Below, piece by piece: positions 1-64,000 of a stretch of DNA of 64,000 nt. The translations under genes were made by a program, and so were the position numbers. The stretch covers positions 1 through 64,000 of the forward strand of contig JBBIIG010000020.1 of the NCBI GenBank assembly GCA_037446635.1, written 5' to 3'. This stretch comes from a bacterium (GTDB taxonomy: Bacteria > Zhuqueibacterota > Zhuqueibacteria > Oceanimicrobiales > Oceanimicrobiaceae). Below the pieces are notes generated by a model. That model did no database searches, was not told the origin of the DNA, and worked only from the letters and a program-made list of their open reading frames with translations. Every line of letters begins with the position of its first letter. The first letter of the stretch is position 1.

Positions 1-96
1 TCGTCGAGGAAGCGTTGACATGGTCAACGCACTCCAAAGTTCCAATCATCGACTTTCGTCGAGGAAGCGTTGACATGGTCAACGCACTCCAAAGTT
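1..96. repeat. Two 41-bp direct repeats (period 55 bp), each with an internal hairpin GCGTTGAC-atg-GTCAACGC
   Basis: 1-41 is identical to 56-96, with a 14-bp spacer; lies just downstream of the gdhA stop and may continue outside the window. Confidence 0.85.
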
Positions 97-1382
97 TAAA
101 CCCAGCCGCGATCTTTGCAGGCTTGCGCCACCCGGCTCACGGAGATCACGTACGCCGCGTCACGCATGTAGAGCTGGCGTTTGCGGGCCAATTCACTGAC
201 GGCGATGAACGCCGCGGTCATCTTCACATCCAATTTACCCAGCACTTCGTCCCGCTCCCAGTAATAATTCATGTTGCTTTGCACCTGCTCGAAATAGCTG
301 CAGGTGACGCCGCCGGCGTTGCAAAGGAAATCCGGGATCATGAAAATGCCGCGCTCTTTAATAACTTTATCGGCGTTTGGGGCCGTCGGGCCGTTGGCGC
401 CCTCGGCGATGATTTTCACCCGCTTGCTGATGGTGTTAACATTGTCCATCGTGATCTGATTTTCAAGCGCTGCGGGAATCAGCAGATCGACTTCTTGTTC
501 CAGCCATTTCTCGCCGGGCAGCACTTCATAGCCCAGATCGCGGGCTTTGCTTTTGTCGATGCCGCCGAAGTGGTCGGTGATGGCCTGCAGCTGCGGCAGG
601 TTGACGCCATCTTTTTTGCGGAAGGCATAGGAAGTCTGATCGGCTTGATCCCAACAGGATACGCAGATGACCTTCCCGCCAATTTGATGCAAAAGCTCAA
701 TCGCATACTGCGCGACGTTGCCAAAGCCCTGCACACTGGCGAGCGTGTTTTCGGGCCGGATTCCCAATTCTTTCAGCGCTTCGCGCACGGTGAAAATCAC
801 ACCGTAGCCGGTGGCTTCTTTGCGGCCCAGCGAGCCGCCGAGTCCCACCGGTTTGCCGGTAATCAGCCCCGGATATTTTCCGCCGCGAATGGTTTCGAAT
901 TCGTCGAGCATCCACAGCATGTGTTGGGGGCTGGTCATCACATCCGGCGCCGGCACATCCGCCAGCGGACCGATGTCCCGCGCGATCTGCCGAATCCAGC
1001 CGCGGCAAATCTGCTCTTGCTCGCGTTGGCTCAAGTTGTGGGGGTCGCACACCACGCCACCTTTGCTGCCGCCGAGGGGAATATCGACGACTGCGCATTT
1101 CCAGGTCATCCACATGGCAAGGGCGCGCACAGTGTCGATGGTCTCCTGCGGGTGAAAACGAATACCGCCTTTGCCGGGACCGCGGGCGTCGTTGTGCTGC
1201 ACGCGGAAGCCGCGGAAAATCCGTACGCTGCCGTCGTCCATGCGCACCGGGATGCTGAATTGATATTCGCGCAGCGGCCAGCGCAGCAGCTCGCGCGTGG
1301 CGGAATCGAGCTCGAGCAAATCCGCGACTTTGTCAAACTGCTCTTGCGCCATCTCGAATGAGTTAAAAGGTTTCTTGTTCAT
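96..1382 (-). CDS. gdhA: Glu/Leu/Phe/Val dehydrogenase (glutamate dehydrogenase)
   Basis: RGPGKGGIRFHP, MTWKCA, GGSKGG, DVPAPD, ITGKP, ATGYG, QGFGNV, EGANGP, NAGGV motifs. Confidence 0.95.
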   Translation of the reverse strand: MNKKPFNSFEMAQEQFDKVADLLELDSATRELLRWPLREYQFSIPVRMDDGSVRIFRGFRVQHNDARGPGKGGIRFHPQETIDTVRALAMWMTWKCAVVDIPLGGSKGGVVCDPHNLSQREQEQICRGWIRQIARDIGPLADVPAPDVMTSPQHMLWMLDEFETIRGGKYPGLITGKPVGLGGSLGRKEATGYGVIFTVREALKELGIRPENTLASVQGFGNVAQYAIELLHQIGGKVICVSCWDQADQTSYAFRKKDGVNLPQLQAITDHFGGIDKSKARDLGYEVLPGEKWLEQEVDLLIPAALENQITMDNVNTISKRVKIIAEGANGPTAPNADKVIKERGIFMIPDFLCNAGGVTCSYFEQVQSNMNYYWERDEVLGKLDVKMTAAFIAVSELARKRQLYMRDAAYVISVSRVAQACKDRGWV

Positions 1383-1550
1383 ACGACTTCCTTTCGCCGT
1401 TTGTCATGGGCTGTAAAACTTGATTATTTTCGAGCATAAAAGCAACTGATTTGCACCTGAAAAAAAACTGCGGCCGGGAATTCCCAGCCGCAGATAAGAG
1501 AGGAAACAGAACATGAACCATACAATTTTCAAATTCTGAAACCCGATTAA

Positions 1551-1565
1551 GCCAAAAGCGTGCCG
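1551..1565 (-). promoter_or_regulatory. Possible sigma54 (-24/-12) promoter for gdhA
   Basis: Minus strand reads CGGCACGCTTTTGGC = GG-N10-GC, about 170 bp upstream of the gdhA start. Confidence 0.4.
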
Positions 1566-1857
1566 AAGTTGAACGAGAATTTTGGAGGGCGATTATCTTA
1601 CTGTTAATCAAATCTTTTATACATTAAAGGGAATGCTTTCGCTATTAAGCAAACTTGCATTTTTGAGAAAATGGCGTTTCGATTTTCCGAATAATGGGAA
1701 AAAAGCGCATTTCCTAATTTTAAGATGTTTTAGCTTTGCCATTCTTATTTTTAAGAGAAAACCGACGCTTCAGCCTACCTGATCGCGGATTTTTCCCGCC
1801 ACTTAAATCAATGAGAAACGATTAGTTAATCCCACCTTTACGGCGCTCCCCCACTTC

Positions 1858-1873
1858 TGGTATAGATTTTGAC
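1858..1873 (+). promoter_or_regulatory. Possible sigma54-type promoter with non-canonical -12 element
   Basis: TGGTATAGATTTTGAC, just upstream of the 1906 ATG; same pattern as at 15471, 25152 and 28406. Confidence 0.45.
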
Positions 1874-1905
1874 AAACTTCGTGGGAACGAAAAGCGCGAA
1901 TATTC

Positions 1906-3480
1906 ATGCTGCACAAAATTAGTAACAAACTCATCCTCGCCGTGGGCAGTACTGCCATCACCATCATCGCCATCTTTTCCTATTTTATCATTGAGTCCCA
2001 GAAGCAGGCGTTGATTTCGCAAATTGAACACAATGCCAACCAACTCAGCGAGACCATCAAAAGCAGCACGAAGTACGATATGTTGCTCAACCAACGCGAT
2101 GGCGTGCACCGCATCATCGACACCATTGGCCAGCAGCAGGGCATCGAGAAAATTCGCATCTTCAATAAGGAAGGCGAGATCATTTATTCGTCGGCGAAAG
2201 AGGAGATCGGCGAGTTCGTGGACAAACAGGCCGAGTCGTGCTACGCCTGCCATGCCGTGGATCAGCCGCTCGAAAAATTGAGCATCACCGAACGCACGCG
2301 CATCTTCGAGCGGAAAGATTCCAGCCTGTCTGGCGTCCGCGCAGCGCCGCCGCCAAGCGGACAGGCAGGCAAAACCCTCGGCATCATCAATCCGATTTAT
2401 AATGAGCCGAGTTGCTGGCAGGCGAGTTGTCATGCTCACGAGGCCGGCCAAAAGGTGTTGGGGGTGCTGGATGTGACGATGTCGCTGGATGAAGTCGAGG
2501 CGCAAATTGCCGCGAACGAAATGCGGATGGTGATGTTTGCGATCAGCGCCATCATCTTTATAAGCCTCATTCTTTGGTTTTTCGTGCAGCGACTCGTCGG
2601 TAAACCGGTGCGCCAGTTGGTGAGCGCCACTAACGCGGTTGCCTGCGGTGATCTCAATTATAAAATCCCCAATCATAAAAAGGACGAGTTGGGCCAGCTC
2701 GCTAAATCTTTCAATGAGATGACCCGCAAGTTAGCGGACGCGCAGCGTCAGCTCATCCAGTCCGATAAACTGGCTTCGTTGGGGCGGCTCGCGGCCGGTG
2801 TGGCGCACGAAATCAACAATCCGCTCACCGGCGTGCTGACCTATAGCAGCTTTCTTTTGAAACGCGCCAACGGTAACGCTGACATGAAGAACGATCTCGA
2901 AGTCATCGTGCGCGAGACCAAACGCTGCCGCCAAATCGTCAAAGGGCTGCTCGATTTTGCGCGCCAGGTGCCGGTGCAAAAAACGCAAGTGGCGATTCCG
3001 GCGGTGATCGATCATGTGCTGACGATCATCGAAAACCAACTGCGGCTGAAGAAGGCGCACGTGAAAAAAGAAATTGCTGCCAATCTCCCGGCCATCCACG
3101 CCGACGCCAATCAAATGGAGCAGGTGTTTATGAACCTGCTGGTGAACGCGGCGGATGCTGTGGAGTCTGAAGGCGGCGAAATTGTGGTGGCCGCCGATCG
3201 CCGTCAAGTGCAGGGCAAAGAATTTTTGGAAGTGAAAATTAGCGATAACGGCTGCGGCATCCCGCGAGAAGACCTTACCAAAATCTTCGAACCGTTTTAC
3301 AGCACAAAAGGACAAAAGGGCACCGGCTTGGGATTGGCCGTGGTGTGGGGCATCATCGAAAAACACGGCGGCAAGATTACCGTGGAGAGCGAAAACGGGA
3401 AAGGCACCACATTTACGGTTCGGCTGCCGATTGAAGAACATTCAGGCTCTGCCATCATCAGGGAAAGGAAGAACGCGTGA
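1906..3480 (+). CDS. Sensor histidine kinase with periplasmic heme-binding domain, HAMP, HisKA, HATPase
   Basis: Two TM segments flank CYACH and CWQASCH; AHEINNP H-box, NLLVNA N-box, DNGCGI, GTGLGL. Confidence 0.9.
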   Translation: MLHKISNKLILAVGSTAITIIAIFSYFIIESQKQALISQIEHNANQLSETIKSSTKYDMLLNQRDGVHRIIDTIGQQQGIEKIRIFNKEGEIIYSSAKEEIGEFVDKQAESCYACHAVDQPLEKLSITERTRIFERKDSSLSGVRAAPPPSGQAGKTLGIINPIYNEPSCWQASCHAHEAGQKVLGVLDVTMSLDEVEAQIAANEMRMVMFAISAIIFISLILWFFVQRLVGKPVRQLVSATNAVACGDLNYKIPNHKKDELGQLAKSFNEMTRKLADAQRQLIQSDKLASLGRLAAGVAHEINNPLTGVLTYSSFLLKRANGNADMKNDLEVIVRETKRCRQIVKGLLDFARQVPVQKTQVAIPAVIDHVLTIIENQLRLKKAHVKKEIAANLPAIHADANQMEQVFMNLLVNAADAVESEGGEIVVAADRRQVQGKEFLEVKISDNGCGIPREDLTKIFEPFYSTKGQKGTGLGLAVVWGIIEKHGGKITVESENGKGTTFTVRLPIEEHSGSAIIRERKNA

Positions 3481-4259
3481 AAACGGATTACGACCTCCTG
3501 ATCGTCGAGGATGAACCAGTGGTGGTGGAATCGGCGCAAAAGATTCTCACAACCGAAGGCTACAAAATCGACGCCGCCGGCGACGCGGAAACGGCTTTGC
3601 AAAAGCTGACAGAGTATTCGTACCAGGTTGTGCTTTCGGATTTGATGCTTCCCAACCGCGATGGCTTTGAATTGCTCAAAGTGGTCAAAAAGAATTTTCC
3701 GAAAACCCAGGCGATTATGATCACCGGCTACGCGACGCTGGAGAACGCCGTCAAGTCATTCAAACTCGGGGCGTTTGATTTCATCCCCAAGCCGTTTGAT
3801 TTTGAAGAATTGTTGGGAGTGACGCGGCGGGCGATGAACTTCAGCCTGCTTGCTGCCAACGCGGCGCAAGCGCATCCGCCCATTGCCGCCAATGGCAGCG
3901 AAACCCAATACTATTTTCTTGGGGAAAATTCCTGGACCAAGTTTGATCGTGACGGCACGATGGTGATCGGTGTCAGCGCTATCTTTCCGAAGCTGATTGG
4001 CGAAATTCACCGCATTGAGTTCCCGCCGGTGAACGTGGATTTGCAGCAGGGCAACGTCTGTCTGCGCATCACCGATGGAAGTGGCTTGGTGCATCTCGTG
4101 TGGTCGCCGATTAGCGGGCGGGTGATTCAACCCAACCAGGTGGTGGAGCAGCATTATCAATTGTTGTACACCGATCCGTATGATCGCGGCTGGCTGGTGC
4201 GGGTTATTCCGGAGAACATCGAATTGGAGCTGGAGAATTTATCGGTGCGAGTGAATTGA
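3477..4259 (+). CDS. Response regulator receiver fused to a GcvH-like (glycine cleavage H-fold) domain
   Basis: LIVEDE, SDLMLP, ITGY, FIPKP; C-terminal half with SPISGRV and DPYDRGWL resembles GcvH. Confidence 0.8.
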   Translation: MKTDYDLLIVEDEPVVVESAQKILTTEGYKIDAAGDAETALQKLTEYSYQVVLSDLMLPNRDGFELLKVVKKNFPKTQAIMITGYATLENAVKSFKLGAFDFIPKPFDFEELLGVTRRAMNFSLLAANAAQAHPPIAANGSETQYYFLGENSWTKFDRDGTMVIGVSAIFPKLIGEIHRIEFPPVNVDLQQGNVCLRITDGSGLVHLVWSPISGRVIQPNQVVEQHYQLLYTDPYDRGWLVRVIPENIELELENLSVRVN

Positions 4260-4267
4260 AAACGGGG

Positions 4268-4432
4268 TGTTGGAGTAAATGGAGTACTGGAGTGATGGAG
4301 TAATGGAGTAATGGAGTAATGGATCAATGGATCGATGGAAAGCTGGAGCAATAATGGTGTATTGGATCCAGTACTCCATTACTCCAGCACTCCAAAATCC
4401 CAATGATCCACAAATCCATCAATCCAACAATC
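4268..4432. repeat. Intergenic hairpin element of tandem TGGAGTAA/TGGATCAA units with an inverted arm
   Basis: ggagtaatggagtaatgg ... actccattactccagcactcc; relatives near 17470, 21460, 44460, 45467, 46950, 49160, 51360. Confidence 0.8.
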
Positions 4433-4466
4433 CTTTGTAAATTCCATAAATTTTGGAGGTTACACG

Positions 4467-5633
4467 ATGGTTGCATTACTGGTAGTTTTTATGATTCTCG
4501 CGTTCATCACCGCCGACGTGTTGGTGCGCGTGGTTGCGCAGAAGATGCGTGAAGCCAAAATTCAGAAAGAACGGGCGGCGGCGTTGGACATTGGCTTGCG
4601 GCTGGACTATACCGACGAGGCCAAAAGCCTGAAGCGCGTCGCGGTGGAAAATCCGAAAGCGAGAATTTTAGCAGTGGACGACGAGCCCATCGTGCTGGAC
4701 AGTTTCCGCAAAATTTTAGTGCTGGCCGGCTACTCGGTGGACACGGTGGAAACCGGCCAGGAAGCAGTGGGACTGGTGCAGAAAAACGAATACGATTTCG
4801 TGTTCACCGATCTCAAAATGCCGGATATGGACGGTCTCGAAGTCACCAAAGCCGTTAAACATCTGCGGCCGGATATTGATGTGATCATGATTACCGGCTA
4901 CGCCACCATTGAGTCCGCGGTGGACGCCATGAAATTTGGCGCGCTCGACTATGTGCAGAAGCCGTTCACCGAAGATGAGCTGGTGGAGTTCGTTAACAAG
5001 TCGCTGATTCGCCGTCAGGCCAAGCTGGAAAAGCAGATGCGGCCGAAAGTGCATCTGGTTACGCCCTCCTCCGGCGAAGAAACCTCTGAGCACGTGTTCA
5101 ACGTGCCGGCCGGGCTTTTCATTTCGCCGGAACACGTGTGGGTGGGCATTGAAATGAGCGGTGCGGTGCGCATCGGCATCGATGATTTTGCGCAGAAGCT
5201 GATTGGGCACATCGAGGCCATCGAACTGCCGAAAAAAGGCCGCAAAGTGAAAAAGGGCGAGCCATTGTTCACCATCAAACAAAATTCACACACGCTCACG
5301 TTTCCCTCCCCCATTAGCGGCGAAATCACCACCGTCAACACCGAGCTGCGCGATCACATCGAAGTGCTGAAAGTGAAGCCGTACGAAGTAGGCTGGGTGT
5401 GCTGTATTGAAGCCAGCAATTTGACGCGAGAGCTGCAGGGGCTGCGCATCGGCGCCGACGCCGTGGCCTGGTATCAGGAAGAGATCGACAAATTCCGCGA
5501 CATGGTGAAGCAGCTCGATGAGAAAGCCGGCAACGGCCTGCCTGCGCAGGCAGGAAAAATGCAAAACGGCCAGCTCGAAAAAATGGACGAGCGGGCGTGG
5601 GAGGCGTTTTCAAAATCGTTTTTGCATGCGTGA
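4467..5633 (+). CDS. Membrane-anchored receiver domain protein fused to a GcvH-like domain
   Basis: N-terminal TM; AVDDE, TDLKMP, VQKP; then HVWV, RIGIDDFAQKLIG, SPISGEI, PYEVGW. Confidence 0.85.
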   Translation: MVALLVVFMILAFITADVLVRVVAQKMREAKIQKERAAALDIGLRLDYTDEAKSLKRVAVENPKARILAVDDEPIVLDSFRKILVLAGYSVDTVETGQEAVGLVQKNEYDFVFTDLKMPDMDGLEVTKAVKHLRPDIDVIMITGYATIESAVDAMKFGALDYVQKPFTEDELVEFVNKSLIRRQAKLEKQMRPKVHLVTPSSGEETSEHVFNVPAGLFISPEHVWVGIEMSGAVRIGIDDFAQKLIGHIEAIELPKKGRKVKKGEPLFTIKQNSHTLTFPSPISGEITTVNTELRDHIEVLKVKPYEVGWVCCIEASNLTRELQGLRIGADAVAWYQEEIDKFRDMVKQLDEKAGNGLPAQAGKMQNGQLEKMDERAWEAFSKSFLHA

Positions 5634-5645
5634 TGAACAATGAAT

Positions 5646-5820
5646 GTCATTTCGAGCGCAGCGAAGCGGAGTCGAGAAATCTGGTGGAGAATTAGAGGCA
5701 GCGAATGCGCTTGGAACTCAGGTGGTTTAAAAACGCTTGCCTAACCGCCAGATTCCTCACCGACAAACAACCTCCTAACCCCCTTTGGTAAAGGGGGAAC
5801 GCGTCGGGATTCGGAATGAC
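5646..5820. repeat. REP/MITE-like element bounded by GTCATTTCGA...TCGGAATGAC with a nested CCCCCTTT/AAAGGGGG hairpin
   Basis: Terminal inverted repeats and internal palindromes seen directly. Confidence 0.7.
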
Positions 5821-5859
5821 TAGTTCGGATGAAATGACACATAGAATTGGAGTGACTAC

Positions 5860-6636
5860 ATGAGTTTCGGAATTCTGACTGACTTAACCAAGTGCATCGG
5901 CTGCCAGGGGTGCGTGTGGGCGTGCAAGGAGATCAACGGCTTGCCTCGGAACGATGGCGCCAACGCGCTCTCTGCAACTACATGGACAATGATTGAAAAA
6001 ATCAACGGCGTCAACATCCGCCGGCAGTGCTTCCACTGCATCGACCCGACGTGCGTCTCGGCGTGCCCGGTGGCGGCGCTGCAAAAAACCGAGCAAGGTC
6101 CGGTGATCTATCTCGAAGACCGCTGCATGGGCTGCCGCTACTGCATCATGGCGTGCCCGTTTGAGATCCCCAAATACGAATGGGACGCGGTGCTGCCGAA
6201 AGTGCAAAAGTGCATCATGTGTTTTGACAAGCGCGTCTCGCTGGGGCAGCAGCCGGCGTGCACCGCCGCCTGCCCAACCGGCGCCACGATTTTCGGCGAG
6301 CGCGATCAGCTCATCGCCGAAGCGCGCCAACGCATAGCCGACAATCCCGGCAAATACGTGGATCACATCTACGGATTGCACGAGGCCGGCGGCACCTCGG
6401 TGATGTATCTCTCGGACATCCCGTTCGAGCAATTGGGATTCAAAGTCGCCCGCACCGACGTGGCGTATCCCAAGCTCACGTGGGAGGTGCTGTCGAAAAT
6501 CCCCAACATTGTGAGCGTGGGCGGCGTGCTGATGTTCGGCATCTGGTGGGTGATCAATCGCCGCATCACCATGGAAAAAGTCCGCAATGGTGAGATGACA
6601 GAAGAAGAGGCGTTTGGGGAAAAGGAAGAGGAGTAA
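5860..6636 (+). CDS. 4Fe-4S dicluster protein (HybA/HmcB/NrfC-like) with C-terminal TM helix
   Basis: CIGCQGCVWAC, CFHCIDPTCVSACP, CMGCRYCIMACP, CIMC...PACTAACP, YVDHIYG, GGTS. Confidence 0.9.
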   Translation: MSFGILTDLTKCIGCQGCVWACKEINGLPRNDGANALSATTWTMIEKINGVNIRRQCFHCIDPTCVSACPVAALQKTEQGPVIYLEDRCMGCRYCIMACPFEIPKYEWDAVLPKVQKCIMCFDKRVSLGQQPACTAACPTGATIFGERDQLIAEARQRIADNPGKYVDHIYGLHEAGGTSVMYLSDIPFEQLGFKVARTDVAYPKLTWEVLSKIPNIVSVGGVLMFGIWWVINRRITMEKVRNGEMTEEEAFGEKEEE

Positions 6637-6641
6637 ATGAA

Positions 6642-6730
6642 GTCCCCCTTAGCAAAGGGGGATTTAGGGGGTTGTCCAAGCTAATGGTGCCAAAAGAACA
6701 ACCCCCTAACCCCCTTTATTAAGGGGGAAT
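6642..6730. repeat. Paired CCCCCTT-N-AAGGGGG palindromes (REP-like doublet)
   Basis: gtcccccttagcaaagggggatttagggggttgt ... acaaccccctaaccccctttattaagggggaa. Confidence 0.75.
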
Positions 6731-6769
6731 ACGCTTTGCTCTTTGCGATAAAACCAAAGGACAGAAAAT

Positions 6770-8353
6770 ATGGATCTCAAATTACCTAAAATTACTTTCT
6801 GGAAAGCCGTCGCGGCGATGATCTTCGCGGCCGGCTTATATGCCACCATCGTGCGTTTTGCCAAAGGACTGGGCGCGTCCACCAACCTCAGCGACATTTT
6901 CCCGTGGGGAATCTGGATCGGCTTTGACGTGCTGGTGGGCGTTGGGCTCGCGGCCGGCGGCTTTGTGATCGCCGCCACCGTGCACATTTTCCATTTGGAA
7001 AAATATGAATCCATTGCGCGGCCTACCATCCTCACCGCGTTCCTCGGCTACCTGCTGGTGGTTGTGGCGCTGATGTTCGACCTCGGACGGCCGTACCGCA
7101 TCTGGCACCCGCTCATCATGTGGAACCCGCACTCGGTGATGTTCGAAGTAGCCTGGTGCGTCACGTTGTACACCATCGTGCTGGCGCTGGAATTCAGCCC
7201 CATCGTTTTGGAAAAATTCAATCTCAAAGTGCCGCTGAAATTGATACGCAGCATCTATCTGCCCATCGTGATTTTGGGCGTGCTGCTTTCCACGCTGCAC
7301 CAGTCGTCGCTGGGCACGCTGTACGTTTTGGTGCCGGACAAGCTGCACGGCCTGTGGTACTCGCCGCTTTTGCCGGTGTTTTTCTTCGTCTCGGCCATTG
7401 CCGCCGGCCTGGCGATGACCATCTTCGAATCGTTTCTCAGCTATCGCGCCTTTGGCAAGCGTTTGGAACACGATATCCTCGCTGGATTGGGCCGGGTGAT
7501 CGTGGTGGTGTTAGCGGTTTACTTCGTTTTTAAGATTCAGGATCTCCACAGCCGGGGCAACCTGCCGCTGGTCTTCCAACTTACGCCGCAAAGCGTGATG
7601 TTCTGGGGCGAGATGGGGCTTGGAGTGCTGTTACCGATGGCTCTGCTTTTTAGCGAGCGCATTCGCGCCAAAGAATCCGGACTATTTTTCTCGGCGCTGC
7701 TGGTGATAGTGGGCTTCATCGTCAACCGTCTGAACGTCAGCATCACTGGCATGGTGAACTCGGAAACCTACGTCCCCAAGTGGACGGAGTTTGCGGTAAC
7801 GGTCTTCATCGTTGCGCTGGGATTCACGATTTTTGGCTACGCGGTCAAGCACTTCCCGGTTTTCCCAAAAGAAGAATTCGAAGAAGAGAAACCGCTTCGG
7901 CCTGCGATTGATGTAGAGAAGAAACGCCATCCTGTATTTTCCGGCAACGTGGTGATGGCGATGTGGGCGCTGGTGTTAATCGGCGCAGTCACGTATGCTT
8001 TTACCCGCAACTACGAAAATAATCACTCGACCAATACGACGAATGGAGACGCCATTGCGCGAACGGTGGATCCGCAACAGCAGGAACTGAATCTGCCAGA
8101 AGACATCACCTTTGCGCTGGGCGAGGGGAGCCCGGGGCCAGTCACGTTCAGCCACCAAAGCCACGTGTTGATGCAGGAGACGCCCACTTGCGCCACTTGC
8201 CACGCCGAGGGCGGCTTCAGCATTCTAACCGGCGAACCCAAGCCACCGCTGTTGATGGAGCCGATGTACAACGGTGAATCGTGCGGCAAATGCCACAACG
8301 GCGAACAGGCCTTTAGCTCCGAAGAGTGTTCATCTTGTCATATCGAAGAGTGA
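6770..8353 (+). CDS. NrfD/HybB/HmcC-type polytopic membrane protein fused to a C-terminal triheme c7-type cytochrome domain
   Basis: PWGIWIGFDV, DLGRPYR, SVMFEVAWC, LSTLHQSSLG; C-terminal FSHQSH, CATCH, CGKCH, CSSCH. Confidence 0.88.
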   Translation: MDLKLPKITFWKAVAAMIFAAGLYATIVRFAKGLGASTNLSDIFPWGIWIGFDVLVGVGLAAGGFVIAATVHIFHLEKYESIARPTILTAFLGYLLVVVALMFDLGRPYRIWHPLIMWNPHSVMFEVAWCVTLYTIVLALEFSPIVLEKFNLKVPLKLIRSIYLPIVILGVLLSTLHQSSLGTLYVLVPDKLHGLWYSPLLPVFFFVSAIAAGLAMTIFESFLSYRAFGKRLEHDILAGLGRVIVVVLAVYFVFKIQDLHSRGNLPLVFQLTPQSVMFWGEMGLGVLLPMALLFSERIRAKESGLFFSALLVIVGFIVNRLNVSITGMVNSETYVPKWTEFAVTVFIVALGFTIFGYAVKHFPVFPKEEFEEEKPLRPAIDVEKKRHPVFSGNVVMAMWALVLIGAVTYAFTRNYENNHSTNTTNGDAIARTVDPQQQELNLPEDITFALGEGSPGPVTFSHQSHVLMQETPTCATCHAEGGFSILTGEPKPPLLMEPMYNGESCGKCHNGEQAFSSEECSSCHIEE

Positions 8354-8461
8354 TTTTTAGTACAATGGAGTTCAACCGCAAAGTGTGCCAAGAAAATTCA
8401 AATAGTGCGCATTGGATTAAGTTAAACACATGTGGGTTACTTGTAGTACGGAGACAGGACC

Positions 8462-9883
8462 ATGACGGAGGAGCGAGCAAAAATACTAATCGTCGATGAT
8501 GACAACGAGCTGCTGGTAAGCTGCTCGAAAGTTTTGAAAAACGGCCGTTATGATGTGACGACCATCGCTGACAGTGAACAAGCCGTTACTGCGATCGAAA
8601 GCGGCGAGTATGACCTCATCATCAGCGACTTAAGCATGCCGGGCATGAGTGGCATGACCCTGCTGCGCAAAGCGCAAACCGTCACCCCGGAGGTGCCGTT
8701 CGTGATTTTCAGTGCGTATGGCAGTGTGGAAACCGTGGTCGAGGCCATGCGCGAAGGCGCGTTCGATTTTATTGAGAAGCCATTCAAGGCCGATCGCCTG
8801 AAGGTGGTGGTCGAGAAATCGCTCAGCCACCGTAATCTTTTCAAAGAAAAAAAGGCGTTGGAAAGCGAGTTGCGCAAGCGCTACAGTTTCGACGCGCTGA
8901 TCGGCAAAAGTCCGGCGATGCAGCAGGTGTTTGATTTGATCACCCGTGTGGCCGAAGGCGAATCCAATATCGCCATCATTGGGGAAAGCGGAACCGGCAA
9001 AGAGTTGGTGGCGCGCAGCCTGCACGCTCACAGTCTGCGCAAAGCCAAAGCGTTCGTGCCAGTGAATTGCGGCGCGCTGCCGGAGAATCTCTTTGAAAGC
9101 GAGTTGTTTGGCTACGAAAAGGGCGCGTTCACCGGCGCGTTCCGCCGCAAGCCCGGCCTACTGGAGTACGCCGACGGCGGCACCTTCTTCCTCGACGAAA
9201 TTTGCGAGCTCAGCCCCGCCCTGCAGGTGAAGCTGCTGCGGATGCTGCAGGACAAAAAAATCCGGCGCGTGGGCGGCGCCGATCTCATCGATGTCGATGT
9301 GCGCATCATTTCCGCCTCCAATCGCAACCTCGAAGACGCGCTGTCCGCCGGCCAACTGCGCGAAGATTTGTATTACCGCCTGAATGTGATCTCCATCAAG
9401 CTGCCGCCGCTGCGGGATCGCAAGGAAGACATTCCGCTTTTGTGCCACCATTTCATTGAGAAATATTCCAAACTCACGCCCAAAAATATCACGGGCATCT
9501 CCAGCCGCGCCCTCAATTGTCTGGAAGAGTACGACTGGCCCGGCAATGTGCGCGAGTTGGAAAATGTCATCGAACGGGCGGTGACGCTGGCAAAAGAGCA
9601 GGAAATTACGATAGAGGATTTGCCAGAACACCTCGTTCGCGATGGCAACCGGGAGTTAGGCGTCCAATATGAGATGCCGTTTGAAGAAGCGAAGACGCAG
9701 GTGCTGCTGCAATTCGAGCGCAAATATCTCGTCAAACTTTTGGAGCGCAGCAGCGGCAACGTGACCCACGCCGCTGAAATGGGCGGCGTCACCCGCCGCA
9801 CCTTCCATCGTTTACTGCGGAATCACAGCCTGCATGCAAAAGATTGGAAGCCAATCCAGGGCAAAGAAGAAAAAGAAGAATAG
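8462..9883 (+). CDS. Sigma54-dependent response regulator (NtrC/AtoC family)
   Basis: REC, GESGTGKE, GAFTGA, FLDEI, LREDLYYRL, WPGNVREL, C-terminal HTH. Confidence 0.95.
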   Translation: MTEERAKILIVDDDNELLVSCSKVLKNGRYDVTTIADSEQAVTAIESGEYDLIISDLSMPGMSGMTLLRKAQTVTPEVPFVIFSAYGSVETVVEAMREGAFDFIEKPFKADRLKVVVEKSLSHRNLFKEKKALESELRKRYSFDALIGKSPAMQQVFDLITRVAEGESNIAIIGESGTGKELVARSLHAHSLRKAKAFVPVNCGALPENLFESELFGYEKGAFTGAFRRKPGLLEYADGGTFFLDEICELSPALQVKLLRMLQDKKIRRVGGADLIDVDVRIISASNRNLEDALSAGQLREDLYYRLNVISIKLPPLRDRKEDIPLLCHHFIEKYSKLTPKNITGISSRALNCLEEYDWPGNVRELENVIERAVTLAKEQEITIEDLPEHLVRDGNRELGVQYEMPFEEAKTQVLLQFERKYLVKLLERSSGNVTHAAEMGGVTRRTFHRLLRNHSLHAKDWKPIQGKEEKEE

Positions 9884-9920
9884 GTATGCCAACAATACAC
9901 AAACAACAAAGGAGACGTGT

Positions 9921-11318
9921 ATGTTAAAAAAACTGTGGATTTTGTTTCTGCTTGCGCTGGTGCTGCCGGCGCTGCTTTATTCCCAGAGTTCGGGCAACTT
10001 CTCCACCAGCCTACACGCGACGCGCGCCGGCAAAGCAACGTGGTACAGCAAAGACAACGGCGGATTTGAGACGCTCACCAACATCCCCATGGACTCGCTG
10101 GCGTGCAACAAGTGTCATGGCCCAACCTTCGCCGATGGCACCCCCATCGACAACGAAACCTATGCCCCTGGCTGCAACGACTGCCACAACTTCCCCCAGG
10201 GAACCGCGGTGCAGCAATCCACCTGTTTGGGGTGCCACAGCCGGCAGGCGGCGGAAATTAATTTGTCAGCATCGAATCCCATTTACACCGACGTCCACCG
10301 CGACAAAGGCCTGACCTGCACCAGCTGCCACACCACCCGCGAGATGCATGGCGACGGCACGGCTTACGCCTCCATGAGGGAACCCGGCGTGTTCGACGCC
10401 GCGTGCACCAACTGCCATCCGGAAGCCACCCTGGCCGACAATCAAGCTCATAATCTCCACAAAGATGATGTGTACTGCACCGCCTGCCACACCCAAACCG
10501 TCTCCACCTGCTTGAGCTGCCATTTTGAAAGCGAATTGGATGGTTTCAAGCGCTATTACAATCAAGCGCCCGTGGGCGGCTTTGTGATGCTGGTGCGGCG
10601 CCCGCAGGACGGCAAAGTGGTGACCGCCTCCTATCAATCTTTGACCCACAACGGCAACAGCTTCTACGCCATCGGTATTTTTCACGGGCACACCATCAGT
10701 AAAGAAGCGCGCGCTTGCACCGATTGCCACAATACGGAAATCGTCAACGCCTATAAAACCTCGGACGAAATTCCGGTGGTCCACTGGGACAACAATGACA
10801 GCAAGCTCGTCCATACTCAGGGCGTGATTCCAGTGCCCCCGGATTGGCAGCAGGCTCTGCAATTAGATTTCGCTACCTACACCGGCAACACCACCGATCC
10901 CCTCAAGCCCTTCGACCCGACGAAATGGATTTATCAGGAAACCGGCGCCGACGGCAGCCATATACTCTACGCCGATCCGCTCACCGCGGAACAAATGGAC
11001 AAATTAGCGATGAACGTGGTCTCGGTGGAAGATGGCAGTACTCCTCTGCCGGAGAAATTCGAGCTAGTGCAGAACTACCCCAACCCGTTTAACCCCAGTA
11101 CCAACATCGAATTCCGGCTGGCGAAGACCACGCAGGTAACGCTGAAAATCTACAACCTGCTGGGTGAAGAAATCCAGACCCTGCTTTCGAAAGAAACTCT
11201 GAGCGCGGGGACGCACAAATACAGCTTCCGCGCCGACGGCCTGCCCAGCGGCATTTATGTGTATAAAATAGAAACTCCGGAGTTTACCCAGGTCCGGAAG
11301 ATGACCCTGCTCAGGTAG
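9921..11318 (+). CDS. Octaheme cytochrome c with signal peptide and T9SS type A C-terminal sorting domain
   Basis: Start moved to ATG 9921 (GGAG RBS); 8 CxxCH; QNYPNPFNPST...IYNLLG...LPSGIYVY...RKMTLLR. Confidence 0.88.
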   Translation: MLKKLWILFLLALVLPALLYSQSSGNFSTSLHATRAGKATWYSKDNGGFETLTNIPMDSLACNKCHGPTFADGTPIDNETYAPGCNDCHNFPQGTAVQQSTCLGCHSRQAAEINLSASNPIYTDVHRDKGLTCTSCHTTREMHGDGTAYASMREPGVFDAACTNCHPEATLADNQAHNLHKDDVYCTACHTQTVSTCLSCHFESELDGFKRYYNQAPVGGFVMLVRRPQDGKVVTASYQSLTHNGNSFYAIGIFHGHTISKEARACTDCHNTEIVNAYKTSDEIPVVHWDNNDSKLVHTQGVIPVPPDWQQALQLDFATYTGNTTDPLKPFDPTKWIYQETGADGSHILYADPLTAEQMDKLAMNVVSVEDGSTPLPEKFELVQNYPNPFNPSTNIEFRLAKTTQVTLKIYNLLGEEIQTLLSKETLSAGTHKYSFRADGLPSGIYVYKIETPEFTQVRKMTLLR

Positions 11319-11344
11319 TATCAAACTGTATCGAAAAATCTGAT

Positions 11345-11381
11345 CAGAGCGTGGATGCTTTCGTCCACGCTCTGTTATTTT
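11345..11381 (+). terminator. Rho-independent terminator
   Basis: CAGAGCGTGGA/TCCACGCTCTG hairpin followed by TTATTTT. Confidence 0.65.
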
Positions 11382-11436
11382 AAAACACAGCATTCAAAAA
11401 AATCGCCTACCCTAATTAATTTTTGGAATTGGAAGC

Positions 11437-13830
11437 GTGCGCTTTAACATCAACCGATTTCTAAAACTCCACATTCGTGGGAAATTAGCCATCGCCTTTG
11501 CCGGGTTATCGATTCTCCCCGTGCTGGTGGTAGGAATTTTAGGAATTTCAAAGAATGTGCAATCGCTGCACCAGGTAGCCATAGAAGACTTAAACCATGA
11601 TCTGCTGGCAATAAAAGAACGACTCCGTAGTTTCTTTCAGGGTTTGGAAGATAATATTCACATTATTACGGCATCCCCTTCATTTCACAATTTTGTTGAC
11701 GCTGTCAATCAACACGATGAATTAAGAATATCGCGTGCAAGCAATGAACTTCTTCCTGAATTAATATCTTTTGCGCAGCACAAAAGAATCTTTTATCAAA
11801 TTAAATTTATTAATTGCGCGGGCGATGAAATCTTCATTATCGAACAAAAGGACGATCAGTACGCAGCCTTACCGACTGAGGAGCTGAATAATTCAGGTAC
11901 GATTTTTTATCTTTATCTTGCACAAAATATTCCGGCCAATCGCGCAACTTTCATTCCGGTGGAACTGATAAGCAGAAATTTTCAGAGGCTGCTGCCAGCG
12001 GTTAGCTGTATTTACCCACTTTATTCCAAAAACTTTACCGGACTTCTTATCTTTCAAATCTATGCAGAACCGTTTTTTAAGATTTTTGAACAACAAACGC
12101 CCCATTCCACAGCTGGTAAAGTTATGCTGGTGAACGCCGACGGCTATTATCTCTACCATTCCCAACAAAAATGGAATCAACTTTTGGCCTCTAAGGACAT
12201 TCTCAATCTTAAAGCGGATTATGGTGAGGAAAGGACCGGGCATCTGCTTTCTCATACTTCCAAATCGTTCTTTGAAATTGAGGAAGAAATTGTAGCTCAC
12301 GCGCCGCTCTTTGATGAACATACCGGATTAGACAGTGAATACACCATCTTGAAGAGTGTCTCAAAGGCCGATATTTTCAAACCAGCGCAGAACTTCCAAA
12401 ACCTCTTTTGGGGGTTTCTGGGATTGTTTTTGGCAACATCTCTTTTACTCGCTTATTTAGCGACCCGACAATTTACTGAACCCATCCAGAAACTACGAAG
12501 AGAGGCTGAGATCATTGCAAGAGGGGACTATCACGCCCGAGTCTATGTGCAAACGTTCGATGAAATTGCAGAGCTGGCACATCAATTTAACATCATGGCG
12601 GAGTCGTTAGAACAACGGGAGGGCGAAATTGACCGACACCGGCAACAATTAGAACAGTTAGTAAGAGCACGCACAAAAGAATTGGAAAAAGAGAAGAACA
12701 AATTACAGGTAATTTTGGATAATGTGCCAAGTGGGTTTGTTTTGTTGGATGAAAAATACAAAATTCTTACTGCCAGCGCCGCCTTGAAATCTATCACGGG
12801 ACAGCCGGTTGAAACACTCCTTGGCAAGTCGTGTTACGAAGTGATTGGCAACGACCATCTCTGTTCGGGTTGCCCCACCGAGCAGGTATTTCGCAGCGGC
12901 CAAATGACCAGCCAATTAGTTCGTCGCCTGAATGCAGATGGTGATGAGCGTTATTTGGAGTACCTTGCGGTGCCGCTTAAGCGAGACGGCCAGGTGGAAA
13001 ATGTATTAGAAATTATCACCGACGTCACCGAGCGCCAGCGGCTGCAAGATCAATTGCTGCGCTCCGAGCGCCTGGCCGCCACCGGCGAAATCGCCGCGGT
13101 AATCGCCCACGAGATGCGTAATTCCCTGACCTCCGTGCGGATGATCTTACAATTATTTAGAAAAACCGAACCCACGGTTACTGCCGACCCGGAGTCGCTC
13201 GATGTGGCGCTGGATTCTTTGAGTCGAATGGAGCGGGTCGTCAACGATCTGCTGCAACTGGCTCGTCCCGCGCAATTGGAAAAGCGTCCGGAAAATATCA
13301 ACGCGATTTTGCGCGACAGCATCGATTTTGCTAAACATCAGATCACCCGTAAAGGAATTGAATTGGAGGTTGAGCTGGCGTCGGATTTGCCCGCGATCGA
13401 TTTAGATCATGAACATATAAAAGAAGCCCTCGTCAATTTGATTTTGAACGCCGCCCAGGCGATTGCAGCAACCGGGAGGATACAAGCCCGTTCTCGATTG
13501 ACGACCTTAAAGAAAAAACTTCGCGACCTGGGGGAAGTACGCATGGTGGGTAACGAAAACGTGGGCATGGGGGTAAAGGAGGTCGTGCTTAACAAAGGCG
13601 CTCGGGTCATCGAGATGGAGGTCAAGGATTCGGGCTGTGGAATTTCTCAAGGGCATCTCTCGCGCATTTTCGATCCTTTCTTCACCACCAAAGTCAATGG
13701 CACGGGTCTGGGTCTCTCGTTTGTCAAGCGGGTCGTTAATGAACACGACGGTATAATCACGGTAGAAAGTCAGGAAGGAAAAGGGAGTTGCTTCACGATA
13801 TATCTTCCGCTGAGAAACAGTCTGAGTTAA
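11437..13830 (+). CDS. Sensor histidine kinase (periplasmic Cache-like, HAMP, PAS, HisKA, HATPase)
   Basis: Two TM segments, DEIAELA HAMP, PAS with CYEVIGNDHLCSGCP, AHEMRNS, GTGLGL. Confidence 0.9.
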   Translation: MRFNINRFLKLHIRGKLAIAFAGLSILPVLVVGILGISKNVQSLHQVAIEDLNHDLLAIKERLRSFFQGLEDNIHIITASPSFHNFVDAVNQHDELRISRASNELLPELISFAQHKRIFYQIKFINCAGDEIFIIEQKDDQYAALPTEELNNSGTIFYLYLAQNIPANRATFIPVELISRNFQRLLPAVSCIYPLYSKNFTGLLIFQIYAEPFFKIFEQQTPHSTAGKVMLVNADGYYLYHSQQKWNQLLASKDILNLKADYGEERTGHLLSHTSKSFFEIEEEIVAHAPLFDEHTGLDSEYTILKSVSKADIFKPAQNFQNLFWGFLGLFLATSLLLAYLATRQFTEPIQKLRREAEIIARGDYHARVYVQTFDEIAELAHQFNIMAESLEQREGEIDRHRQQLEQLVRARTKELEKEKNKLQVILDNVPSGFVLLDEKYKILTASAALKSITGQPVETLLGKSCYEVIGNDHLCSGCPTEQVFRSGQMTSQLVRRLNADGDERYLEYLAVPLKRDGQVENVLEIITDVTERQRLQDQLLRSERLAATGEIAAVIAHEMRNSLTSVRMILQLFRKTEPTVTADPESLDVALDSLSRMERVVNDLLQLARPAQLEKRPENINAILRDSIDFAKHQITRKGIELEVELASDLPAIDLDHEHIKEALVNLILNAAQAIAATGRIQARSRLTTLKKKLRDLGEVRMVGNENVGMGVKEVVLNKGARVIEMEVKDSGCGISQGHLSRIFDPFFTTKVNGTGLGLSFVKRVVNEHDGIITVESQEGKGSCFTIYLPLRNSLS

Positions 13831-13848
13831 CAGGAGTCACGGGGCACG

Positions 13849-15246
13849 ATGGGCAAAAATAAAATATTGGTCGCCGACGACGACAAAAACATTCAATTTG
13901 CATTTCGCAAAACTTTTGAGAGGGATGGATTCGTCGTGACCACCGCCGCCACGGGTCGGGAAGCCCTGCAGAAACTGGAGTCGGAGAATCCCGCGCTCGT
14001 CTTCATGGATGTGGTGATGCCCGACCTTTCCGGTCTGGACGCTCTAAAAGAAATAAAAGATCGCGGTCTCACCGTACCTGTGGTAGTGATTACGGGCGTT
14101 GGTACCATGCAGACCGCCGTCAAAGCCGTGCAGTTGGGCGCCTACGAATACCTCACCAAGCCCTTAGATGTGGACAAAGTGCGGGTGGTGGCCCAGCGAG
14201 CGCTGGAGATGGTGCGCCTGCGCCGGGAAGTGGAAGAGTTAAAGGCCAAACTCAGTCATCCCACGCCAGATTACGAACTCGTTGGCAATGACCAGCAGAT
14301 GCAGGAAATTTATAAGCGAATTGGGGTGATTACCACAACCCCTAACTCGACCAACGTTCTAATTGTGGGCGAAAGCGGTACCGGCAAGGAGCTGGTGGCG
14401 CGGGCAATTCACAATAGCGGACCCTTTGCCGCAGAGCCGTTTGTGGCTATCAACTGTACGGTCTTGCCAGAAACCTTGTTAGAGAGTGAGCTTTTCGGGC
14501 ACGAAAAAGGCGCCTTTACCGGCGCGGATAAGCAAAAGTTGGGCAAGTTTGAAATTGCCAAAGAAGGCACGATCTATCTGGATGAAATCGGTGATATGTC
14601 TCCCAAACTGCAACAGAAACTTTTGCGGGTGCTGCAGGAGAGGGTTTTCGAACGCCTCGGAGGGCAGGGACTCATCGAAGTCAAAGCCCGCTTTCTCGCT
14701 TCTACCAACAAAGATTTGGAAAAAGAAATCCGTTTGGGAAATTTCCGGGAGGATCTTTATTTCCGTCTGAATGTGATGACGATAAAATTACCCTCTTTAC
14801 GTGAACGCCGGGAAGATATCCCAATTCTGGCCCGCCATTTTCTGGCTAAATACAACCAGCGGTTCAATAAAAATATGCAAGTCATCTCCGATGAAGTGAT
14901 GCAATTATTGCAAACCTATCCTTTTCCGGGAAACGTAAGAGAATTGGAGAACGCCATCGAACATGGAGTAGCGCTTGAAAAGGGCCAGATTTTACTGTCC
15001 GATTCTCTACCGGCTCATCTTAAAAAAATCGAACGCGGCTCATCTTTTGATATTCCCCTTACCAGTCCTGTCCTGGCGCAGGCCCGGCGGGATGTGTTGG
15101 AAGCGTTCGAGCGAAAATTTCTGATTGAACGTTTGCGCGCCCACCGCGGCAATGTGACCGCCGCGGCCCGCGAAGCGCAAATCCAACGCCAGAGCTTCCA
15201 ACGCCTGATGAAAAAATATGATATTGATTCCAGTGAATTTCGCTGA
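13849..15246 (+). CDS. Sigma54-dependent response regulator (NtrC/AtoC family)
   Basis: REC, GESGTGKE, GAFTGA, YLDEI, FREDLYFRL, FPGNVREL. Confidence 0.95.
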   Translation: MGKNKILVADDDKNIQFAFRKTFERDGFVVTTAATGREALQKLESENPALVFMDVVMPDLSGLDALKEIKDRGLTVPVVVITGVGTMQTAVKAVQLGAYEYLTKPLDVDKVRVVAQRALEMVRLRREVEELKAKLSHPTPDYELVGNDQQMQEIYKRIGVITTTPNSTNVLIVGESGTGKELVARAIHNSGPFAAEPFVAINCTVLPETLLESELFGHEKGAFTGADKQKLGKFEIAKEGTIYLDEIGDMSPKLQQKLLRVLQERVFERLGGQGLIEVKARFLASTNKDLEKEIRLGNFREDLYFRLNVMTIKLPSLRERREDIPILARHFLAKYNQRFNKNMQVISDEVMQLLQTYPFPGNVRELENAIEHGVALEKGQILLSDSLPAHLKKIERGSSFDIPLTSPVLAQARRDVLEAFERKFLIERLRAHRGNVTAAAREAQIQRQSFQRLMKKYDIDSSEFR

Positions 15247-15331
15247 GCTTCACTTGAAATCATCACCGCAATTTTTCTCCTTCTCAAAAACCTTGACTGA
15301 GTAAAAAGTCCTTTTTTATTCCCTGCTAAGC

Positions 15332-15370
15332 GCCACCTAATAGGTGGCAGATTGTCACCAGACGAGTGAC
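15332..15370. promoter_or_regulatory. Tandem 17-bp palindromes G(C/T)CAC-N7-GTG(G/A)C, putative enhancer-binding-protein sites
   Basis: GCCACCTAATAGGTGGC (15332) and GTCACCAGACGAGTGAC (15354), 22 bp apart, about 100 bp upstream of a sigma54-like motif. Confidence 0.6.
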
Positions 15371-15470
15371 ACTTCAGGAAAAATTTCTCGCTGGTATTCT
15401 TTCCCCTTTCTTAAGCCACGACCATATAATAACAGGCACTTACTAATAGATGGGAGACCGCAACTTTTTA

Positions 15471-15487
15471 TGGCATATCTTTTGGAT
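15471..15487 (+). promoter_or_regulatory. Sigma54-like promoter
   Basis: TGGCATATCTTTTGGAT (GG-N10-GG) upstream of the 15555 start. Confidence 0.55.
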
Positions 15488-15554
15488 ACCTCCTATCATC
15501 AAAGCTAAATCCAACCACCGCTTCAACCAGTCACAAAATCGGAGGAAAGTAGCC

Positions 15555-16823
15555 ATGAAAAAAAGAATTTTAGTAAGTGCAGCTGCGACCTTCCTGGTGT
15601 TGGTTTTGGTTCTTGCCATCAGCTCGATTTCAGTAAAAGACGCGCAGGCCATTCCCGCCTGGGCGCGCAAGTACCAAACCAGTTGCTCCACCTGCCATTA
15701 TGCCTTCCCAATGCTTAACGGCTTTGGGAAAGCTTTTGAGAATAATGGCTATCGCTATCCGGGTGGGGACGAGAACTATCGCAAAGAAGAACCAACCAGC
15801 TTAGGTTCCGAGAGTTATAAAAAAGTGTGGCCGGACGCCATTTGGCCGGCAGACATTCCCGGATTACCCCCACTGGCCATTCATGCCATCGGGCGCATTA
15901 ATTACGAGCCCGATGCGGATGTCAAATCCAGTTTTGAGCTCCCCCATGAATTGGAGATTCTTTATGGTGGAACCATCGGCGAGACTGTTTCCTTTTTTGG
16001 CGAAGTGGAAATCGAAAACGAGGACAATGAAATCGAATTTGCCTTCCCGTTCTTTTTACAGTGGGATTTTAATCCGCGCTGGCACATCAGAGTTGGCAAC
16101 GTTTCACCTGACCCGACGCCGACCCACATGCGATTAACGCGCAACCACTACAATGTCGCCAGCTTTAGAAGTCGCAACCGCGTGCGTTTGCGGGACGAGC
16201 ATTCGGGCATCGAGTTCTGGGGCGCGGGCAATGGCGCCGGTGGTCGGGGCGGCTATCGTTTCCAATTGGGGGTAGTGAACGGCCAGGGGAGAAATGACGT
16301 GAACAGCGAAAAAGATATTTATGGCCGAGTCACCTACAAAATTGGCGGTCTGGGGGAAATTGGCGGTACCGAGGGTCAGGAAAGCGAAACCGCCGAATTT
16401 TATGTGGATAATAATTTGCGTCTCGGAGGCTTCTTCTATATTGGCACGGCCACCCAAAATGATGTCGATGAAGATTTTCAAATATTCGGCGGCGACGTGG
16501 ATTTTTGGTGGAATCGCTTGATACTAAATGGCGCGGTCCTGTATATGAACTCGGAATTGCCAGGTACCCCGGACCGCCAGTCTCTGGTCTGGTACGGTCA
16601 AGGCAACTATGTGATTTATCCCTGGCTTATTGGCCTGGCGCGGTTTGAGTTTACCGATTCTAATTTAGATATCGACGTACCAGAAGCGCAAAAATCGCTC
16701 ATTCCCGGGCTGACATTTGTGGCCAGGGCAAATGTCCGCTTCACCCTGGAATATTTCATACCTTTGGATGACCCCAGTAAGGATGCCGACCTGTTTGTTA
16801 TGCAGGCGCAGTTTGGATTTTAG
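15555..16823 (+). CDS. cyc2: Cyc2-like fused monoheme cytochrome-porin (outer membrane)
   Basis: Start moved to 15555 (GGAGG RBS); signal peptide then IPAWARKYQTSCSTCHYAFPMLNGFGKAFENNGY, matching the Cyc2 N-terminal pattern; beta-strand-rich body ending in Phe. Confidence 0.75.
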   Translation: MKKRILVSAAATFLVLVLVLAISSISVKDAQAIPAWARKYQTSCSTCHYAFPMLNGFGKAFENNGYRYPGGDENYRKEEPTSLGSESYKKVWPDAIWPADIPGLPPLAIHAIGRINYEPDADVKSSFELPHELEILYGGTIGETVSFFGEVEIENEDNEIEFAFPFFLQWDFNPRWHIRVGNVSPDPTPTHMRLTRNHYNVASFRSRNRVRLRDEHSGIEFWGAGNGAGGRGGYRFQLGVVNGQGRNDVNSEKDIYGRVTYKIGGLGEIGGTEGQESETAEFYVDNNLRLGGFFYIGTATQNDVDEDFQIFGGDVDFWWNRLILNGAVLYMNSELPGTPDRQSLVWYGQGNYVIYPWLIGLARFEFTDSNLDIDVPEAQKSLIPGLTFVARANVRFTLEYFIPLDDPSKDADLFVMQAQFGF

Positions 16824-16865
16824 AAAAGAACACATTTAGGAATTCAAACATCAAGGAAAAATAAT

Positions 16866-17456
16866 ATGAAAGCGAGAAGTCTTTTCTTAGTGGTATTGAT
16901 GCTATGTTATCCGCTCACCTCGATGGCGGGAACGATTAAAGGCAAAGTCACCGCCAAAGGCGCGCGCGACGCCAGCGACGTGGTGGTGTTTATCGATGAA
17001 GTGGCAGACGGATTCAAACCACCAAAAGAACATGCCAAAATGGATCAGAAGAATCTGACCTTCATCCCCCACGTGCTGCCGATTATTCAGGGGACCATCG
17101 TGGATTACCTCAACAGCGACGATGTGCTGCATAACGTGTTCACACCCGATAAATGCGCCGAGAAATTCAATCTGGGTACCTGGCCCAAAGGTGAAACCCG
17201 ATCCTATACATTTAAAGAACGCGGCTGCGTTTCGGTGATGCTTTGCAACGTGCACCCGGAAATGGAAGCCTGGATTGTGGTGCTGCAAAACCCCTACTTT
17301 TTCAAAACCGATAAAGATGGGGTCTTCACCATCGAAAACGTGCCGGCGGGAAAATATACTCTGCGGGTCTGGCATAAGAAGCTCAAAGGCGAACCCCAGG
17401 AAATCGAGGTGCCGGAAACGGGTGACATCACCGTGGATTTTGTCATCAAAAAATAA
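16866..17456 (+). CDS. Secreted cupredoxin-like protein flanked by carboxypeptidase-regulatory-like beta segments
   Basis: Signal peptide; HNVF and CNVHPEM type-1 copper ligand pattern. Confidence 0.75.
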   Translation: MKARSLFLVVLMLCYPLTSMAGTIKGKVTAKGARDASDVVVFIDEVADGFKPPKEHAKMDQKNLTFIPHVLPIIQGTIVDYLNSDDVLHNVFTPDKCAEKFNLGTWPKGETRSYTFKERGCVSVMLCNVHPEMEAWIVVLQNPYFFKTDKDGVFTIENVPAGKYTLRVWHKKLKGEPQEIEVPETGDITVDFVIKK

Positions 17457-17465
17457 GTGACTCGC

Positions 17466-17590
17466 TAGATTAACGGAGTATTGGAGTTCTGGAGTTTTGG
17501 AGTAATGGGTTTTGGATTGATGGATTAATGGATCATCTCAAAGCGGAGCTTTGACTTACAATCCAATATTCCAGTACTCCATCCATCCAC
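17466..17590. repeat. TGGAGT/TGGATT hairpin element with an inverted copy of the CTCAAAGCTCCGCTTTGAG core
   Basis: 17535-17560 is the reverse complement of the core at about 44495, 45500 and 49296. Confidence 0.8.
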
Positions 17591-17609
17591 CCTTCGTGAG
17601 ATCTCGAAT

Positions 17610-19481
17610 ATGCTGACTAAACCCGTAAACACCGATTGGCTGCAAAAAAATTTCCCCTGCTACTGGGCTTGTCCCGTGCACACCGAAGCCGGGCGGTATG
17701 TGAACTTGATTGCCCAGGGGCGGTTTGAGGAAGCCTATCGCGTGGCGCGGGCACCTAATCCATTTGCCTCCATTTGTGGTCGCATCTGCGCGGCACCGTG
17801 CGAAACCGCCTGTCGTCGCGGTCAATTGGATAAGCCCATTGCCATTCGGGCGCTGAAGCGATTTGTCTGCGAGCGCTACGGCGTGGAAAGCATGATCGAT
17901 ATTCGCAAAATTTATGAAGCCCTTGGTCCTAAAATTAAACCTAAGAATCGTTGGGTGGCCGTGATAGGTTCCGGTCCGGCGGGCATGTCCTGCGCTCATG
18001 ATCTGGCCCTCCTGGGGTATAAAGTAACCGTCTTTGAGAAACAAGAACGACCCGGCGGCATGTTGACTCTGGGAGTACCCGAATATCGACTGCCGCGCGA
18101 GTTGGTGCGAATGGAGATCAATGCTATCCTGAGCCTGGGCGTTGAGCTCAAATTGGGCAAAGCCTTGGGCCGGGATTTTACTTTGCAGGATTTAAAAGAA
18201 AACGGCTACGAGGCGGTATTTCTGGCGATTGGGGCGCATAAAAGTCGGGATCTGCAAATCGAAGGCGTGGAATTGGACGGGGTTTTGCGCGCAGTGGATT
18301 TTCTTTTGAATATCAATATGGGCTACAAAGTTGAATTGGGTGAAAAGATCATTGTGATCGGAGGAGGGAACGTCGCCATCGATGTAGCCCGTACCGCGGC
18401 GCGTCTGGAACGCATCGAGGAAGTGGCTTCCGATATCACCGAGGCGTTGGATGTGGCGCGTTCGGCTGTCCGGTTCGGCGCCAAAGAAGTGCACATGGTG
18501 GTTTTGGAAGCACGCGATGAAATGCTGGCAACCGAGGAAGAGATTGCGGAGGCGATAGAAGAGCGCATTCAGATTCACAACTCTTTGGGCCCCAATCGAA
18601 TTCTGGGCAAAAATGACAAGGTCAGAGGATTGGAGACCATTAAGTGCGTTTCCGTGTTTGATGAAAACGGCCGCTTTAATCCCAAATTTGCGCCCGGAAC
18701 CGAACAGGTTTTGGCGGCGGACTCCATCATCATGGCCATTGGCCAAACCTCCGATCTGTCATTTATTCGGCCGGAAGATGGAATTGAGATGACACCGCGC
18801 AACACCATAAAAGTGGATCCGGTGACTCTGGCCACCACCGCTCCCGGCATCTTCGCTGGCGGCGATGTGGTGTTTGGCCCGCGCATCGCCATTGATGCCA
18901 TCGCCGACGGCCGACGGGCTGCCCGCGCCATCGATGAATATCTCACGGGGCAAAAACAAGAAGAGCGGAAAATTTACGTCACGGTTTACGATACCTTTGA
19001 ATATGAGCAGCAGCCGGATTTTGAGAAAGTTGATCGCGTGCCCATTCCCGTGCTGCCAATCGATCGTCGCGTGGGCGTGGCGCAAGTGGAATTAGGCTAT
19101 ACCGAAGAGCAGGCGGTTTTAGAGTCCCGGCGCTGTCTGCGTTGTTGGATCAATACGGTCTTTGAACCACGGGAAGAACTGGGAACCGAATGCATCCTCT
19201 GCGGCGGCTGCGTGGATATTTGTCCTGAAAACTGCATTGAACTGATTTCAATCGAGAGGCTCGTGAGTGATCCGGAAACCATGGCCGTGTTGGAGCGCTC
19301 CGAAGATTTCATCTTGGGACGCAGGCAAACGGTCACCGGCGAAGAAATCGAAGGTGCAGTGATGATTAAAGACGAAACCATCTGCATCCGCTGCGGCTTG
19401 TGTGCCAAGCGTTGTCCGGTGAGCTGTATAAAAATGGAAGGATTTGAAATGGCAGAAAGGGTCCTCTATGAATGGGAATAA
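17610..19481 (+). CDS. FAD/NAD(P)-dependent Fe-S oxidoreductase (GltD/NfnB/DsrL-like) with C-terminal ferredoxin domain
   Basis: CYWACP, CGRICAAPCETAC, GSGPAG, GGGNVA, FAGGD, CLRC, CILCGGCVDICP, CIRCGLCAKRCP. Confidence 0.9.
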   Translation: MLTKPVNTDWLQKNFPCYWACPVHTEAGRYVNLIAQGRFEEAYRVARAPNPFASICGRICAAPCETACRRGQLDKPIAIRALKRFVCERYGVESMIDIRKIYEALGPKIKPKNRWVAVIGSGPAGMSCAHDLALLGYKVTVFEKQERPGGMLTLGVPEYRLPRELVRMEINAILSLGVELKLGKALGRDFTLQDLKENGYEAVFLAIGAHKSRDLQIEGVELDGVLRAVDFLLNINMGYKVELGEKIIVIGGGNVAIDVARTAARLERIEEVASDITEALDVARSAVRFGAKEVHMVVLEARDEMLATEEEIAEAIEERIQIHNSLGPNRILGKNDKVRGLETIKCVSVFDENGRFNPKFAPGTEQVLAADSIIMAIGQTSDLSFIRPEDGIEMTPRNTIKVDPVTLATTAPGIFAGGDVVFGPRIAIDAIADGRRAARAIDEYLTGQKQEERKIYVTVYDTFEYEQQPDFEKVDRVPIPVLPIDRRVGVAQVELGYTEEQAVLESRRCLRCWINTVFEPREELGTECILCGGCVDICPENCIELISIERLVSDPETMAVLERSEDFILGRRQTVTGEEIEGAVMIKDETICIRCGLCAKRCPVSCIKMEGFEMAERVLYEWE

Positions 19482-19950
19482 ACCTGACAAACAAAAATTG
19501 CTCTCCCGACGAGAATTCTTGAACACGATGGGTACCGGCGCGTTGGTGATCGCTGGGGTAGGCGGCACCGCGGTCTCCTGGGATTACCTGTCGCCCAAGG
19601 TGCTCTTTGAACCCCCGCTAAAATTTAAGGTGGGAAAGCCAGAAGGCTATGCCCCGAATTCAGTAACATTAGATGCTGAGAAAAAGATTTTTATTGTTCG
19701 GGAAGAGCAGGGGTACTTTTATTGCCTGTCTGCAGTGTGCACCCATCTCGGCTGTCTGACCTATTGGAGGGGTAACGAAGAACGGATTGCCTGCCCCTGC
19801 CACGGGAGCAACTTCACCCGGCACGGTGAAGTCTTAAAACCGCCGGCGCCGCGCGACTTACCCCATTTTCTAATTACTCTCGACGATAAAGGGGAGCTGG
19901 TGGTGGATAAAAGTGAAATGGTGAGTGCGGATTATATTTTAAAGGTATAA
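19468..19950 (+). CDS. Rieske 2Fe-2S subunit, module 1
   Basis: SRREFL Tat-like anchor, CTHLGC, CPCHGS; start set at ATG 19468. Confidence 0.92.
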
Positions 19951-19951
19951 A

Positions 19952-20692
19952 ATGGCCCGGAATCTGATTGAAAAAGTGGTTCAGTCGCAGCCTTGGAAAT
20001 CGATTTTCCGAACCGGCGTTCCCGAATCCAATTTGGATAAGTCGCTGTTGATTTTCAATAACTTTTTCTTTCATATTTTCCCAGTTAAGGTGCGGCGGGA
20101 TTCGCTAAAATTTTCGGCCACCCTGTATTTAGGGGTTGCGGCCTTTGCGTTATTTATGATACTGGTGATCACCGGCATCTATCTAATGTTGTACTATCAT
20201 CCCTCGGTGCCGCAAGCTTACAATGATATGAAGGATCTAGAGTTTGTGGTGGCGAATGGCCGCTTCATTCGCAATTTTCACCGCTGGGCCGCCCACGGTA
20301 TGGTAGCCGTGGTGTTTTTACATTTACTGCGCGTATTTTTTGCGGGCGCCTACAAACCGCCCAAGCAATTCAACTGGGTGATTGGCGTGATGCTTTTTCT
20401 GCTGACGCTGCTGCTCAGCTACACTGGATATCTTCTGCCCTGGGATCAGTTGGCCCTGTGGGGCATTTCCGTGGGAACCAACATGCTGGGGTACGCCCCA
20501 TTACTGGGACAAAAGCTGCGCTTCCTGCTTTTAGGGGGAAACATCGTCGGGGAAAATGCACTGCTGCGCTTCTACGTGCTGCATGTGTTCATTTTGCCAG
20601 TGGTCATGACCGTTTTGATAGGCATCCATTTCTGGCGGGTGCGCAAGGACGGTGGAATTACACCTTTGCTGAAACGGAGGCCGAAAGGGTAA
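19952..20692 (+). CDS. Cytochrome b6-like N-terminal subunit, module 1
   Basis: [35 protein letters not shown]. Confidence 0.92.
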
Positions 20693-20697
20693 GAGTC

Positions 20698-21405
20698 ATG
20701 AATCTGGATCAAGATTTTAAACTCGAAGAAATTGTGGAACCGCTGCAGGTTCCGAAACGGGTGGCTTTTGTAAAAAAAGACACCAGCGCTCTGGTTAAAG
20801 AAGCAGCAGAAAAAGACCAGGTATTGAGTTACCCGCCGCTTCTGCTTAGCCTGCTCATCGGCTTTGAGATCTTGGTAATTATTTTAGCGATTTTTTCCCT
20901 CATCATCGATGCGCCGCTGGAGGAGCTGGCCAATCCCGAGCATACGCCTAACCCGGCCAAGGCGCCGTGGTATTTTCTCGGATTACAGGAACTCCTGCAC
21001 CTCTTTCCACCTTTTGTTGCCGGAGTGTTGATTCCTACTTTGGTCATTATCGCACTGGTGGTCATTCCCTATTTTGATATCAATCTCAAACGTGAAGGGT
21101 TGTGGAAAAGTCAGCAGCAGGCAACTTTCCTTTGGTTAACAGGGGTGGCTTTGGTTCTGGTCGTGGGATTGGCGTTTTTTTCAGCCTGGTCGATCGCGAT
21201 TCCAACCATTTTGATTTATGGTCTTATGATTCTTCCTTATGCGATCAAAAAAGAAACGAGATTCAGCGCATGGCTGAGTCGTCTTTCATTAGCCGAATGG
21301 GTCATGATTTGGTTTGTCCTGGTCGCCACCATCTTGACCACCATCGGAATTTTGTTCCGCGGCCCGGGCTGGGAATGGACCTGGCCGTGGCAGGGGATTT
21401 ATTAG
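20698..21405 (+). CDS. Cytochrome b subunit IV-like protein, module 1
   Basis: Start set at ATG 20698; ANPEHTPNPAKAPWYF (PEWY-equivalent loop). Confidence 0.85.
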   Translation: MNLDQDFKLEEIVEPLQVPKRVAFVKKDTSALVKEAAEKDQVLSYPPLLLSLLIGFEILVIILAIFSLIIDAPLEELANPEHTPNPAKAPWYFLGLQELLHLFPPFVAGVLIPTLVIIALVVIPYFDINLKREGLWKSQQQATFLWLTGVALVLVVGLAFFSAWSIAIPTILIYGLMILPYAIKKETRFSAWLSRLSLAEWVMIWFVLVATILTTIGILFRGPGWEWTWPWQGIY

Positions 21406-21611
21406 TCGCATGTAAAAATTTGACCGATATTTTTACTGTACAAAACGGGAAGAGGAATTAATCAATCGGAGTATTGGATTAGTGGATTAATGGAATAAAA
21501 GACAGATGAGTTTGAACAAAGTTGGGTCAATGAATTTCTAATGATCCACTATTTCAATATTTCTCGGGGTAATTAATAGTCTAATAAATATATCAAAAGG
21601 AGGGAAATCCC

Positions 21612-22121
21612 ATGGGACTGTTTTTCTCGGCCTTCGTTGGTGGCCTGGCAGGTACCGGTTTGATGGACATCGTGGAAAGCCTTATGAAGCGATTCGGGAT
21701 CACGAGTGGGAGCGGTTGAGGAGGCAACCGGGCCATCGGTCGATGGCTCTTGCATGCCGTTCGTGGAACGTTCGTACACAAGAACATCATTGAGGCTAGG
21801 CCCGTCAAACATGAGTCCACCGTTGGCCAGGTGACTCATTATCTTCTCGGTGGTAGTCTCGCACTCTCGTATCCTGCCTTCTACCTCGTCTCTAGTGCAC
21901 CGCTACCAGACAATCACGTGCTTCCTAGTCTCTTATGGGGCCTGGCGACAACGCTTCTGCCATGGATCATCTTCTATCCTGCGTTCGGTTGGGGCCTCTT
22001 CGGCGTAGGAGCCCCTCAGGGCACGAGACCTGTACTCTCGCCGACGATTTCCCATCTGGTTTACGGCCTTGGATTGGGAATCGTTTTGAATATAACGAAC
22101 TTTCTTCGGGGTGCTGTCTAA
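21612..22121 (+). CDS. DUF2938-like membrane protein with in-frame UGA at codon 36 (candidate selenoprotein, or nonsense pseudogene)
   Basis: AGGAGG RBS, ATG 21612; GLAGTGLMD...FGITSGSG-UGA-GGNRAIGRW...HY...HLVYGLGL; the frame continues into ORF 21750-22121. Confidence 0.7.
21730..21749 (+). promoter_or_regulatory. Candidate bacterial SECIS hairpin
   Basis: GGGCCATC-GGTC-GATGGCTC, 8-bp stem starting 11 nt after the UGA (21717-21719). Confidence 0.55.
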
Positions 22122-22148
22122 CAAGCGGATGAGCCGCGACGACAAAAC

Positions 22149-22469
22149 ATGAAGGGAGTGAACAGTGGATACAACCGGATACTTTGTCGAAATGCAAAAC
22201 AAGTTGCTTTTCAAGCCATGCATGCAAGATTCCAGGCAATAGAGGAAACATGCATGAATTGTCATGATACGGAAAGACACTACTATGTTGATGAAAGCGT
22301 TAAGGCAATGATCGATAAGCTGGGACAAACACTCAGTGCATCTCCAAGTTGATCCGAATATGGTGGACAAGTTGAGTCAGGAAATTGGGATGAGAATTGT
22401 TTCAAGTGCCATCTGGTTCATGTACCCGCAGCAGCAGCGCAACTGCAAATGGCTAATTTAATTAATTAA
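22149..22469 (+). pseudogene. Frameshifted remnant of a c-type cytochrome
   Basis: CMNCHDTERHYYVD in one frame, then VDPNMVDKLSQEIGM and NCFKCHLVHVPAA in shifted frames; no signal peptide or 5' part. Confidence 0.65.
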
Positions 22470-24427
22470 TGCAAATGAAAAAGCTAAATCAAATCTACGC
22501 CGTGGCCAGCCTAATCTTTTTTATGGTGTTGGCTATCTCTCCTGCTAAGGATTATTTTAGCGAATGGCGTCGTTATCAGAAAGAATATAACCAGCTTTTG
22601 GCAGCACAACCCCGACGGTTAAAACCCATAGAAATTGCCATCAAACAAATTTGGAATCCAGAGTTAGGTCGCGTTGACCGCTGTACCTCCTGCCATTTAG
22701 GTTTGGAAGAAAAAAATCTGGTTGCAGCCAAACAACCCTTTACGCCTCACCCTCAAATTTATCATGACATGAACGAATTTGGCTGCACCACCTGTCACAG
22801 CGGCCAGGGTCTGGCCACGACGGCAGAGAAGGCACACGACGGTCAACCTTATTGGGAAGAACCAATTTTGCCGAAAGCATACATCGAGTCCTCCTGCGGC
22901 AAATGTCATAAGGAACAGCAAGCGCCGGAAGCCCCTATTCTAACTTACGGCCGCCAGCTTTTGAAAAAGTATAATTGTGTTGGCTGTCATGTAATTGGGA
23001 ATTTACCCAAAGAATACGCCCCTATATTAGACGGCATCGGAGATAAAACCACCTGGAGCTGGTTGGTGCGCTGGTTGAAGGATCCCAAAGCTTTCCGACC
23101 CGAAACCAGGATGCCGGATTTCAAACTCAGCGACGAAGAGGCCCGATTACTGGCGGATTTCCTTGTGAGCTTCAAAAACTATCCCAACAGCAAAAAACTG
23201 GCGCCGCTGCCGCCAGAGCTGCAACAGGAGTTCCCTCCCGATGAATGGGTGGAGTTAGGTAAAACCCGTTTTCGCGAAGCCCGCTGTATCAGTTGCCATT
23301 TAGTGGAGGGAAAAGGCGGCCCCCTGGCGCCGGACTTAATTAAGGTCGCCAGCAAAGCCAAGCCGGCCTGGTTGTATTCCTATCTGCTGGATCCCAGGGG
23401 CTTGCAACCGGAAGTTGAAATGCCGCAGTACGGATTTACCCGCGAAGAAGCCCAAGCCATCACTGCTTATATGATGAGCGAATTTGTGGATTGGGACGCG
23501 CCGCCGGACACCGCGCTGCATTCCCCGGATCCTAACTTTTATGAAAAAGGCCTGAAGCTGTTCAACCAGTACAACTGCGACGGCTGCCACGAACTCACGG
23601 GAATCCCGAAAGTCGAAAACATGGGTCCAGACCTCACTGACATTGGGGACCGTCACCTGTATCAATTGGAATTTGGGAAATTAGAGATTGCGAAAACCCT
23701 ACCCTCATACATTTACAACAAGTTGAAAAATCCCCGTCAATTTTTGGAAACGGCCAGGATGCCGGTCTATGACTTCAACGAGGAGGAATTGCAGGCTCTC
23801 ACGACCGCCCTGCTCGCCATGACAAAAAAAGAGCTGCCGCCAAAATACCTCGTTCACCAAGATCCCCCCGGCGCCTATCAACCGCAAGGCGAGTTTGGTC
23901 GCATCGTAAAAAAATATTCGTGCTTTTCGTGTCATGTCATAAACGGTAGGGGTTTTCTTTTGGCTACCGATTTATCCAGAGAAGGCAGTCAAACTCAGCG
24001 CCAATGGGTGGAAAAGTATTTCAAGATTCCTTACTCCATGCGGCCAATTTTAACCGAACGGATGCCCAATCTCTTCATGTCTGAAACAGAAATTGAAACG
24101 GTAGTGGACTATTTCCACCTGGTTCTCAGGGACGATGCTATCGACACGGTGCAAATTACTCTGGAAACTCCGGAATTGATCGCCAAGGGCAGAACTCTGT
24201 TTTTTGAAAAATATGGCTGCCAGTCTTGTCACCAAATCGAAGGCCAGGGAGGATATGTTGGTCCACCCCTGGACAACAGCGGAACGCGCCTCACCGCCGG
24301 CTGGGTGTATCGGTGGATTAAAAATCCACAACAATATAATCCCCAAACCCTCGATCCCAACGCTGGTTTGAGCGATGAGGAGGCTCGTGCCATCACGATA
24401 TATTTAATGAGTTTGAACGGAGAATAA
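22469..24427 (+). CDS. Membrane-anchored octaheme cytochrome c associated with Rieske/cytb module 1
   Basis: N-terminal TM, RVDRCTSCH, 8 CxxCH, repeated class-I-like units (GPDL...MP). Confidence 0.88.
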   Translation: MQMKKLNQIYAVASLIFFMVLAISPAKDYFSEWRRYQKEYNQLLAAQPRRLKPIEIAIKQIWNPELGRVDRCTSCHLGLEEKNLVAAKQPFTPHPQIYHDMNEFGCTTCHSGQGLATTAEKAHDGQPYWEEPILPKAYIESSCGKCHKEQQAPEAPILTYGRQLLKKYNCVGCHVIGNLPKEYAPILDGIGDKTTWSWLVRWLKDPKAFRPETRMPDFKLSDEEARLLADFLVSFKNYPNSKKLAPLPPELQQEFPPDEWVELGKTRFREARCISCHLVEGKGGPLAPDLIKVASKAKPAWLYSYLLDPRGLQPEVEMPQYGFTREEAQAITAYMMSEFVDWDAPPDTALHSPDPNFYEKGLKLFNQYNCDGCHELTGIPKVENMGPDLTDIGDRHLYQLEFGKLEIAKTLPSYIYNKLKNPRQFLETARMPVYDFNEEELQALTTALLAMTKKELPPKYLVHQDPPGAYQPQGEFGRIVKKYSCFSCHVINGRGFLLATDLSREGSQTQRQWVEKYFKIPYSMRPILTERMPNLFMSETEIETVVDYFHLVLRDDAIDTVQITLETPELIAKGRTLFFEKYGCQSCHQIEGQGGYVGPPLDNSGTRLTAGWVYRWIKNPQQYNPQTLDPNAGLSDEEARAITIYLMSLNGE

Positions 24428-24432
24428 AAGCG

Positions 24433-24912
24433 ATGAGGATTTTAAAATTAGGGATCGGACTACTTTTTTTCGTATCTTGTCGGCAAAGCCAGAATATCCG
24501 ACAAGAACAAACCACCCCGGCAGATACGTTAATTAGCGCACAGGTGGAATCGAAAAAAATAAATTTGTTGGATTTATCTTATTCTCAACGAAAAGGTAAA
24601 CTTCTTTATGACAAATATTGCGCCGTATGTCATGGGTTAGAGGGAAAAGGCGATGGCTTTAACGCATACAATTTAGATCCAAAACCCAAAGACTTTAATG
24701 ATGCCGATTACTTAGAGTCTATAACCGATGCCTGGTTGGTAGAAGTGATCACCCAGGGCGGGCGCGGGGTAAAGCGATCGGTCTTAATGCCAGCCTATGA
24801 AAATACCTTGACTCGCGAAGCCTCTGAAGACATTGTTAAATATCTTCGCTTTCTTGCGAAGAAAGAACAGAGCAACAGCTCTTTCATTGAACCCCACCGC
24901 GACCCCTTCTAA
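24433..24912 (+). CDS. Monoheme cytochrome c lipoprotein
   Basis: FFVSC lipobox-like, CAVCHG.EGKGDG, LMPAY. Confidence 0.85.
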   Translation: MRILKLGIGLLFFVSCRQSQNIRQEQTTPADTLISAQVESKKINLLDLSYSQRKGKLLYDKYCAVCHGLEGKGDGFNAYNLDPKPKDFNDADYLESITDAWLVEVITQGGRGVKRSVLMPAYENTLTREASEDIVKYLRFLAKKEQSNSSFIEPHRDPF

Positions 24913-24929
24913 TTCAAAATCTCCCCAAG

Positions 24930-25038
24930 TGAGTCATCGCTGTCTCTAATGAACCGTCCGTGTCTCACCTTCTGGTTTCTATAAAAAACAAAGAATTACC
25001 TCTGTTCGAATCCTGACAAGTGAGACACGGATTTCTCA
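24930..25038. promoter_or_regulatory. Three TGAGACA-N4-TGTCTCA-type palindromes (putative sigma54 activator sites)
   Basis: 24930 TGAGTCATCGCTGTCTCT, 24950 TGAACCGTCCGTGTCTCA, 25021 TGAGACACGGATTTCTCA. Confidence 0.65.
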
Positions 25039-25151
25039 CTTTTTCCAAAGTCGTTGGGCTTGAATTTTGAGCGATTTTTGAGCACACGATAACCATCCAA
25101 ATTTATTGATACTTAATCAACGAACAAAAATTCAGAAAAAGATGATGTTTG

Positions 25152-25167
25152 TGGTATGCCGATTGTA
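25152..25167 (+). promoter_or_regulatory. Sigma54-like promoter
   Basis: TGGTATGCCGATTGTA, 131 bp downstream of the start of the third palindrome. Confidence 0.55.
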
Positions 25168-25237
25168 AAGATGAAAAGAACCGAGTCGAAAGTCACAGAT
25201 GTTTCCAAAAAAATTAACCCAAAATTCAGGAGGTTTT

Positions 25238-27994
25238 ATGAGACCGTTGCGACTACCAATCTGGGTTGCCCTGCTGTGCATGCTCGCGATGTTTGGCGCG
25301 GCAGCGGCCCAAACCCCACAGGCAGTGATTGTGGTGGAGGCCTGGAGCCCACAAGAGCTGCATGACCTGGGGTGGACCACTCACCCCTCGACCGGATTGA
25401 AAGTGGTGGGAGTAGAGGAACTGGTTTATTTATTTGTGAAGGAAAACGCCGGCCAAGAAATTACCTCTATCACCTGGACATTCACCTCAAAACCGGCCAC
25501 GTCCGCCACGACGTTGGATAGCACGAACACCCGGCGCACGACCTTCCGCCCGGATGTCGAAGGCCAGTTTGTAGTGAACGTGGAAATTACCACCGCCGGT
25601 GGAACGGCCAACTCCAGCGTGACCATCACCAGTGCAAAATACGTCGGGGTGGGAACGGTGGGCGGCGCCACCCCCAATATCGCTCAGGGGCAGTGCGGCA
25701 TCTGCCACTCCGGCAACACCCAGCAATGGAACCAGACCGGCCACGCCACTATGTTTGAGCAAGCAATTGATGGCTTGAAAAGCTCTCATTATAATGAAGC
25801 CTGCATCGAGTGCCACACCGTAGGATTTTTTGAAGACGCCGCGAACGGCGGGTTCTGGGATGTCGCCAATCAATTGGGCTGGCAGTTCCCGGCCACTTTG
25901 CAACCCGGCAACTGGGACGATATCGTGACCAATTTTCCGGCGCTAGCAGCGGTTTCCAACATTCAATGCGAAAACTGCCACGGCCCCGGCAGCCAGCACA
26001 AAGGCGATAAATCAAAAATTGAAGTTTCGCTCGAGGAAGGCCTTTGCGGACGCTGCCATGAGGAAGAACCCTATCACGTCAAGAACCTCCAGTGGAAAAA
26101 CTCTGCCCACGCGCAGGGCGAGACGTTCGCAGAGGAAGGAGACAACCCGACTTGCGCGCCCTGTCACAGCGGCTGGGGCTTTGTCGCCAAGATGGATCCG
26201 GCCAGTGACCTGGAGCAGAAAACTGGCGACCAGAACATCTCCTGTGCGGTGTGCCACGACCCGCACGATGCCACCCATGAGTACCAACTCCGCCTTACCG
26301 ACAATGTTGTGCTACCCAGCGGCCCGACCCTTAGCAAAGGCGGCCTGGGCCTGTTGTGCATGAATTGCCACCATGACCGCCGAGTAGGCGGCGGCGAGGC
26401 CTATGCGCTGAACCCCACTCGCACCTACCGCGGCCCGCACCACAGCAACCAGACGGAAATGCTGTTTGGGGTGGTAGAAGACGTTATCAGGTTTGGTCGC
26501 ATTCTGCCTAACTCCACCCACAAGGATGTTATTGAGGATGCCTGCGTTGGCTGCCACATGGCCGAGAGCAGCCGCGATGACCTCGGCGAGCACAGTTGGG
26601 CCATGCATACAACTGAGATCGTTGGAACCGACACCACCGTAGTGGACAACGTAGCGCCGTGCCAGAAGTGTCATGATCCCAATATGACCTCGTTCGACGA
26701 TATGCTGGCGCGTGCCGATCACGATGGCGACGGAAAGATCGAGGCCGTCAAGGCGGAAGTCGAAGGACTCATGCACGATGTGGCGATGATGCTGCCGCCG
26801 TTTGGTGAGCCAACGGTGAACATTTCAGATCCAATCTGGAATACCAAAGAAAGTCTGATGCTGAGAAGGGCTGCCTGGAACTACTTCTTTGTAGATTACG
26901 ATCACAGCCACGGCATCCACAATTACCAATTTACCGTGGCGTTACTTCAGATCACAAGAGACGTACTTAGGTTTGGCGCCCTGTCTGAAGGCGTCATCTC
27001 TAAAATTGAGGACGTGCCCAACGATCAAGGCAAACAAGTTCGTGTAAACTGGACGCGTTTCGGCGGCGACGGCGTCAGCGATAATCCGGTGATCAATTAT
27101 GGTATCTGGCGCCGGGTCGATGAGCCCGCGGCCGGCAACTCCGTCAATTCTACAGCCTTGACGAACCTCAATCTCAGCGCGGCTGAAATTGCGAGCCTCG
27201 GCAGCGGCGCCCGCCTGCAGTTGGACGCCGCCTGGGATTTTGTCGGCTCAGTTCCCGCAGCCACGCTGGACAACTACAGCGCCGTGGTTCCAACTTTATA
27301 CGACTCAACCATCGTCGCGGGCCAGCACTGGTCGGTGTTCATGGTTTCCGGCCACACCGCTATTCCGGCGGTTTATGCCGTAACCACTCCGGACAGCGGC
27401 TACTCTGTTGACAATCTCATACCAGCCGCGCCGGCCAACGTTGCCGGGTCGGTAAAATTCAACTCCATCATCCTGTCGTGGAATGCCTCCCCGGATGAAG
27501 ATTTTAACTACTTCACGATTTATCGGGCGACCACCCCTAATTTCGATCCCAAGTCTGTCGAACCCCTGGCCAGGCTGACGGAGAATTCTTATCAGGACAG
27601 CGACGTCGCCGTCGGCACCACCTACTATTATCGCGTCTCGGCCTTTGATTTCTCCGGCAACGAAAGCGCCTTCTCCGATGAATTCTCACTGCTGGTTACC
27701 TCGGTGGCTGGCAATGGCGGCGAAATGCCAAAAGAATATGCCCTGTATCAGAACTATCCCAACCCGTTCAACCCGACAACGATGATCAACTTTGATCTGA
27801 AGGAATCGGGTCACGCGGTGGTGAAAGTTTACAACATGCTGGGCGAAGAAGTGATGACGCTCGTGGATGATCATCTCGAAGCCGGCCCCCATCGGGTGAT
27901 GGTCAGCGCCAGCGACCTGAATTCCGGAATCTACTTCTACAAGATTCGAGTTAATGGGTTCACGGCGGTGAAAAAGATGATCGTGATGAAGTGA
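25238..27994 (+). CDS. Nonaheme cytochrome c with Ig-like/FN3 domains and T9SS type A C-terminal domain
   Basis: Start moved to 25238 (GGAGG RBS); 9 CxxCH; DHSHGIHN; FN3 (LSWNAS, YYYRVSAFD.SGNES); QNYPNPFNP...SGIYFY...KKMIVMK. Confidence 0.88.
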   Translation: MRPLRLPIWVALLCMLAMFGAAAAQTPQAVIVVEAWSPQELHDLGWTTHPSTGLKVVGVEELVYLFVKENAGQEITSITWTFTSKPATSATTLDSTNTRRTTFRPDVEGQFVVNVEITTAGGTANSSVTITSAKYVGVGTVGGATPNIAQGQCGICHSGNTQQWNQTGHATMFEQAIDGLKSSHYNEACIECHTVGFFEDAANGGFWDVANQLGWQFPATLQPGNWDDIVTNFPALAAVSNIQCENCHGPGSQHKGDKSKIEVSLEEGLCGRCHEEEPYHVKNLQWKNSAHAQGETFAEEGDNPTCAPCHSGWGFVAKMDPASDLEQKTGDQNISCAVCHDPHDATHEYQLRLTDNVVLPSGPTLSKGGLGLLCMNCHHDRRVGGGEAYALNPTRTYRGPHHSNQTEMLFGVVEDVIRFGRILPNSTHKDVIEDACVGCHMAESSRDDLGEHSWAMHTTEIVGTDTTVVDNVAPCQKCHDPNMTSFDDMLARADHDGDGKIEAVKAEVEGLMHDVAMMLPPFGEPTVNISDPIWNTKESLMLRRAAWNYFFVDYDHSHGIHNYQFTVALLQITRDVLRFGALSEGVISKIEDVPNDQGKQVRVNWTRFGGDGVSDNPVINYGIWRRVDEPAAGNSVNSTALTNLNLSAAEIASLGSGARLQLDAAWDFVGSVPAATLDNYSAVVPTLYDSTIVAGQHWSVFMVSGHTAIPAVYAVTTPDSGYSVDNLIPAAPANVAGSVKFNSIILSWNASPDEDFNYFTIYRATTPNFDPKSVEPLARLTENSYQDSDVAVGTTYYYRVSAFDFSGNESAFSDEFSLLVTSVAGNGGEMPKEYALYQNYPNPFNPTTMINFDLKESGHAVVKVYNMLGEEVMTLVDDHLEAGPHRVMVSASDLNSGIYFYKIRVNGFTAVKKMIVMK

Positions 27995-28038
27995 AAGAAT
28001 CTGTCTTCAAATTTCCCTTCCAGTAAGCCCGGTACCGT

Positions 28039-28065
28039 AGGGGGGAAGCGCCCTGCTTCCCCCCT
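28039..28065 (+). terminator. GC-rich hairpin after the cytochrome gene (terminator-like)
   Basis: AGGGGGGAAGC/GCTTCCCCCCT. Confidence 0.5.
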
Positions 28066-28185
28066 GCCAATTTTAGCCCCTCTTAAAAACCGGAGTGTTC
28101 TATTATTAATTTTTTTTTCAGAATACTTGCAGGTCGTATTTTCCTTAGTACTTTAAATTCAGGAAAAATGAACTTAGTAAAAAAG

Positions 28186-28295
28186 TGGGTCAAACTTGTC
28201 TCAATCAGTAAATTTGTGTCACACTAACCTATTTATTTGATTTTAATATTTTAATCACAAATTGCCAAAATCAAAACTGGGACACGGATGTCCCA
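28186..28295. promoter_or_regulatory. Second set of three TG(A/G)GACA-N4-TGTC(T/C)CA palindromes
   Basis: 28186 TGGGTCAAACTTGTCTCA, half-site TGTCACA ending 28223, 28278 TGGGACACGGATGTCCCA. Confidence 0.65.
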
Positions 28296-28405
28296 CTTCA
28301 CTTTTGACGCGATCGCAAGGGCAACTGAAAAACTGGGGCTTTGCATGATTCAAGATAAAATATATTAAAGGTTTATAGGGTTATCGTCTTTGGACCGCTT
28401 CCCAC

Positions 28406-28422
28406 TGGTACAAATCTTGATA
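28406..28422 (+). promoter_or_regulatory. Sigma54-like promoter
   Basis: TGGTACAAATCTTGATA, 128 bp downstream of the start of the third palindrome. Confidence 0.55.
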
Positions 28423-28456
28423 AAAAGAACTCAAATCATATCAGGGTGATGGAAAA

Positions 28457-28840
28457 GTGGAAGGCAAAGTGCTGGTTGCCAGTCGCGATGAAGGCTGCCA
28501 GAAAATTTTGTGCGACCTGTTCAAAAGTCAGAAGCTGACCGTTAAAGTCGTTGCCGACGAAGCAGATCTCCTGTTGGCGATCCTCAATGACGATTACGTC
28601 GCTCTGATATACGATCTCGACTTCTCGCAATTGAATTCTCTGAAAATGGTCAAGATCTTGAGAAAAATTCGACCCAAGATTTCTCTGGTCGTCCTCTCAA
28701 ACGATCCTTCAAAAGAGTTGGGTGGAAAAATTCTGCAGGAGGGGGTTACCTATTTTGGAACAAAACCCATTTACCCGGAAGCCATTAGTAAAGCAGTTTT
28801 AGGTGCAATGTCACAAATAACACTGTTTGAAAAACCTTAA
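28457..28840 (+). CDS. Stand-alone atypical receiver domain protein
   Basis: KVLVASRD, ALIYDL, VVLS, TKP; lacks the usual acidic pair after beta1. Confidence 0.75.
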   Translation: MEGKVLVASRDEGCQKILCDLFKSQKLTVKVVADEADLLLAILNDDYVALIYDLDFSQLNSLKMVKILRKIRPKISLVVLSNDPSKELGGKILQEGVTYFGTKPIYPEAISKAVLGAMSQITLFEKP

Positions 28841-28858
28841 TCAAGAAAGGAGGTCTGT

Positions 28859-31800
28859 ATGGCAAGGTGTTACTATTTGTTAGCCGTATGTGTATTGGTG
28901 TGCCTCGGTTTTTTCTTCATCCCGCAAGCCGGTTGGGCGCAATCCCCGTACGCCGGCACCGAGAGGTGCAACGACTGTCATGGCAAAGAAGCCAATTTAT
29001 TGCCTCAGTTTGGTAACCCCTGGGCAAACTGGCTGAACACCGGACATTCGCAGATTTATCGCGACCCCGACCAGCCGGCGACCGGCCGTCCCAATGACAC
29101 CACCGGAGTGGTTCCCGCTGCCGACTTTAAGGCCAGTCTCGATCTTTCCACCCATCCCAAGTTCTCTCGTTACGGAGCGAACGCACCTATTTTGGGATAC
29201 GACCCGGCCGCAGGAACCAGCAAAACCGACACCACCAGCGGCTACACCGTCACCATTGGCGCCGTCACCTACACCGTTCACCGCGCACACGGCGGCACGC
29301 GCGACGAATGGAAGCAGCGCTTCCACACCAAAATCGGCAATAGCTGGTACGTGCTGCCAATTCAGTACAACATCAAAACTCAAGCGTGGACCGATTACAA
29401 CCCGCAGCATTGGTACGACCTTAACACCAACTTGCCGCTTTATAACGATCCGGCAACCCTGACCACCGACGTCATCAAAGCCAATGCGGAAGATCGCAAC
29501 TGCATCGGCTGCCACGGGGTCGGCCCGCAGGTGGAATTCAACGCCACCACCGGCGAGTGGATCGGTAACCCCAAGGAATGGAACATCGGCTGCGAATCTT
29601 GCCACGGGCCGGGCGGCCCGCCTTCGCATGTCAACTTCGGTCTCAGCGGTCAGGGCGCGAATCCGGCGAAACTTACGGACCTGGAACGCCAGGTGGAAGT
29701 TTGCGGCCAGTGCCATTCCCGAGGCGCCAGCACCGCCTCGATAGGTGGCAGAACTTTAGGTTATCCTTACAAAGAGGGTGAGGGGGTTTACAAAATCGGC
29801 CAAATTCTCAGCGAATTCTTCAACCTGGTCAATCCCATCGCCAATCCCGGTGATTTTTGGTTCGATGCGTTTCCTTATGGGAATACCTCGAAATCGCATC
29901 ACCAGCAGGCTCAGGATTTCAAACTCAGCGCGCATGCCCAGTTCGATCCCAACAAACCCTGGGTCAACCTGACCTGCTTCACCTGCCACGAACCGCACGG
30001 CAACACCAGCAACAAGTGGATGATTCGCGATCAGCTCGTTGAGGATGGTGTGACCATCGCGACCGAGAACGACAACAACACGTTGTGCCTTGCTTGTCAC
30101 GCTGAACACGGCCCGTTCGCGACATTGACCAAAGACCAAATTGCGAACATCACCGACCCCGTAAACTTGGCGGCCGTGGCGCAGGTGGTTTCCGAGCACA
30201 CCCGTCACAGCTACGATCCCGAGGACAACAACACTACCAGCGGCGCCAGCCGTTGCTCAAAGTGTCACTCGCCTAAGGTGCAGAAAAGCGCCATCGAATA
30301 CGACATTCACGCCCACACCTTCTGGACGATTGCGCCGTCGCAAACTTTGAACTCGCAAGCCCAGGGCGGGATGCCCAATTCCTGTGCCGTAAGCTGTCAC
30401 CGTAACGGCACAGGCAACGTGCCGAACTTCGGCATTGCCGATGCCAGCCTGGCCGCCTGGAATGAACCGACGGATGTGGAGTTGGCAACGGAACTCAAGT
30501 TCTGGGATGAGAACATGTTCTTCAAAACGCGCGGTAATGTGGGGGTCGCGGTAAGCGCGTTGGCAGCGGCCATGGCGCCGGTGATCGATGCCGACACCAG
30601 CGATTGGAACGATATCGACTGGGTCGAAGCAGCGCTGGCAAATAACCGGTCTGTATCCATGAAAGGAAAAATCAGCGGCAATAATCTTTATCTGCTTTTC
30701 CGCTGGGCCGATCCAACCATGAGTATGGTGCGTGGTGGTTCCTGGATTTGGGATGGCAGCACCTGGTCAAATACCTCCGGACAGAGTGAAGACCGCGTTT
30801 CCGTCATGTGGAACATCGATATCCCCGATGAGCAGTGGGAGAAGGACGGCTGCATGAACAAGTGTCACTTTGACGTCAATAACCCGGTGGCGCCCGATGG
30901 CGATCCGGAAGACGACTCCTATCTCGCAGCCGGGCAACATGCCGACCTCTGGCACATGAAGCCGGCGCGCGGGCTCGCCGCCATCAGCGCGCAGCAGTCC
31001 GGTTCGGTGGTGATTGATCCCACCACTCATCAGGCCACGGCCGGCACGTTCCAACTGGTTGGCTTTTTGGATGACCAGAACATGCGGGAGTATGTGGGCA
31101 AACCCGACGGCGGCCGCGTCGGCGACAGTGGTTCCAGTGCGGAAAGCCGAAACCGCAATGCCGCTCAGACCGGCCCACTCTACATCGAGAAAAGCCCTGT
31201 CAACTACATCGACGCCATGGTGCTGACCCAGGCGGAAATCGACGCCGGCGAAACCGCTAAGGTGGATTCGATCACCACAACGGAACTCGATGGATACTGG
31301 GCGAATTACGCCGCACTGAACGCCGTGGTGCCCGAGCGCGTTGTGAAGACCCCAAGCGGCAGCCGCGGCGATGTCCATGCCGCGGGTTTGTGGCACGAGG
31401 GCATGTGGTATGTTGAAATCGAGCGCGCCTTGAACACCGGCAATGCGGACGATGCTTTGTTTGTGGCCAACGGCGTGTCCAAATTTGGCGTCGCCCTCAT
31501 GGATAACGCCGGTGGTGAAGAGCACTGGACGCAGGGCAGTGTGCTCAACAAATTAGGTGTGGGTATTGTGGTGAGCGTACCGACCACGCCCCCCGAGGTG
31601 CCCAATCAGTATACACTTTTCCAGAACTATCCGAATCCCTTCAACCCCTCCACGAACATTCGGTTCGAGGTCAAACAACCCGGACATGCCACCCTGAAGG
31701 TTTATAATACCCTCGGACAGCAAGTCGCCACACTGGTCGATGAGCGATTGGAGGCGGGCATTCACGAGATCACCTTCAACGCGGCGAGTGTTCCATCGGG

Positions 31801-31867
31801 GCTTTACTTCTACCGGTTATCGGTGAACGACTTCAGCGCGGTACGCAAAATGTTACTCATCAAATAG
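28859..31867 (+). CDS. Multiheme cytochrome c (7 CxxCH + 2 CX3CH) fused to an ethylbenzene-dehydrogenase-gamma/DOMON-like domain and a T9SS type A C-terminal domain
   Basis: Signal peptide; LYLLFRWAD, SEDRVSVMW, ADLWHMK, WYVEIERAL; QNYPNPFNPST...PSGLYFY...RKMLLIK. Confidence 0.85.
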   Translation: MARCYYLLAVCVLVCLGFFFIPQAGWAQSPYAGTERCNDCHGKEANLLPQFGNPWANWLNTGHSQIYRDPDQPATGRPNDTTGVVPAADFKASLDLSTHPKFSRYGANAPILGYDPAAGTSKTDTTSGYTVTIGAVTYTVHRAHGGTRDEWKQRFHTKIGNSWYVLPIQYNIKTQAWTDYNPQHWYDLNTNLPLYNDPATLTTDVIKANAEDRNCIGCHGVGPQVEFNATTGEWIGNPKEWNIGCESCHGPGGPPSHVNFGLSGQGANPAKLTDLERQVEVCGQCHSRGASTASIGGRTLGYPYKEGEGVYKIGQILSEFFNLVNPIANPGDFWFDAFPYGNTSKSHHQQAQDFKLSAHAQFDPNKPWVNLTCFTCHEPHGNTSNKWMIRDQLVEDGVTIATENDNNTLCLACHAEHGPFATLTKDQIANITDPVNLAAVAQVVSEHTRHSYDPEDNNTTSGASRCSKCHSPKVQKSAIEYDIHAHTFWTIAPSQTLNSQAQGGMPNSCAVSCHRNGTGNVPNFGIADASLAAWNEPTDVELATELKFWDENMFFKTRGNVGVAVSALAAAMAPVIDADTSDWNDIDWVEAALANNRSVSMKGKISGNNLYLLFRWADPTMSMVRGGSWIWDGSTWSNTSGQSEDRVSVMWNIDIPDEQWEKDGCMNKCHFDVNNPVAPDGDPEDDSYLAAGQHADLWHMKPARGLAAISAQQSGSVVIDPTTHQATAGTFQLVGFLDDQNMREYVGKPDGGRVGDSGSSAESRNRNAAQTGPLYIEKSPVNYIDAMVLTQAEIDAGETAKVDSITTTELDGYWANYAALNAVVPERVVKTPSGSRGDVHAAGLWHEGMWYVEIERALNTGNADDALFVANGVSKFGVALMDNAGGEEHWTQGSVLNKLGVGIVVSVPTTPPEVPNQYTLFQNYPNPFNPSTNIRFEVKQPGHATLKVYNTLGQQVATLVDERLEAGIHEITFNAASVPSGLYFYRLSVNDFSAVRKMLLIK

Positions 31868-31904
31868 TGCCAAATGACACTAAGGAATTAAATCATTAAT
31901 CCAC

Positions 31905-31948
31905 AAGGTGTGTAGGGTGCGCTTGCAAAAGCGCGCCTTATACACCTT
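31905..31948. terminator. Long hairpin (terminator or GTAG-type REP)
   Basis: AAGGTGTGTAGGGTGCGCTT-GCAA-AAGCGCGCCTTATACACCTT. Confidence 0.55.
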
Positions 31949-32052
31949 AAATTTATAAAGAAACAAATCTTAAGAAAGATTTACTTGCAATTGATTCCAG
32001 CATTTATTAAATATAATTCCCAATCCCAATTGGGCCGATCTAAGGAGGGAGA

Positions 32053-33300
32053 ATGAAACGCTACTGGTTCTTAACACTTCCGTTTTTCTTCGCTTTTTCA
32101 TCCTTGGTTCAAGCTCAGCAATGTGTGGATTGTCACAAACAGGCGACGCCTGGTATTGTCTCCGATTGGCAGTTGAGCAAACACAGTCTTAACGAGATCA
32201 CCTGTTCGGTCTGTCATGGCGAAGACCACACCTCGGCGAACGATGTGGCCAAAGCGCAAATTCCCACCCCGGAAACCTGCGCCCAATGTCACGAAGAACG
32301 CGTCGAGCAATTTAAACGCGGCAAACATGCTTTCGCCTGGGCCGCGATGAACGCCATGCCCACCACGCACTGGCTGCCCATGGCGCTGCGTGAAGGTATG
32401 AAGGGCTGCGGCGGCTGCCACAAAATCGGTCTAAAAAGCGCAGACGAAATCAAAGCTCTGAAGCAGCAAGGCGCGGGCTTCGGTGTGGCTTCCTGCGATG
32501 CCTGCCACACGCGCCATACTTTCTCGCTCGCGGAGGCGCGACAGCCGCAGGCTTGCCAAACCTGTCACATGGGATTTGATCATCCGCAATGGGAGATGTA
32601 TTCTGCCTCCAAACACGGCGTCCGCTATTTGTTGAAGCAAAACGGCGTTCTGCCCGAAACCGCGGCGGCGCCCACTTGTCAGACCTGCCACATGCAGGAC
32701 GGCAACCACGCCGTCATGACCGCCTGGGGATTTTTAGCGGTGCGTTTGCCCCTGCCCGAAGACCAACAATGGAAAGATGATCAGGTCACGATTTTACAGG
32801 CGCTGGGGGTGCTCGATCCTCAGGGCCAGCCCACCGCGCGCCTGGAGGTGGTAAAAGGGGCCAAAGTCGCTCGACTCAGCCAGGAGGAATGGCAAGAACA
32901 ACGCGATAAAATGCTGGCTGTGTGCAGCCAGTGTCACTCCGAAAACTTTGCCAGGGCCGAATTGGCAAAAGGCGACCAGATGATTCGCGAAAGCGACCAC
33001 CTGCTCGCCGAAGCCATCCGCAGCATTGCCGCACTTTATAAAGATGAAATTTTGAAGAAACCCGAAAACTACGCTTATGCGTTTCCAGATTTGTTGACCT
33101 TCCATGACGCCCCCACGCCCATTGAGCAGAAATTGTTTGTGATGCACCTGGAACACCGCATGCGGGCGTTTCAGGGAACCTTCCACGCCAATCCGGATTA
33201 CGCCCTTTGGTACGGCTGGAGCGAGATGAAGCGCGATTTGACGGAAATCCAAACCCTGGCGGAAGAACTACGAAAAAATCATCAAACCAAGAAAGACTAA
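32053..33300 (+). CDS. Octaheme hydroxylamine-oxidoreductase-like cytochrome c (soluble, periplasmic)
   Basis: 8 CxxCH, CHTRHTFS, CHMGFDHPQWEMY..SKHG, APTCQTCHM, FHANPDYALWYG. Confidence 0.85.
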   Translation: MKRYWFLTLPFFFAFSSLVQAQQCVDCHKQATPGIVSDWQLSKHSLNEITCSVCHGEDHTSANDVAKAQIPTPETCAQCHEERVEQFKRGKHAFAWAAMNAMPTTHWLPMALREGMKGCGGCHKIGLKSADEIKALKQQGAGFGVASCDACHTRHTFSLAEARQPQACQTCHMGFDHPQWEMYSASKHGVRYLLKQNGVLPETAAAPTCQTCHMQDGNHAVMTAWGFLAVRLPLPEDQQWKDDQVTILQALGVLDPQGQPTARLEVVKGAKVARLSQEEWQEQRDKMLAVCSQCHSENFARAELAKGDQMIRESDHLLAEAIRSIAALYKDEILKKPENYAYAFPDLLTFHDAPTPIEQKLFVMHLEHRMRAFQGTFHANPDYALWYGWSEMKRDLTEIQTLAEELRKNHQTKKD

Positions 33301-33303
33301 ACT

Positions 33304-34167
33304 ATGCGAACCACGTTTCCATTTGCCGTAGTTGTTGTCTTCGCGATGATGTTGTGGAGTAGCTGCAGCGAGCTGCGCGATCCGCTTCCCACCAACTCGC
33401 CGGCGGTGATTTCGGGGGTGCACCCAGCGGGCTGGGTGCAGGTGGGCGCGCAGAATTTCCACGGGCTTTTCATCGCGAATTCGCTCCGTTGGGATTTGCG
33501 AAATTGCCAGGCCTGCCACGGCCAGAATTACGCCGGCGGCATCGCCAACAGTTCCTGCTTGACCTGCCATCCCAATACGCCGGAAGATTGCACGGTCTGC
33601 CACGGCGGAACGGACAACCAGACCGGCGCACCTCCAAGAGACCTGGCTGACAACACCAACACCACGGCCCGCGGCGTTGGGCAGCACACCCTGCATCTCG
33701 CCGGTGGAGATATCGCAAACCCTACGGAATGCACCACCTGCCATGTGGTTCCAACCTCGCTTTATTTCGCCGGCCACATTGACTCCGACTTACCGGCCGA
33801 GCTGACTTTTACCGGCTTGGCGCTTGCAGACGGCGCCGCACCCTCCTACAACAGCGGCGCGGGAAGCTGCGCCAACTCCTACTGCCACGGCAACTGGAGC
33901 CTCCCCCGAGCGCAATCACAATTGAGTGGGTTTTACACCGCTGATTTCATTCAGGGCAACGCCCTCGCCCCGGGCTGGACCGACCCCGCCACCGGCGCGT
34001 GCGGAACCTGCCACAGCCTGCCGCCGACCGGCCACATTCCCGCCGACCTCAGCGGCTGCGATAATTGCCACAGCGGGGTGGTGGACAACGATGGCAACAT
34101 TATCGACAAAAGCAAACATGTGAATGGAATGGTGAACGTGTTCGGACAGGAGTATCCGATGTTTTGA
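33304..34167 (+). CDS. Multiheme cytochrome c lipoprotein with CxxxxCH/CxxCH domain
   Basis: WSSC lipobox-like; 6 CxxCH + CANSYCHG; KHVNG. Confidence 0.85.
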   Translation: MRTTFPFAVVVVFAMMLWSSCSELRDPLPTNSPAVISGVHPAGWVQVGAQNFHGLFIANSLRWDLRNCQACHGQNYAGGIANSSCLTCHPNTPEDCTVCHGGTDNQTGAPPRDLADNTNTTARGVGQHTLHLAGGDIANPTECTTCHVVPTSLYFAGHIDSDLPAELTFTGLALADGAAPSYNSGAGSCANSYCHGNWSLPRAQSQLSGFYTADFIQGNALAPGWTDPATGACGTCHSLPPTGHIPADLSGCDNCHSGVVDNDGNIIDKSKHVNGMVNVFGQEYPMF

Positions 34168-34202
34168 ATAAAAGAAATCAATAACAGAAAAGGAGATGCA
34201 TC

Positions 34203-34772
34203 ATGCGTAAATTTCTTTTGTTTTCGTTTTTGGTTATCTTAAGCGTTGGGCTGACTTTCCAGAATTCGACCGCCCAGCAAAAAACCGATGCCGCTGATTT
34301 CCAGTACGGCGGTGTGATCACTTGTAAGCCCTGCCACCTGACTCCTAAAAGCGGCGCGCAATTTAAAATCTGGTCCACCAGCGCTCATGCAAAAGCTTAC
34401 GAAACGCTCAAGACTCCGGCAGCAAAAGAAGCCGGCAAAAAATTGGGCATCGATGATCCGGCAACTTCAGATAAATGTTTGAAGTGCCATGTCACGGCGC
34501 ACGGCGTGGACGCCAAGCTCAAAGGTCCGAAATTGACCCTTGAAGAAGGGGTGAGCTGCGAAGCCTGCCACGGCCCCGGTTCCGCCTATAAAGGCCAGAA
34601 ACTTATGAAGGACATTTACGACGGCAAAGTCGATGGCGCCAAATATGGTTTAATTGAACCCACGGAAGAAGTCTGTGTGAAGTGCCACAACAAAGAGAGT
34701 CCGACTTTTAAAGGGTTCAATTACAAAGAAATGGCAGCTAAAATTGCGCATCCGGTTCCGAAGGCTCAATGA
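34203..34772 (+). CDS. Tetraheme cytochrome c554-family protein
   Basis: CKPCH, W..SAHAKAY, CLKCH, GVSCEACHGPGS, CVKCH. Confidence 0.85.
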   Translation: MRKFLLFSFLVILSVGLTFQNSTAQQKTDAADFQYGGVITCKPCHLTPKSGAQFKIWSTSAHAKAYETLKTPAAKEAGKKLGIDDPATSDKCLKCHVTAHGVDAKLKGPKLTLEEGVSCEACHGPGSAYKGQKLMKDIYDGKVDGAKYGLIEPTEEVCVKCHNKESPTFKGFNYKEMAAKIAHPVPKAQ

Positions 34773-34779
34773 AGTGAGA

Positions 34780-34895
34780 TGGCAAAGGGCAGACGGTAGG
34801 GGGTAGGGTATAGAGGTATAAGGTATAGGTCAACTACCTTATACCTTATACCTTATACCTCTATACCCTCTACCTCCCAACAAGCCTGCCATCTA
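34780..34895. repeat. Inverted arms of tandem GGTATA(A/G)/TATACCT heptamers
   Basis: ggtatagaggtataaggtataggt ... accttataccttataccttatacctctatacc. Confidence 0.8.
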
Positions 34896-34938
34896 ACTTT
34901 CTGCCGTTTCACGTCTTTTTCTTAACTTCCTTTGAACA

Positions 34939-35403
34939 ATGAACAGTGCACAAAATCAGGCGCAAGAACAACCAACGTTGCCGCGCCGAAAATTCGTCAA
35001 TCTTTTGTTGGGCGGCGGCTTGTTGACCACCATTGGATCGATCTTCGTTCCCATCATTAATTTTATCATTCCACCGAAAATTCAAGAAGCGGTGCAGAAC
35101 AGCGTGGTGGCAGCCAAAGTGGGCGAACTGCCCCTCAATTCCGGCAAAATTTTTCGCTTTGGCGTCAAGCCCGGAATTTTAATTCATACCCAAAACGATG
35201 AATATGTTGCCTTTTCCGCTATCTGCACCCACCTCGATTGCACCGTTCAGTACCGCTCCGATTTTAAACATATCTGGTGCGCCTGTCATAACGGACACTT
35301 TGACCTCACCGGCAAAAACATCGCCGGGCCGCCGCCGCGGCCATTGGAATCTTATAAGGTAGATATTCGCAATGAGGACATCGTTGTCACCCGAGAAGGA
35401 TAA
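34939..35403 (+). CDS. Rieske 2Fe-2S subunit, module 2
   Basis: PRRKFV, CTHLDC, CACHNG, GPPPRPL. Confidence 0.92.
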
Positions 35404-36496
35404 AACTGCCCAACGTTCCGGGCGCGGGCTGGCCGCCTGGCTGCGCGAGCGATACGATCTCAGCGCTCTGGAGTACTTCATCAAAAAGAAGGAAGTGCCG
35501 CTCCACCGTCACAGCATCTGGTACTACTTCGGCGGCATCACCCTCTTCTTTTTTATGATTCAGGTGGCCACGGGCATTTTGCTGCTGCTTTATTATCGCC
35601 CGACTGCCGAGGCGGCGTTTGAGAGCGTGCAATTCATCATGACCGAGGTGCGCTTTGGCTGGCTCATCCGTTCCATCCACAGTTGGTCCGCCAATTTGAT
35701 GATCGCCGCAGCGTTCGTTCATCTGTTCAGCGTGTTTTTTCTGAAAGCCTATCGCAAGCCGCGGGAGTTGACCTGGGTGAGCGGCGTGTTTTTGCTTTTC
35801 CTCTCGCTGGGGTTTGGCTTTTCCGGTTATTTGCTGCCCTGGAACGAGTTAGCGTTTTTCGCCACCAAGGTCGGCACCGAAATTGTGGCGGTGGTGCCGC
35901 TCATTGGCGGTTTTTTGTTGAAGTTTCTGCGCGGCGGCGAAGATGTCACCGGCGCCACCCTCACCCGCTTCTTCGGTTTTCATGTGGCCGTGCTGCCCAT
36001 GATTTCCACTGTGCTGCTGCTGTTCCACCTCTGGGCCGTTCAGAAACAAGGCATGAGCGTGCCATTAAAATTGGAAAAAGACGGCGCGCCCTACAAAACC
36101 ATGCCCTTCTTTCCCAACTTCCTGCTGCGCGATCTGTTAGGCTGGATTTTGGCGCTCGGCGCGCTGGCAGCAATTGCCGCCCTCTTCCCGTGGGAATTAG
36201 GAGTCAAAGCCGATCCCTTTGCCCCGGCGCCCGCCGGCATCAAGCCGGAATGGTATTTCGTGTTTATGTTTCAGACGCTCAAATTCATACCGGCAAAAGT
36301 TTTGGGATTGGACGGGGAAATGTTAGGGGTACTGGCTTTCGGTTTGATCGGCGCTTTATTGGTTCTGGTGCCCTTTCTGGATCGCAAAGGCCAAATTGGC
36401 GAATCCAGCAAAATACTCGGGGTGCTGGGAATCGTCAGTTTGGTTTATATCATCATTATGACCATTGTCTCGTACGTCGTGCCGCAGACGTTTTGA
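35372..36496 (+). CDS. Cytochrome b (fused b6 + subunit IV), module 2
   Basis: [33 protein letters not shown]. Confidence 0.93.
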
Positions 36497-36558
36497 GCCT
36501 GAATAATTCACGAAGCACTGCCATTCAGGATAAGATATTAATCAAACCCGATCTTGAC

Positions 36559-37854
36559 ATGAAAAAAATCGGATACATTCTTTCGTTTATACTAATCGGT
36601 TGCGGCGCAACAGCTTTCGCTCAGGAGCCGGCTCGCGCTGAAAAAGTAAACAGTTGCGTCTCCTGCCATTTGGAGATGGGAGACGAACTCGCCGTGCCCG
36701 TGGAGGGCATGAAAGAAGACGTGCATGCCCAACAGGGACTCTCCTGCGCCGACTGCCACGGCGGGGATCCCACCGCTGGGCTCGATGGCGATATGGAAGC
36801 GGCTAAGAATCCAGCCAAAGGTTTCGTCGGGAAGCCCGAACGCACGGCCATTCCACAGTTTTGTGCCCGCTGCCACAGCGATCCGAACTATATGCGGCGC
36901 TTCAATCCCAGAGCCGCCACCGATCAACTCAGCGCCTATAAAACCAGCGTTCACGGCCAACTCTTGCAAAAAGGCGACACCAAAGTCGCCGTTTGCACCG
37001 ATTGCCACGGCGTGCACGGCATCCGCAACGCCAAAGATGCGCGCTCGTCGGTTTACCCGCTGAACATCCCCGCGACCTGCGGCCGCTGCCACGCGGACGC
37101 CGAGTACATGAAAGATTACAGCATCCCGACAGATCAGATCGAGCAATATCAAACCAGCGTTCACGGCAAAGCGCTGTTGGAAAAAGGCGATCAGGCCGCG
37201 CCAGCCTGCAACGATTGTCACGGCAATCACGGCGCGACGCCGCCGGGCGCGCCCACCATCGCGTTTATTTGCGGGCAGTGTCATCTCAACAACAGCGAAT
37301 TATTTTTCGCCAGCCCCCATCGCGCCGCGTTCGATGAAATGGGTTTGCCCGAGTGTGAAACCTGTCACGGCAACCACGGCATCCAACACCCCACCGATTC
37401 AATGTTAGGCGCGGGCCCGGAAAGCATTTGCACCGACTGCCACGAAGAGGGTTCGCCGGGATGGCTCACCGCCGCCGCCATGCGCGAGCAAATCGAAAAT
37501 TTGAAAAGCCAGATTTTTGTTGCCGACAGTCTGGTGGCGAAAGCCGAACGCGCCGGCATGGAAGTCAGCGAAGCCAAATTTCAATTGCATGACGCCGACG
37601 ACGCCCTCATCAAATCCCGCACCATGGTGCACAGCCTTTCGGAGGAACGCATCACCGAAGTTACCAGCGAAGGAATGAAATTAGCCGAAAGCGCTTTGAC
37701 CGCCGGTCGAGCGGCGCTGGCAGAATTGCAATTTCGCCGCAAGGGTTTAGCCATCTCGATTATCTTCATTTTAATATTGGCCGCCGGATTGTATCTCAAA
37801 ATCAAAGAAGTCGATCAAAAACATCCGATTCGGAGCGCGCAGCGTGGCGAGTAA
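36559..37854 (+). CDS. Nonaheme cytochrome c with C-terminal membrane anchor
   Basis: Start set at ATG 36559 (signal peptide MKKIGYILSF); 9 CxxCH with SVHG repeats; C-terminal TM. Confidence 0.87.
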   Translation: MKKIGYILSFILIGCGATAFAQEPARAEKVNSCVSCHLEMGDELAVPVEGMKEDVHAQQGLSCADCHGGDPTAGLDGDMEAAKNPAKGFVGKPERTAIPQFCARCHSDPNYMRRFNPRAATDQLSAYKTSVHGQLLQKGDTKVAVCTDCHGVHGIRNAKDARSSVYPLNIPATCGRCHADAEYMKDYSIPTDQIEQYQTSVHGKALLEKGDQAAPACNDCHGNHGATPPGAPTIAFICGQCHLNNSELFFASPHRAAFDEMGLPECETCHGNHGIQHPTDSMLGAGPESICTDCHEEGSPGWLTAAAMREQIENLKSQIFVADSLVAKAERAGMEVSEAKFQLHDADDALIKSRTMVHSLSEERITEVTSEGMKLAESALTAGRAALAELQFRRKGLAISIIFILILAAGLYLKIKEVDQKHPIRSAQRGE

Positions 37855-39502
37855 CATTGCACAAGATCAATTAACCCAGATTAGCGAAGCCCTGCGCCGC
37901 CTGGAGACGCGGGTGAATCGCATCGAGGAATATTTAGAAATCCGGCCCGAACGCGCCGCCGCGTCTGAAATTCGCACCGCGCCGAATGGCAAGAAGGCCA
38001 CCGCCGAGGACGAGTCGCTGGAATTCAAAATCGGTGAATACTGGCTCGCCCATCTGGGAACAGTGGTGCTGCTCATGGGAATTGCCTTTTTTCTCAGCTA
38101 TCCCTTCACAACTTTTCCGGCCATCCTGGTGAGTTTGATCGGTTTTCTGGCGGTGGGCGCTATTGTCGGCCTTTCGCGTTACTGGCAGAAAACCTATCCC
38201 TATCTCTCGAAAATTCTATTTGTCGGCGGCTTAGTTTTGCTCTATTTCGCCACTCTGCGCATGCACTTTTTTAATCCAAATCCGGTGCTGACGAACAAGA
38301 TTGTAGCCTTAGCTGCGGTGGTGGCGATTTTAGCCGTGATGTTTTATCTCGCCACGAAACGGAACAGCGAGCTTCTAACCGGCATCACGTTATTTCTCTG
38401 CTTTGCCACGAGTTTGATGAGTGAAACCACCAATTTTGCGCTGATATTCGTCGCCATTTCCGCCGCCGCGGGCGCGTATGTTTTAACCACCCGCAATTGG
38501 CAGCGGGTCGCCCTGATGAGCATCGTGCTGGCTTACTCGGCGCATCTGCTCTGGATGCTCAACAACCCGCTTTTAGGCAACCCGCTGCAGGCGATTGCCG
38601 AGCATCACAACAACCTGATTTATGTTTTTCTCTACGCTGCTATTTTCGCCCTCGCCAACCTGTTCCGCGATAAATCCGCCTACACCGACTACAGTGAACT
38701 GCTGCTCACCCTCACCAACGGCCTGGGCTTTTTCGTGGTGAGCGCGCTGGTGGTGCTGACCTACTACAAACCTCAGATTGCATTTTTAAATTTGATTATT
38801 GCAGTTTTTTTTGTTAGCTTGGCCATTGTGAACTGGCAGCGCCACCACAGCCGATTTGCTTCCGCGCTCTACACCTGTTTTGGAAATTTAGCACTGAGCA
38901 TCGCCATTTTTTCGCAATTCAAATCTCCCGATTATTTTATCTGGCTGGGGTGGCAGAGCTTGTTGGCGATCTCGCTGGCCATCTGGTTTCATTCGCGCAT
39001 TATTACGCTGGTGAATTTTCTCATTTATTTTGGGATTTTTTTAGCTTATTGGCGTTTGTCGCCACCCAACGATTTTGTGAATCTAAGTTACGCAGTAGTG
39101 GCGCTTTCAAGTGCCCGGCTTCTGAACTGGAAAAAGGAGCGGCTGGAACTAAAGACCGACATGATTCGCAACGCCTACTTAGCCTCGGCGTTTATCATCG
39201 TGCTTTATGGCTTGCATCACGCGGTGCCGAGCAGGTTTGTCAGCTTGAGTTGGCTGGCGGCGGCGCTGTTCTACTTTGGCATGAGCGTGCTGCTTCATAA
39301 AAACATCAAATATCGCTGGATGGGAATTTTGACTATTTTTGCGACCCTGCTGCGGGTGATTTTTATCGACATGGCCAATTTGAGCGCCGAGTTTCGCATC
39401 ATTTTGTTTTTAGCGATGGGGCTGGTTTTGTTGGGGGTGTCGTTGATCTACACCCGGTATCACCGCGCGGCAACCCGCCCGCCGGCGCGGCCAGGCCATT
39501 AA
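37844..39502 (+). CDS. Polytopic membrane protein (DUF2339-like)
   Basis: N-terminal coiled coil, LEFKIGEYWL, many TM helices, RIILFLAMG C-terminus. Confidence 0.7.
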   Translation: MASNIAQDQLTQISEALRRLETRVNRIEEYLEIRPERAAASEIRTAPNGKKATAEDESLEFKIGEYWLAHLGTVVLLMGIAFFLSYPFTTFPAILVSLIGFLAVGAIVGLSRYWQKTYPYLSKILFVGGLVLLYFATLRMHFFNPNPVLTNKIVALAAVVAILAVMFYLATKRNSELLTGITLFLCFATSLMSETTNFALIFVAISAAAGAYVLTTRNWQRVALMSIVLAYSAHLLWMLNNPLLGNPLQAIAEHHNNLIYVFLYAAIFALANLFRDKSAYTDYSELLLTLTNGLGFFVVSALVVLTYYKPQIAFLNLIIAVFFVSLAIVNWQRHHSRFASALYTCFGNLALSIAIFSQFKSPDYFIWLGWQSLLAISLAIWFHSRIITLVNFLIYFGIFLAYWRLSPPNDFVNLSYAVVALSSARLLNWKKERLELKTDMIRNAYLASAFIIVLYGLHHAVPSRFVSLSWLAAALFYFGMSVLLHKNIKYRWMGILTIFATLLRVIFIDMANLSAEFRIILFLAMGLVLLGVSLIYTRYHRAATRPPARPGH

Positions 39503-39516
39503 AAGTAATCAGCAAA

Positions 39517-39750
39517 AATCCGAAATCCGAAACTCGAAATCCGAAACAAACTCAAAATAGCAAAGTCAATCAAATTCAAAACATGATACCAATTGACGCC
39601 GTGAGCAGACCGCGATAAAAGTCCACTGGGAGCTGAAGGGACGAGATGACGACGCTCTTATTCGATATTTGAAATTCGTATTTGTTTCGGGTTGCGGATT
39701 TTCCGCCAAAGGCGGATTGGCCTCCGGCCGACGACATTCAAATTTTCAAA
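39517..39750. repeat. Hairpin element of AATCCGA/TCGAAAT heptamer arms with a nested CCGCCAAAGGCGG palindrome
   Basis: aatccgaaatccgaaactcgaaatccgaaac ... gtttcgggttgcggatt; related arm near 56780-56850. Confidence 0.7.
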
Positions 39751-39782
39751 CTATCCCCAATATTTGAGACACACAAAAGAAA

Positions 39783-41309
39783 GTGAGTGTTATGCAGAAG
39801 CCCAAACGGTTACCCAGTCTTTTTTATAATCCAATCAGCATGTTTGGCGCTGTGTTCGCCATCGTCAATTTTGTGGCGATTGTGACGCTGGTTTTGTTGG
39901 ACGCGATTTTGGGCCTCGCGCCGTATGCCGGCATCATCGCGTTTATCATTTTGCCGGCGTTAATGATTTTGGGGCTGATTTTCATTCCCGGCGGAATGTT
40001 TGTTGAGCGTCGCCGCCGCACCCGCCACGCCGGGGAAGAAAAGCCCCGCGCCTTTTACATCGATTTCGGCCGGCCGTCACATCGTTTTGCCAGTATCATC
40101 TTTGCTTCCGGCACGATCATTTTTATTTTGTCCACCGCCGTCGGCAGTTACCGCGCCTACGAATTCACCGAATCGGTCACCTTTTGCGGGCAAATTTGCC
40201 ACTCGGTGATGGAACCGGAATTCACCGCCTACCAGAATTCGCCGCACGCGCGCGTCACTTGCGCCGAGTGTCACGTGGGGCCGGGCGCCGGCTGGTTTGT
40301 GCGTTCCAAGCTTTCGGGCGCTTATCAGGTTTATGCCACTACCTTTAATTTATATCCCAGGCCCATACCCACTCCCATCAAAAATTTGCGCCCGGCGCGG
40401 GAAACGTGTGAAGCCTGCCACTGGCCGGAAAAATTTCACGGCTCCCAGGAAAAAATTTTCGACCATTACATGGTGGACGAAGAAAACACCAAGTGGAGCA
40501 TCCGCATGTTGATCAAAACCGGCGGCGGCAGTAAAGAAGCCGGCATCGCCGAGGGCATTCACTGGCACATGAACATCGCCAATGAGATCGATTACATCGC
40601 CACCGACGAACAGCGCCAGCAAATTGCCTGGGTGCGCATGAAAGACATGCACGGCAACGTGCGCGAATTCATTAACCAGGATAATCCCATCGCGCCGGAA
40701 GAGATGGGCAACTACGAAATGCGTCGCATGGACTGCATCGATTGCCACAACCGCCCGACGCATATTTATCACTCTCCCAGCAAAGCGCTTAACCTGGCGT
40801 TTAGCGGCGGCAAAATCGATCCAACTCTGCCCAGCGCCAAGCGCATCGCCATTGAGGCGCTGATTGCGGAAGAGTATCCCAGCGCGGATTCGGCGGCCAT
40901 CGCCATCGCGCAAAAAATTCGCGCCTCGTACGAGAGTGAGTATCCGGACATTTTGGAAACGCGCGCCGGCGCCATCGACAGCCTGATTGCTGCGGCGCAG
41001 GAGATTTATCGCAAAAACTTTTTCCCCAAAATGAAAGTGCGCTGGGATGCTTATCCCGATAACATCGGCCATTTTTTGAGCCCCGGCTGCTATCGCTGCC
41101 ACAACGGCCGCATGGTGAGCGAGGACGGCGCGGTCATCGCCAATGATTGTCGCAGCTGCCATATCATTTTATCTCAGGGGCCGCCTTTGGAAACCGACAG
41201 CCAGAGCATTAGCCCCGAGGGTCTGGAGTTTGAGCACCCGGTGGACATCGACGAGGCGTGGAGAGAGATGGCGTGCAGCGATTGCCACACGGGGACATCG
41301 CAACTTTAA
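39783..41309 (+). CDS. Extended NapC/NirT-family membrane cytochrome c (6 CxxCH + 1 CX3CH)
   Basis: Three N-terminal TM; TESVTFCGQICHSVM, SPHARVTCAECHVG, CEACH, then 4 more motifs. Confidence 0.85.
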   Translation: MSVMQKPKRLPSLFYNPISMFGAVFAIVNFVAIVTLVLLDAILGLAPYAGIIAFIILPALMILGLIFIPGGMFVERRRRTRHAGEEKPRAFYIDFGRPSHRFASIIFASGTIIFILSTAVGSYRAYEFTESVTFCGQICHSVMEPEFTAYQNSPHARVTCAECHVGPGAGWFVRSKLSGAYQVYATTFNLYPRPIPTPIKNLRPARETCEACHWPEKFHGSQEKIFDHYMVDEENTKWSIRMLIKTGGGSKEAGIAEGIHWHMNIANEIDYIATDEQRQQIAWVRMKDMHGNVREFINQDNPIAPEEMGNYEMRRMDCIDCHNRPTHIYHSPSKALNLAFSGGKIDPTLPSAKRIAIEALIAEEYPSADSAAIAIAQKIRASYESEYPDILETRAGAIDSLIAAAQEIYRKNFFPKMKVRWDAYPDNIGHFLSPGCYRCHNGRMVSEDGAVIANDCRSCHIILSQGPPLETDSQSISPEGLEFEHPVDIDEAWREMACSDCHTGTSQL

Positions 41310-41474
41310 ATAAAAGTGTATCGGGGAAAGGAGGTGAACCCAAAAAATTCTGATTACTAAACTTTAATCAAACAGGAGGTGAACCCCAAAACATACTTTT
41401 TTTATCACTCTGTATTTTAAAGTTAACGGATGAACTTCCAATCAACTAATCTTTTCTTCGAAAGGAGTTTAACC

Positions 41475-43109
41475 ATGAAAAGGGGTTTTGTTTTTTTGCT
41501 AAGCACAGCCTTCTTGCTTGCATGGTTAAGTGTGAGTCCCGCACAGGATTTGACCTACAGAGGAGTGGCCGCTTGTCAGCCGTGCCACTCGGGACCGCCA
41601 GGAGGCGACCAATTTAACTTTTGGAAAAACACGGCGCACGCTGAGGCCTATGATTTAACAGGCGCTTTCGTGCAGAGAACCGCCCGCTGTTTGGAATGCC
41701 ACACCACCGGCTGGGATACCACCGCCACTAACGACGGCGCAGATGATTTTGTGAGCGTTACCGAACCCTACAGCGGCAATTTCAACGTTACCATCACCGA
41801 TTCAACGGAGTTTTTTAAGAAGACCAACGTCCAATGCGAGTCGTGCCACGGCCCGGCATCAGCCCATGTGGCCGGAGCCTTTCAACAACCACCGGTGCTC
41901 CCTCCTTCTGACCCTAGACCAGCTGAAACCTGCGGCGAGTGCCACCAGGGCGAACACACGCCTTATCTCGAAAACTGGTTGGCATCAAAACATGCGGTTT
42001 CGGACACCAACGCCAGCGCCTTTTTGCAGGGCCGCTTTCGAAACGATCCCAACTGTTCGGGCTGTCATACCTTTCAGGGATTTATACAATTTGTTGGCAC
42101 AACCCCGGAAGATACCACCAACATTATCCCAAATGTTGACCCGCCCGGCAACGCTTCCCTGCCGCTGGTGTGCGCCGCCTGCCACGACCCCCACGACGCC
42201 AAGCACGAAGGGCAACTGCGGTTGGAGGTGGTGGATTTGTGTGTGAAATGCCACAATCCCGAGGATGCCGAGCCGCCGGATAACCCGCATCACTCCACTT
42301 CTTCTATGTTTGCCGGGAGCGGCGCGGCCGAAATTCCGGGATTTGATTACACCCGGCAGTCAGCGCACCAAGTTTTGCCGTTGACTCAAGAAAAAAAATG
42401 CGTGGCCTGCCACGTATTCATGACGGAATTCAGCGACAACGGCACGCCAGGCGATCCCTCGGATGATATTCTGGCCAACACCGGGCACACTTTCTTCCCG
42501 CGCATCGAAGCGTGTTCACAAGCAGGTTGCCATGAAACCGGGCTGGATATTCCGCCGGGCTCGCCATTCGAATTTGACCACCGCGGCCGGCGCACTTTTA
42601 CCCAAGGGCTCATCGACAGCCTGGCCGCCATCATTGCCGAGATCGAGCAAAATGTGCTGACGCCGGAAGATTCGCTGGATTACCAGATCGGGCTGTTTAA
42701 CTTGCGGTTCGCTCAGAATGAAGGCAGCATCGGCGTGCACAACCCGGAATATGCCCAGGATATTCTGGAAAGCACCATCGCTTTTCTCGACACCGCCATC
42801 GTCACCTCGGTGGAACCGTTCCCGGATCCCACCGCCGGCCTGCCGCAGCGGTTCGATCTCTATCAAAACTACCCCAACCCGTTCAACCCCAGCACAACTA
42901 TTCGTTTCGACGTGCCGGAACGGGCACACGTGAAATTGGTGGTGTACAACGCCCTCGGCCAGGAAATCGAGACGCTGGTGGATCAGGAGCTGGCGGCCAA
43001 CAGCTACAAAGTCGATTTCAACGCGGCCAGCTTGCCGTCCGGAATTTATTTCTATCGCATTATTGCAGACCAATTTGTGACCACGAAAAAGATGTTGCTT
43101 TTGAAGTGA
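41475..43109 (+). CDS. Multiheme cytochrome c (8 CxxCH + 1 CX4CH) with T9SS type A C-terminal domain
   Basis: Start moved to 41475 (AAGGAG RBS); EGSIGVHNPEY; QNYPNPFNPST...LPSGIYFY...KKMLLLK. Confidence 0.88.
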   Translation: MKRGFVFLLSTAFLLAWLSVSPAQDLTYRGVAACQPCHSGPPGGDQFNFWKNTAHAEAYDLTGAFVQRTARCLECHTTGWDTTATNDGADDFVSVTEPYSGNFNVTITDSTEFFKKTNVQCESCHGPASAHVAGAFQQPPVLPPSDPRPAETCGECHQGEHTPYLENWLASKHAVSDTNASAFLQGRFRNDPNCSGCHTFQGFIQFVGTTPEDTTNIIPNVDPPGNASLPLVCAACHDPHDAKHEGQLRLEVVDLCVKCHNPEDAEPPDNPHHSTSSMFAGSGAAEIPGFDYTRQSAHQVLPLTQEKKCVACHVFMTEFSDNGTPGDPSDDILANTGHTFFPRIEACSQAGCHETGLDIPPGSPFEFDHRGRRTFTQGLIDSLAAIIAEIEQNVLTPEDSLDYQIGLFNLRFAQNEGSIGVHNPEYAQDILESTIAFLDTAIVTSVEPFPDPTAGLPQRFDLYQNYPNPFNPSTTIRFDVPERAHVKLVVYNALGQEIETLVDQELAANSYKVDFNAASLPSGIYFYRIIADQFVTTKKMLLLK

Positions 43110-43122
43110 CCATGTTACGTGA

Positions 43123-43153
43123 CGTGCCAGGCACTTGTGACGTGCCTGGCACG
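43123..43153. repeat. Intergenic hairpin
   Basis: CGTGCCAGGCAC/GTGCCTGGCACG. Confidence 0.55.
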
Positions 43154-43178
43154 GTTACTTTAGACTGAGGAGGAAATT

Positions 43179-44462
43179 TTGAAAAAGCTTGCTCTTCTTC
43201 TCGTTGCGGTTGCAGCTCTGCCGATGCAGCTTCCCGCGCAATCGCTCAATGCCCGTTTCTCAACTTCGCTCTATTCCTATGAGCGTAACCTGTCGGAAAA
43301 TGCCACCACGAGTTACTTGCGCCTCTATCAAACCGCGCAGTTCACCGTCGGGCAACTGGCCAACAACCGGCTTTCGTTTCACTTCTTCGGGCAAATCTCG
43401 CAGGATTTGTCCGAAAAAGCCGATGACGATCCCATTCCGCGGCTGTACAACGCCTACTTGCAATGGCAGGAACGCAATGCTATTGTGAACCAGGTGAAGC
43501 TCGGGCGGCAGCGCGTTTACTCCGGCGTAGCTTATGGCGCCATCGATGGCGTCGACGTCACCGTGCGCGCCGGCAATTATTTCAAGATTGGCGGGTTTGC
43601 GGGTTTCCTCGTGCCCACCTCCAACGAAATTGAAATCGACAGTTGGGACGCCAGCCACACCTTTGGACTGCGCGCCAGCACGGACCGACTTTTAGGTTCG
43701 AAAATCCTGATCAGCTTCATGCAAAGAAACCGCCAGCCGGTGAACTACACCGAGCCCGGACAATTCACCCAAAAAATTTTAACTTTTGAAAGCCTGGAGC
43801 AGCGCCTGGTGGGAGTGGATATTTACCGCAGCTTCTCCCGGCGGCTGAATGTTTACGGCCGCTTCGACTACGATCTCGAGCACGATCGCGTGCGGCGCAC
43901 GCAGGTGGAGCTGCGCGTCTCGCCATCTCAGAAATTAGAACTCGCCGGCGAGTTCTTCCACCGCGCCCCGCTGATTGAGGCCAACTCCATTTTCACGGTG
44001 TTCGAGCAGGGCACATCGCAGGACGTGGGGCTGCGCGCCAATTATCGCATCCATCAAACCTGGTTTCTCGACGGCAATTTCGGCTATCAAATTTACGACG
44101 GCGATGAGTCCGTCCGTTTTGGATTGGGGCTGCGCTGCAAGTACGGCTACTTCGGTTACAACTTCCGCCGCGGCTACGGCGGCCAAAACAACGGCGCGTA
44201 CGCCGCATTCAATTATCAGCTCAACTCAAAATTTGGAGTGGTGGCCAGCACCGGCCTTTCGCGTTACAGCCTCTTTAATGAAGACACTGACGAGTACACT
44301 TCCATCACCGGCAGCCTCGGCGTGAATTACCGGCCGCACAAACTTTTTTCCGTCGATGCGCTGGGGCAGGGCGTACGCAACCGGTTTTTCAACAACGATT
44401 TTCGATTTTTTGTAAAAGCGAATTACTGGTTCTTCACGACGAGAGGCGCTGGAGGGCAGTGA
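43179..44462 (+). CDS. Predicted outer-membrane beta-barrel protein (candidate cytochrome-associated porin)
   Basis: GAGGAGG RBS, TTG start, signal peptide, alternating aromatic beta-strand pattern, RLYNAYL, KLGRQ, IDG. Confidence 0.65.
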   Translation: MKKLALLLVAVAALPMQLPAQSLNARFSTSLYSYERNLSENATTSYLRLYQTAQFTVGQLANNRLSFHFFGQISQDLSEKADDDPIPRLYNAYLQWQERNAIVNQVKLGRQRVYSGVAYGAIDGVDVTVRAGNYFKIGGFAGFLVPTSNEIEIDSWDASHTFGLRASTDRLLGSKILISFMQRNRQPVNYTEPGQFTQKILTFESLEQRLVGVDIYRSFSRRLNVYGRFDYDLEHDRVRRTQVELRVSPSQKLELAGEFFHRAPLIEANSIFTVFEQGTSQDVGLRANYRIHQTWFLDGNFGYQIYDGDESVRFGLGLRCKYGYFGYNFRRGYGGQNNGAYAAFNYQLNSKFGVVASTGLSRYSLFNEDTDEYTSITGSLGVNYRPHKLFSVDALGQGVRNRFFNNDFRFFVKANYWFFTTRGAGGQ

Positions 44463-44595
44463 TGGAGTTTGAAGTGATGGATTACTGGATCAATGTAACT
44501 CAAAGCTCCGCTTTGAGAGGCGCAAACCAGAAGCTTGCGTACGAATCTCCACCACTCCAACAGCCCATTGATCCAATAATCCATTAATCCACTTT
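44461..44595. repeat. REPIN-like element (GTAACTCAAAGCTCCGCTTTGAG + CGCAAAC...TTGCG) within TGGA-repeat arms
   Basis: Core nearly identical to copies at about 45500 and 49296. Confidence 0.85.
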
Positions 44596-44648
44596 CGTCT
44601 ATGAACTAAACTTCGAGCTTAGTAAGTACCTGAAACGTCAGAAATTTT

Positions 44649-45422
44649 TTGGAATACATTATCATTTGCGCCGCTGCGCTCATCACCTCCGGGTTGACGC
44701 TTTTCTCCGGATTCGGATTGGGCACGCTGTTGTTGCCGGTGTTTGCCATTTTCTTCCCAGTGGAGGCGGCCGTGGCCATGACCGCGCTGGTGCACTTGTT
44801 CAACAATATTTTTAAGCTGACGATTTACGGCAAACATTGCGAACGGGTGGTCTTGCTGCGATTTGCGCTGCCCGCCATCGCGGCGGCCTTTGGCGGCGCA
44901 TACATTCTGACATGGGTCTCGAATTTTGAACCCCTTGCGATGTACGAAATTGGTTCGCGGGTCTTTGAAATTTTACCGGTCAAAATGTTGATCGCCATGC
45001 TGATGATGGCGTTCGCCGTGTTGGAGATACATCCGAAATTTCAGCATTTGGAATTCGACCGAAAATATTTGACCATCGGCGGTTTGCTAAGTGGTTTCTT
45101 CGGCGGGCTTTCGGGACATCAGGGCGCGCTGCGCAGCGCTTTTCTGGCGCGCGCCGGTCTCAGCAAAGAGGCGTTCATCGGCACCGGGGTGGTCATCGCA
45201 TGTCTGGTTGACATCACACGTCTTTCTGTGTACAGCCGCCACTTGACGCATAGCGGAGCATTGGCAAATTGGTCTCTGCTGACCGCCGCGACGCTCTCCG
45301 CTTTTTTGGGCGTGTTTATTGGCGGCCGGCTGGTCAAAAAAATTACCATGAAAACCATTCAAACCGTGGTGTCGGTGATGCTGTTTCTGCTGGCGTTGGG
45401 TTTGGGAACGGGGCTGGTTTAA
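44649..45422 (+). CDS. TSUP (TauE/SafE) family transporter
   Basis: SGFGLGTLLLP, GLLSGFFGGLSGHQGA, about 8 TM. Confidence 0.85.
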   Translation: MEYIIICAAALITSGLTLFSGFGLGTLLLPVFAIFFPVEAAVAMTALVHLFNNIFKLTIYGKHCERVVLLRFALPAIAAAFGGAYILTWVSNFEPLAMYEIGSRVFEILPVKMLIAMLMMAFAVLEIHPKFQHLEFDRKYLTIGGLLSGFFGGLSGHQGALRSAFLARAGLSKEAFIGTGVVIACLVDITRLSVYSRHLTHSGALANWSLLTAATLSAFLGVFIGGRLVKKITMKTIQTVVSVMLFLLALGLGTGLV

Positions 45423-45466
45423 TTCACAAATTTTCGAGTAGGACAGAGCTTCATGTTTCAGCGCAG

Positions 45467-45620
45467 CGGATTAATGGATTGATGGATCAATGGATCAATT
45501 TAACTCAAAGCTCCGCTTTGAGAGGCGCAAACCAGAGGTTGCGTTACGAGTCTCCAGTGCCTGTCTGCAAGGCAGGCAATACTCCAGCACTCCAACAATC
45601 CATTAATCCAATAACCCATT
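45467..45620. repeat. REPIN-like element copy with nested GCCTGTCTGC/GGCAGGC palindrome
   Basis: taactcaaagctccgctttgagaggcgcaaaccagaggttgcgttacga; nested palindrome 45559-45577. Confidence 0.85.
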
Positions 45621-45692
45621 GTGATTTCGTTTGTGAATAATGCAGATTAAAATGGAGCGAAGAAAGCAATACAAATTTTAGAAAGGAAAAAT

Positions 45693-46922
45693 ATGAGAAA
45701 ACTGATCTGGTTGACAACGGGCAGCGGCGTGATTGCATTTTCCTTGATCATCTTCTCGTCGGATACTGATCCGCTTCGCCTACCCGCGCAGGCAAGCGGA
45801 CAGGAAAAGCCATTGAAGCGGCAGGAAGCCCTTAAGTTCTCGCACAAATATCATCAACAGGAGTTGGGCACCACCTGCGACGCCTGCCACAAAACCGCTG
45901 CGACCAGCGAACTGGCGTCGGACAAACTCCTGCCCGGTCACGACGGCTGCGCCGACTGCCACAGCGTTGATGACGAAGAGCAATGCACTACCTGTCATTT
46001 TGATGACGCCAAAACCCGCGTGGCTTTGCAGCCCACAGATCGTGAGCTTGTTTTCAGTCACAAATTTCACCTCGAGCAGGCGGGGATGACTTGTGAAACC
46101 TGCCACAAAAATCTCAACGAAGTGGAGTTTGCCAACGCCGAAAGCATGCCGACGATGGCCGACTGCAACGCCTGTCACAACAATCAAAAGGCGACGCTGG
46201 AGTGCGTCTCGTGCCACACGAGCACACTCACATTGCGGCCGGCGGATCATAGCGCGGATTTTCTGGTGACGCACAAAAACATGGCGCGCATCGATCACGA
46301 GGACTGCGCCGTCTGCCACTCCAACAACGATTGTTCCGAATGCCACGAAGGCGCGTCCCTGCTGTTCACCACTTCCGGCACGGCGGTAGACGTGCAATCG
46401 CCGAAATATGCCACGACCATGGGCACGCGCGGATTGGTTTTGCCGCGTGTTCACGAATTGAATTTCCGTTTCACCCATCCGTTGCAGGCCACTGGGCGCG
46501 CGTCCGAGTGCGCGGTGTGCCATGAAGCGCGCAGCTTCTGCCAGGATTGCCATGAATCCGAAGGCGTGGACGTGGCTGCCAAACCGCTTTGGCACGGCGG
46601 TCCGGATTGGGGCGCGCTGGCCGGCGTGGTCGGCTCCGGCGGCGGGCGCCACGCTGAGTTGGCCAAGCGCGACATTGAAAGCTGCGCCGGCTGCCACAGC
46701 ACCGAAGGCGACGATCCAACGTGTCTGCTTTGCCACACCGACTTTGATGGCATAAAAGGCACCAATCCCAAAACGCACGAAAGCGGCTTCGCCAATCGCT
46801 TCGACGCCGGCTCCAACTTCCACGATGACGCTAGCGCCTTATGCTATTCGTGCCATACCAATACCAATCAATTTGGCAACGGATTCTGCGGGTATTGCCA
46901 TGGGCCACGACCAGAAGATTAA
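45693..46922 (+). CDS. 14-heme cytochrome c (c3/c7-like repeats)
   Basis: N-terminal signal/anchor; two FSHKxH triheme repeats; 14 CxxCH. Confidence 0.9.
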   Translation: MRKLIWLTTGSGVIAFSLIIFSSDTDPLRLPAQASGQEKPLKRQEALKFSHKYHQQELGTTCDACHKTAATSELASDKLLPGHDGCADCHSVDDEEQCTTCHFDDAKTRVALQPTDRELVFSHKFHLEQAGMTCETCHKNLNEVEFANAESMPTMADCNACHNNQKATLECVSCHTSTLTLRPADHSADFLVTHKNMARIDHEDCAVCHSNNDCSECHEGASLLFTTSGTAVDVQSPKYATTMGTRGLVLPRVHELNFRFTHPLQATGRASECAVCHEARSFCQDCHESEGVDVAAKPLWHGGPDWGALAGVVGSGGGRHAELAKRDIESCAGCHSTEGDDPTCLLCHTDFDGIKGTNPKTHESGFANRFDAGSNFHDDASALCYSCHTNTNQFGNGFCGYCHGPRPED

Positions 46923-47216
46923 AATGAATGGCTCATCTAACAGGAAGTGTTGGAGCTTGTAATGGAGTGTTGGAGTGTTGGATTAATGGATTAATGGCAT
47001 TCATCAACTTCTTTTACATTGATCCATGAATCCACTACTCCACTACTCCTTCATCTAGGTTGTCAGGCCTCATTATCAACGCGCCGCTTTAATTCAGACA
47101 AAATTATCTTAAAAAACTGCTTGCTTTTCAGCGGCGAAAATTTATATTTAGACCATTTCGTCTGATTTAAACAGCCCCACCGGGCGTGTCCAATAATCAA
47201 ATCGTCATTGAGGGAG

Positions 47217-47681
47217 ATGAGCGTGACTTCTAAAACAGAACAAGACTCCACAACCCGCCGCGGCTTCTTTAAGCATTTGGCGATGATCGGCGGCCTCATT
47301 TTGAGTTACGGCACCGGCGCGGTTTACGCCCTGCAATTTCTCTTGCCGAAAAAGAAAGCGATCAAGTACCGCCGAATGCTGGTAGCGTCTTTGAATGATT
47401 TGCCGCGCGACGGCAGCACCACCTTTAAAGACCTCGCCGGCCGCGAGATCGTGCTGGTCAACACCGAAAAAGGCCTGCGCGCCATCTCCACCACCTGCAC
47501 TCATCTCGGCTGCAAAGTTTACTGGGAGCCGGAAAACGTGCGCTTCTTTTGTCCCTGCCACGACGGCGTGTTTGACGTCAACGGCGGGGTGGTTTCCGGG
47601 CCGCCGCCGCGTTCGCTCGACAGTTATCAAGTCGAAGTAGATGAGAATGATAATGTGTTTGTGATGGTAAAAGAAAGCTGA
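47217..47681 (+). CDS. Rieske 2Fe-2S subunit, module 3
   Basis: TRRGFFK, CTHLGC, CPCHDG, GPPPRSL. Confidence 0.92.
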   Translation: MSVTSKTEQDSTTRRGFFKHLAMIGGLILSYGTGAVYALQFLLPKKKAIKYRRMLVASLNDLPRDGSTTFKDLAGREIVLVNTEKGLRAISTTCTHLGCKVYWEPENVRFFCPCHDGVFDVNGGVVSGPPPRSLDSYQVEVDENDNVFVMVKES

Positions 47682-47699
47682 AGCCGAACTTCAAATTCT

Positions 47700-47872
47700 C
47701 CTTCCCCCAATTCCGCTGTTTGGAATTGGGGGAGTCGGGAGGGGTCGGCGTGATCGATGATCAATAATCGACGATTGGATAAATTGACGATTCACAATTA
47801 GTCGTTCACCATCTACAATTAGCTGGGGAACAAATCAATTGTGAATTGTCAATTATCGAGCATCGATTCACA
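47700..47872. repeat. Two adjacent palindromic elements between Rieske and cytochrome b
   Basis: tcccccaattcc/ggaattggggga, then attgacgattcacaatt/aattgtgaattgtcaat. Confidence 0.65.
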
Positions 47873-47955
47873 AAACGCCCACCAAACAAAAGAGAGGCCA
47901 AAAGCGTCAAGTTCCGAAATGACATTTTATGTGTGTTCCAATGAACGGAGTCCCC

Positions 47956-49101
47956 ATGCAGAAACTCACTGCCGTCAAAGAATGGTTCGCTGAATCCTTC
48001 CCATTCGATCTCAACGTCCTCAAAGAAATTTCCAGCGAGCCCATACCCAATCATCTCAAACGCTGGTGGTTTGCCATTGGCGGCACCCCGCTGTATTTGT
48101 TCATCATTCAGGCTACCACCGGCATCGTGCTCACGTTTTACTACGTCCCCAATCCGGCGGAGGCGTTCAACAGCGTGGCGCACATCACCAGCGAAGTGCG
48201 CTTCGGCTGGTTCATCCGCAGTGTGCACCGCTGGTCGGCGCATCTGATGGTGCTCACCCTTTTTCTGCACATGATGCGCGTGTTCTTCACCTCGGCCTAT
48301 CGCCGGCCGCGCGAGTTCAACTGGATGATTGGCGTTGGCCTGTTGATGACCACGATGGGCTTCGGCTTCACCGGCTACTCGTTGATTTACGAGCAGCTCT
48401 CGTACTGGGCATCGGTGGTGGGCACGAACATCGCGGAAGCCACGCCGCTTATCGGCGGGATATTAGCCAATTTTATCCGCGGTGGGCCGGAAGTCGGCCC
48501 CAACACCCTCACGCGATTTTTCGTGCTGCACATCGGTGTGCTGCCCACGGTGATGGTGATTTTGTTGGGGCTGCACGTGGTGCAGGTGCGCTTGCACGGC
48601 GTCACGCGGCTGCGCTTCGAGGGCGATGAAACGCCGTCGGTGGAAGTGTCGCTGCGAGTGTCGGCGCCGGTGTCGCCGGTACGCTACCAGGGCAGCGAGT
48701 CGCGCGCCGCCAGCGAGGAAGAGAAAGTGAAGGAAGAGTCGTACCCATTTTATCCCGATCACTTTTACACCGAGCTGATCGTCGGCCTCACGCTGACGTT
48801 CATCCTCACGATTTTAGCGCTGGTCTATCCCGCGCACATGGGCGAGCCGGCCAATCCGTTTGTGACGCCCGAGCACATCAAACCCGAGTGGTATTTCTTT
48901 GCCATGTTCCGCTGGCTGAAGCTGACCTCGTTTCAGGTGGGCGTGGTGGGCACGATGTTCTTTTTGGGAATTCTGCTGGTGTGGCCGTTCATCGATCGTA
49001 TCTTTCAGAAACGCTTCCCCGGCCGCGACGTCAGCTTCTGGATCGGCGTCGTAGGCTTCCTCATCTTTTTGACGTTCACGGTTTGGGAAGCCATGGTGTA
49101 A
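47956..49101 (+). CDS. Cytochrome b (fused b6 + subunit IV), module 3
   Basis: WWFAIGG, RSVHRWSAH, LHMMRVF, RFFVLH, HIKPEWYF; start set at ATG 47956. Confidence 0.93.
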   Translation: MQKLTAVKEWFAESFPFDLNVLKEISSEPIPNHLKRWWFAIGGTPLYLFIIQATTGIVLTFYYVPNPAEAFNSVAHITSEVRFGWFIRSVHRWSAHLMVLTLFLHMMRVFFTSAYRRPREFNWMIGVGLLMTTMGFGFTGYSLIYEQLSYWASVVGTNIAEATPLIGGILANFIRGGPEVGPNTLTRFFVLHIGVLPTVMVILLGLHVVQVRLHGVTRLRFEGDETPSVEVSLRVSAPVSPVRYQGSESRAASEEEKVKEESYPFYPDHFYTELIVGLTLTFILTILALVYPAHMGEPANPFVTPEHIKPEWYFFAMFRWLKLTSFQVGVVGTMFFLGILLVWPFIDRIFQKRFPGRDVSFWIGVVGFLIFLTFTVWEAMV

Positions 49102-49159
49102 CCCAACGTTTTCGTTAGGTGGATGTTTTGTTGGGTTAGCGAGGTATGTGCGAAATCGA

Positions 49160-49385
49160 AGTGGTGTTGGAGTAATGGAGTGGTGGATCAATGTAACGCA
49201 AACGTTTCGTTTGCGATTTGTTAGATAACGACTCACTTTGGGAAGCGCGGTTGGTATTCGAAGCGGAGTGTTAGAGTATTGGAGTGATGGAGTAATGTAA
49301 CTCAAGGCTCCGCTTTGAGATGCAAACCAGAGGTTTGCGTTACGATCCATTGATCCATCACTCCATTACTCCAACACTCCAACAC
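49160..49385. repeat. REPIN-like element copy within TGGAGT-repeat arms
   Basis: tgtaactcaaggctccgctttgagatgcaaaccagaggtttgcgttacga. Confidence 0.8.
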
Positions 49386-49447
49386 TTCAATCGCTCGAAC
49401 AGATTCAGAAACACGAAAACTGAAAATAGGTAAGGAGGCAACCCATC

Positions 49448-50944
49448 ATGATATCGCTTGATACGAAACGCATTATCATCGCGGGGCTCAGTTTCTTTCT
49501 ACTGGCCGCGCTGCTGATCGTGGGGTACATCGAAGGCAAAAAGCAGATTCCCGGCGCCAAGCCGGCCATCGTGGTTTCCGATGAGAACAAAAAGTGCATC
49601 GAGTGCCACTCGCAGCAGAGCAACGCCACCACGCTGGTGGCGCAGTGGAAAGAGAGCCAGCACGCCATCAAAGGCGTCGGCTGTTTGGAGTGCCACGGCG
49701 CCGAGGCCGGCGACATCGATGCGTTCGATCATTACAAGCACACCATCGCCACCATTGTTTCGCCGAAAGATTGCTCGCGCTGTCACAAAAAAGAGTTCGC
49801 GGAGTTTCAGCGCAGCCACCACGCGCAGGGCGGCAAAATTCTCGGCTCGCTGGATAACGTGCTGGCGGAGGTGGTGGCCGGCAGCGTGATGCACGGCAAT
49901 CCGGTGGCGGTGAGCGGCTGCAAACAGTGCCACGGCTCGGTGGTGGATTTTGTGCGCGACGAAAACGGCAACGTGATGAAAGACCGCAATGGCATCGTGA
50001 TGATCGATCCCGAAACCTGGCCCAACACCGGCATCGGGCGCGTCAACCCGGACGGCAGCCTCGGTTCCTGCGCCGCCTGCCACAATCGCCACTACTTTTC
50101 GGTGGCGCAGGCGCGCGAGCCGGACGACTGCGGCAAGTGCCACCTCGGTCCCGATCATCCGCAGTACGAAATTTACCGCGAGTCGAAACATGGCATCAAT
50201 TTCATCGCTCATAAAGAAGACATGAATCTGGCGGTGCGGCCGTGGGTGGTCGGCAAAGATTACATCGCCGCGCCAACTTGCGCCAGTTGCCACATGAGTG
50301 CAACCCCCAATCAGAGCGTGACTCACGACGTCGGTGAGCGCATCAGTTGGACGCTGCGCCCGGCGATCTCCGAGCGCATCGACGCGTCGGACCTCAAAGC
50401 CGGCAAAGAAACCATTCCCTGGGAAAAGCGCCGCGAGAACATGCAGGACGTGTGCTTTCAGTGCCACAGCAAACAGTACGTGCAGAATTTTTACAAACAG
50501 TATGACGACGTGGTGAATTTGTACAACGAAAAATTTGGCAAGCCCGCGACGGCGATTTACAAAAAGTTGAAAGAAGCTGAACTGATCACTCCCGACGTCG
50601 AATTTGATGACGAGTTCGAGTGGACCTATTATTACCTCTGGCATCACGAAGGCCGGCGGGCGCGCATGGGCGCCGCGATGATGGGACCCGATTACACCCA
50701 GTGGCACGGCATGTTCGAAGTGGCAGATCGTTTTTATGTGGAGTTTGTGCCGCAGGTCCGGCATTTGATTGCGGAAGGCAAAACCAACGGCAAGGCTGCC
50801 GGCGCCCGCGAAGTGGAAGCGCTGTTAAACGAGGTTTTAAATTCGGATTGGCACAAGTGGTCGGTTGGCAAAATGAGCGCCGAAGAAAAAGCGGCGCGCC
50901 AGAAAGCGCGGGAAGAGTTTAAGAAGCGGTACGCGGGAGATTGA
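49448..50944 (+). CDS. Membrane-anchored octaheme HAO-like cytochrome c (epsilon-Hao-like, probably reductive)
   Basis: 8 CxxCH, WPNTGIGRVNPDGSLGSCAACH, CHLGPDHPQYEIY.ESKHG, WHHEGRRARMGAAMMGPDYTQWHG. Confidence 0.88.
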   Translation: MISLDTKRIIIAGLSFFLLAALLIVGYIEGKKQIPGAKPAIVVSDENKKCIECHSQQSNATTLVAQWKESQHAIKGVGCLECHGAEAGDIDAFDHYKHTIATIVSPKDCSRCHKKEFAEFQRSHHAQGGKILGSLDNVLAEVVAGSVMHGNPVAVSGCKQCHGSVVDFVRDENGNVMKDRNGIVMIDPETWPNTGIGRVNPDGSLGSCAACHNRHYFSVAQAREPDDCGKCHLGPDHPQYEIYRESKHGINFIAHKEDMNLAVRPWVVGKDYIAAPTCASCHMSATPNQSVTHDVGERISWTLRPAISERIDASDLKAGKETIPWEKRRENMQDVCFQCHSKQYVQNFYKQYDDVVNLYNEKFGKPATAIYKKLKEAELITPDVEFDDEFEWTYYYLWHHEGRRARMGAAMMGPDYTQWHGMFEVADRFYVEFVPQVRHLIAEGKTNGKAAGAREVEALLNEVLNSDWHKWSVGKMSAEEKAARQKAREEFKKRYAGD

Positions 50945-51369
50945 TAAAGATGGAGGATAGAAAATTGAAGTTTGTAGTGAACGCATTTATGCGTTCCCTG
51001 CCTGCATTGCTCCTCTGTGCGATAGCTTGTAACAAGCCAATGCCCCCCGACGCGCTGACCATCACGGCTGAGCAAGTCCACACGATTTTAGAACGCAAGG
51101 ACGATGTGCTGTTGCTGGACGTCCGCACGCCGCAGGAATTCAACGGCGCGCTGGGGCATCTTCCCAACGCCCAGCTCATTCCGGTACAGGAATTGGAGTC
51201 GCGCTTTGAAGAATTAGAACCCTATAAAGATAAAGAGATCGTCGTTTACTGTCGCAGCGGCAACCGCAGCAGCCGCGCCGTCACTTTTCTTTCTCAACAA
51301 GGATTCAAGGTGAAGAATATGACCGGTGGGATGTTGGAGTGGCGGAAACGGTTCGGTGAAGCGGATTAA
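50941..51369 (+). CDS. Rhodanese-like domain protein, probable lipoprotein (start uncertain)
   Basis: AIAC lipobox-like, LDVRTPQEF, YCRSGNRS, GGMLEW. Confidence 0.85.
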   Translation: MIKMEDRKLKFVVNAFMRSLPALLLCAIACNKPMPPDALTITAEQVHTILERKDDVLLLDVRTPQEFNGALGHLPNAQLIPVQELESRFEELEPYKDKEIVVYCRSGNRSSRAVTFLSQQGFKVKNMTGGMLEWRKRFGEAD

Positions 51370-51470
51370 TGGATTGATGGATCAATGGATCCATGGGCGC
51401 GTTCGTGGAGCGAAGAGCGTAGAGCGAAACAATAACATTCATTGATCCATTAATCCAGTAATCCATTTGA
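51360..51470. repeat. TGGATT/AATCCA hairpin element
   Basis: ggattaatggattgatggatcaatgg ... cattgatccattaatcc. Confidence 0.75.
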
Positions 51471-51484
51471 CTGGTTAGAATAAA

Positions 51485-52297
51485 ATGCAAATCGATGGTT
51501 GGCTTAGATATTTAGTACCGAGAGAACACGGCGCGTGGGCGATGTGGCTGCTGCCGTTCGTCATCGGCGCGGTGGCGGCTGGAAATTGGACGAGCGCCAC
51601 ATGGCGGCTCTTGATCGCGTGTTTGCTGATCTTCGCTGCTCGCACCGCATTGGGGTCGGCGATTCGGATGCGCCGAAGAAATGGGACGATTTCCATTAAT
51701 TGCACATTGGCTGGCATGGCCGAGAGTTTGATTGCCTTGGTGTGCGCGTGGCCGCTGATCATCGACGGCAATCGTATTCTGCTATTGCTCGGCGCGGCAG
51801 CTTTCGTCCTTTTTATAGTGGATTTGCTATGGATCAAAGATCGCAGCGAGCGCACCGTAAGCGCCGAAATTCTCGGCGTGGCCGGGTTCACGTTGACCGC
51901 ACCGGCGGCCTACATTGTCAGTGGGGGCCCTTCCGGTCTGAACGCGCTGGTTCTTTGGCTGGTGGTTTTTGGCTTCTTCGCCGGTTCTATTTTTCATGTC
52001 AAACTCCGACTCGCCCGGTTAGGCAATAAAGGAGACGAGGAAAATAATCGAGCACAAAAATATGAGCGGTGGGCGATTGTTTATGTGATTGCCATTTCTG
52101 CGATCACCATTTTGATTTCGATGCTGCGATGGGCGCCCGGCTGGTTGATCGCGGCTTTCGTGCCGTGGATTATTCACATCCTTTGGGATGTGTTTAACTT
52201 TCGTCCTCAGAAAAACCTCTATCGTGTTGGTTGGACGCTGGTAGCGCATTCGCTGTTTTTTACAGGGATGGTTTCGCTGATCTTTGCATTGAACTAA
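51485..52297 (+). CDS. YwiC-like membrane protein
   Basis: PREHGAWAM N-terminal motif, multiple TM. Confidence 0.8.
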   Translation: MQIDGWLRYLVPREHGAWAMWLLPFVIGAVAAGNWTSATWRLLIACLLIFAARTALGSAIRMRRRNGTISINCTLAGMAESLIALVCAWPLIIDGNRILLLLGAAAFVLFIVDLLWIKDRSERTVSAEILGVAGFTLTAPAAYIVSGGPSGLNALVLWLVVFGFFAGSIFHVKLRLARLGNKGDEENNRAQKYERWAIVYVIAISAITILISMLRWAPGWLIAAFVPWIIHILWDVFNFRPQKNLYRVGWTLVAHSLFFTGMVSLIFALN

Positions 52298-52464
52298 CTA
52301 ATCCTAAGCAATGCTCGACAAAGGATTTGTATTCCTTGTTGGAGCGTTATGTGAGGAATTAAAATCCCTTCTCAGAGCACGAAGAAAAAAGTGCCACGCA
52401 CTTCAAAAGTGTTTGGCACTTCGCACTGACACTCCAAACTAAAATCATATCCGGAGGTTTTATC

Positions 52465-54807
52465 ATGAAATTTTCTCGTCGTGAATTTCTAAAACACACC
52501 GCAGCCGCCACGGCTTATGCTTCGCTGCCCATCACTCTCTTCAACTGCTCCAACGGCAGCTCGGCGTTTCCGGAAAAAGTCGAGTTAGATCCAAGCTTGA
52601 AGTGGGACAAAGCGCCGTGCCGATTTTGCGGCACGGGCTGCGGCGTGATGGTGGGGGTGAAAGACGGCAAGATCGTCGCGGTGCAGGGCGACCAACTGAG
52701 TCCGGTCAATAAAGGCTTGCTGTGCATCAAAGGTTACAGTTTGCCCGGCATTCTTTACGGCGAAGACCGGCTCACTAAACCGTTGATTCGCAGTAACGGC
52801 AAGTTTAAAGAAGCATCGTGGGAGGAGGCGCTGGATTTGGTGGCCGGCAAATACAAGGAAGCGCTGGAAAAATTTGGCCCCGAAGCCGTGGCCATTTACG
52901 GCTCCGGCCAGTGGACCATCACCGATGGCTATGCGGCGCTCAAATGGTTCAAGGCGGGTCTTGGCTCGAACAACATTGAGGGCAACGCCCGGCTGTGCAT
53001 GGCCAGCGCCGTGAGCGGCTTTATCACCACTTTCGGCGCGGACGAACCCATGGGCTGCTACGACGACTTCGAAAAAGCCGACGCCTTTGTGCTGTGGGGC
53101 AACAACATGGCTGAGATGCACCCGGTGCTGTTTTCGCGAATTCTCGAGCGCAAACGCACGGCGCCGTGGGTGCAGATCGTCGATATTGCCACACGACGTA
53201 CGCCCACCACCGAGTTTGCCACCATGCATTTGTCGATGGAGCCGCAGTCGGACCTGGCGCTGGCCAACGCCATCGCGCGCATCATCATCAACAGCGAGCG
53301 CTACGATCGCGATTTCATCAACAAACATTGTCTCTTCCAACGCGGCAAAGAAAACATCGGCTACGGCCTCGAAGACAATTTCCAATTTCAGGAAGAGCCG
53401 AAATCTATTTCGTTTGACGAATACAAAAGCTACGTGCAGAAATACACGCCGGAATATGTCGAAAAAATCTCCGGCCTCCCGGCGGGAAAAATCCGGCAGC
53501 TGGCGGAAATTTACGCCGACAAATTCACCAAAGTGGTGTCGCTCTGGTGCATGGGATTCAACCAGCACAATCGCGGCACCTGGATCAACAACCTCGTTTA
53601 TAACCTGCACCTGCTCACTGGCAAAATTTGCCAGCCCGGCAGCAATCCGCTCTCGCTTACTGGTCAGCCCAGCGCCTGCGGCACCGTGCGCGAAGTGGGC
53701 ACGCTGTGTCATCGCCTGCCGGCGGACATGGTGGTCACCAACCCCGAGCACCGCGCCAAAGCCGCAAAAATCTGGAACGTACCGGTGGAGAAAATCAATC
53801 CCAAGCCCGGATACAACACCGTGGAGATGTTCCGCGCCTTTGACCGCGGCGACATCAAAGTTTTGTGGACGCAAACCACCAACCCGATGGTGACCATGCC
53901 GAATCTCATCCGCTACCGCACAGGCGCGCAAAAAGAAGGACGCTTCCTCGTGGTGTCGGATGTTTACCCGACGCCCACCACCGAGATTGCGGACGTGGTG
54001 CTGCCGGCCGCGATGTGGGTGGAGCGCGAGGGCTTCTTCGGCAACACCGAACGCCGCACGCAGCACTGGCACAAAATGGTGGAACCACCGGGCGAGGCGC
54101 GTCCCGATTCCTGGCAAACCGTGCAGGTAGCAAAACGTTTGGGATACGGCTATCTCTTTCCTTATAATGAAGCCACGCTGGACAAAGAGCTATTTGAAGA
54201 ATACCGACTTTTTACCCTCGGCACGGGACACGACCTCGCCACCTACGAGCAGTTGCTGGCAGCGCGCGGCTTGCGCTGGCCAGTGGTGAACGGCCGCGAG
54301 ACGCCGTACCGCTACACCGCGAAATATGATCCGTTCGTGGCCAAAGGCAAGGAGATTGATTTTTACGCCAACAAAGCCAACGGCCACAAAGCTGTGATCT
54401 GGGCGCGCCCCTACGAACCCGCGCCAGAAGTTCCGGATGCCGAATATCCGTTCTGGCTCACCACCGGCCGCGTTTTGGAACACTGGCACACCGGCAGCAT
54501 CACCCGCCGCGTGCCGCATTTGCATCGCGCGGTGCCAGAGGCGTATGTGGAGTTGAATCCGGAAGACGCAGCGGAATTGGGAATTCAAAACGGGGAGAAA
54601 GTGCGCATTCGTTCGCGCCGCGGCGCCATTGAATTGAAAGTCGTGCTGAACGGCAAAGGCTCGCCGCGCCGGGGCTCGGTGTTCGTGCCGTTCTTCGATG
54701 AGAGCAAACTCATCAACGAGCTGACGCTGGATTCGTATTGCCCCATTTCCAAGCAGCCGGATTACAAAAAGTGCGCGGTGAAGATTGAGAAGCTGCAAGC
54801 GATATAG
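52465..54807 (+). CDS. napA: Periplasmic nitrate reductase catalytic subunit
   Basis: SRREFLK Tat signal, APCRFCGTGC, GSGQWT, NARLCMASA, NMAEMHP, SLTGQPSACGT, LEHWHTG, CPISKQPDYKKCAVK. Confidence 0.93.
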   Translation: MKFSRREFLKHTAAATAYASLPITLFNCSNGSSAFPEKVELDPSLKWDKAPCRFCGTGCGVMVGVKDGKIVAVQGDQLSPVNKGLLCIKGYSLPGILYGEDRLTKPLIRSNGKFKEASWEEALDLVAGKYKEALEKFGPEAVAIYGSGQWTITDGYAALKWFKAGLGSNNIEGNARLCMASAVSGFITTFGADEPMGCYDDFEKADAFVLWGNNMAEMHPVLFSRILERKRTAPWVQIVDIATRRTPTTEFATMHLSMEPQSDLALANAIARIIINSERYDRDFINKHCLFQRGKENIGYGLEDNFQFQEEPKSISFDEYKSYVQKYTPEYVEKISGLPAGKIRQLAEIYADKFTKVVSLWCMGFNQHNRGTWINNLVYNLHLLTGKICQPGSNPLSLTGQPSACGTVREVGTLCHRLPADMVVTNPEHRAKAAKIWNVPVEKINPKPGYNTVEMFRAFDRGDIKVLWTQTTNPMVTMPNLIRYRTGAQKEGRFLVVSDVYPTPTTEIADVVLPAAMWVEREGFFGNTERRTQHWHKMVEPPGEARPDSWQTVQVAKRLGYGYLFPYNEATLDKELFEEYRLFTLGTGHDLATYEQLLAARGLRWPVVNGRETPYRYTAKYDPFVAKGKEIDFYANKANGHKAVIWARPYEPAPEVPDAEYPFWLTTGRVLEHWHTGSITRRVPHLHRAVPEAYVELNPEDAAELGIQNGEKVRIRSRRGAIELKVVLNGKGSPRRGSVFVPFFDESKLINELTLDSYCPISKQPDYKKCAVKIEKLQAI

Positions 54808-54810
54808 AAT

Positions 54811-54970
54811 CCCCCTTCCGCGAAGCGGATCCGCTGGGGCGGAAAATCCCCTTTTGCCAAAGGGGGACTTTGTTGAGTCACTTTTGTTGAAAACTGTGGA
54901 AAAGCCAAGCCCTTTTAGATGTTCTCTGCAATCGCAGTCCCCTCCTTTGAAAAAGGAGGGACAGGGAGGA
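54811..54970. repeat. Composite palindromic element between napA and napB
   Basis: TTCCGCGAAGCGGATCCGCTGGGGCGGAA plus CCCCTTT/AAAGGGG hairpins. Confidence 0.75.
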
Positions 54971-55031
54971 TTGCTTTTTGCCAAACGATTGTGCTATTGA
55001 ATCCCCCTAGCTTTTCGAGCGAGGTTCACAA

Positions 55032-55535
55032 ATGAAAAACTTTTTTTTGATGTTGAGCGGTGCTCTACTGCTTACCTATTGCGCCAAAGACAAAAATTCC
55101 AATTACGGCAACTACACCCGCGCCGAGCTGCGCTACTACGCCTACGCCCCACCGTTCATTCCGCACGAGGTGGTGAACAACGAGTGCCTCGATTGCCACG
55201 CGCAGGGGATGGTAGTGGAGGGTTTCACCGCGAAAGTCACGCCGCACCCGGAGTTGGTGAACTGCCAGCAGTGCCACATCCGCGCGGATGATAAAATCAA
55301 AACATTTCGGCGCAACACCTTTGTTGGACTGGCGGAACCAAAGGCCCTGCCGCGGCCGCAGCCCGCGGGGCCGCCGCTGATACCGCACCGTCTGTTCATG
55401 CGCGAAAACTGTCTGATTTGCCACCACGACCGGAGCCGGAAGGAGATCATTCAAACAACTCATCCGCAGCGGTTGAATTGCCAGCAATGTCACGTGCCGC
55501 AAAATGAGCAGATCGATTTGTTCGGATCCAAATGA
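55032..55535 (+). CDS. napB: NapB-like cytochrome c lipoprotein with duplicated diheme domain (4 CxxCH)
   Basis: PPFIPH...CLDCH...CQQCH and PPLIPH...CLICH...CQQCHVPQ; follows napA. Confidence 0.75.
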   Translation: MKNFFLMLSGALLLTYCAKDKNSNYGNYTRAELRYYAYAPPFIPHEVVNNECLDCHAQGMVVEGFTAKVTPHPELVNCQQCHIRADDKIKTFRRNTFVGLAEPKALPRPQPAGPPLIPHRLFMRENCLICHHDRSRKEIIQTTHPQRLNCQQCHVPQNEQIDLFGSK

Positions 55536-55562
55536 GACTCATCTTAAAGATGAGTCTCATTT
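55530..55562. terminator. Perfect 33-bp palindrome between convergent napB and larC (bidirectional terminator-like)
   Basis: AAATGAGACTCATCTT-A-AAGATGAGTCTCATTT. Confidence 0.6.
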
Positions 55563-55565
55563 TTC

Positions 55566-56759
55566 TCATTTTTGGGGTACGACTACAAGCTTTCCCAGCT
55601 CCCGCAGCACTTGTTTTAGAGGCAGTTTGGTTTTGCTGGCGATTTCTTTGCAGTCGTCAAATTCCGGAACGGCATTGATGATCTCACCATCCAAACACGA
55701 GAATTTGACCCGCACCTTGCCAAATATCGTCTCCACCTCTTTAATTTCGCGATCGAGAATCTTTCGGCACTCCTGTCGAATGCGCAAGCCGATGGTTGTT
55801 GTTTCTTCAAAACAAATTTTGACCAACCGATCCTGATCCGCTAGATTCGCCAGCACGGTCAGCAAAATTCCGGGGCGATTTTTTTTCATCATGATATTGG
55901 TGAGAAACACCTCCAGCGCGCCGGCCGCGAATAACTTCTCTATGACGTGCTCATACAACTGCGGATTCATATCGTCGATATTCGTCTCAATCACCGCAAC
56001 CTGATCGAGGTTAGGTGATGGTTCCTCCGTTCTGCCGATGAAAACGCGCAGCAAATTGGGCTGCGGCAAATCCCGCGAGCCCGCGCCGTAGCCAACATGC
56101 TCGGTAATCAACACCGGCAGCGGGCCGAATTTTTCGGCGATGGTGCTGATAATTGCTGCGCCCGTGGGGGTCACCAGCTCGCCATTAATATCGCCGGCAT
56201 AAACGGGCACACCCTTCAGGATTTCCGCCGTCGCCGGCGCCGGTACCGGAAAAGTGCCGTGGGAGAAAGTCACAAAACCGCTGCCGACGTTCAGTTTTGA
56301 ACAATAGACTTTTCCAATGCTCAGCAGCTTCAAAGCAATCAGCGCTCCCACCACATCGATAATGGTGTCGAGGGCGCCGATTTCATGAAAATGCACTTTC
56401 TCGATGGGCTGGTTGTGAACCTTCGCCTCGGCCTCTGCGATTTTGTGAAAGATGCGTTTGGCATCAAATTTTAGTTTTTCGTCAAGAGACGAGCGATCAA
56501 TAATATCATTCAAGTTTTTGAGGTGGCGATAAGGCGCCGCCTTTTTTCCTTCCTGTGCCGGGGGAAGCACGACGTCAAACTTGCTGCCGCTGATGTGATT
56601 CTTGACGACTTTCTCACACTTCAGCTCGTAGTCGGTGAGATTCAGTTTGGCAAGCTCGTTTTTCAAATCATCAAACGGCAGGCCGGCGTCCAGCAGCGCG
56701 CCGATGATCATGTCGCCGCTGATGCCAGAGAAACAATCGAAGTATGCGATTCGAGACAT
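55566..56759 (-). CDS. larC: Nickel pincer cofactor nickel insertase
   Basis: YFDCFSGISGDM, VHFHEIG, ELVTPTGAA, ETNIDD, MKKNRPG, ETTTIG, PEFDD. Confidence 0.95.
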   Translation of the reverse strand: MSRIAYFDCFSGISGDMIIGALLDAGLPFDDLKNELAKLNLTDYELKCEKVVKNHISGSKFDVVLPPAQEGKKAAPYRHLKNLNDIIDRSSLDEKLKFDAKRIFHKIAEAEAKVHNQPIEKVHFHEIGALDTIIDVVGALIALKLLSIGKVYCSKLNVGSGFVTFSHGTFPVPAPATAEILKGVPVYAGDINGELVTPTGAAIISTIAEKFGPLPVLITEHVGYGAGSRDLPQPNLLRVFIGRTEEPSPNLDQVAVIETNIDDMNPQLYEHVIEKLFAAGALEVFLTNIMMKKNRPGILLTVLANLADQDRLVKICFEETTTIGLRIRQECRKILDREIKEVETIFGKVRVKFSCLDGEIINAVPEFDDCKEIASKTKLPLKQVLRELGKLVVVPQK

Positions 56760-56911
56760 CTTGATCTTTAAAGTAAAAAATTCGGAAAAATCCGAAATTC
56801 CTGCTGTTGGCAGACAGGCGAAACAAATTCAAAAAATCAAATTCAAATAGCCTAAGTACTCCATTTCAAAAATGCTTGTATGTTTAGGATCGTGACGGCG
56901 TTCTGCAAAAA

Positions 56912-57040
56912 GCAGACCCCATCCTAACCTCCCCCCCTGCCTGCGGCAGGCAGGTAAAAGGGGAAGAGACTAAATGCCCTCTCCTTTCAGGAGAGGTTTC
57001 CGCCAAAGCGGATCCGCTTCGCGGAAGGGTGAGGTCATCC
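56912..57040. mobile_element. About 130-bp composite MITE/REP-like element; inverted copy at 63245-63380
   Basis: Reverse complement aligns with 63245-63380, including both nested palindromes. Confidence 0.75.
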
Positions 57041-57072
57041 TTAAAAGGATTTTATGAAACGATGCGCTAAGC

Positions 57073-57822
57073 CTATTTATTAATCAGCGCCGCAAAATAC
57101 CCCGCGCCAAATCCGTTATCAATATTCATCACCGCGACGCCCGGCGCGCAAGCGTTAAGCATCGTCAACAGCGGCGCGATGCCTTGAAAACTGGCGCCGT
57201 AACCCACCGACGTGGGAACGGCGATCACTGGTTTGTCAACGAGTCCGCCCACGACCGACGGCAGAACGCCGTCCATTCCCGCCGCCACGATCAACACGTT
57301 GGCGCTGTCGATCTTTTCTTTGTTGTTGAGCAAACGGTGGATGCCGGCGACGCCCACGTCGTACAAGCGATCGACGGTCTGGTTCATCACCTCCGCGGTG
57401 ACCGCCGCCTCTTCCGCCACCGGGATATCGGAGGTGCCGGCGGTGACGATCAAAATGCGCTTTTCGCTGCGAGGTCTGCGGGGAAGATCCCCATGCGCGA
57501 TGAAAATGGTGGCGGCCACTTCATTGAATACCGCTTGAGGCTGCTGCGCGGCAACGAGTTTAAAAATTTCTTGCGATGCCCGCGTGGCGAGAACCTGGTT
57601 GTGCTGCGCCAGCCGCAAAATGATTTCCGCGGCTTGCGCCGGCCGCTTCTTTTGACAGAATACCACCTCCGGAAATCCCCTGCGCAGCGCGCGGTGGTGA
57701 TCGACTTTCGCGAAACCTAGATCTTCATAAGGCAAGTTTTGCAGCTTGAACGCCGCCTCTTCAATTGAAAGCTGCTGCGCCTGAACGGCCTGCAAAAGTT
57801 GTTTTATTTTTTCATGATGCAT
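57073..57822 (-). CDS. larB: Nickel pincer cofactor biosynthesis carboxylase/hydrolase
   Basis: DHHRALRRGFPEVV, AGTSDIPVAEEA, DVGVAGIHRL, PTSVGYG, NIDNGFGA. Confidence 0.95.
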   Translation of the reverse strand: MHHEKIKQLLQAVQAQQLSIEEAAFKLQNLPYEDLGFAKVDHHRALRRGFPEVVFCQKKRPAQAAEIILRLAQHNQVLATRASQEIFKLVAAQQPQAVFNEVAATIFIAHGDLPRRPRSEKRILIVTAGTSDIPVAEEAAVTAEVMNQTVDRLYDVGVAGIHRLLNNKEKIDSANVLIVAAGMDGVLPSVVGGLVDKPVIAVPTSVGYGASFQGIAPLLTMLNACAPGVAVMNIDNGFGAGYFAALINK

Positions 57823-58609
57823 TTAATGCGCCGCTGCGGAATTCCGCCAGTTCGATTTCCTCAAAACCAAGTTGTGTAAATTTCTCACCAATCACACGGA
57901 AGTTTTGCTGAACGATGTGGAAATCCCGCGGGTTGGTTTCGATGCGCGCTTTGCCGCCGAAGTGCCGCACCCGCAGCTCGCGAATATTGAGCCCTCGTAG
58001 AAAATTCTCGGCGGTTTCGATCATCGCCAGCTTCTCCGGCGTGACTTCACTACCGTACGGAACGCGCGACGACAAACAGGGACTGGCCGGCTTATCCCAA
58101 ATTTCAAGCCCGAGCTGCTGCGCCAACTGGCGGACGTCGGCTTTGGTGAACCCGGCTTCTTGCAGCGGGCTGATCACTTGGTATTCCAGCGCCGCTTGCA
58201 AACCGGGGCGGTAATCGCTGAGGTCATCGTGGTTCGTACCGTTGGCCACAAATCGAATGCCTTCACGTCTGGCGATCTGCGAAAGCTTGGAATACAATTC
58301 GCTTTTGCAGAAGTAGCAGCGGTTCGCGGGGTTGGCGGTGTAGTTGGAATTTTGAAATTCTTCGGTGCAGATGATTTCATGGCGCGCGCCGATGGTCTGC
58401 GCAATGCGGATGGCTTCCGCGATTTCCCGGCGCGGCACGGAGGGCGAATCCGCTGTCACCCCAAGCGCTTTGGAGCCGAGAACCTCGTGCGCCACTTTCA
58501 ACACCAGCGCGCTGTCCACGCCGCCAGAATAAGCCACGATTACCGAACCGCACGACTCGATGATTTTTTTTAGCGCGCCGTGCTTTTGTTTTAAATTTGC
58601 CATGGCCAA
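57812..58609 (-). CDS. larE: ATP-dependent sulfur transferase
   Basis: SGGVDS PP-loop, RCYFCK, DYRPG, KPASPCLSSR, RVRH. Confidence 0.93.
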   Translation of the reverse strand: MAMANLKQKHGALKKIIESCGSVIVAYSGGVDSALVLKVAHEVLGSKALGVTADSPSVPRREIAEAIRIAQTIGARHEIICTEEFQNSNYTANPANRCYFCKSELYSKLSQIARREGIRFVANGTNHDDLSDYRPGLQAALEYQVISPLQEAGFTKADVRQLAQQLGLEIWDKPASPCLSSRVPYGSEVTPEKLAMIETAENFLRGLNIRELRVRHFGGKARIETNPRDFHIVQQNFRVIGEKFTQLGFEEIELAEFRSGALNAS

Positions 58610-59268
58610 TTTTCTCGGATCACATTCAAACCGATGGCGATGGTCGCCGCCGCCGTCAAAATCGTAAACGAGAGATTCAGCCGCTGGAATTTTGCGGCGG
58701 CGCGAAAGGGTAAGCTGATAATCATCCCGCTGATCATCATTCCCAAAATCGATCCTAAACCGAATATCAAAGTAAACAAAAATCCCTGCGCCGCCGAGGA
58801 CATGGCGGCCGTGATCAGCAACATGATGCCAGCGCTGCCAGCGAGGCCGTGCACGACGCCAATCAAAAACGGCTTATGAAAATGCTCGTGCCGGGCGGAG
58901 ATTTGATGGGAATGCAGATGCACGTGCTCAAGGCCGCCGTGAGAATGTTTGTGAATGTGAACTTTTCCCATGGCCGCTTTTTTCAGTAATCCCCCGCCGA
59001 GGTAGAGCAGCATCAACCCGACGATCAATTCCAATGTCTGCGCCACCGGTTTCGGAATCTCAACTTTTAACAACATCAATATCGCGCCGGCAATCAGTAA
59101 AACCGCCGTATGGCCGATTCCCCACACGGCGCCGGCCAGCGCCGACTTTCTAAAATTCTGGTTTTTGCTGACGAGGGTGGAAACCGCCGCCACGTGATCG
59201 GGATCGAGGCTGTGCTGCACACCCAACAAGAAACCGGACGCCATCAAACCAAACAAATTTAGCCACAT
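58591..59268 (-). CDS. Nickel permease-like membrane protein (UreH/NiCoT-like)
   Basis: HSLDPDH, WGIGHT, His-rich loop, GVVHGLAGS. Confidence 0.85.
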   Translation of the reverse strand: MWLNLFGLMASGFLLGVQHSLDPDHVAAVSTLVSKNQNFRKSALAGAVWGIGHTAVLLIAGAILMLLKVEIPKPVAQTLELIVGLMLLYLGGGLLKKAAMGKVHIHKHSHGGLEHVHLHSHQISARHEHFHKPFLIGVVHGLAGSAGIMLLITAAMSSAAQGFLFTLIFGLGSILGMMISGMIISLPFRAAAKFQRLNLSFTILTAAATIAIGLNVIRENWPWQI

Positions 59269-59424
59269 TTTATAACCTTTCGGTGAGGGGCAATTTAAGG
59301 ACGAACAACTACTTTGTCAACTTTTAAATTGGGGGCGAATTTTAGTCAAAAATTATAGGAACCTTTTTGCTCAGAAAAGAATATTTAAAGATACATATTA
59401 CATGAGTTATGTCGATATATTTAC

Positions 59425-59453
59425 TTGAAAAGCGCGCCAGAAATATTTATCTT
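59425..59453 (+). promoter_or_regulatory. Possible sigma70 promoter of prc
   Basis: TTGAAA-N17-TATCTT. Confidence 0.4.
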
Positions 59454-59484
59454 CACTTTGCCAAATCTTTAACTGGAGAATACA

Positions 59485-61638
59485 ATGGGATCGTTCACAG
59501 GGACTCGCCGATATATTTGTAAAATGGTTCTCGGCGTCGTGGTTTTTTTGTTCGCGGCGCAGGTTCATATCGATACACTTTATTCCTCCGGAAATCTAAC
59601 CCCGGAAAAGCAACACCCCATCGTCGCGCAATACATCACCAAGCTGCTTAAGCAGTACCACTATAATCGTCAGGAGATCAACGACGCCGTCTCCTCCGAA
59701 ATGCTCGACCTCTACCTGCAAAACCTCGATCGCCAGCGGCTCTATTTTCTGGCCTCCGATATCGCGGAGTTCGAAAAGTATCGCTACAGCCTGGATGACA
59801 AGCTGACCAGCGGGCAATTGGACGTCGGGTATTTGATTTTCAACACCTTCATGTTACGAGTGGAACAGCGCATGCAATATGCCATCAGGCGCGCTGAACA
59901 GCCGTTTGACTTTTCAACCGAAGAGTATTATCAGATCAATCGCGAAACAGCGCCGTGGGCTAAAACCACCGCCGAGCTAGATGACATCTGGCGTAAGAAA
60001 ATCAAACACGAAGCCTTGAATCTAAAACTGGCTGGCAAGGATCAGGCGGGCATTTCCAAAACTCTGGTAGATCGCTACCGCGCCATCAGCAAACGCGTTC
60101 AACAATACAACTCCGAAGAAGTTTTTCAGAGCATCATCAACGCGCTGGCCGAAACCTACGACCCCCATACCAGCTATCTTTCGCCGGTCGCGGCTGAGAA
60201 TTTTGAAATCGACATGAGCCTGTCATTTGAAGGGATTGGCGCGCAATTGGTGACGGAGGATGACTACACCAAAGTGGTGCGCATCCTTCCCGGCGGCCCG
60301 GCCGATCGCAGCAAAGAGATTTGGGCGGATGACAAAATCGTCGGCGTGGCGCAGGGCGAAGGCGAGATGATCGACGTCATCGGCTGGCGCCTGGATGACG
60401 TGGTGAAACGAATCCGCGGACCTAAAGGCACCGCCGTGCGCCTTGAAATTATTCCGGCGCAAAGCGTGCCCGGCAGCCCCACGAAAATCATTCGGCTGGT
60501 GCGCGATGAAATCATCCTCGAAGAGCGCGCCGCCAAAAGTGAAACCGTCGAGGTGACGCTAGAGGACAAAAAATACAAGATCGGGATCATCGACATCCCG
60601 ACTTTCTACTCCGATCTCGACGCCCAAAGACAGGGCAAGAAAGAATTCAAAAGCACCACCCGCGACGTTCGCCGTCTGCTGGCGGAACTGAAGGCCGCCG
60701 GCGTCGATGGCATTTTGATTGACCTGCGCCGCAACGGCGGCGGCTCACTGCAAGAGGCCATCGAGCTGACGGGACTGTTTATCAAAGACGGTCCGGTGGT
60801 GCAAGTGCGCTATTCTTCCGGCTCCGTGCGCGTCGAAAGCGATCCAGACCCGGAGCTGATTTATGATGGACCGCTGGCGGTGCTGGTGAATCGCTTGAGC
60901 GCATCCGCCTCGGAAATTTTCGCCGCCGCCATTCAGGATTACGGCCGCGGCCTGATCCTGGGAGATCGCACCTTCGGAAAGGGCACTGTGCAAAATCTGT
61001 TAAGTCTCGATCGCATCGTTAATTTCCCGGAACAGCAGGCGGGGCAGCTCAAGGTCACCGTGGCAAAATTCTACCGGGTGGCCGGCGGCTCCACTCAACA
61101 TCGCGGCGTGATTCCCGACATCACCTTCCCCTCGGTTTACGACGAAACCGTGTTTGGCGAAAGCACGGAAATTCACGCCCTGCCCTGGGATGAAATCGCG
61201 CCCTCGATGTTCCAGCCCGACGACCACGTTTCAAAATATCTCTCAACTTTGCGAGCGAATTCCAAAAAACGCCTGGAAAAGGACCTCGAGTTCAAATTCC
61301 TGGCCGAGGAACTGGAGCGCTTTCGTAATGAGCGCGCCAAAGAGTATATTTCGCTGTTGGAAACGGAGCGCAAAGCCGAGCGCGAATCGCTTGAAGCGCA
61401 GAAGCTGAATCGCATTAACGAACGGCGCAAAGCCAAAGGCCTCAAACTGTTAAAAAGCAGTGAAGAAATCCCCAAAGATGAAGAAGAGCCGGACGCGATT
61501 CTTCTGGAAAGTCAGCGGGTGCTGGCCGACTTAATCGCCCAAACCAAAGCCAGCCAAACCGCCAAAATCACCGTTGACGAAAAATCCGATTCCAAAAAAA
61601 CGCCCAAAACACGCGGCTCTGCCAAAACCGACAATTAA
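59485..61638 (+). CDS. prc: Carboxy-terminal processing protease (S41A)
   Basis: DPHTSY, GIGA, PDZ, DLRRNGGGSL, SASASEIFA, TFGKGTVQ. Confidence 0.93.
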   Translation: MGSFTGTRRYICKMVLGVVVFLFAAQVHIDTLYSSGNLTPEKQHPIVAQYITKLLKQYHYNRQEINDAVSSEMLDLYLQNLDRQRLYFLASDIAEFEKYRYSLDDKLTSGQLDVGYLIFNTFMLRVEQRMQYAIRRAEQPFDFSTEEYYQINRETAPWAKTTAELDDIWRKKIKHEALNLKLAGKDQAGISKTLVDRYRAISKRVQQYNSEEVFQSIINALAETYDPHTSYLSPVAAENFEIDMSLSFEGIGAQLVTEDDYTKVVRILPGGPADRSKEIWADDKIVGVAQGEGEMIDVIGWRLDDVVKRIRGPKGTAVRLEIIPAQSVPGSPTKIIRLVRDEIILEERAAKSETVEVTLEDKKYKIGIIDIPTFYSDLDAQRQGKKEFKSTTRDVRRLLAELKAAGVDGILIDLRRNGGGSLQEAIELTGLFIKDGPVVQVRYSSGSVRVESDPDPELIYDGPLAVLVNRLSASASEIFAAAIQDYGRGLILGDRTFGKGTVQNLLSLDRIVNFPEQQAGQLKVTVAKFYRVAGGSTQHRGVIPDITFPSVYDETVFGESTEIHALPWDEIAPSMFQPDDHVSKYLSTLRANSKKRLEKDLEFKFLAEELERFRNERAKEYISLLETERKAERESLEAQKLNRINERRKAKGLKLLKSSEEIPKDEEEPDAILLESQRVLADLIAQTKASQTAKITVDEKSDSKKTPKTRGSAKTDN

Positions 61639-61660
61639 TAAATTTCAGAATCTTGCAATC

Positions 61661-61696
61661 AAGCCTTCATCCTAAAAAGTATGAAGGCTTTTTTTT
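61661..61696 (+). terminator. Rho-independent terminator
   Basis: AAGCCTTCAT/ATGAAGGCTT followed by a T-run. Confidence 0.75.
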
Positions 61697-61754
61697 GACT
61701 TAATTTTGATTTTTTTTATATTCAGCAAATCAAAGATAATCATGGAGGCCTGCT

Positions 61755-63203
61755 ATGAGAAGGGTACTTCAGAAAATCACCCGTCTAATTCTTTTGGCGT
61801 TTGTCTTTCAAGCGCTGAACACCTGCGCTACTAATCCGGTGACCGGCAAGAAAGAATTGAGCCTGTTGAGCTTCGACCAGGAAGTGCAATTAGGCGCCGA
61901 GGCCGATAAAAGCATCGTCGCTGAGTACGGCCTGTACGATGATCCCAAAATCGCAGAATACGTGAACAACCTCGGCCAGAGCATGGCGAAAGTCTCGCAC
62001 CGCCCGACGCTGCAATTTCATTTTCGGGTGCTGGACAGCCCGGTCATCAACGCCTTTGCGCTGCCGGGCGGCTATGTTTACATCACCCGCGGCATCCTCG
62101 CTTACATGAATTCCGAAGCCGAATTGGCCGGCGTGATGGGACATGAAATCGGCCACATCACCGCGCGGCACGGCGCAAAGGCCTATACCCGCGCACAACT
62201 GGCGCAAGTGGGGTTCGGCGCCGCGTTCGTGCTTTCCGAAACCTTCCGACAATTCAGCGACGTGGCGCAGGTGGGGGTCGGACTCCTCTTTCTGCGTTTC
62301 AGCCGCGACCAGGAACGGCAGTCCGATGAATTGGGCGTGCAATATTCCACGGCGTTAGGGTATGACGCCTCGGACATGTCCAAGTTTTTCGGCACCCTCG
62401 ACCGTTTGCAGGAAGAAAGCGGACAAAGTTTGCCCGGCTGGTTTTCCACTCACCCCAATCCCGAAGATCGCGAGGCCAAAACGCTTGAGCTTGCCAAAGC
62501 CGCCCAGCAAAAATCCAATTTACAGAATTTCAAGAAAGAGCGCGAAAAGTACCTCGCCCTCATCGACGGCATCGTGTTTGGCGAGGACCCGCGCCAGGGC
62601 TTTGTTGAAAACAGCATCTTCTACCACCCCACGCTCGATTTTCAATTCCCGGTACCGGCGGATTGGCAAGTGGTGAATACGCCGCAGGTGGTGCAGATGA
62701 TGAACAAAGAGCAAACCGCCGGCATCCAATTTACACTGGCGCAGGAAGCCAGCGCGCGCGCCGCAGCGGATAAGTTCGTCGCCGATTCAAAAGCACAGGT
62801 CGCGTTCTCCGATTATACTCGCATCCACGGCATGGTCGCTGAAATCCGTGAAACCCTCATTTCGACTCAGCAGGGCGCGTTGAAAGTTCTCTCTTATTTT
62901 ATCGAAAAAGACAAGTACGTCTTTGTTTTTCACGGCTTCAGCGCCGTGGACAATTACGGCAAATTTCAAAGCACGTTCAAACACACGATGTCAAATTTTG
63001 ATCGCCTCAGAAATGAAAAAGCGCGCGCCGCCAAACCGGCGCGGGTTAAAGTTGTAACGGTCAGCAAAAGCAGCACCGTCAAAGATTTCCTGGCGCAGCA
63101 TCCGCATAAAAGCGTTACAATAGACAAGCTGGCGATTATCAACGGCCTGGAATTGGGAGATGCGGTGAAGCCGGGGGATAAGATTAAGGTGGTGGCGGAA
63201 TAG
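61755..63203 (+). CDS. M48 family metalloprotease lipoprotein
   Basis: CATNPVTG, INAFALPGG, HEIGH, FSRDQE, STHP. Confidence 0.9.
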   Translation: MRRVLQKITRLILLAFVFQALNTCATNPVTGKKELSLLSFDQEVQLGAEADKSIVAEYGLYDDPKIAEYVNNLGQSMAKVSHRPTLQFHFRVLDSPVINAFALPGGYVYITRGILAYMNSEAELAGVMGHEIGHITARHGAKAYTRAQLAQVGFGAAFVLSETFRQFSDVAQVGVGLLFLRFSRDQERQSDELGVQYSTALGYDASDMSKFFGTLDRLQEESGQSLPGWFSTHPNPEDREAKTLELAKAAQQKSNLQNFKKEREKYLALIDGIVFGEDPRQGFVENSIFYHPTLDFQFPVPADWQVVNTPQVVQMMNKEQTAGIQFTLAQEASARAAADKFVADSKAQVAFSDYTRIHGMVAEIRETLISTQQGALKVLSYFIEKDKYVFVFHGFSAVDNYGKFQSTFKHTMSNFDRLRNEKARAAKPARVKVVTVSKSSTVKDFLAQHPHKSVTIDKLAIINGLELGDAVKPGDKIKVVAE

Positions 63204-63244
63204 AACAATCGCGCCTTAGTACATCATTTCAGAATTACTTGTAG

Positions 63245-63380
63245 GGATGACTTGGTGACCTCACCCTTCCGCGAAGCGGATCCGCTTTGGCGGAACCCTC
63301 TCCTAAAAGGAGAGGGAACAAGTCCTTTCCCCTCCCCCCTGCCTGCCGCAGGCAGGGGGGAAGGTCAGGATGGGATCTGC
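63245..63380. mobile_element. Composite MITE/REP-like element (inverted copy of 56912-57040)
   Basis: gacctcacccttccgcgaagcggatccgctttggcggaaccctctcct...cctgcctgccgcaggcagg...aggatgggatctgc. Confidence 0.75.
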
Positions 63381-63515
63381 TTTTCTCTCAAAAAAAGTAG
63401 AGGCTCAGGCGCGCAAGCGGGCGATGAGTACTGAAACGATTTTAGAATTCTGGATGGCAGAAAAAATAATTTCCCTGATTTAGTTAGGAGTGCAAAACTT
63501 AAGTTTTGCACTCAT

Positions 63516-64000
63516 CTAATTTCCCCCTGCTTTCTCTTTCATCTCCTTGTTCAGCTTCGCCAGGCGCACCAGCAGCGTCTCCAGTTGGCGGCTGTAATCA
63601 TCGGCCGCCAACTGCGCTTTTCTCGCTTTCAAATCTTCAATCTGCTGCTCAACGGCTAATTTCTCCAAAAGCAATTTATCGGTTGGCGAAGCCTGCCCCG
63701 ATTCCGCCTTTTTAACAACCGCCTGCCACTCCGCGGACAGCGGGCCAAGATAGACCCGGCTCGCCCACTGGCCGTCAGCCGCTGAGCCGTCCAAAGTTTG
63801 GCTGCCGTTGCCGTCGCCGTTGTCATCCAGCAGCGGATGCTCGGAACGAATTCGCCGTTTCTCGTCGAACCATTTGTCCTGATTAATTTTGGCGAAATTA
63901 AACGCCTCCGACAAACTGATGCGCTGGTCTTTGTTCACGTCCGCTTCTTCGGAGGAAAGCGCATCTAAAAAGAAATCCGCGAAGTTAGCGGCGAAACGTT
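63516..64000 (-). CDS. 3' part of a hypothetical protein (5' end outside the window)
   Basis: Frame stays open to the window end; ADVNKDQRISLSEAF, EHPLLDDNGDG. Confidence 0.7.
   Translation of the reverse strand, partial: RFAANFADFFLDALSSEEADVNKDQRISLSEAFNFAKINQDKWFDEKRRIRSEHPLLDDNGDGNGSQTLDGSAADGQWASRVYLGPLSAEWQAVVKKAESGQASPTDKLLLEKLAVEQQIEDLKARKAQLAADDYSRQLETLLVRLAKLNKEMKEKAGGN

Follow-up and report, generated by a model that had tools for sequence, protein, structure and literature searches.

Most of what is understood of extracellular electron transfer comes from Shewanella and Geobacter; by what means cytochromes are placed beyond the outer membrane in other diderm phyla is, to our knowledge, largely unknown. 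The 64,000-nucleotide stretch of DNA analysed here (the window) raises this question. Four of its genes encode multiheme c-type cytochromes (P1–P4) that end in a T9SS-type C-terminal sorting domain (CTD), and a sequence-only reading of the window proposed a secretion-based route for extracellular electron transfer. Are the tails genuine sorting domains, does the organism have a machinery that could use them, and to what might the exported cytochromes be connected? The features considered are collected in Table 1. It should be mentioned that the nearest named proteins are from candidate division KSB1, which is the same as Ca. Zhuqueibacterota.

Table 1. Positions of the features in the window
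Feature	Position	Strand	Description
NrfCD-like quinol module	5860..8353	+	NrfC/HmcB-like Fe-S protein; NrfD/HmcC-like membrane protein with a fused c7-type triheme domain
P1	9921..11318	+	octaheme c-type cytochrome, 465 aa; signal peptide, T9SS type A CTD
P1 CTD	about 11076-11318	+	residues 386-461
457-aa ORF	15450-16823		one CxxCH, porin-like remainder
Rieske/cytochrome b module	19444-21405
P2	25238..27994	+	nonaheme cytochrome, 918 aa; N-terminal extra domain, Fn3-like region, CTD residues 840-916
P3	28859..31867	+	heptaheme (+2 atypical motifs) cytochrome, 1002 aa; EB_dh fusion, CTD residues 924-999
Six-heme cytochrome	33304-34167	+	lipoprotein-like
Tetraheme cytochrome	34203-34772	+	c554-like
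Rieske/cytochrome b/nonaheme module	34939..37854	+	nonaheme protein membrane-anchored
NapC/NirT-type multiheme quinol dehydrogenase	39783..41309	+	membrane protein, directly 5' of P4; PF03264, 44.3 bits
P4	41475..43109	+	nonaheme OcwA-like cytochrome, 544 aa; CTD residues 466-541
Outer-membrane beta-barrel	43179..44462	+	427 aa, 22 predicted strands
TauE-like gene	44649-45422		parts the barrel gene from the 14-heme gene in the window
14-heme cytochrome	45693..46922	+	14 CxxCH; conserved partner of the barrel
Rieske/cytochrome b module	47208-49101

Four multiheme cytochromes and their C-terminal domains

The four open reading frames proved to be as the sequence-only reading had described them in position, heme motifs and tail. 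All are on the + strand, and a good ribosome-binding site precedes each ATG. The translations contain eight CxxCH motifs in P1 and nine in P2. P3 has seven CxxCH and two CX3CH motifs; one of the latter falls within the EB_dh (ethylbenzene-dehydrogenase-gamma-like) domain (PF09459, 74.1 bits, residues 596-890) and may not bind heme c. P4 has eight CxxCH motifs and one CX4CH motif (C347/C352/H353). Because the CX4CH motif is invariant across 76 aligned relatives, P4 is a nonaheme protein. The domain named MtrC/MtrF II/IV (PF22113) is above its cut-off in P2 (47.4 bits) and P4 (55.5 bits), and a region of P2 matches the Fn3-like structure 3mpc. Read by eye, the N-termini of all four proteins are Sec signal peptides, with positive charge followed by a hydrophobic stretch and an A-x-A/Q-type site at its end; no lipobox cysteine was seen at the end of the signal peptide in any of them. 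In the AF2 model of P4 (pLDDT 89.9), residues 2-18 form an N-terminal helix.

The tails were compared with two profiles, for which the curated cut-offs are 23 bits (TIGR04183) and 27 bits (PF18962). P1, P2, P3 and P4 scored 40.1, 45.4, 41.9 and 43.8 bits with the former and 41.9, 42.5, 35.0 and 41.9 bits with the latter, and in each protein the match stops 2 to 4 residues short of the stop codon. For P4, the one of the four that was modelled, the CTD is predicted to be a beta-sandwich of seven strands (residues 473-542) with the Ig-like fold of solved CTDs: in Foldseek it matches the NucA CTD in the solved T9SS translocon complex (8glk_D; TMt 0.65, rmsd 3.7), and also the RgpB CTD (7pq4) and PorZ (5m11). 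The tails of P1–P4 are bona fide type A CTDs, which bears out the assignment made from the motif pattern.

The genome encodes 21 open reading frames with at least four CxxCH motifs, 13 of them on the contig of the window, and about 117 with a CTD at the C-terminus. Both features occur together in four open reading frames, all within the window, and the combination is conserved in relatives; chance is therefore not a serious rival explanation for it. Conservation was searched with the cytochrome parts as queries, the CTD being left out. The CTD is kept in 115 of 120 relatives of P4 and in all 31 closest relatives of P3. Of the 60 other phylum genomes, 15 contain P2-like open reading frames; 11 of the 12 such frames that could be assessed end in a CTD. 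The core family of P1 is mostly CTD-less (128 of 150 members, against 22 with the domain), and so the tail of P1 is regarded as a lineage-specific addition. One full-length P1 homolog with CTD (42%) comes from a MAG whose title reads Ignavibacterium album (L042). The "panel of different redox proteins" suggested from the sequence is not a uniform one: P1, with its core from a mostly CTD-less octaheme family, stands apart from the other three.

In the P3 family, the presence of the tail follows lineage. All seven CTD-bearing members with a phylum-level name belong to the FCB group (KSB1, Bacteroidota, Calditrichaeota, Ignavibacteria, Melioribacteraceae), and all five named CTD-less members are non-FCB (Deltaproteobacteria, Anaerolineae, Omnitrophica, Thermoanaerobaculales, ANME-2). 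A look-up of clusters yielded no organism names for the CTD-less homologs. A cultured relative, Stygiobacter electus 09-Me, encodes a homolog of the CTD cytochromes, a nonaheme CTD protein. As to transcription, sigma-54 promoters were considered for P1–P4 and discarded: no site with one mismatch or less to the consensus was found, and the 61 sites with two mismatches showed no pattern upstream of the four genes. Two sigma-54 activators are encoded in the island.

Secretion components in the genome and the phylum

The sequence-only reading would have been refuted by a lack of T9SS translocon genes, and this was not the case. Profile searches of the genome, which is 97% complete, recovered the outer-membrane translocon and attachment set (SprA/Sov, PorV, PorU, PorZ). 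SprA is a 2056-aa open reading frame above the TIGR04189 cut-off, and PorU scored 865.8 bits against a cut-off of 420. PorV is well above the family cut-off (PorV_fam, 304 bits vs 90) and just short of the equivalog one (242 vs 250); the PorZ-like protein is likewise just short of its equivalog cut-off (244 bits vs 260). A T9SS-dependent M6-like protein (679 bits vs 600) is encoded next to PorV. The genome has many paralogs of the PorV/PorQ family (16 matches), and PorV is present in 60 of the 61 genomes of the phylum.

The inner components gave a different result. The GldLM motor and the ring are essential in Bacteroidota. Among the porK/L/M/N genes that were to accompany sprA, porV and porU, none for GldL, GldM or GldN was found by profile search of this genome, leaving it without a recognised PorL/M (GldL/M) motor or PorK/N (GldK/N) ring. 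The one GldK/PorK candidate, a lone FGE-sulfatase-domain protein at 56 bits with no gldLMN-like neighbours, was rejected. GldM was detected in none of the 61 genomes of the phylum and in none of five others, including Stygiobacter. In another sample, of 51 genomes, the same model exceeded its cut-off in 11, a positive control that covers GldM alone. Because the GldM model works elsewhere, the motor and ring of this phylum appear to be absent or unrecognisable, that is, gone or too divergent to be detected by profile. The genome also encodes a secretin (204 bits, below the GspD cut-off), so that another export route would be possible for the cytochromes.

The barrel–cytochrome pair and the quinol modules

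The barrel gene next to P4 encodes a protein with a signal helix and 22 strands in the AF2 model (pLDDT 83). No Pfam or NCBIfam family matched it; a fold search of the model against the PDB returned generic outer-membrane barrels, from which no family could be assigned, and the protein atlas placed it among unnamed clusters and porin-like neighbours. Its gene context is more informative. At each of the 15 phylum loci and each of the 20 loci from the Stygiobacter class, a homolog of the 14-heme gene adjoins the barrel gene; in that class, 41 of 61 genomes have the barrel. At all 20 loci of the class the order is 4-heme, barrel, 11-14-heme and 5-10-heme. Counterparts of the six-heme and tetraheme cytochromes flank the pair in relatives. 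A conserved barrel gene next to multiheme cytochrome genes is the mark of porin-cytochrome systems, and from this arrangement and the model the barrel beside P4 and its 14-heme partner are likely to form a porin-cytochrome conduit.

The CTD cytochromes are linked to this putative conduit to a varying degree. The barrel is present in all 15 genomes of the phylum that have a CTD cytochrome, compared with 11 of the 45 others. Of the 15 phylum loci, 5 have a CTD cytochrome no more than 1 kb from the barrel, and 8 have one no more than about 7 kb away. In the Stygiobacter class, one was found within 9 kb at only 3 of 20 barrel loci; this means that the link is recurrent but not obligatory. Around three full-length relatives (L024, L025, L027) no further island gene was found within the locus (up to 10 kb on each side), and in L062 a tetraheme gene and a barrel fragment follow the full-length relative downstream.

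Quinol modules and a porin in the same island had also been noted from the sequence, and NapC-like, NrfCD-like and Rieske/cytochrome b modules are indeed present together with the barrel and its cytochrome partners. The NapC/NirT-type product is NrfH/TorC-like and has an N-terminal hydrophobic stretch. The NrfCD-like module scored 66.3 bits with TIGR04257 (cut-off 40) and 333 bits, below the cut-off, with the HmcC-like model. The 457-aa product, which in the protein atlas has unnamed clusters and porin-like neighbours only, presumably resembles the fused cytochrome-porins of iron oxidisers.

Candidate route, known systems and alternatives

From these observations we infer that P1–P4 may receive their heme in the periplasm and cross the outer membrane by way of the SprA/PorV translocon. 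PorU might then cleave the CTD and anchor the proteins to a lipid, or else release them; they would probably stay at or close to the cell surface and there exchange electrons with the surroundings. The NapC-like, NrfCD-like and Rieske/cytochrome b modules would oxidise quinol, small periplasmic cytochromes would carry the electrons, and the barrel, together with the 14-heme and six-heme cytochromes, would move them across the outer membrane. The T9SS-delivered cytochromes would then form the outermost layer, touching minerals, electrodes or partner cells. The probability of this proposal as a whole is put at roughly 0.55.

The top matches of P2–P4 among known proteins are OcwA of Thermincola potens (6i5b) and the S-layer undecaheme cytochrome of Carboxydothermus ferrireducens (6qvm); the PDB titles describe both as multiheme cytochromes of the outer surface. 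The E values to 6i5b were 1.3e-6 (P2), 7.5e-13 (P3) and 7.5e-11 (P4), and that of P4 to 6qvm was 5e-11; P1 had no match to either in the same comparison. Foldseek with the P4 model placed them at ranks 1-3 (6qvm_A, 3.9e-10; 6i5b, 2.5e-9). P4 has nine conserved heme sites; its identity to these structures is 17-18%, at a TM of about 0.5. Unlike P2–P4, these two proteins have no T9SS tail; they sit on Gram-positive walls or S-layers and have no outer membrane to pass. Such a membrane is crossed by MtrC and OmcA of Shewanella, decaheme lipoproteins of the outer surface that are exported by type II secretion. The logic of MtrC/OmcA with the MtrAB conduit is similar: a surface cytochrome stands next to a barrel with a multiheme cytochrome inside. 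However, the likeness of P2 and P4 to MtrC is a domain match only (PF22113), P1–P4 have a CTD in place of a lipobox, and the barrel is predicted to have 22 strands and matched no sequence family, in contrast to MtrAB.

As T9SS cargos, P1–P4 share the Sec signal peptide and beta-sandwich CTD of RgpB (Porphyromonas gingivalis) and NucA (Flavobacterium johnsoniae). They differ in their host, which lies outside Bacteroidota proper and in which GldLMN were not detected, and in their passenger: the cargos named in the abstracts of T9SS reviews are virulence factors, adhesins and biopolymer-degrading enzymes, not multiheme c-type cytochromes. In Ignavibacteria, extracellular electron transfer has been ascribed to porin-cytochrome (Pcc) gene clusters (Arbour et al. 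2020, PMC7399161, which cites Shi et al. 2014 and Podosokorskaya et al. 2013). In the same manner, a barrel gene flanked by multiheme cytochrome genes is conserved in the Stygiobacter class and the phylum of the window. The cassette considered here has, in addition, cytochromes with a T9SS tag. The available text of that paper contains neither 'secretion' nor 'T9SS', and a term search of the available text of a Melioribacter multi-omics paper (PMC5492636) returned nothing on secretion or extracellular cytochromes. In the openly readable literature searched (main texts), no system of this kind has been described, in keeping with what the sequence-only reading had supposed.

The same export might serve a current in the opposite direction, with uptake at the surface from Fe(II), reduced minerals, cathodes or partner cells to nitrate (through NapAB) or oxygen, and with Rieske/cytochrome b complexes handling the energetics. 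NapA (1055 bits vs 904), a NapB-like tetraheme protein and class I c-type cytochromes are encoded in the island, as are three Rieske/cytochrome b modules and the porin-like 457-aa protein with its single CxxCH. Uptake is nevertheless unlikely: among solved structures, the nearest relatives serve metal reducers as terminal reductases, and modules of the NapC-like and NrfCD-like kinds typically oxidise quinol. Alternatively, the exported proteins could be enzymes acting on soluble nitrite, hydroxylamine, sulfite or peroxide, rather than contacts for minerals or electrodes. After OcwA and 6qvm, the next Foldseek hits of P4 are NrfA-type nitrite reductases (2vr0, 2j7a, 1oah; E about 3e-4), P3 matches cytochrome c552 (PF02335, 24.3 bits) besides its extra EB_dh domain, and some relatives bear the NCBI name 'ammonia-forming cytochrome c nitrite reductase subunit c552'. 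Yet the catalytic CxxCK motif is missing from P1–P4, periplasmic reductases are present and leave no obvious reason for reducing soluble substrates outside, and the CTD cytochromes recur beside the barrel-cytochrome cassette. An enzymatic role seems distinctly unlikely.

It is also conceivable, though very improbable, that the tail is no working secretion signal in this phylum, so that the proteins stay in the periplasm or are tethered to PorV-like barrels through the CTD as an Ig-like interaction domain. The failure to find GldM in the 61 genomes of the phylum with a valid control, the failure to find GldL and GldN in the genome itself and the many PorV/PorQ-family paralogs would fit such a role. 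Against it, SprA, PorU, PorV and the M6-like protein have been kept, the tail is retained at the very C-terminus of about 117 proteins, and its tracking of FCB lineages in the P3 family is hard to explain if it has no sorting function. The proposed secretion-based route is partly supported, by the CTDs, the translocon and the quinol modules with the barrel; the check for porK/L/M/N was negative, and the four proteins are not one uniform panel.

A broader reading, which is tentative and somewhat short of an even chance, is that the T9SS serves throughout the FCB superphylum as a general means of assembling an outer layer of OcwA-like cytochromes, in this phylum with no canonical GldLM. In Zhuqueibacterota/KSB1, Ignavibacteria, Calditrichota and some Bacteroidota, such proteins would be loaded with heme in the periplasm, exported folded by SprA and mounted beside the 22-strand porin-cytochrome conduit. 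With SprA, PorV and PorU kept and GldLM apparently absent, the question arises of what drives export of the T9SS type in bacteria other than Bacteroidota. If correct, the T9SS route would be a third way for diderms to wire themselves to minerals, besides type II-secreted lipoprotein cytochromes and cytochrome filaments, and the cargo range of the T9SS would gain redox proteins with covalently bound cofactors. A CxxCH-rich protein with a TIGR04183 match would then be a simple genomic marker for prediction from metagenomes. The route would also explain how solids could be respired by those FCB-group bacteria that abound on anodes and in sediments rich in iron.

The four cytochrome ORFs and their C-terminal tails

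The sequence-only reading described four multiheme ORFs in the window (P1–P4) carrying both a signal peptide and a T9SS type A C-terminal sorting domain (CTD); coordinates, heme motifs and profile scores bear this out. At the C-terminal end of each ORF, TIGR04183 scored 40.1–45.4 bits against a curated cut-off of 23, and PF18962 scored 35.0–42.5 bits against a curated cut-off of 27. The N-termini, read by eye, show a typical Sec signal peptide and no lipobox. A ribosome-binding site precedes the start codon assigned to each ORF in the sequence-only reading, and a motif search of all four sequences gave no CxxCK motif. The CX4CH motif of P4 is invariant across 76 aligned relatives, and P4 therefore has nine heme sites. 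One of the CX3CH motifs of P3 is inside its EB_dh domain (74 bits), where heme c may not be bound.

Features of the window (C20:1-64000 of the own assembly, G000; 4.64 Mb, 110 contigs, 97.3% complete) and one ORF on contig C23
Feature	Coordinates	Strand	Description
Histidine kinase	1906-3480	+	HAMP; one CxxCH and one CX4CH in predicted periplasmic sensor part
Response regulators	3477-4259; 4467-5633		After the kinase; both fused to glycine-cleavage-H-like domains
P1	9921-11318		8 CxxCH
Porin-like ORF	15450-16823	+	457 aa; signal peptide; single CxxCH at residue 79; porin-like remainder ending ...QFGF
Rieske/cytochrome b module	17610-24912	+	GltD-like NAD(P)-binding Fe-S flavoprotein, Rieske protein, split cytochrome b, eight-heme protein (four c7-type and four class I domains), monoheme cytochrome
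P2	25238-27994		9 CxxCH
Small ORF	28457-28840	+	127 aa, immediately upstream of P3; looks like a stand-alone receiver-type domain
P3	28859-31867		7 CxxCH + 2 CX3CH
HAO-like octahemes	32053-33300; 49448-50944		Two in the island
Six-heme and tetraheme genes	33304-34772		Divided part of the barrel cassette
P4	41475-43109		8 CxxCH + 1 CX4CH
Barrel ORF	43179-44462	+	427 aa, directly downstream of P4
14-heme protein	45693-46922	+
NapA	52465-55535	+	1055 bits, above cut-off; with NapB-like tetraheme
Genes next to NapA	55566-59268	-	LarC-like nickel insertion, LarB-like AIR-carboxylase-like, ATP-pyrophosphatase-like, DsbD_2/CcdA-like
Split-Soret cytochrome c-like protein	G000:C23:20496-21635 (L103:2497-3636)		Fifth cytochrome with a T9SS tail

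The split-Soret-like protein scored 171 bits, below its cut-off of 400, and 35.5 bits with TIGR04183.

Relatives of the passengers and conservation of the fusion

In a sequence search of solved structures, P2, P3 and P4 matched OcwA of Thermincola potens (6i5b), and P4 also matched the S-layer undecaheme cytochrome of Carboxydothermus ferrireducens (6qvm); P1 had no good match in the same search. The AlphaFold2 model of P4, built from 76 sequences, had a pLDDT of 89.9. Its top Foldseek match was 6qvm (E 3.9e-10), followed by 6i5b (E 2.5e-9, TM about 0.5), and NrfA nitrite reductases ranked behind both. The tail of the model gave separate matches to the CTD of RgpB, to that of the substrate in a T9SS translocon complex (8glk_D) and to PorZ.

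Homologs of the fusion were searched for with the cytochrome parts alone, so that the CTD could not attract matches. Residues 1–460 of P4 retrieved 1356 proteins at E <= 1e-5. Among the best 120 of these, PF18962 was present in 110 by precomputed annotation, and our own profile placed a C-terminal CTD in 115; four of the five without it are 420-aa proteins that stop right behind the heme core. The nearest named relatives (73% and 63% identity) are proteins of candidate division KSB1, now Ca. Zhuqueibacterota within the FCB group in the NCBI taxonomy. With residues 1–915 of P3, 207 proteins were found; none of the 31 closest relatives, which extend to about 40% identity, has lost the CTD, and 63 of the 120 matches listed carry it. 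Where a phylum-level name was available, all seven CTD-bearing relatives of P3 belonged to FCB lineages, whereas all five CTD-less ones were non-FCB. P2-like nonaheme ORFs of 880–950 aa occur in 15 of the 60 other genomes of the phylum sample, and 11 of the 12 assessable ones end in a CTD, four more that run off the locus end being left out. The octaheme core of P1 had 503 representatives, with a CTD in only 22 of the best 150; one such carrier is a full-length homolog (42%) from a MAG titled Ignavibacterium album. Relatives of the P3 EB_dh domain (P0227, P0232-P0236) are 574–654-aa proteins with four CxxCH and 32–40% identity. NCBI assigns one of them to an ANME-2 cluster archaeon, and ANME-2 archaea are known to transfer electrons extracellularly.

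The NCBI pipeline names many relatives "T9SS type A sorting domain-containing protein", and the fusion is thus already visible in databases. No paper joining multiheme cytochromes with T9SS or a C-terminal sorting domain was found in the literature search, which covered openly accessible main texts. For T9SS together with extracellular electron transfer it gave a single, irrelevant review, for cytochromes with T9SS in Ignavibacteria and for Stygiobacter no paper, and broader searches gave nothing relevant as judged by title or abstract. Extracellular electron transfer by Ignavibacteria has been credited to porin-cytochrome clusters (Arbour et al. 2020, PMC7399161); neither "secretion" nor "T9SS" occurs in that paper. 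The terms "secretion", "extracellular" and "iron" are absent from the Zhuqueibacterota paper PMC11683472.

Secretion machinery in the own genome and the phylum

The sequence-only reading supposed a T9SS-like system, and its genes were found in part. SprA is encoded by one ORF (2056 aa) that matched its model in three pieces (329, 295 and 210 bits; cut-off 200), and PorU scored 865.8 bits (cut-off 420). With 304 bits PorV exceeded the cut-off of 90 set for the PorV/PorQ family model, and at 242 bits it stayed below the 250 of the equivalog; the gene behind it codes for a "T9SS-dependent M6-like inactivated metalloprotease" (679 bits against 600). A PorZ-like ORF, at 244 bits, was below the cut-off of 260. 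A CTD profile, built from the tails of P1–P4 and iterated over all stop-to-stop ORFs of the genome, placed a C-terminal CTD in about 117 ORFs, one of which is the split-Soret-like protein on contig C23.

The motor and ring were not recovered: GldL, GldM and GldN (porL/M/N) had no match in the own genome. The sole GldK-like (porK) match is a lone FGE-sulfatase protein and was rejected. GldM was also found in none of the 61 phylum genomes and in none of five further genomes including Stygiobacter. The GldM search itself works, since 11 of 51 genomes in another sample scored above cut-off; this positive control covers the GldM model only, the GldL and GldN searches having none. PorV was present in 60 of the 61 phylum genomes. 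Because SprA, PorU and PorV are present and GldL, GldM and GldN unmatched, the T9SS here has, as judged from sequence, its outer-membrane half, whereas its motor and ring either are missing or have diverged beyond recognition. Taken with the PorZ-like ORF and the phylum counts, the pattern suggests an outer-membrane T9SS module that lacks the known motor.

The redox island and the putative conduit

The cytochrome-rich island of the window holds 13 of the 21 multiheme ORFs of the own genome. Also encoded there are NapAB, three Rieske/cytochrome b modules, a NapC/NirT-like protein and an NrfCD-like pair to which a triheme domain is fused. The layout of the module at 17610-24912 is reminiscent of the Rieske/cytochrome b complexes of anammox bacteria, which include NAD(P) oxidoreductase subunits. 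The porin-like ORF had no family match, and its protein-atlas neighbours were unnamed clusters and a Porin_O_P-like cluster; it resembles the fused cytochrome-porins of iron oxidisers. The histidine kinase is possibly a heme-based redox sensor.

The barrel ORF had no match in domain-family searches. Its model is a 22-strand β-barrel with a signal peptide (pLDDT 83), which matched only generic barrels in the PDB. Homologs occur in 26 of the 60 other phylum genomes: in 15 of 15 with a CTD cytochrome versus 11 of 45 others, a count that is descriptive only, the relatives being non-independent. A homolog of the 14-heme protein immediately adjoins the barrel in all 15 fetched phylum loci, and on the other side a CTD cytochrome is found at <1 kb in five and within about 7 kb in eight. 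In the class containing Stygiobacter, the barrel is present in 41 of 61 genomes; a cassette of tetraheme, barrel, 11–14-heme and 5–10-heme genes was found in all 20 fetched loci, and a CTD cytochrome within 9 kb in only three. We read the cassette as a probable porin-cytochrome conduit with which genes for T9SS-tagged cytochromes are often, though not always, linked.

P1–P4 are probably T9SS cargo. That they are such cargo and also exchange electrons with the outside seems somewhat favoured, at a probability of roughly 0.55. The main strength of this reading is a tail that is deeply conserved on three unrelated passenger architectures and confined to FCB lineages; what weakens it most is that motor and ring are missing. 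A T9SS-exported redox panel for extracellular electron transfer, as the sequence-only reading proposed, is the best available reading, although an inferred one. Both components of the system, surface multiheme cytochromes and T9SS sorting, are already known, and it does not form a new category.
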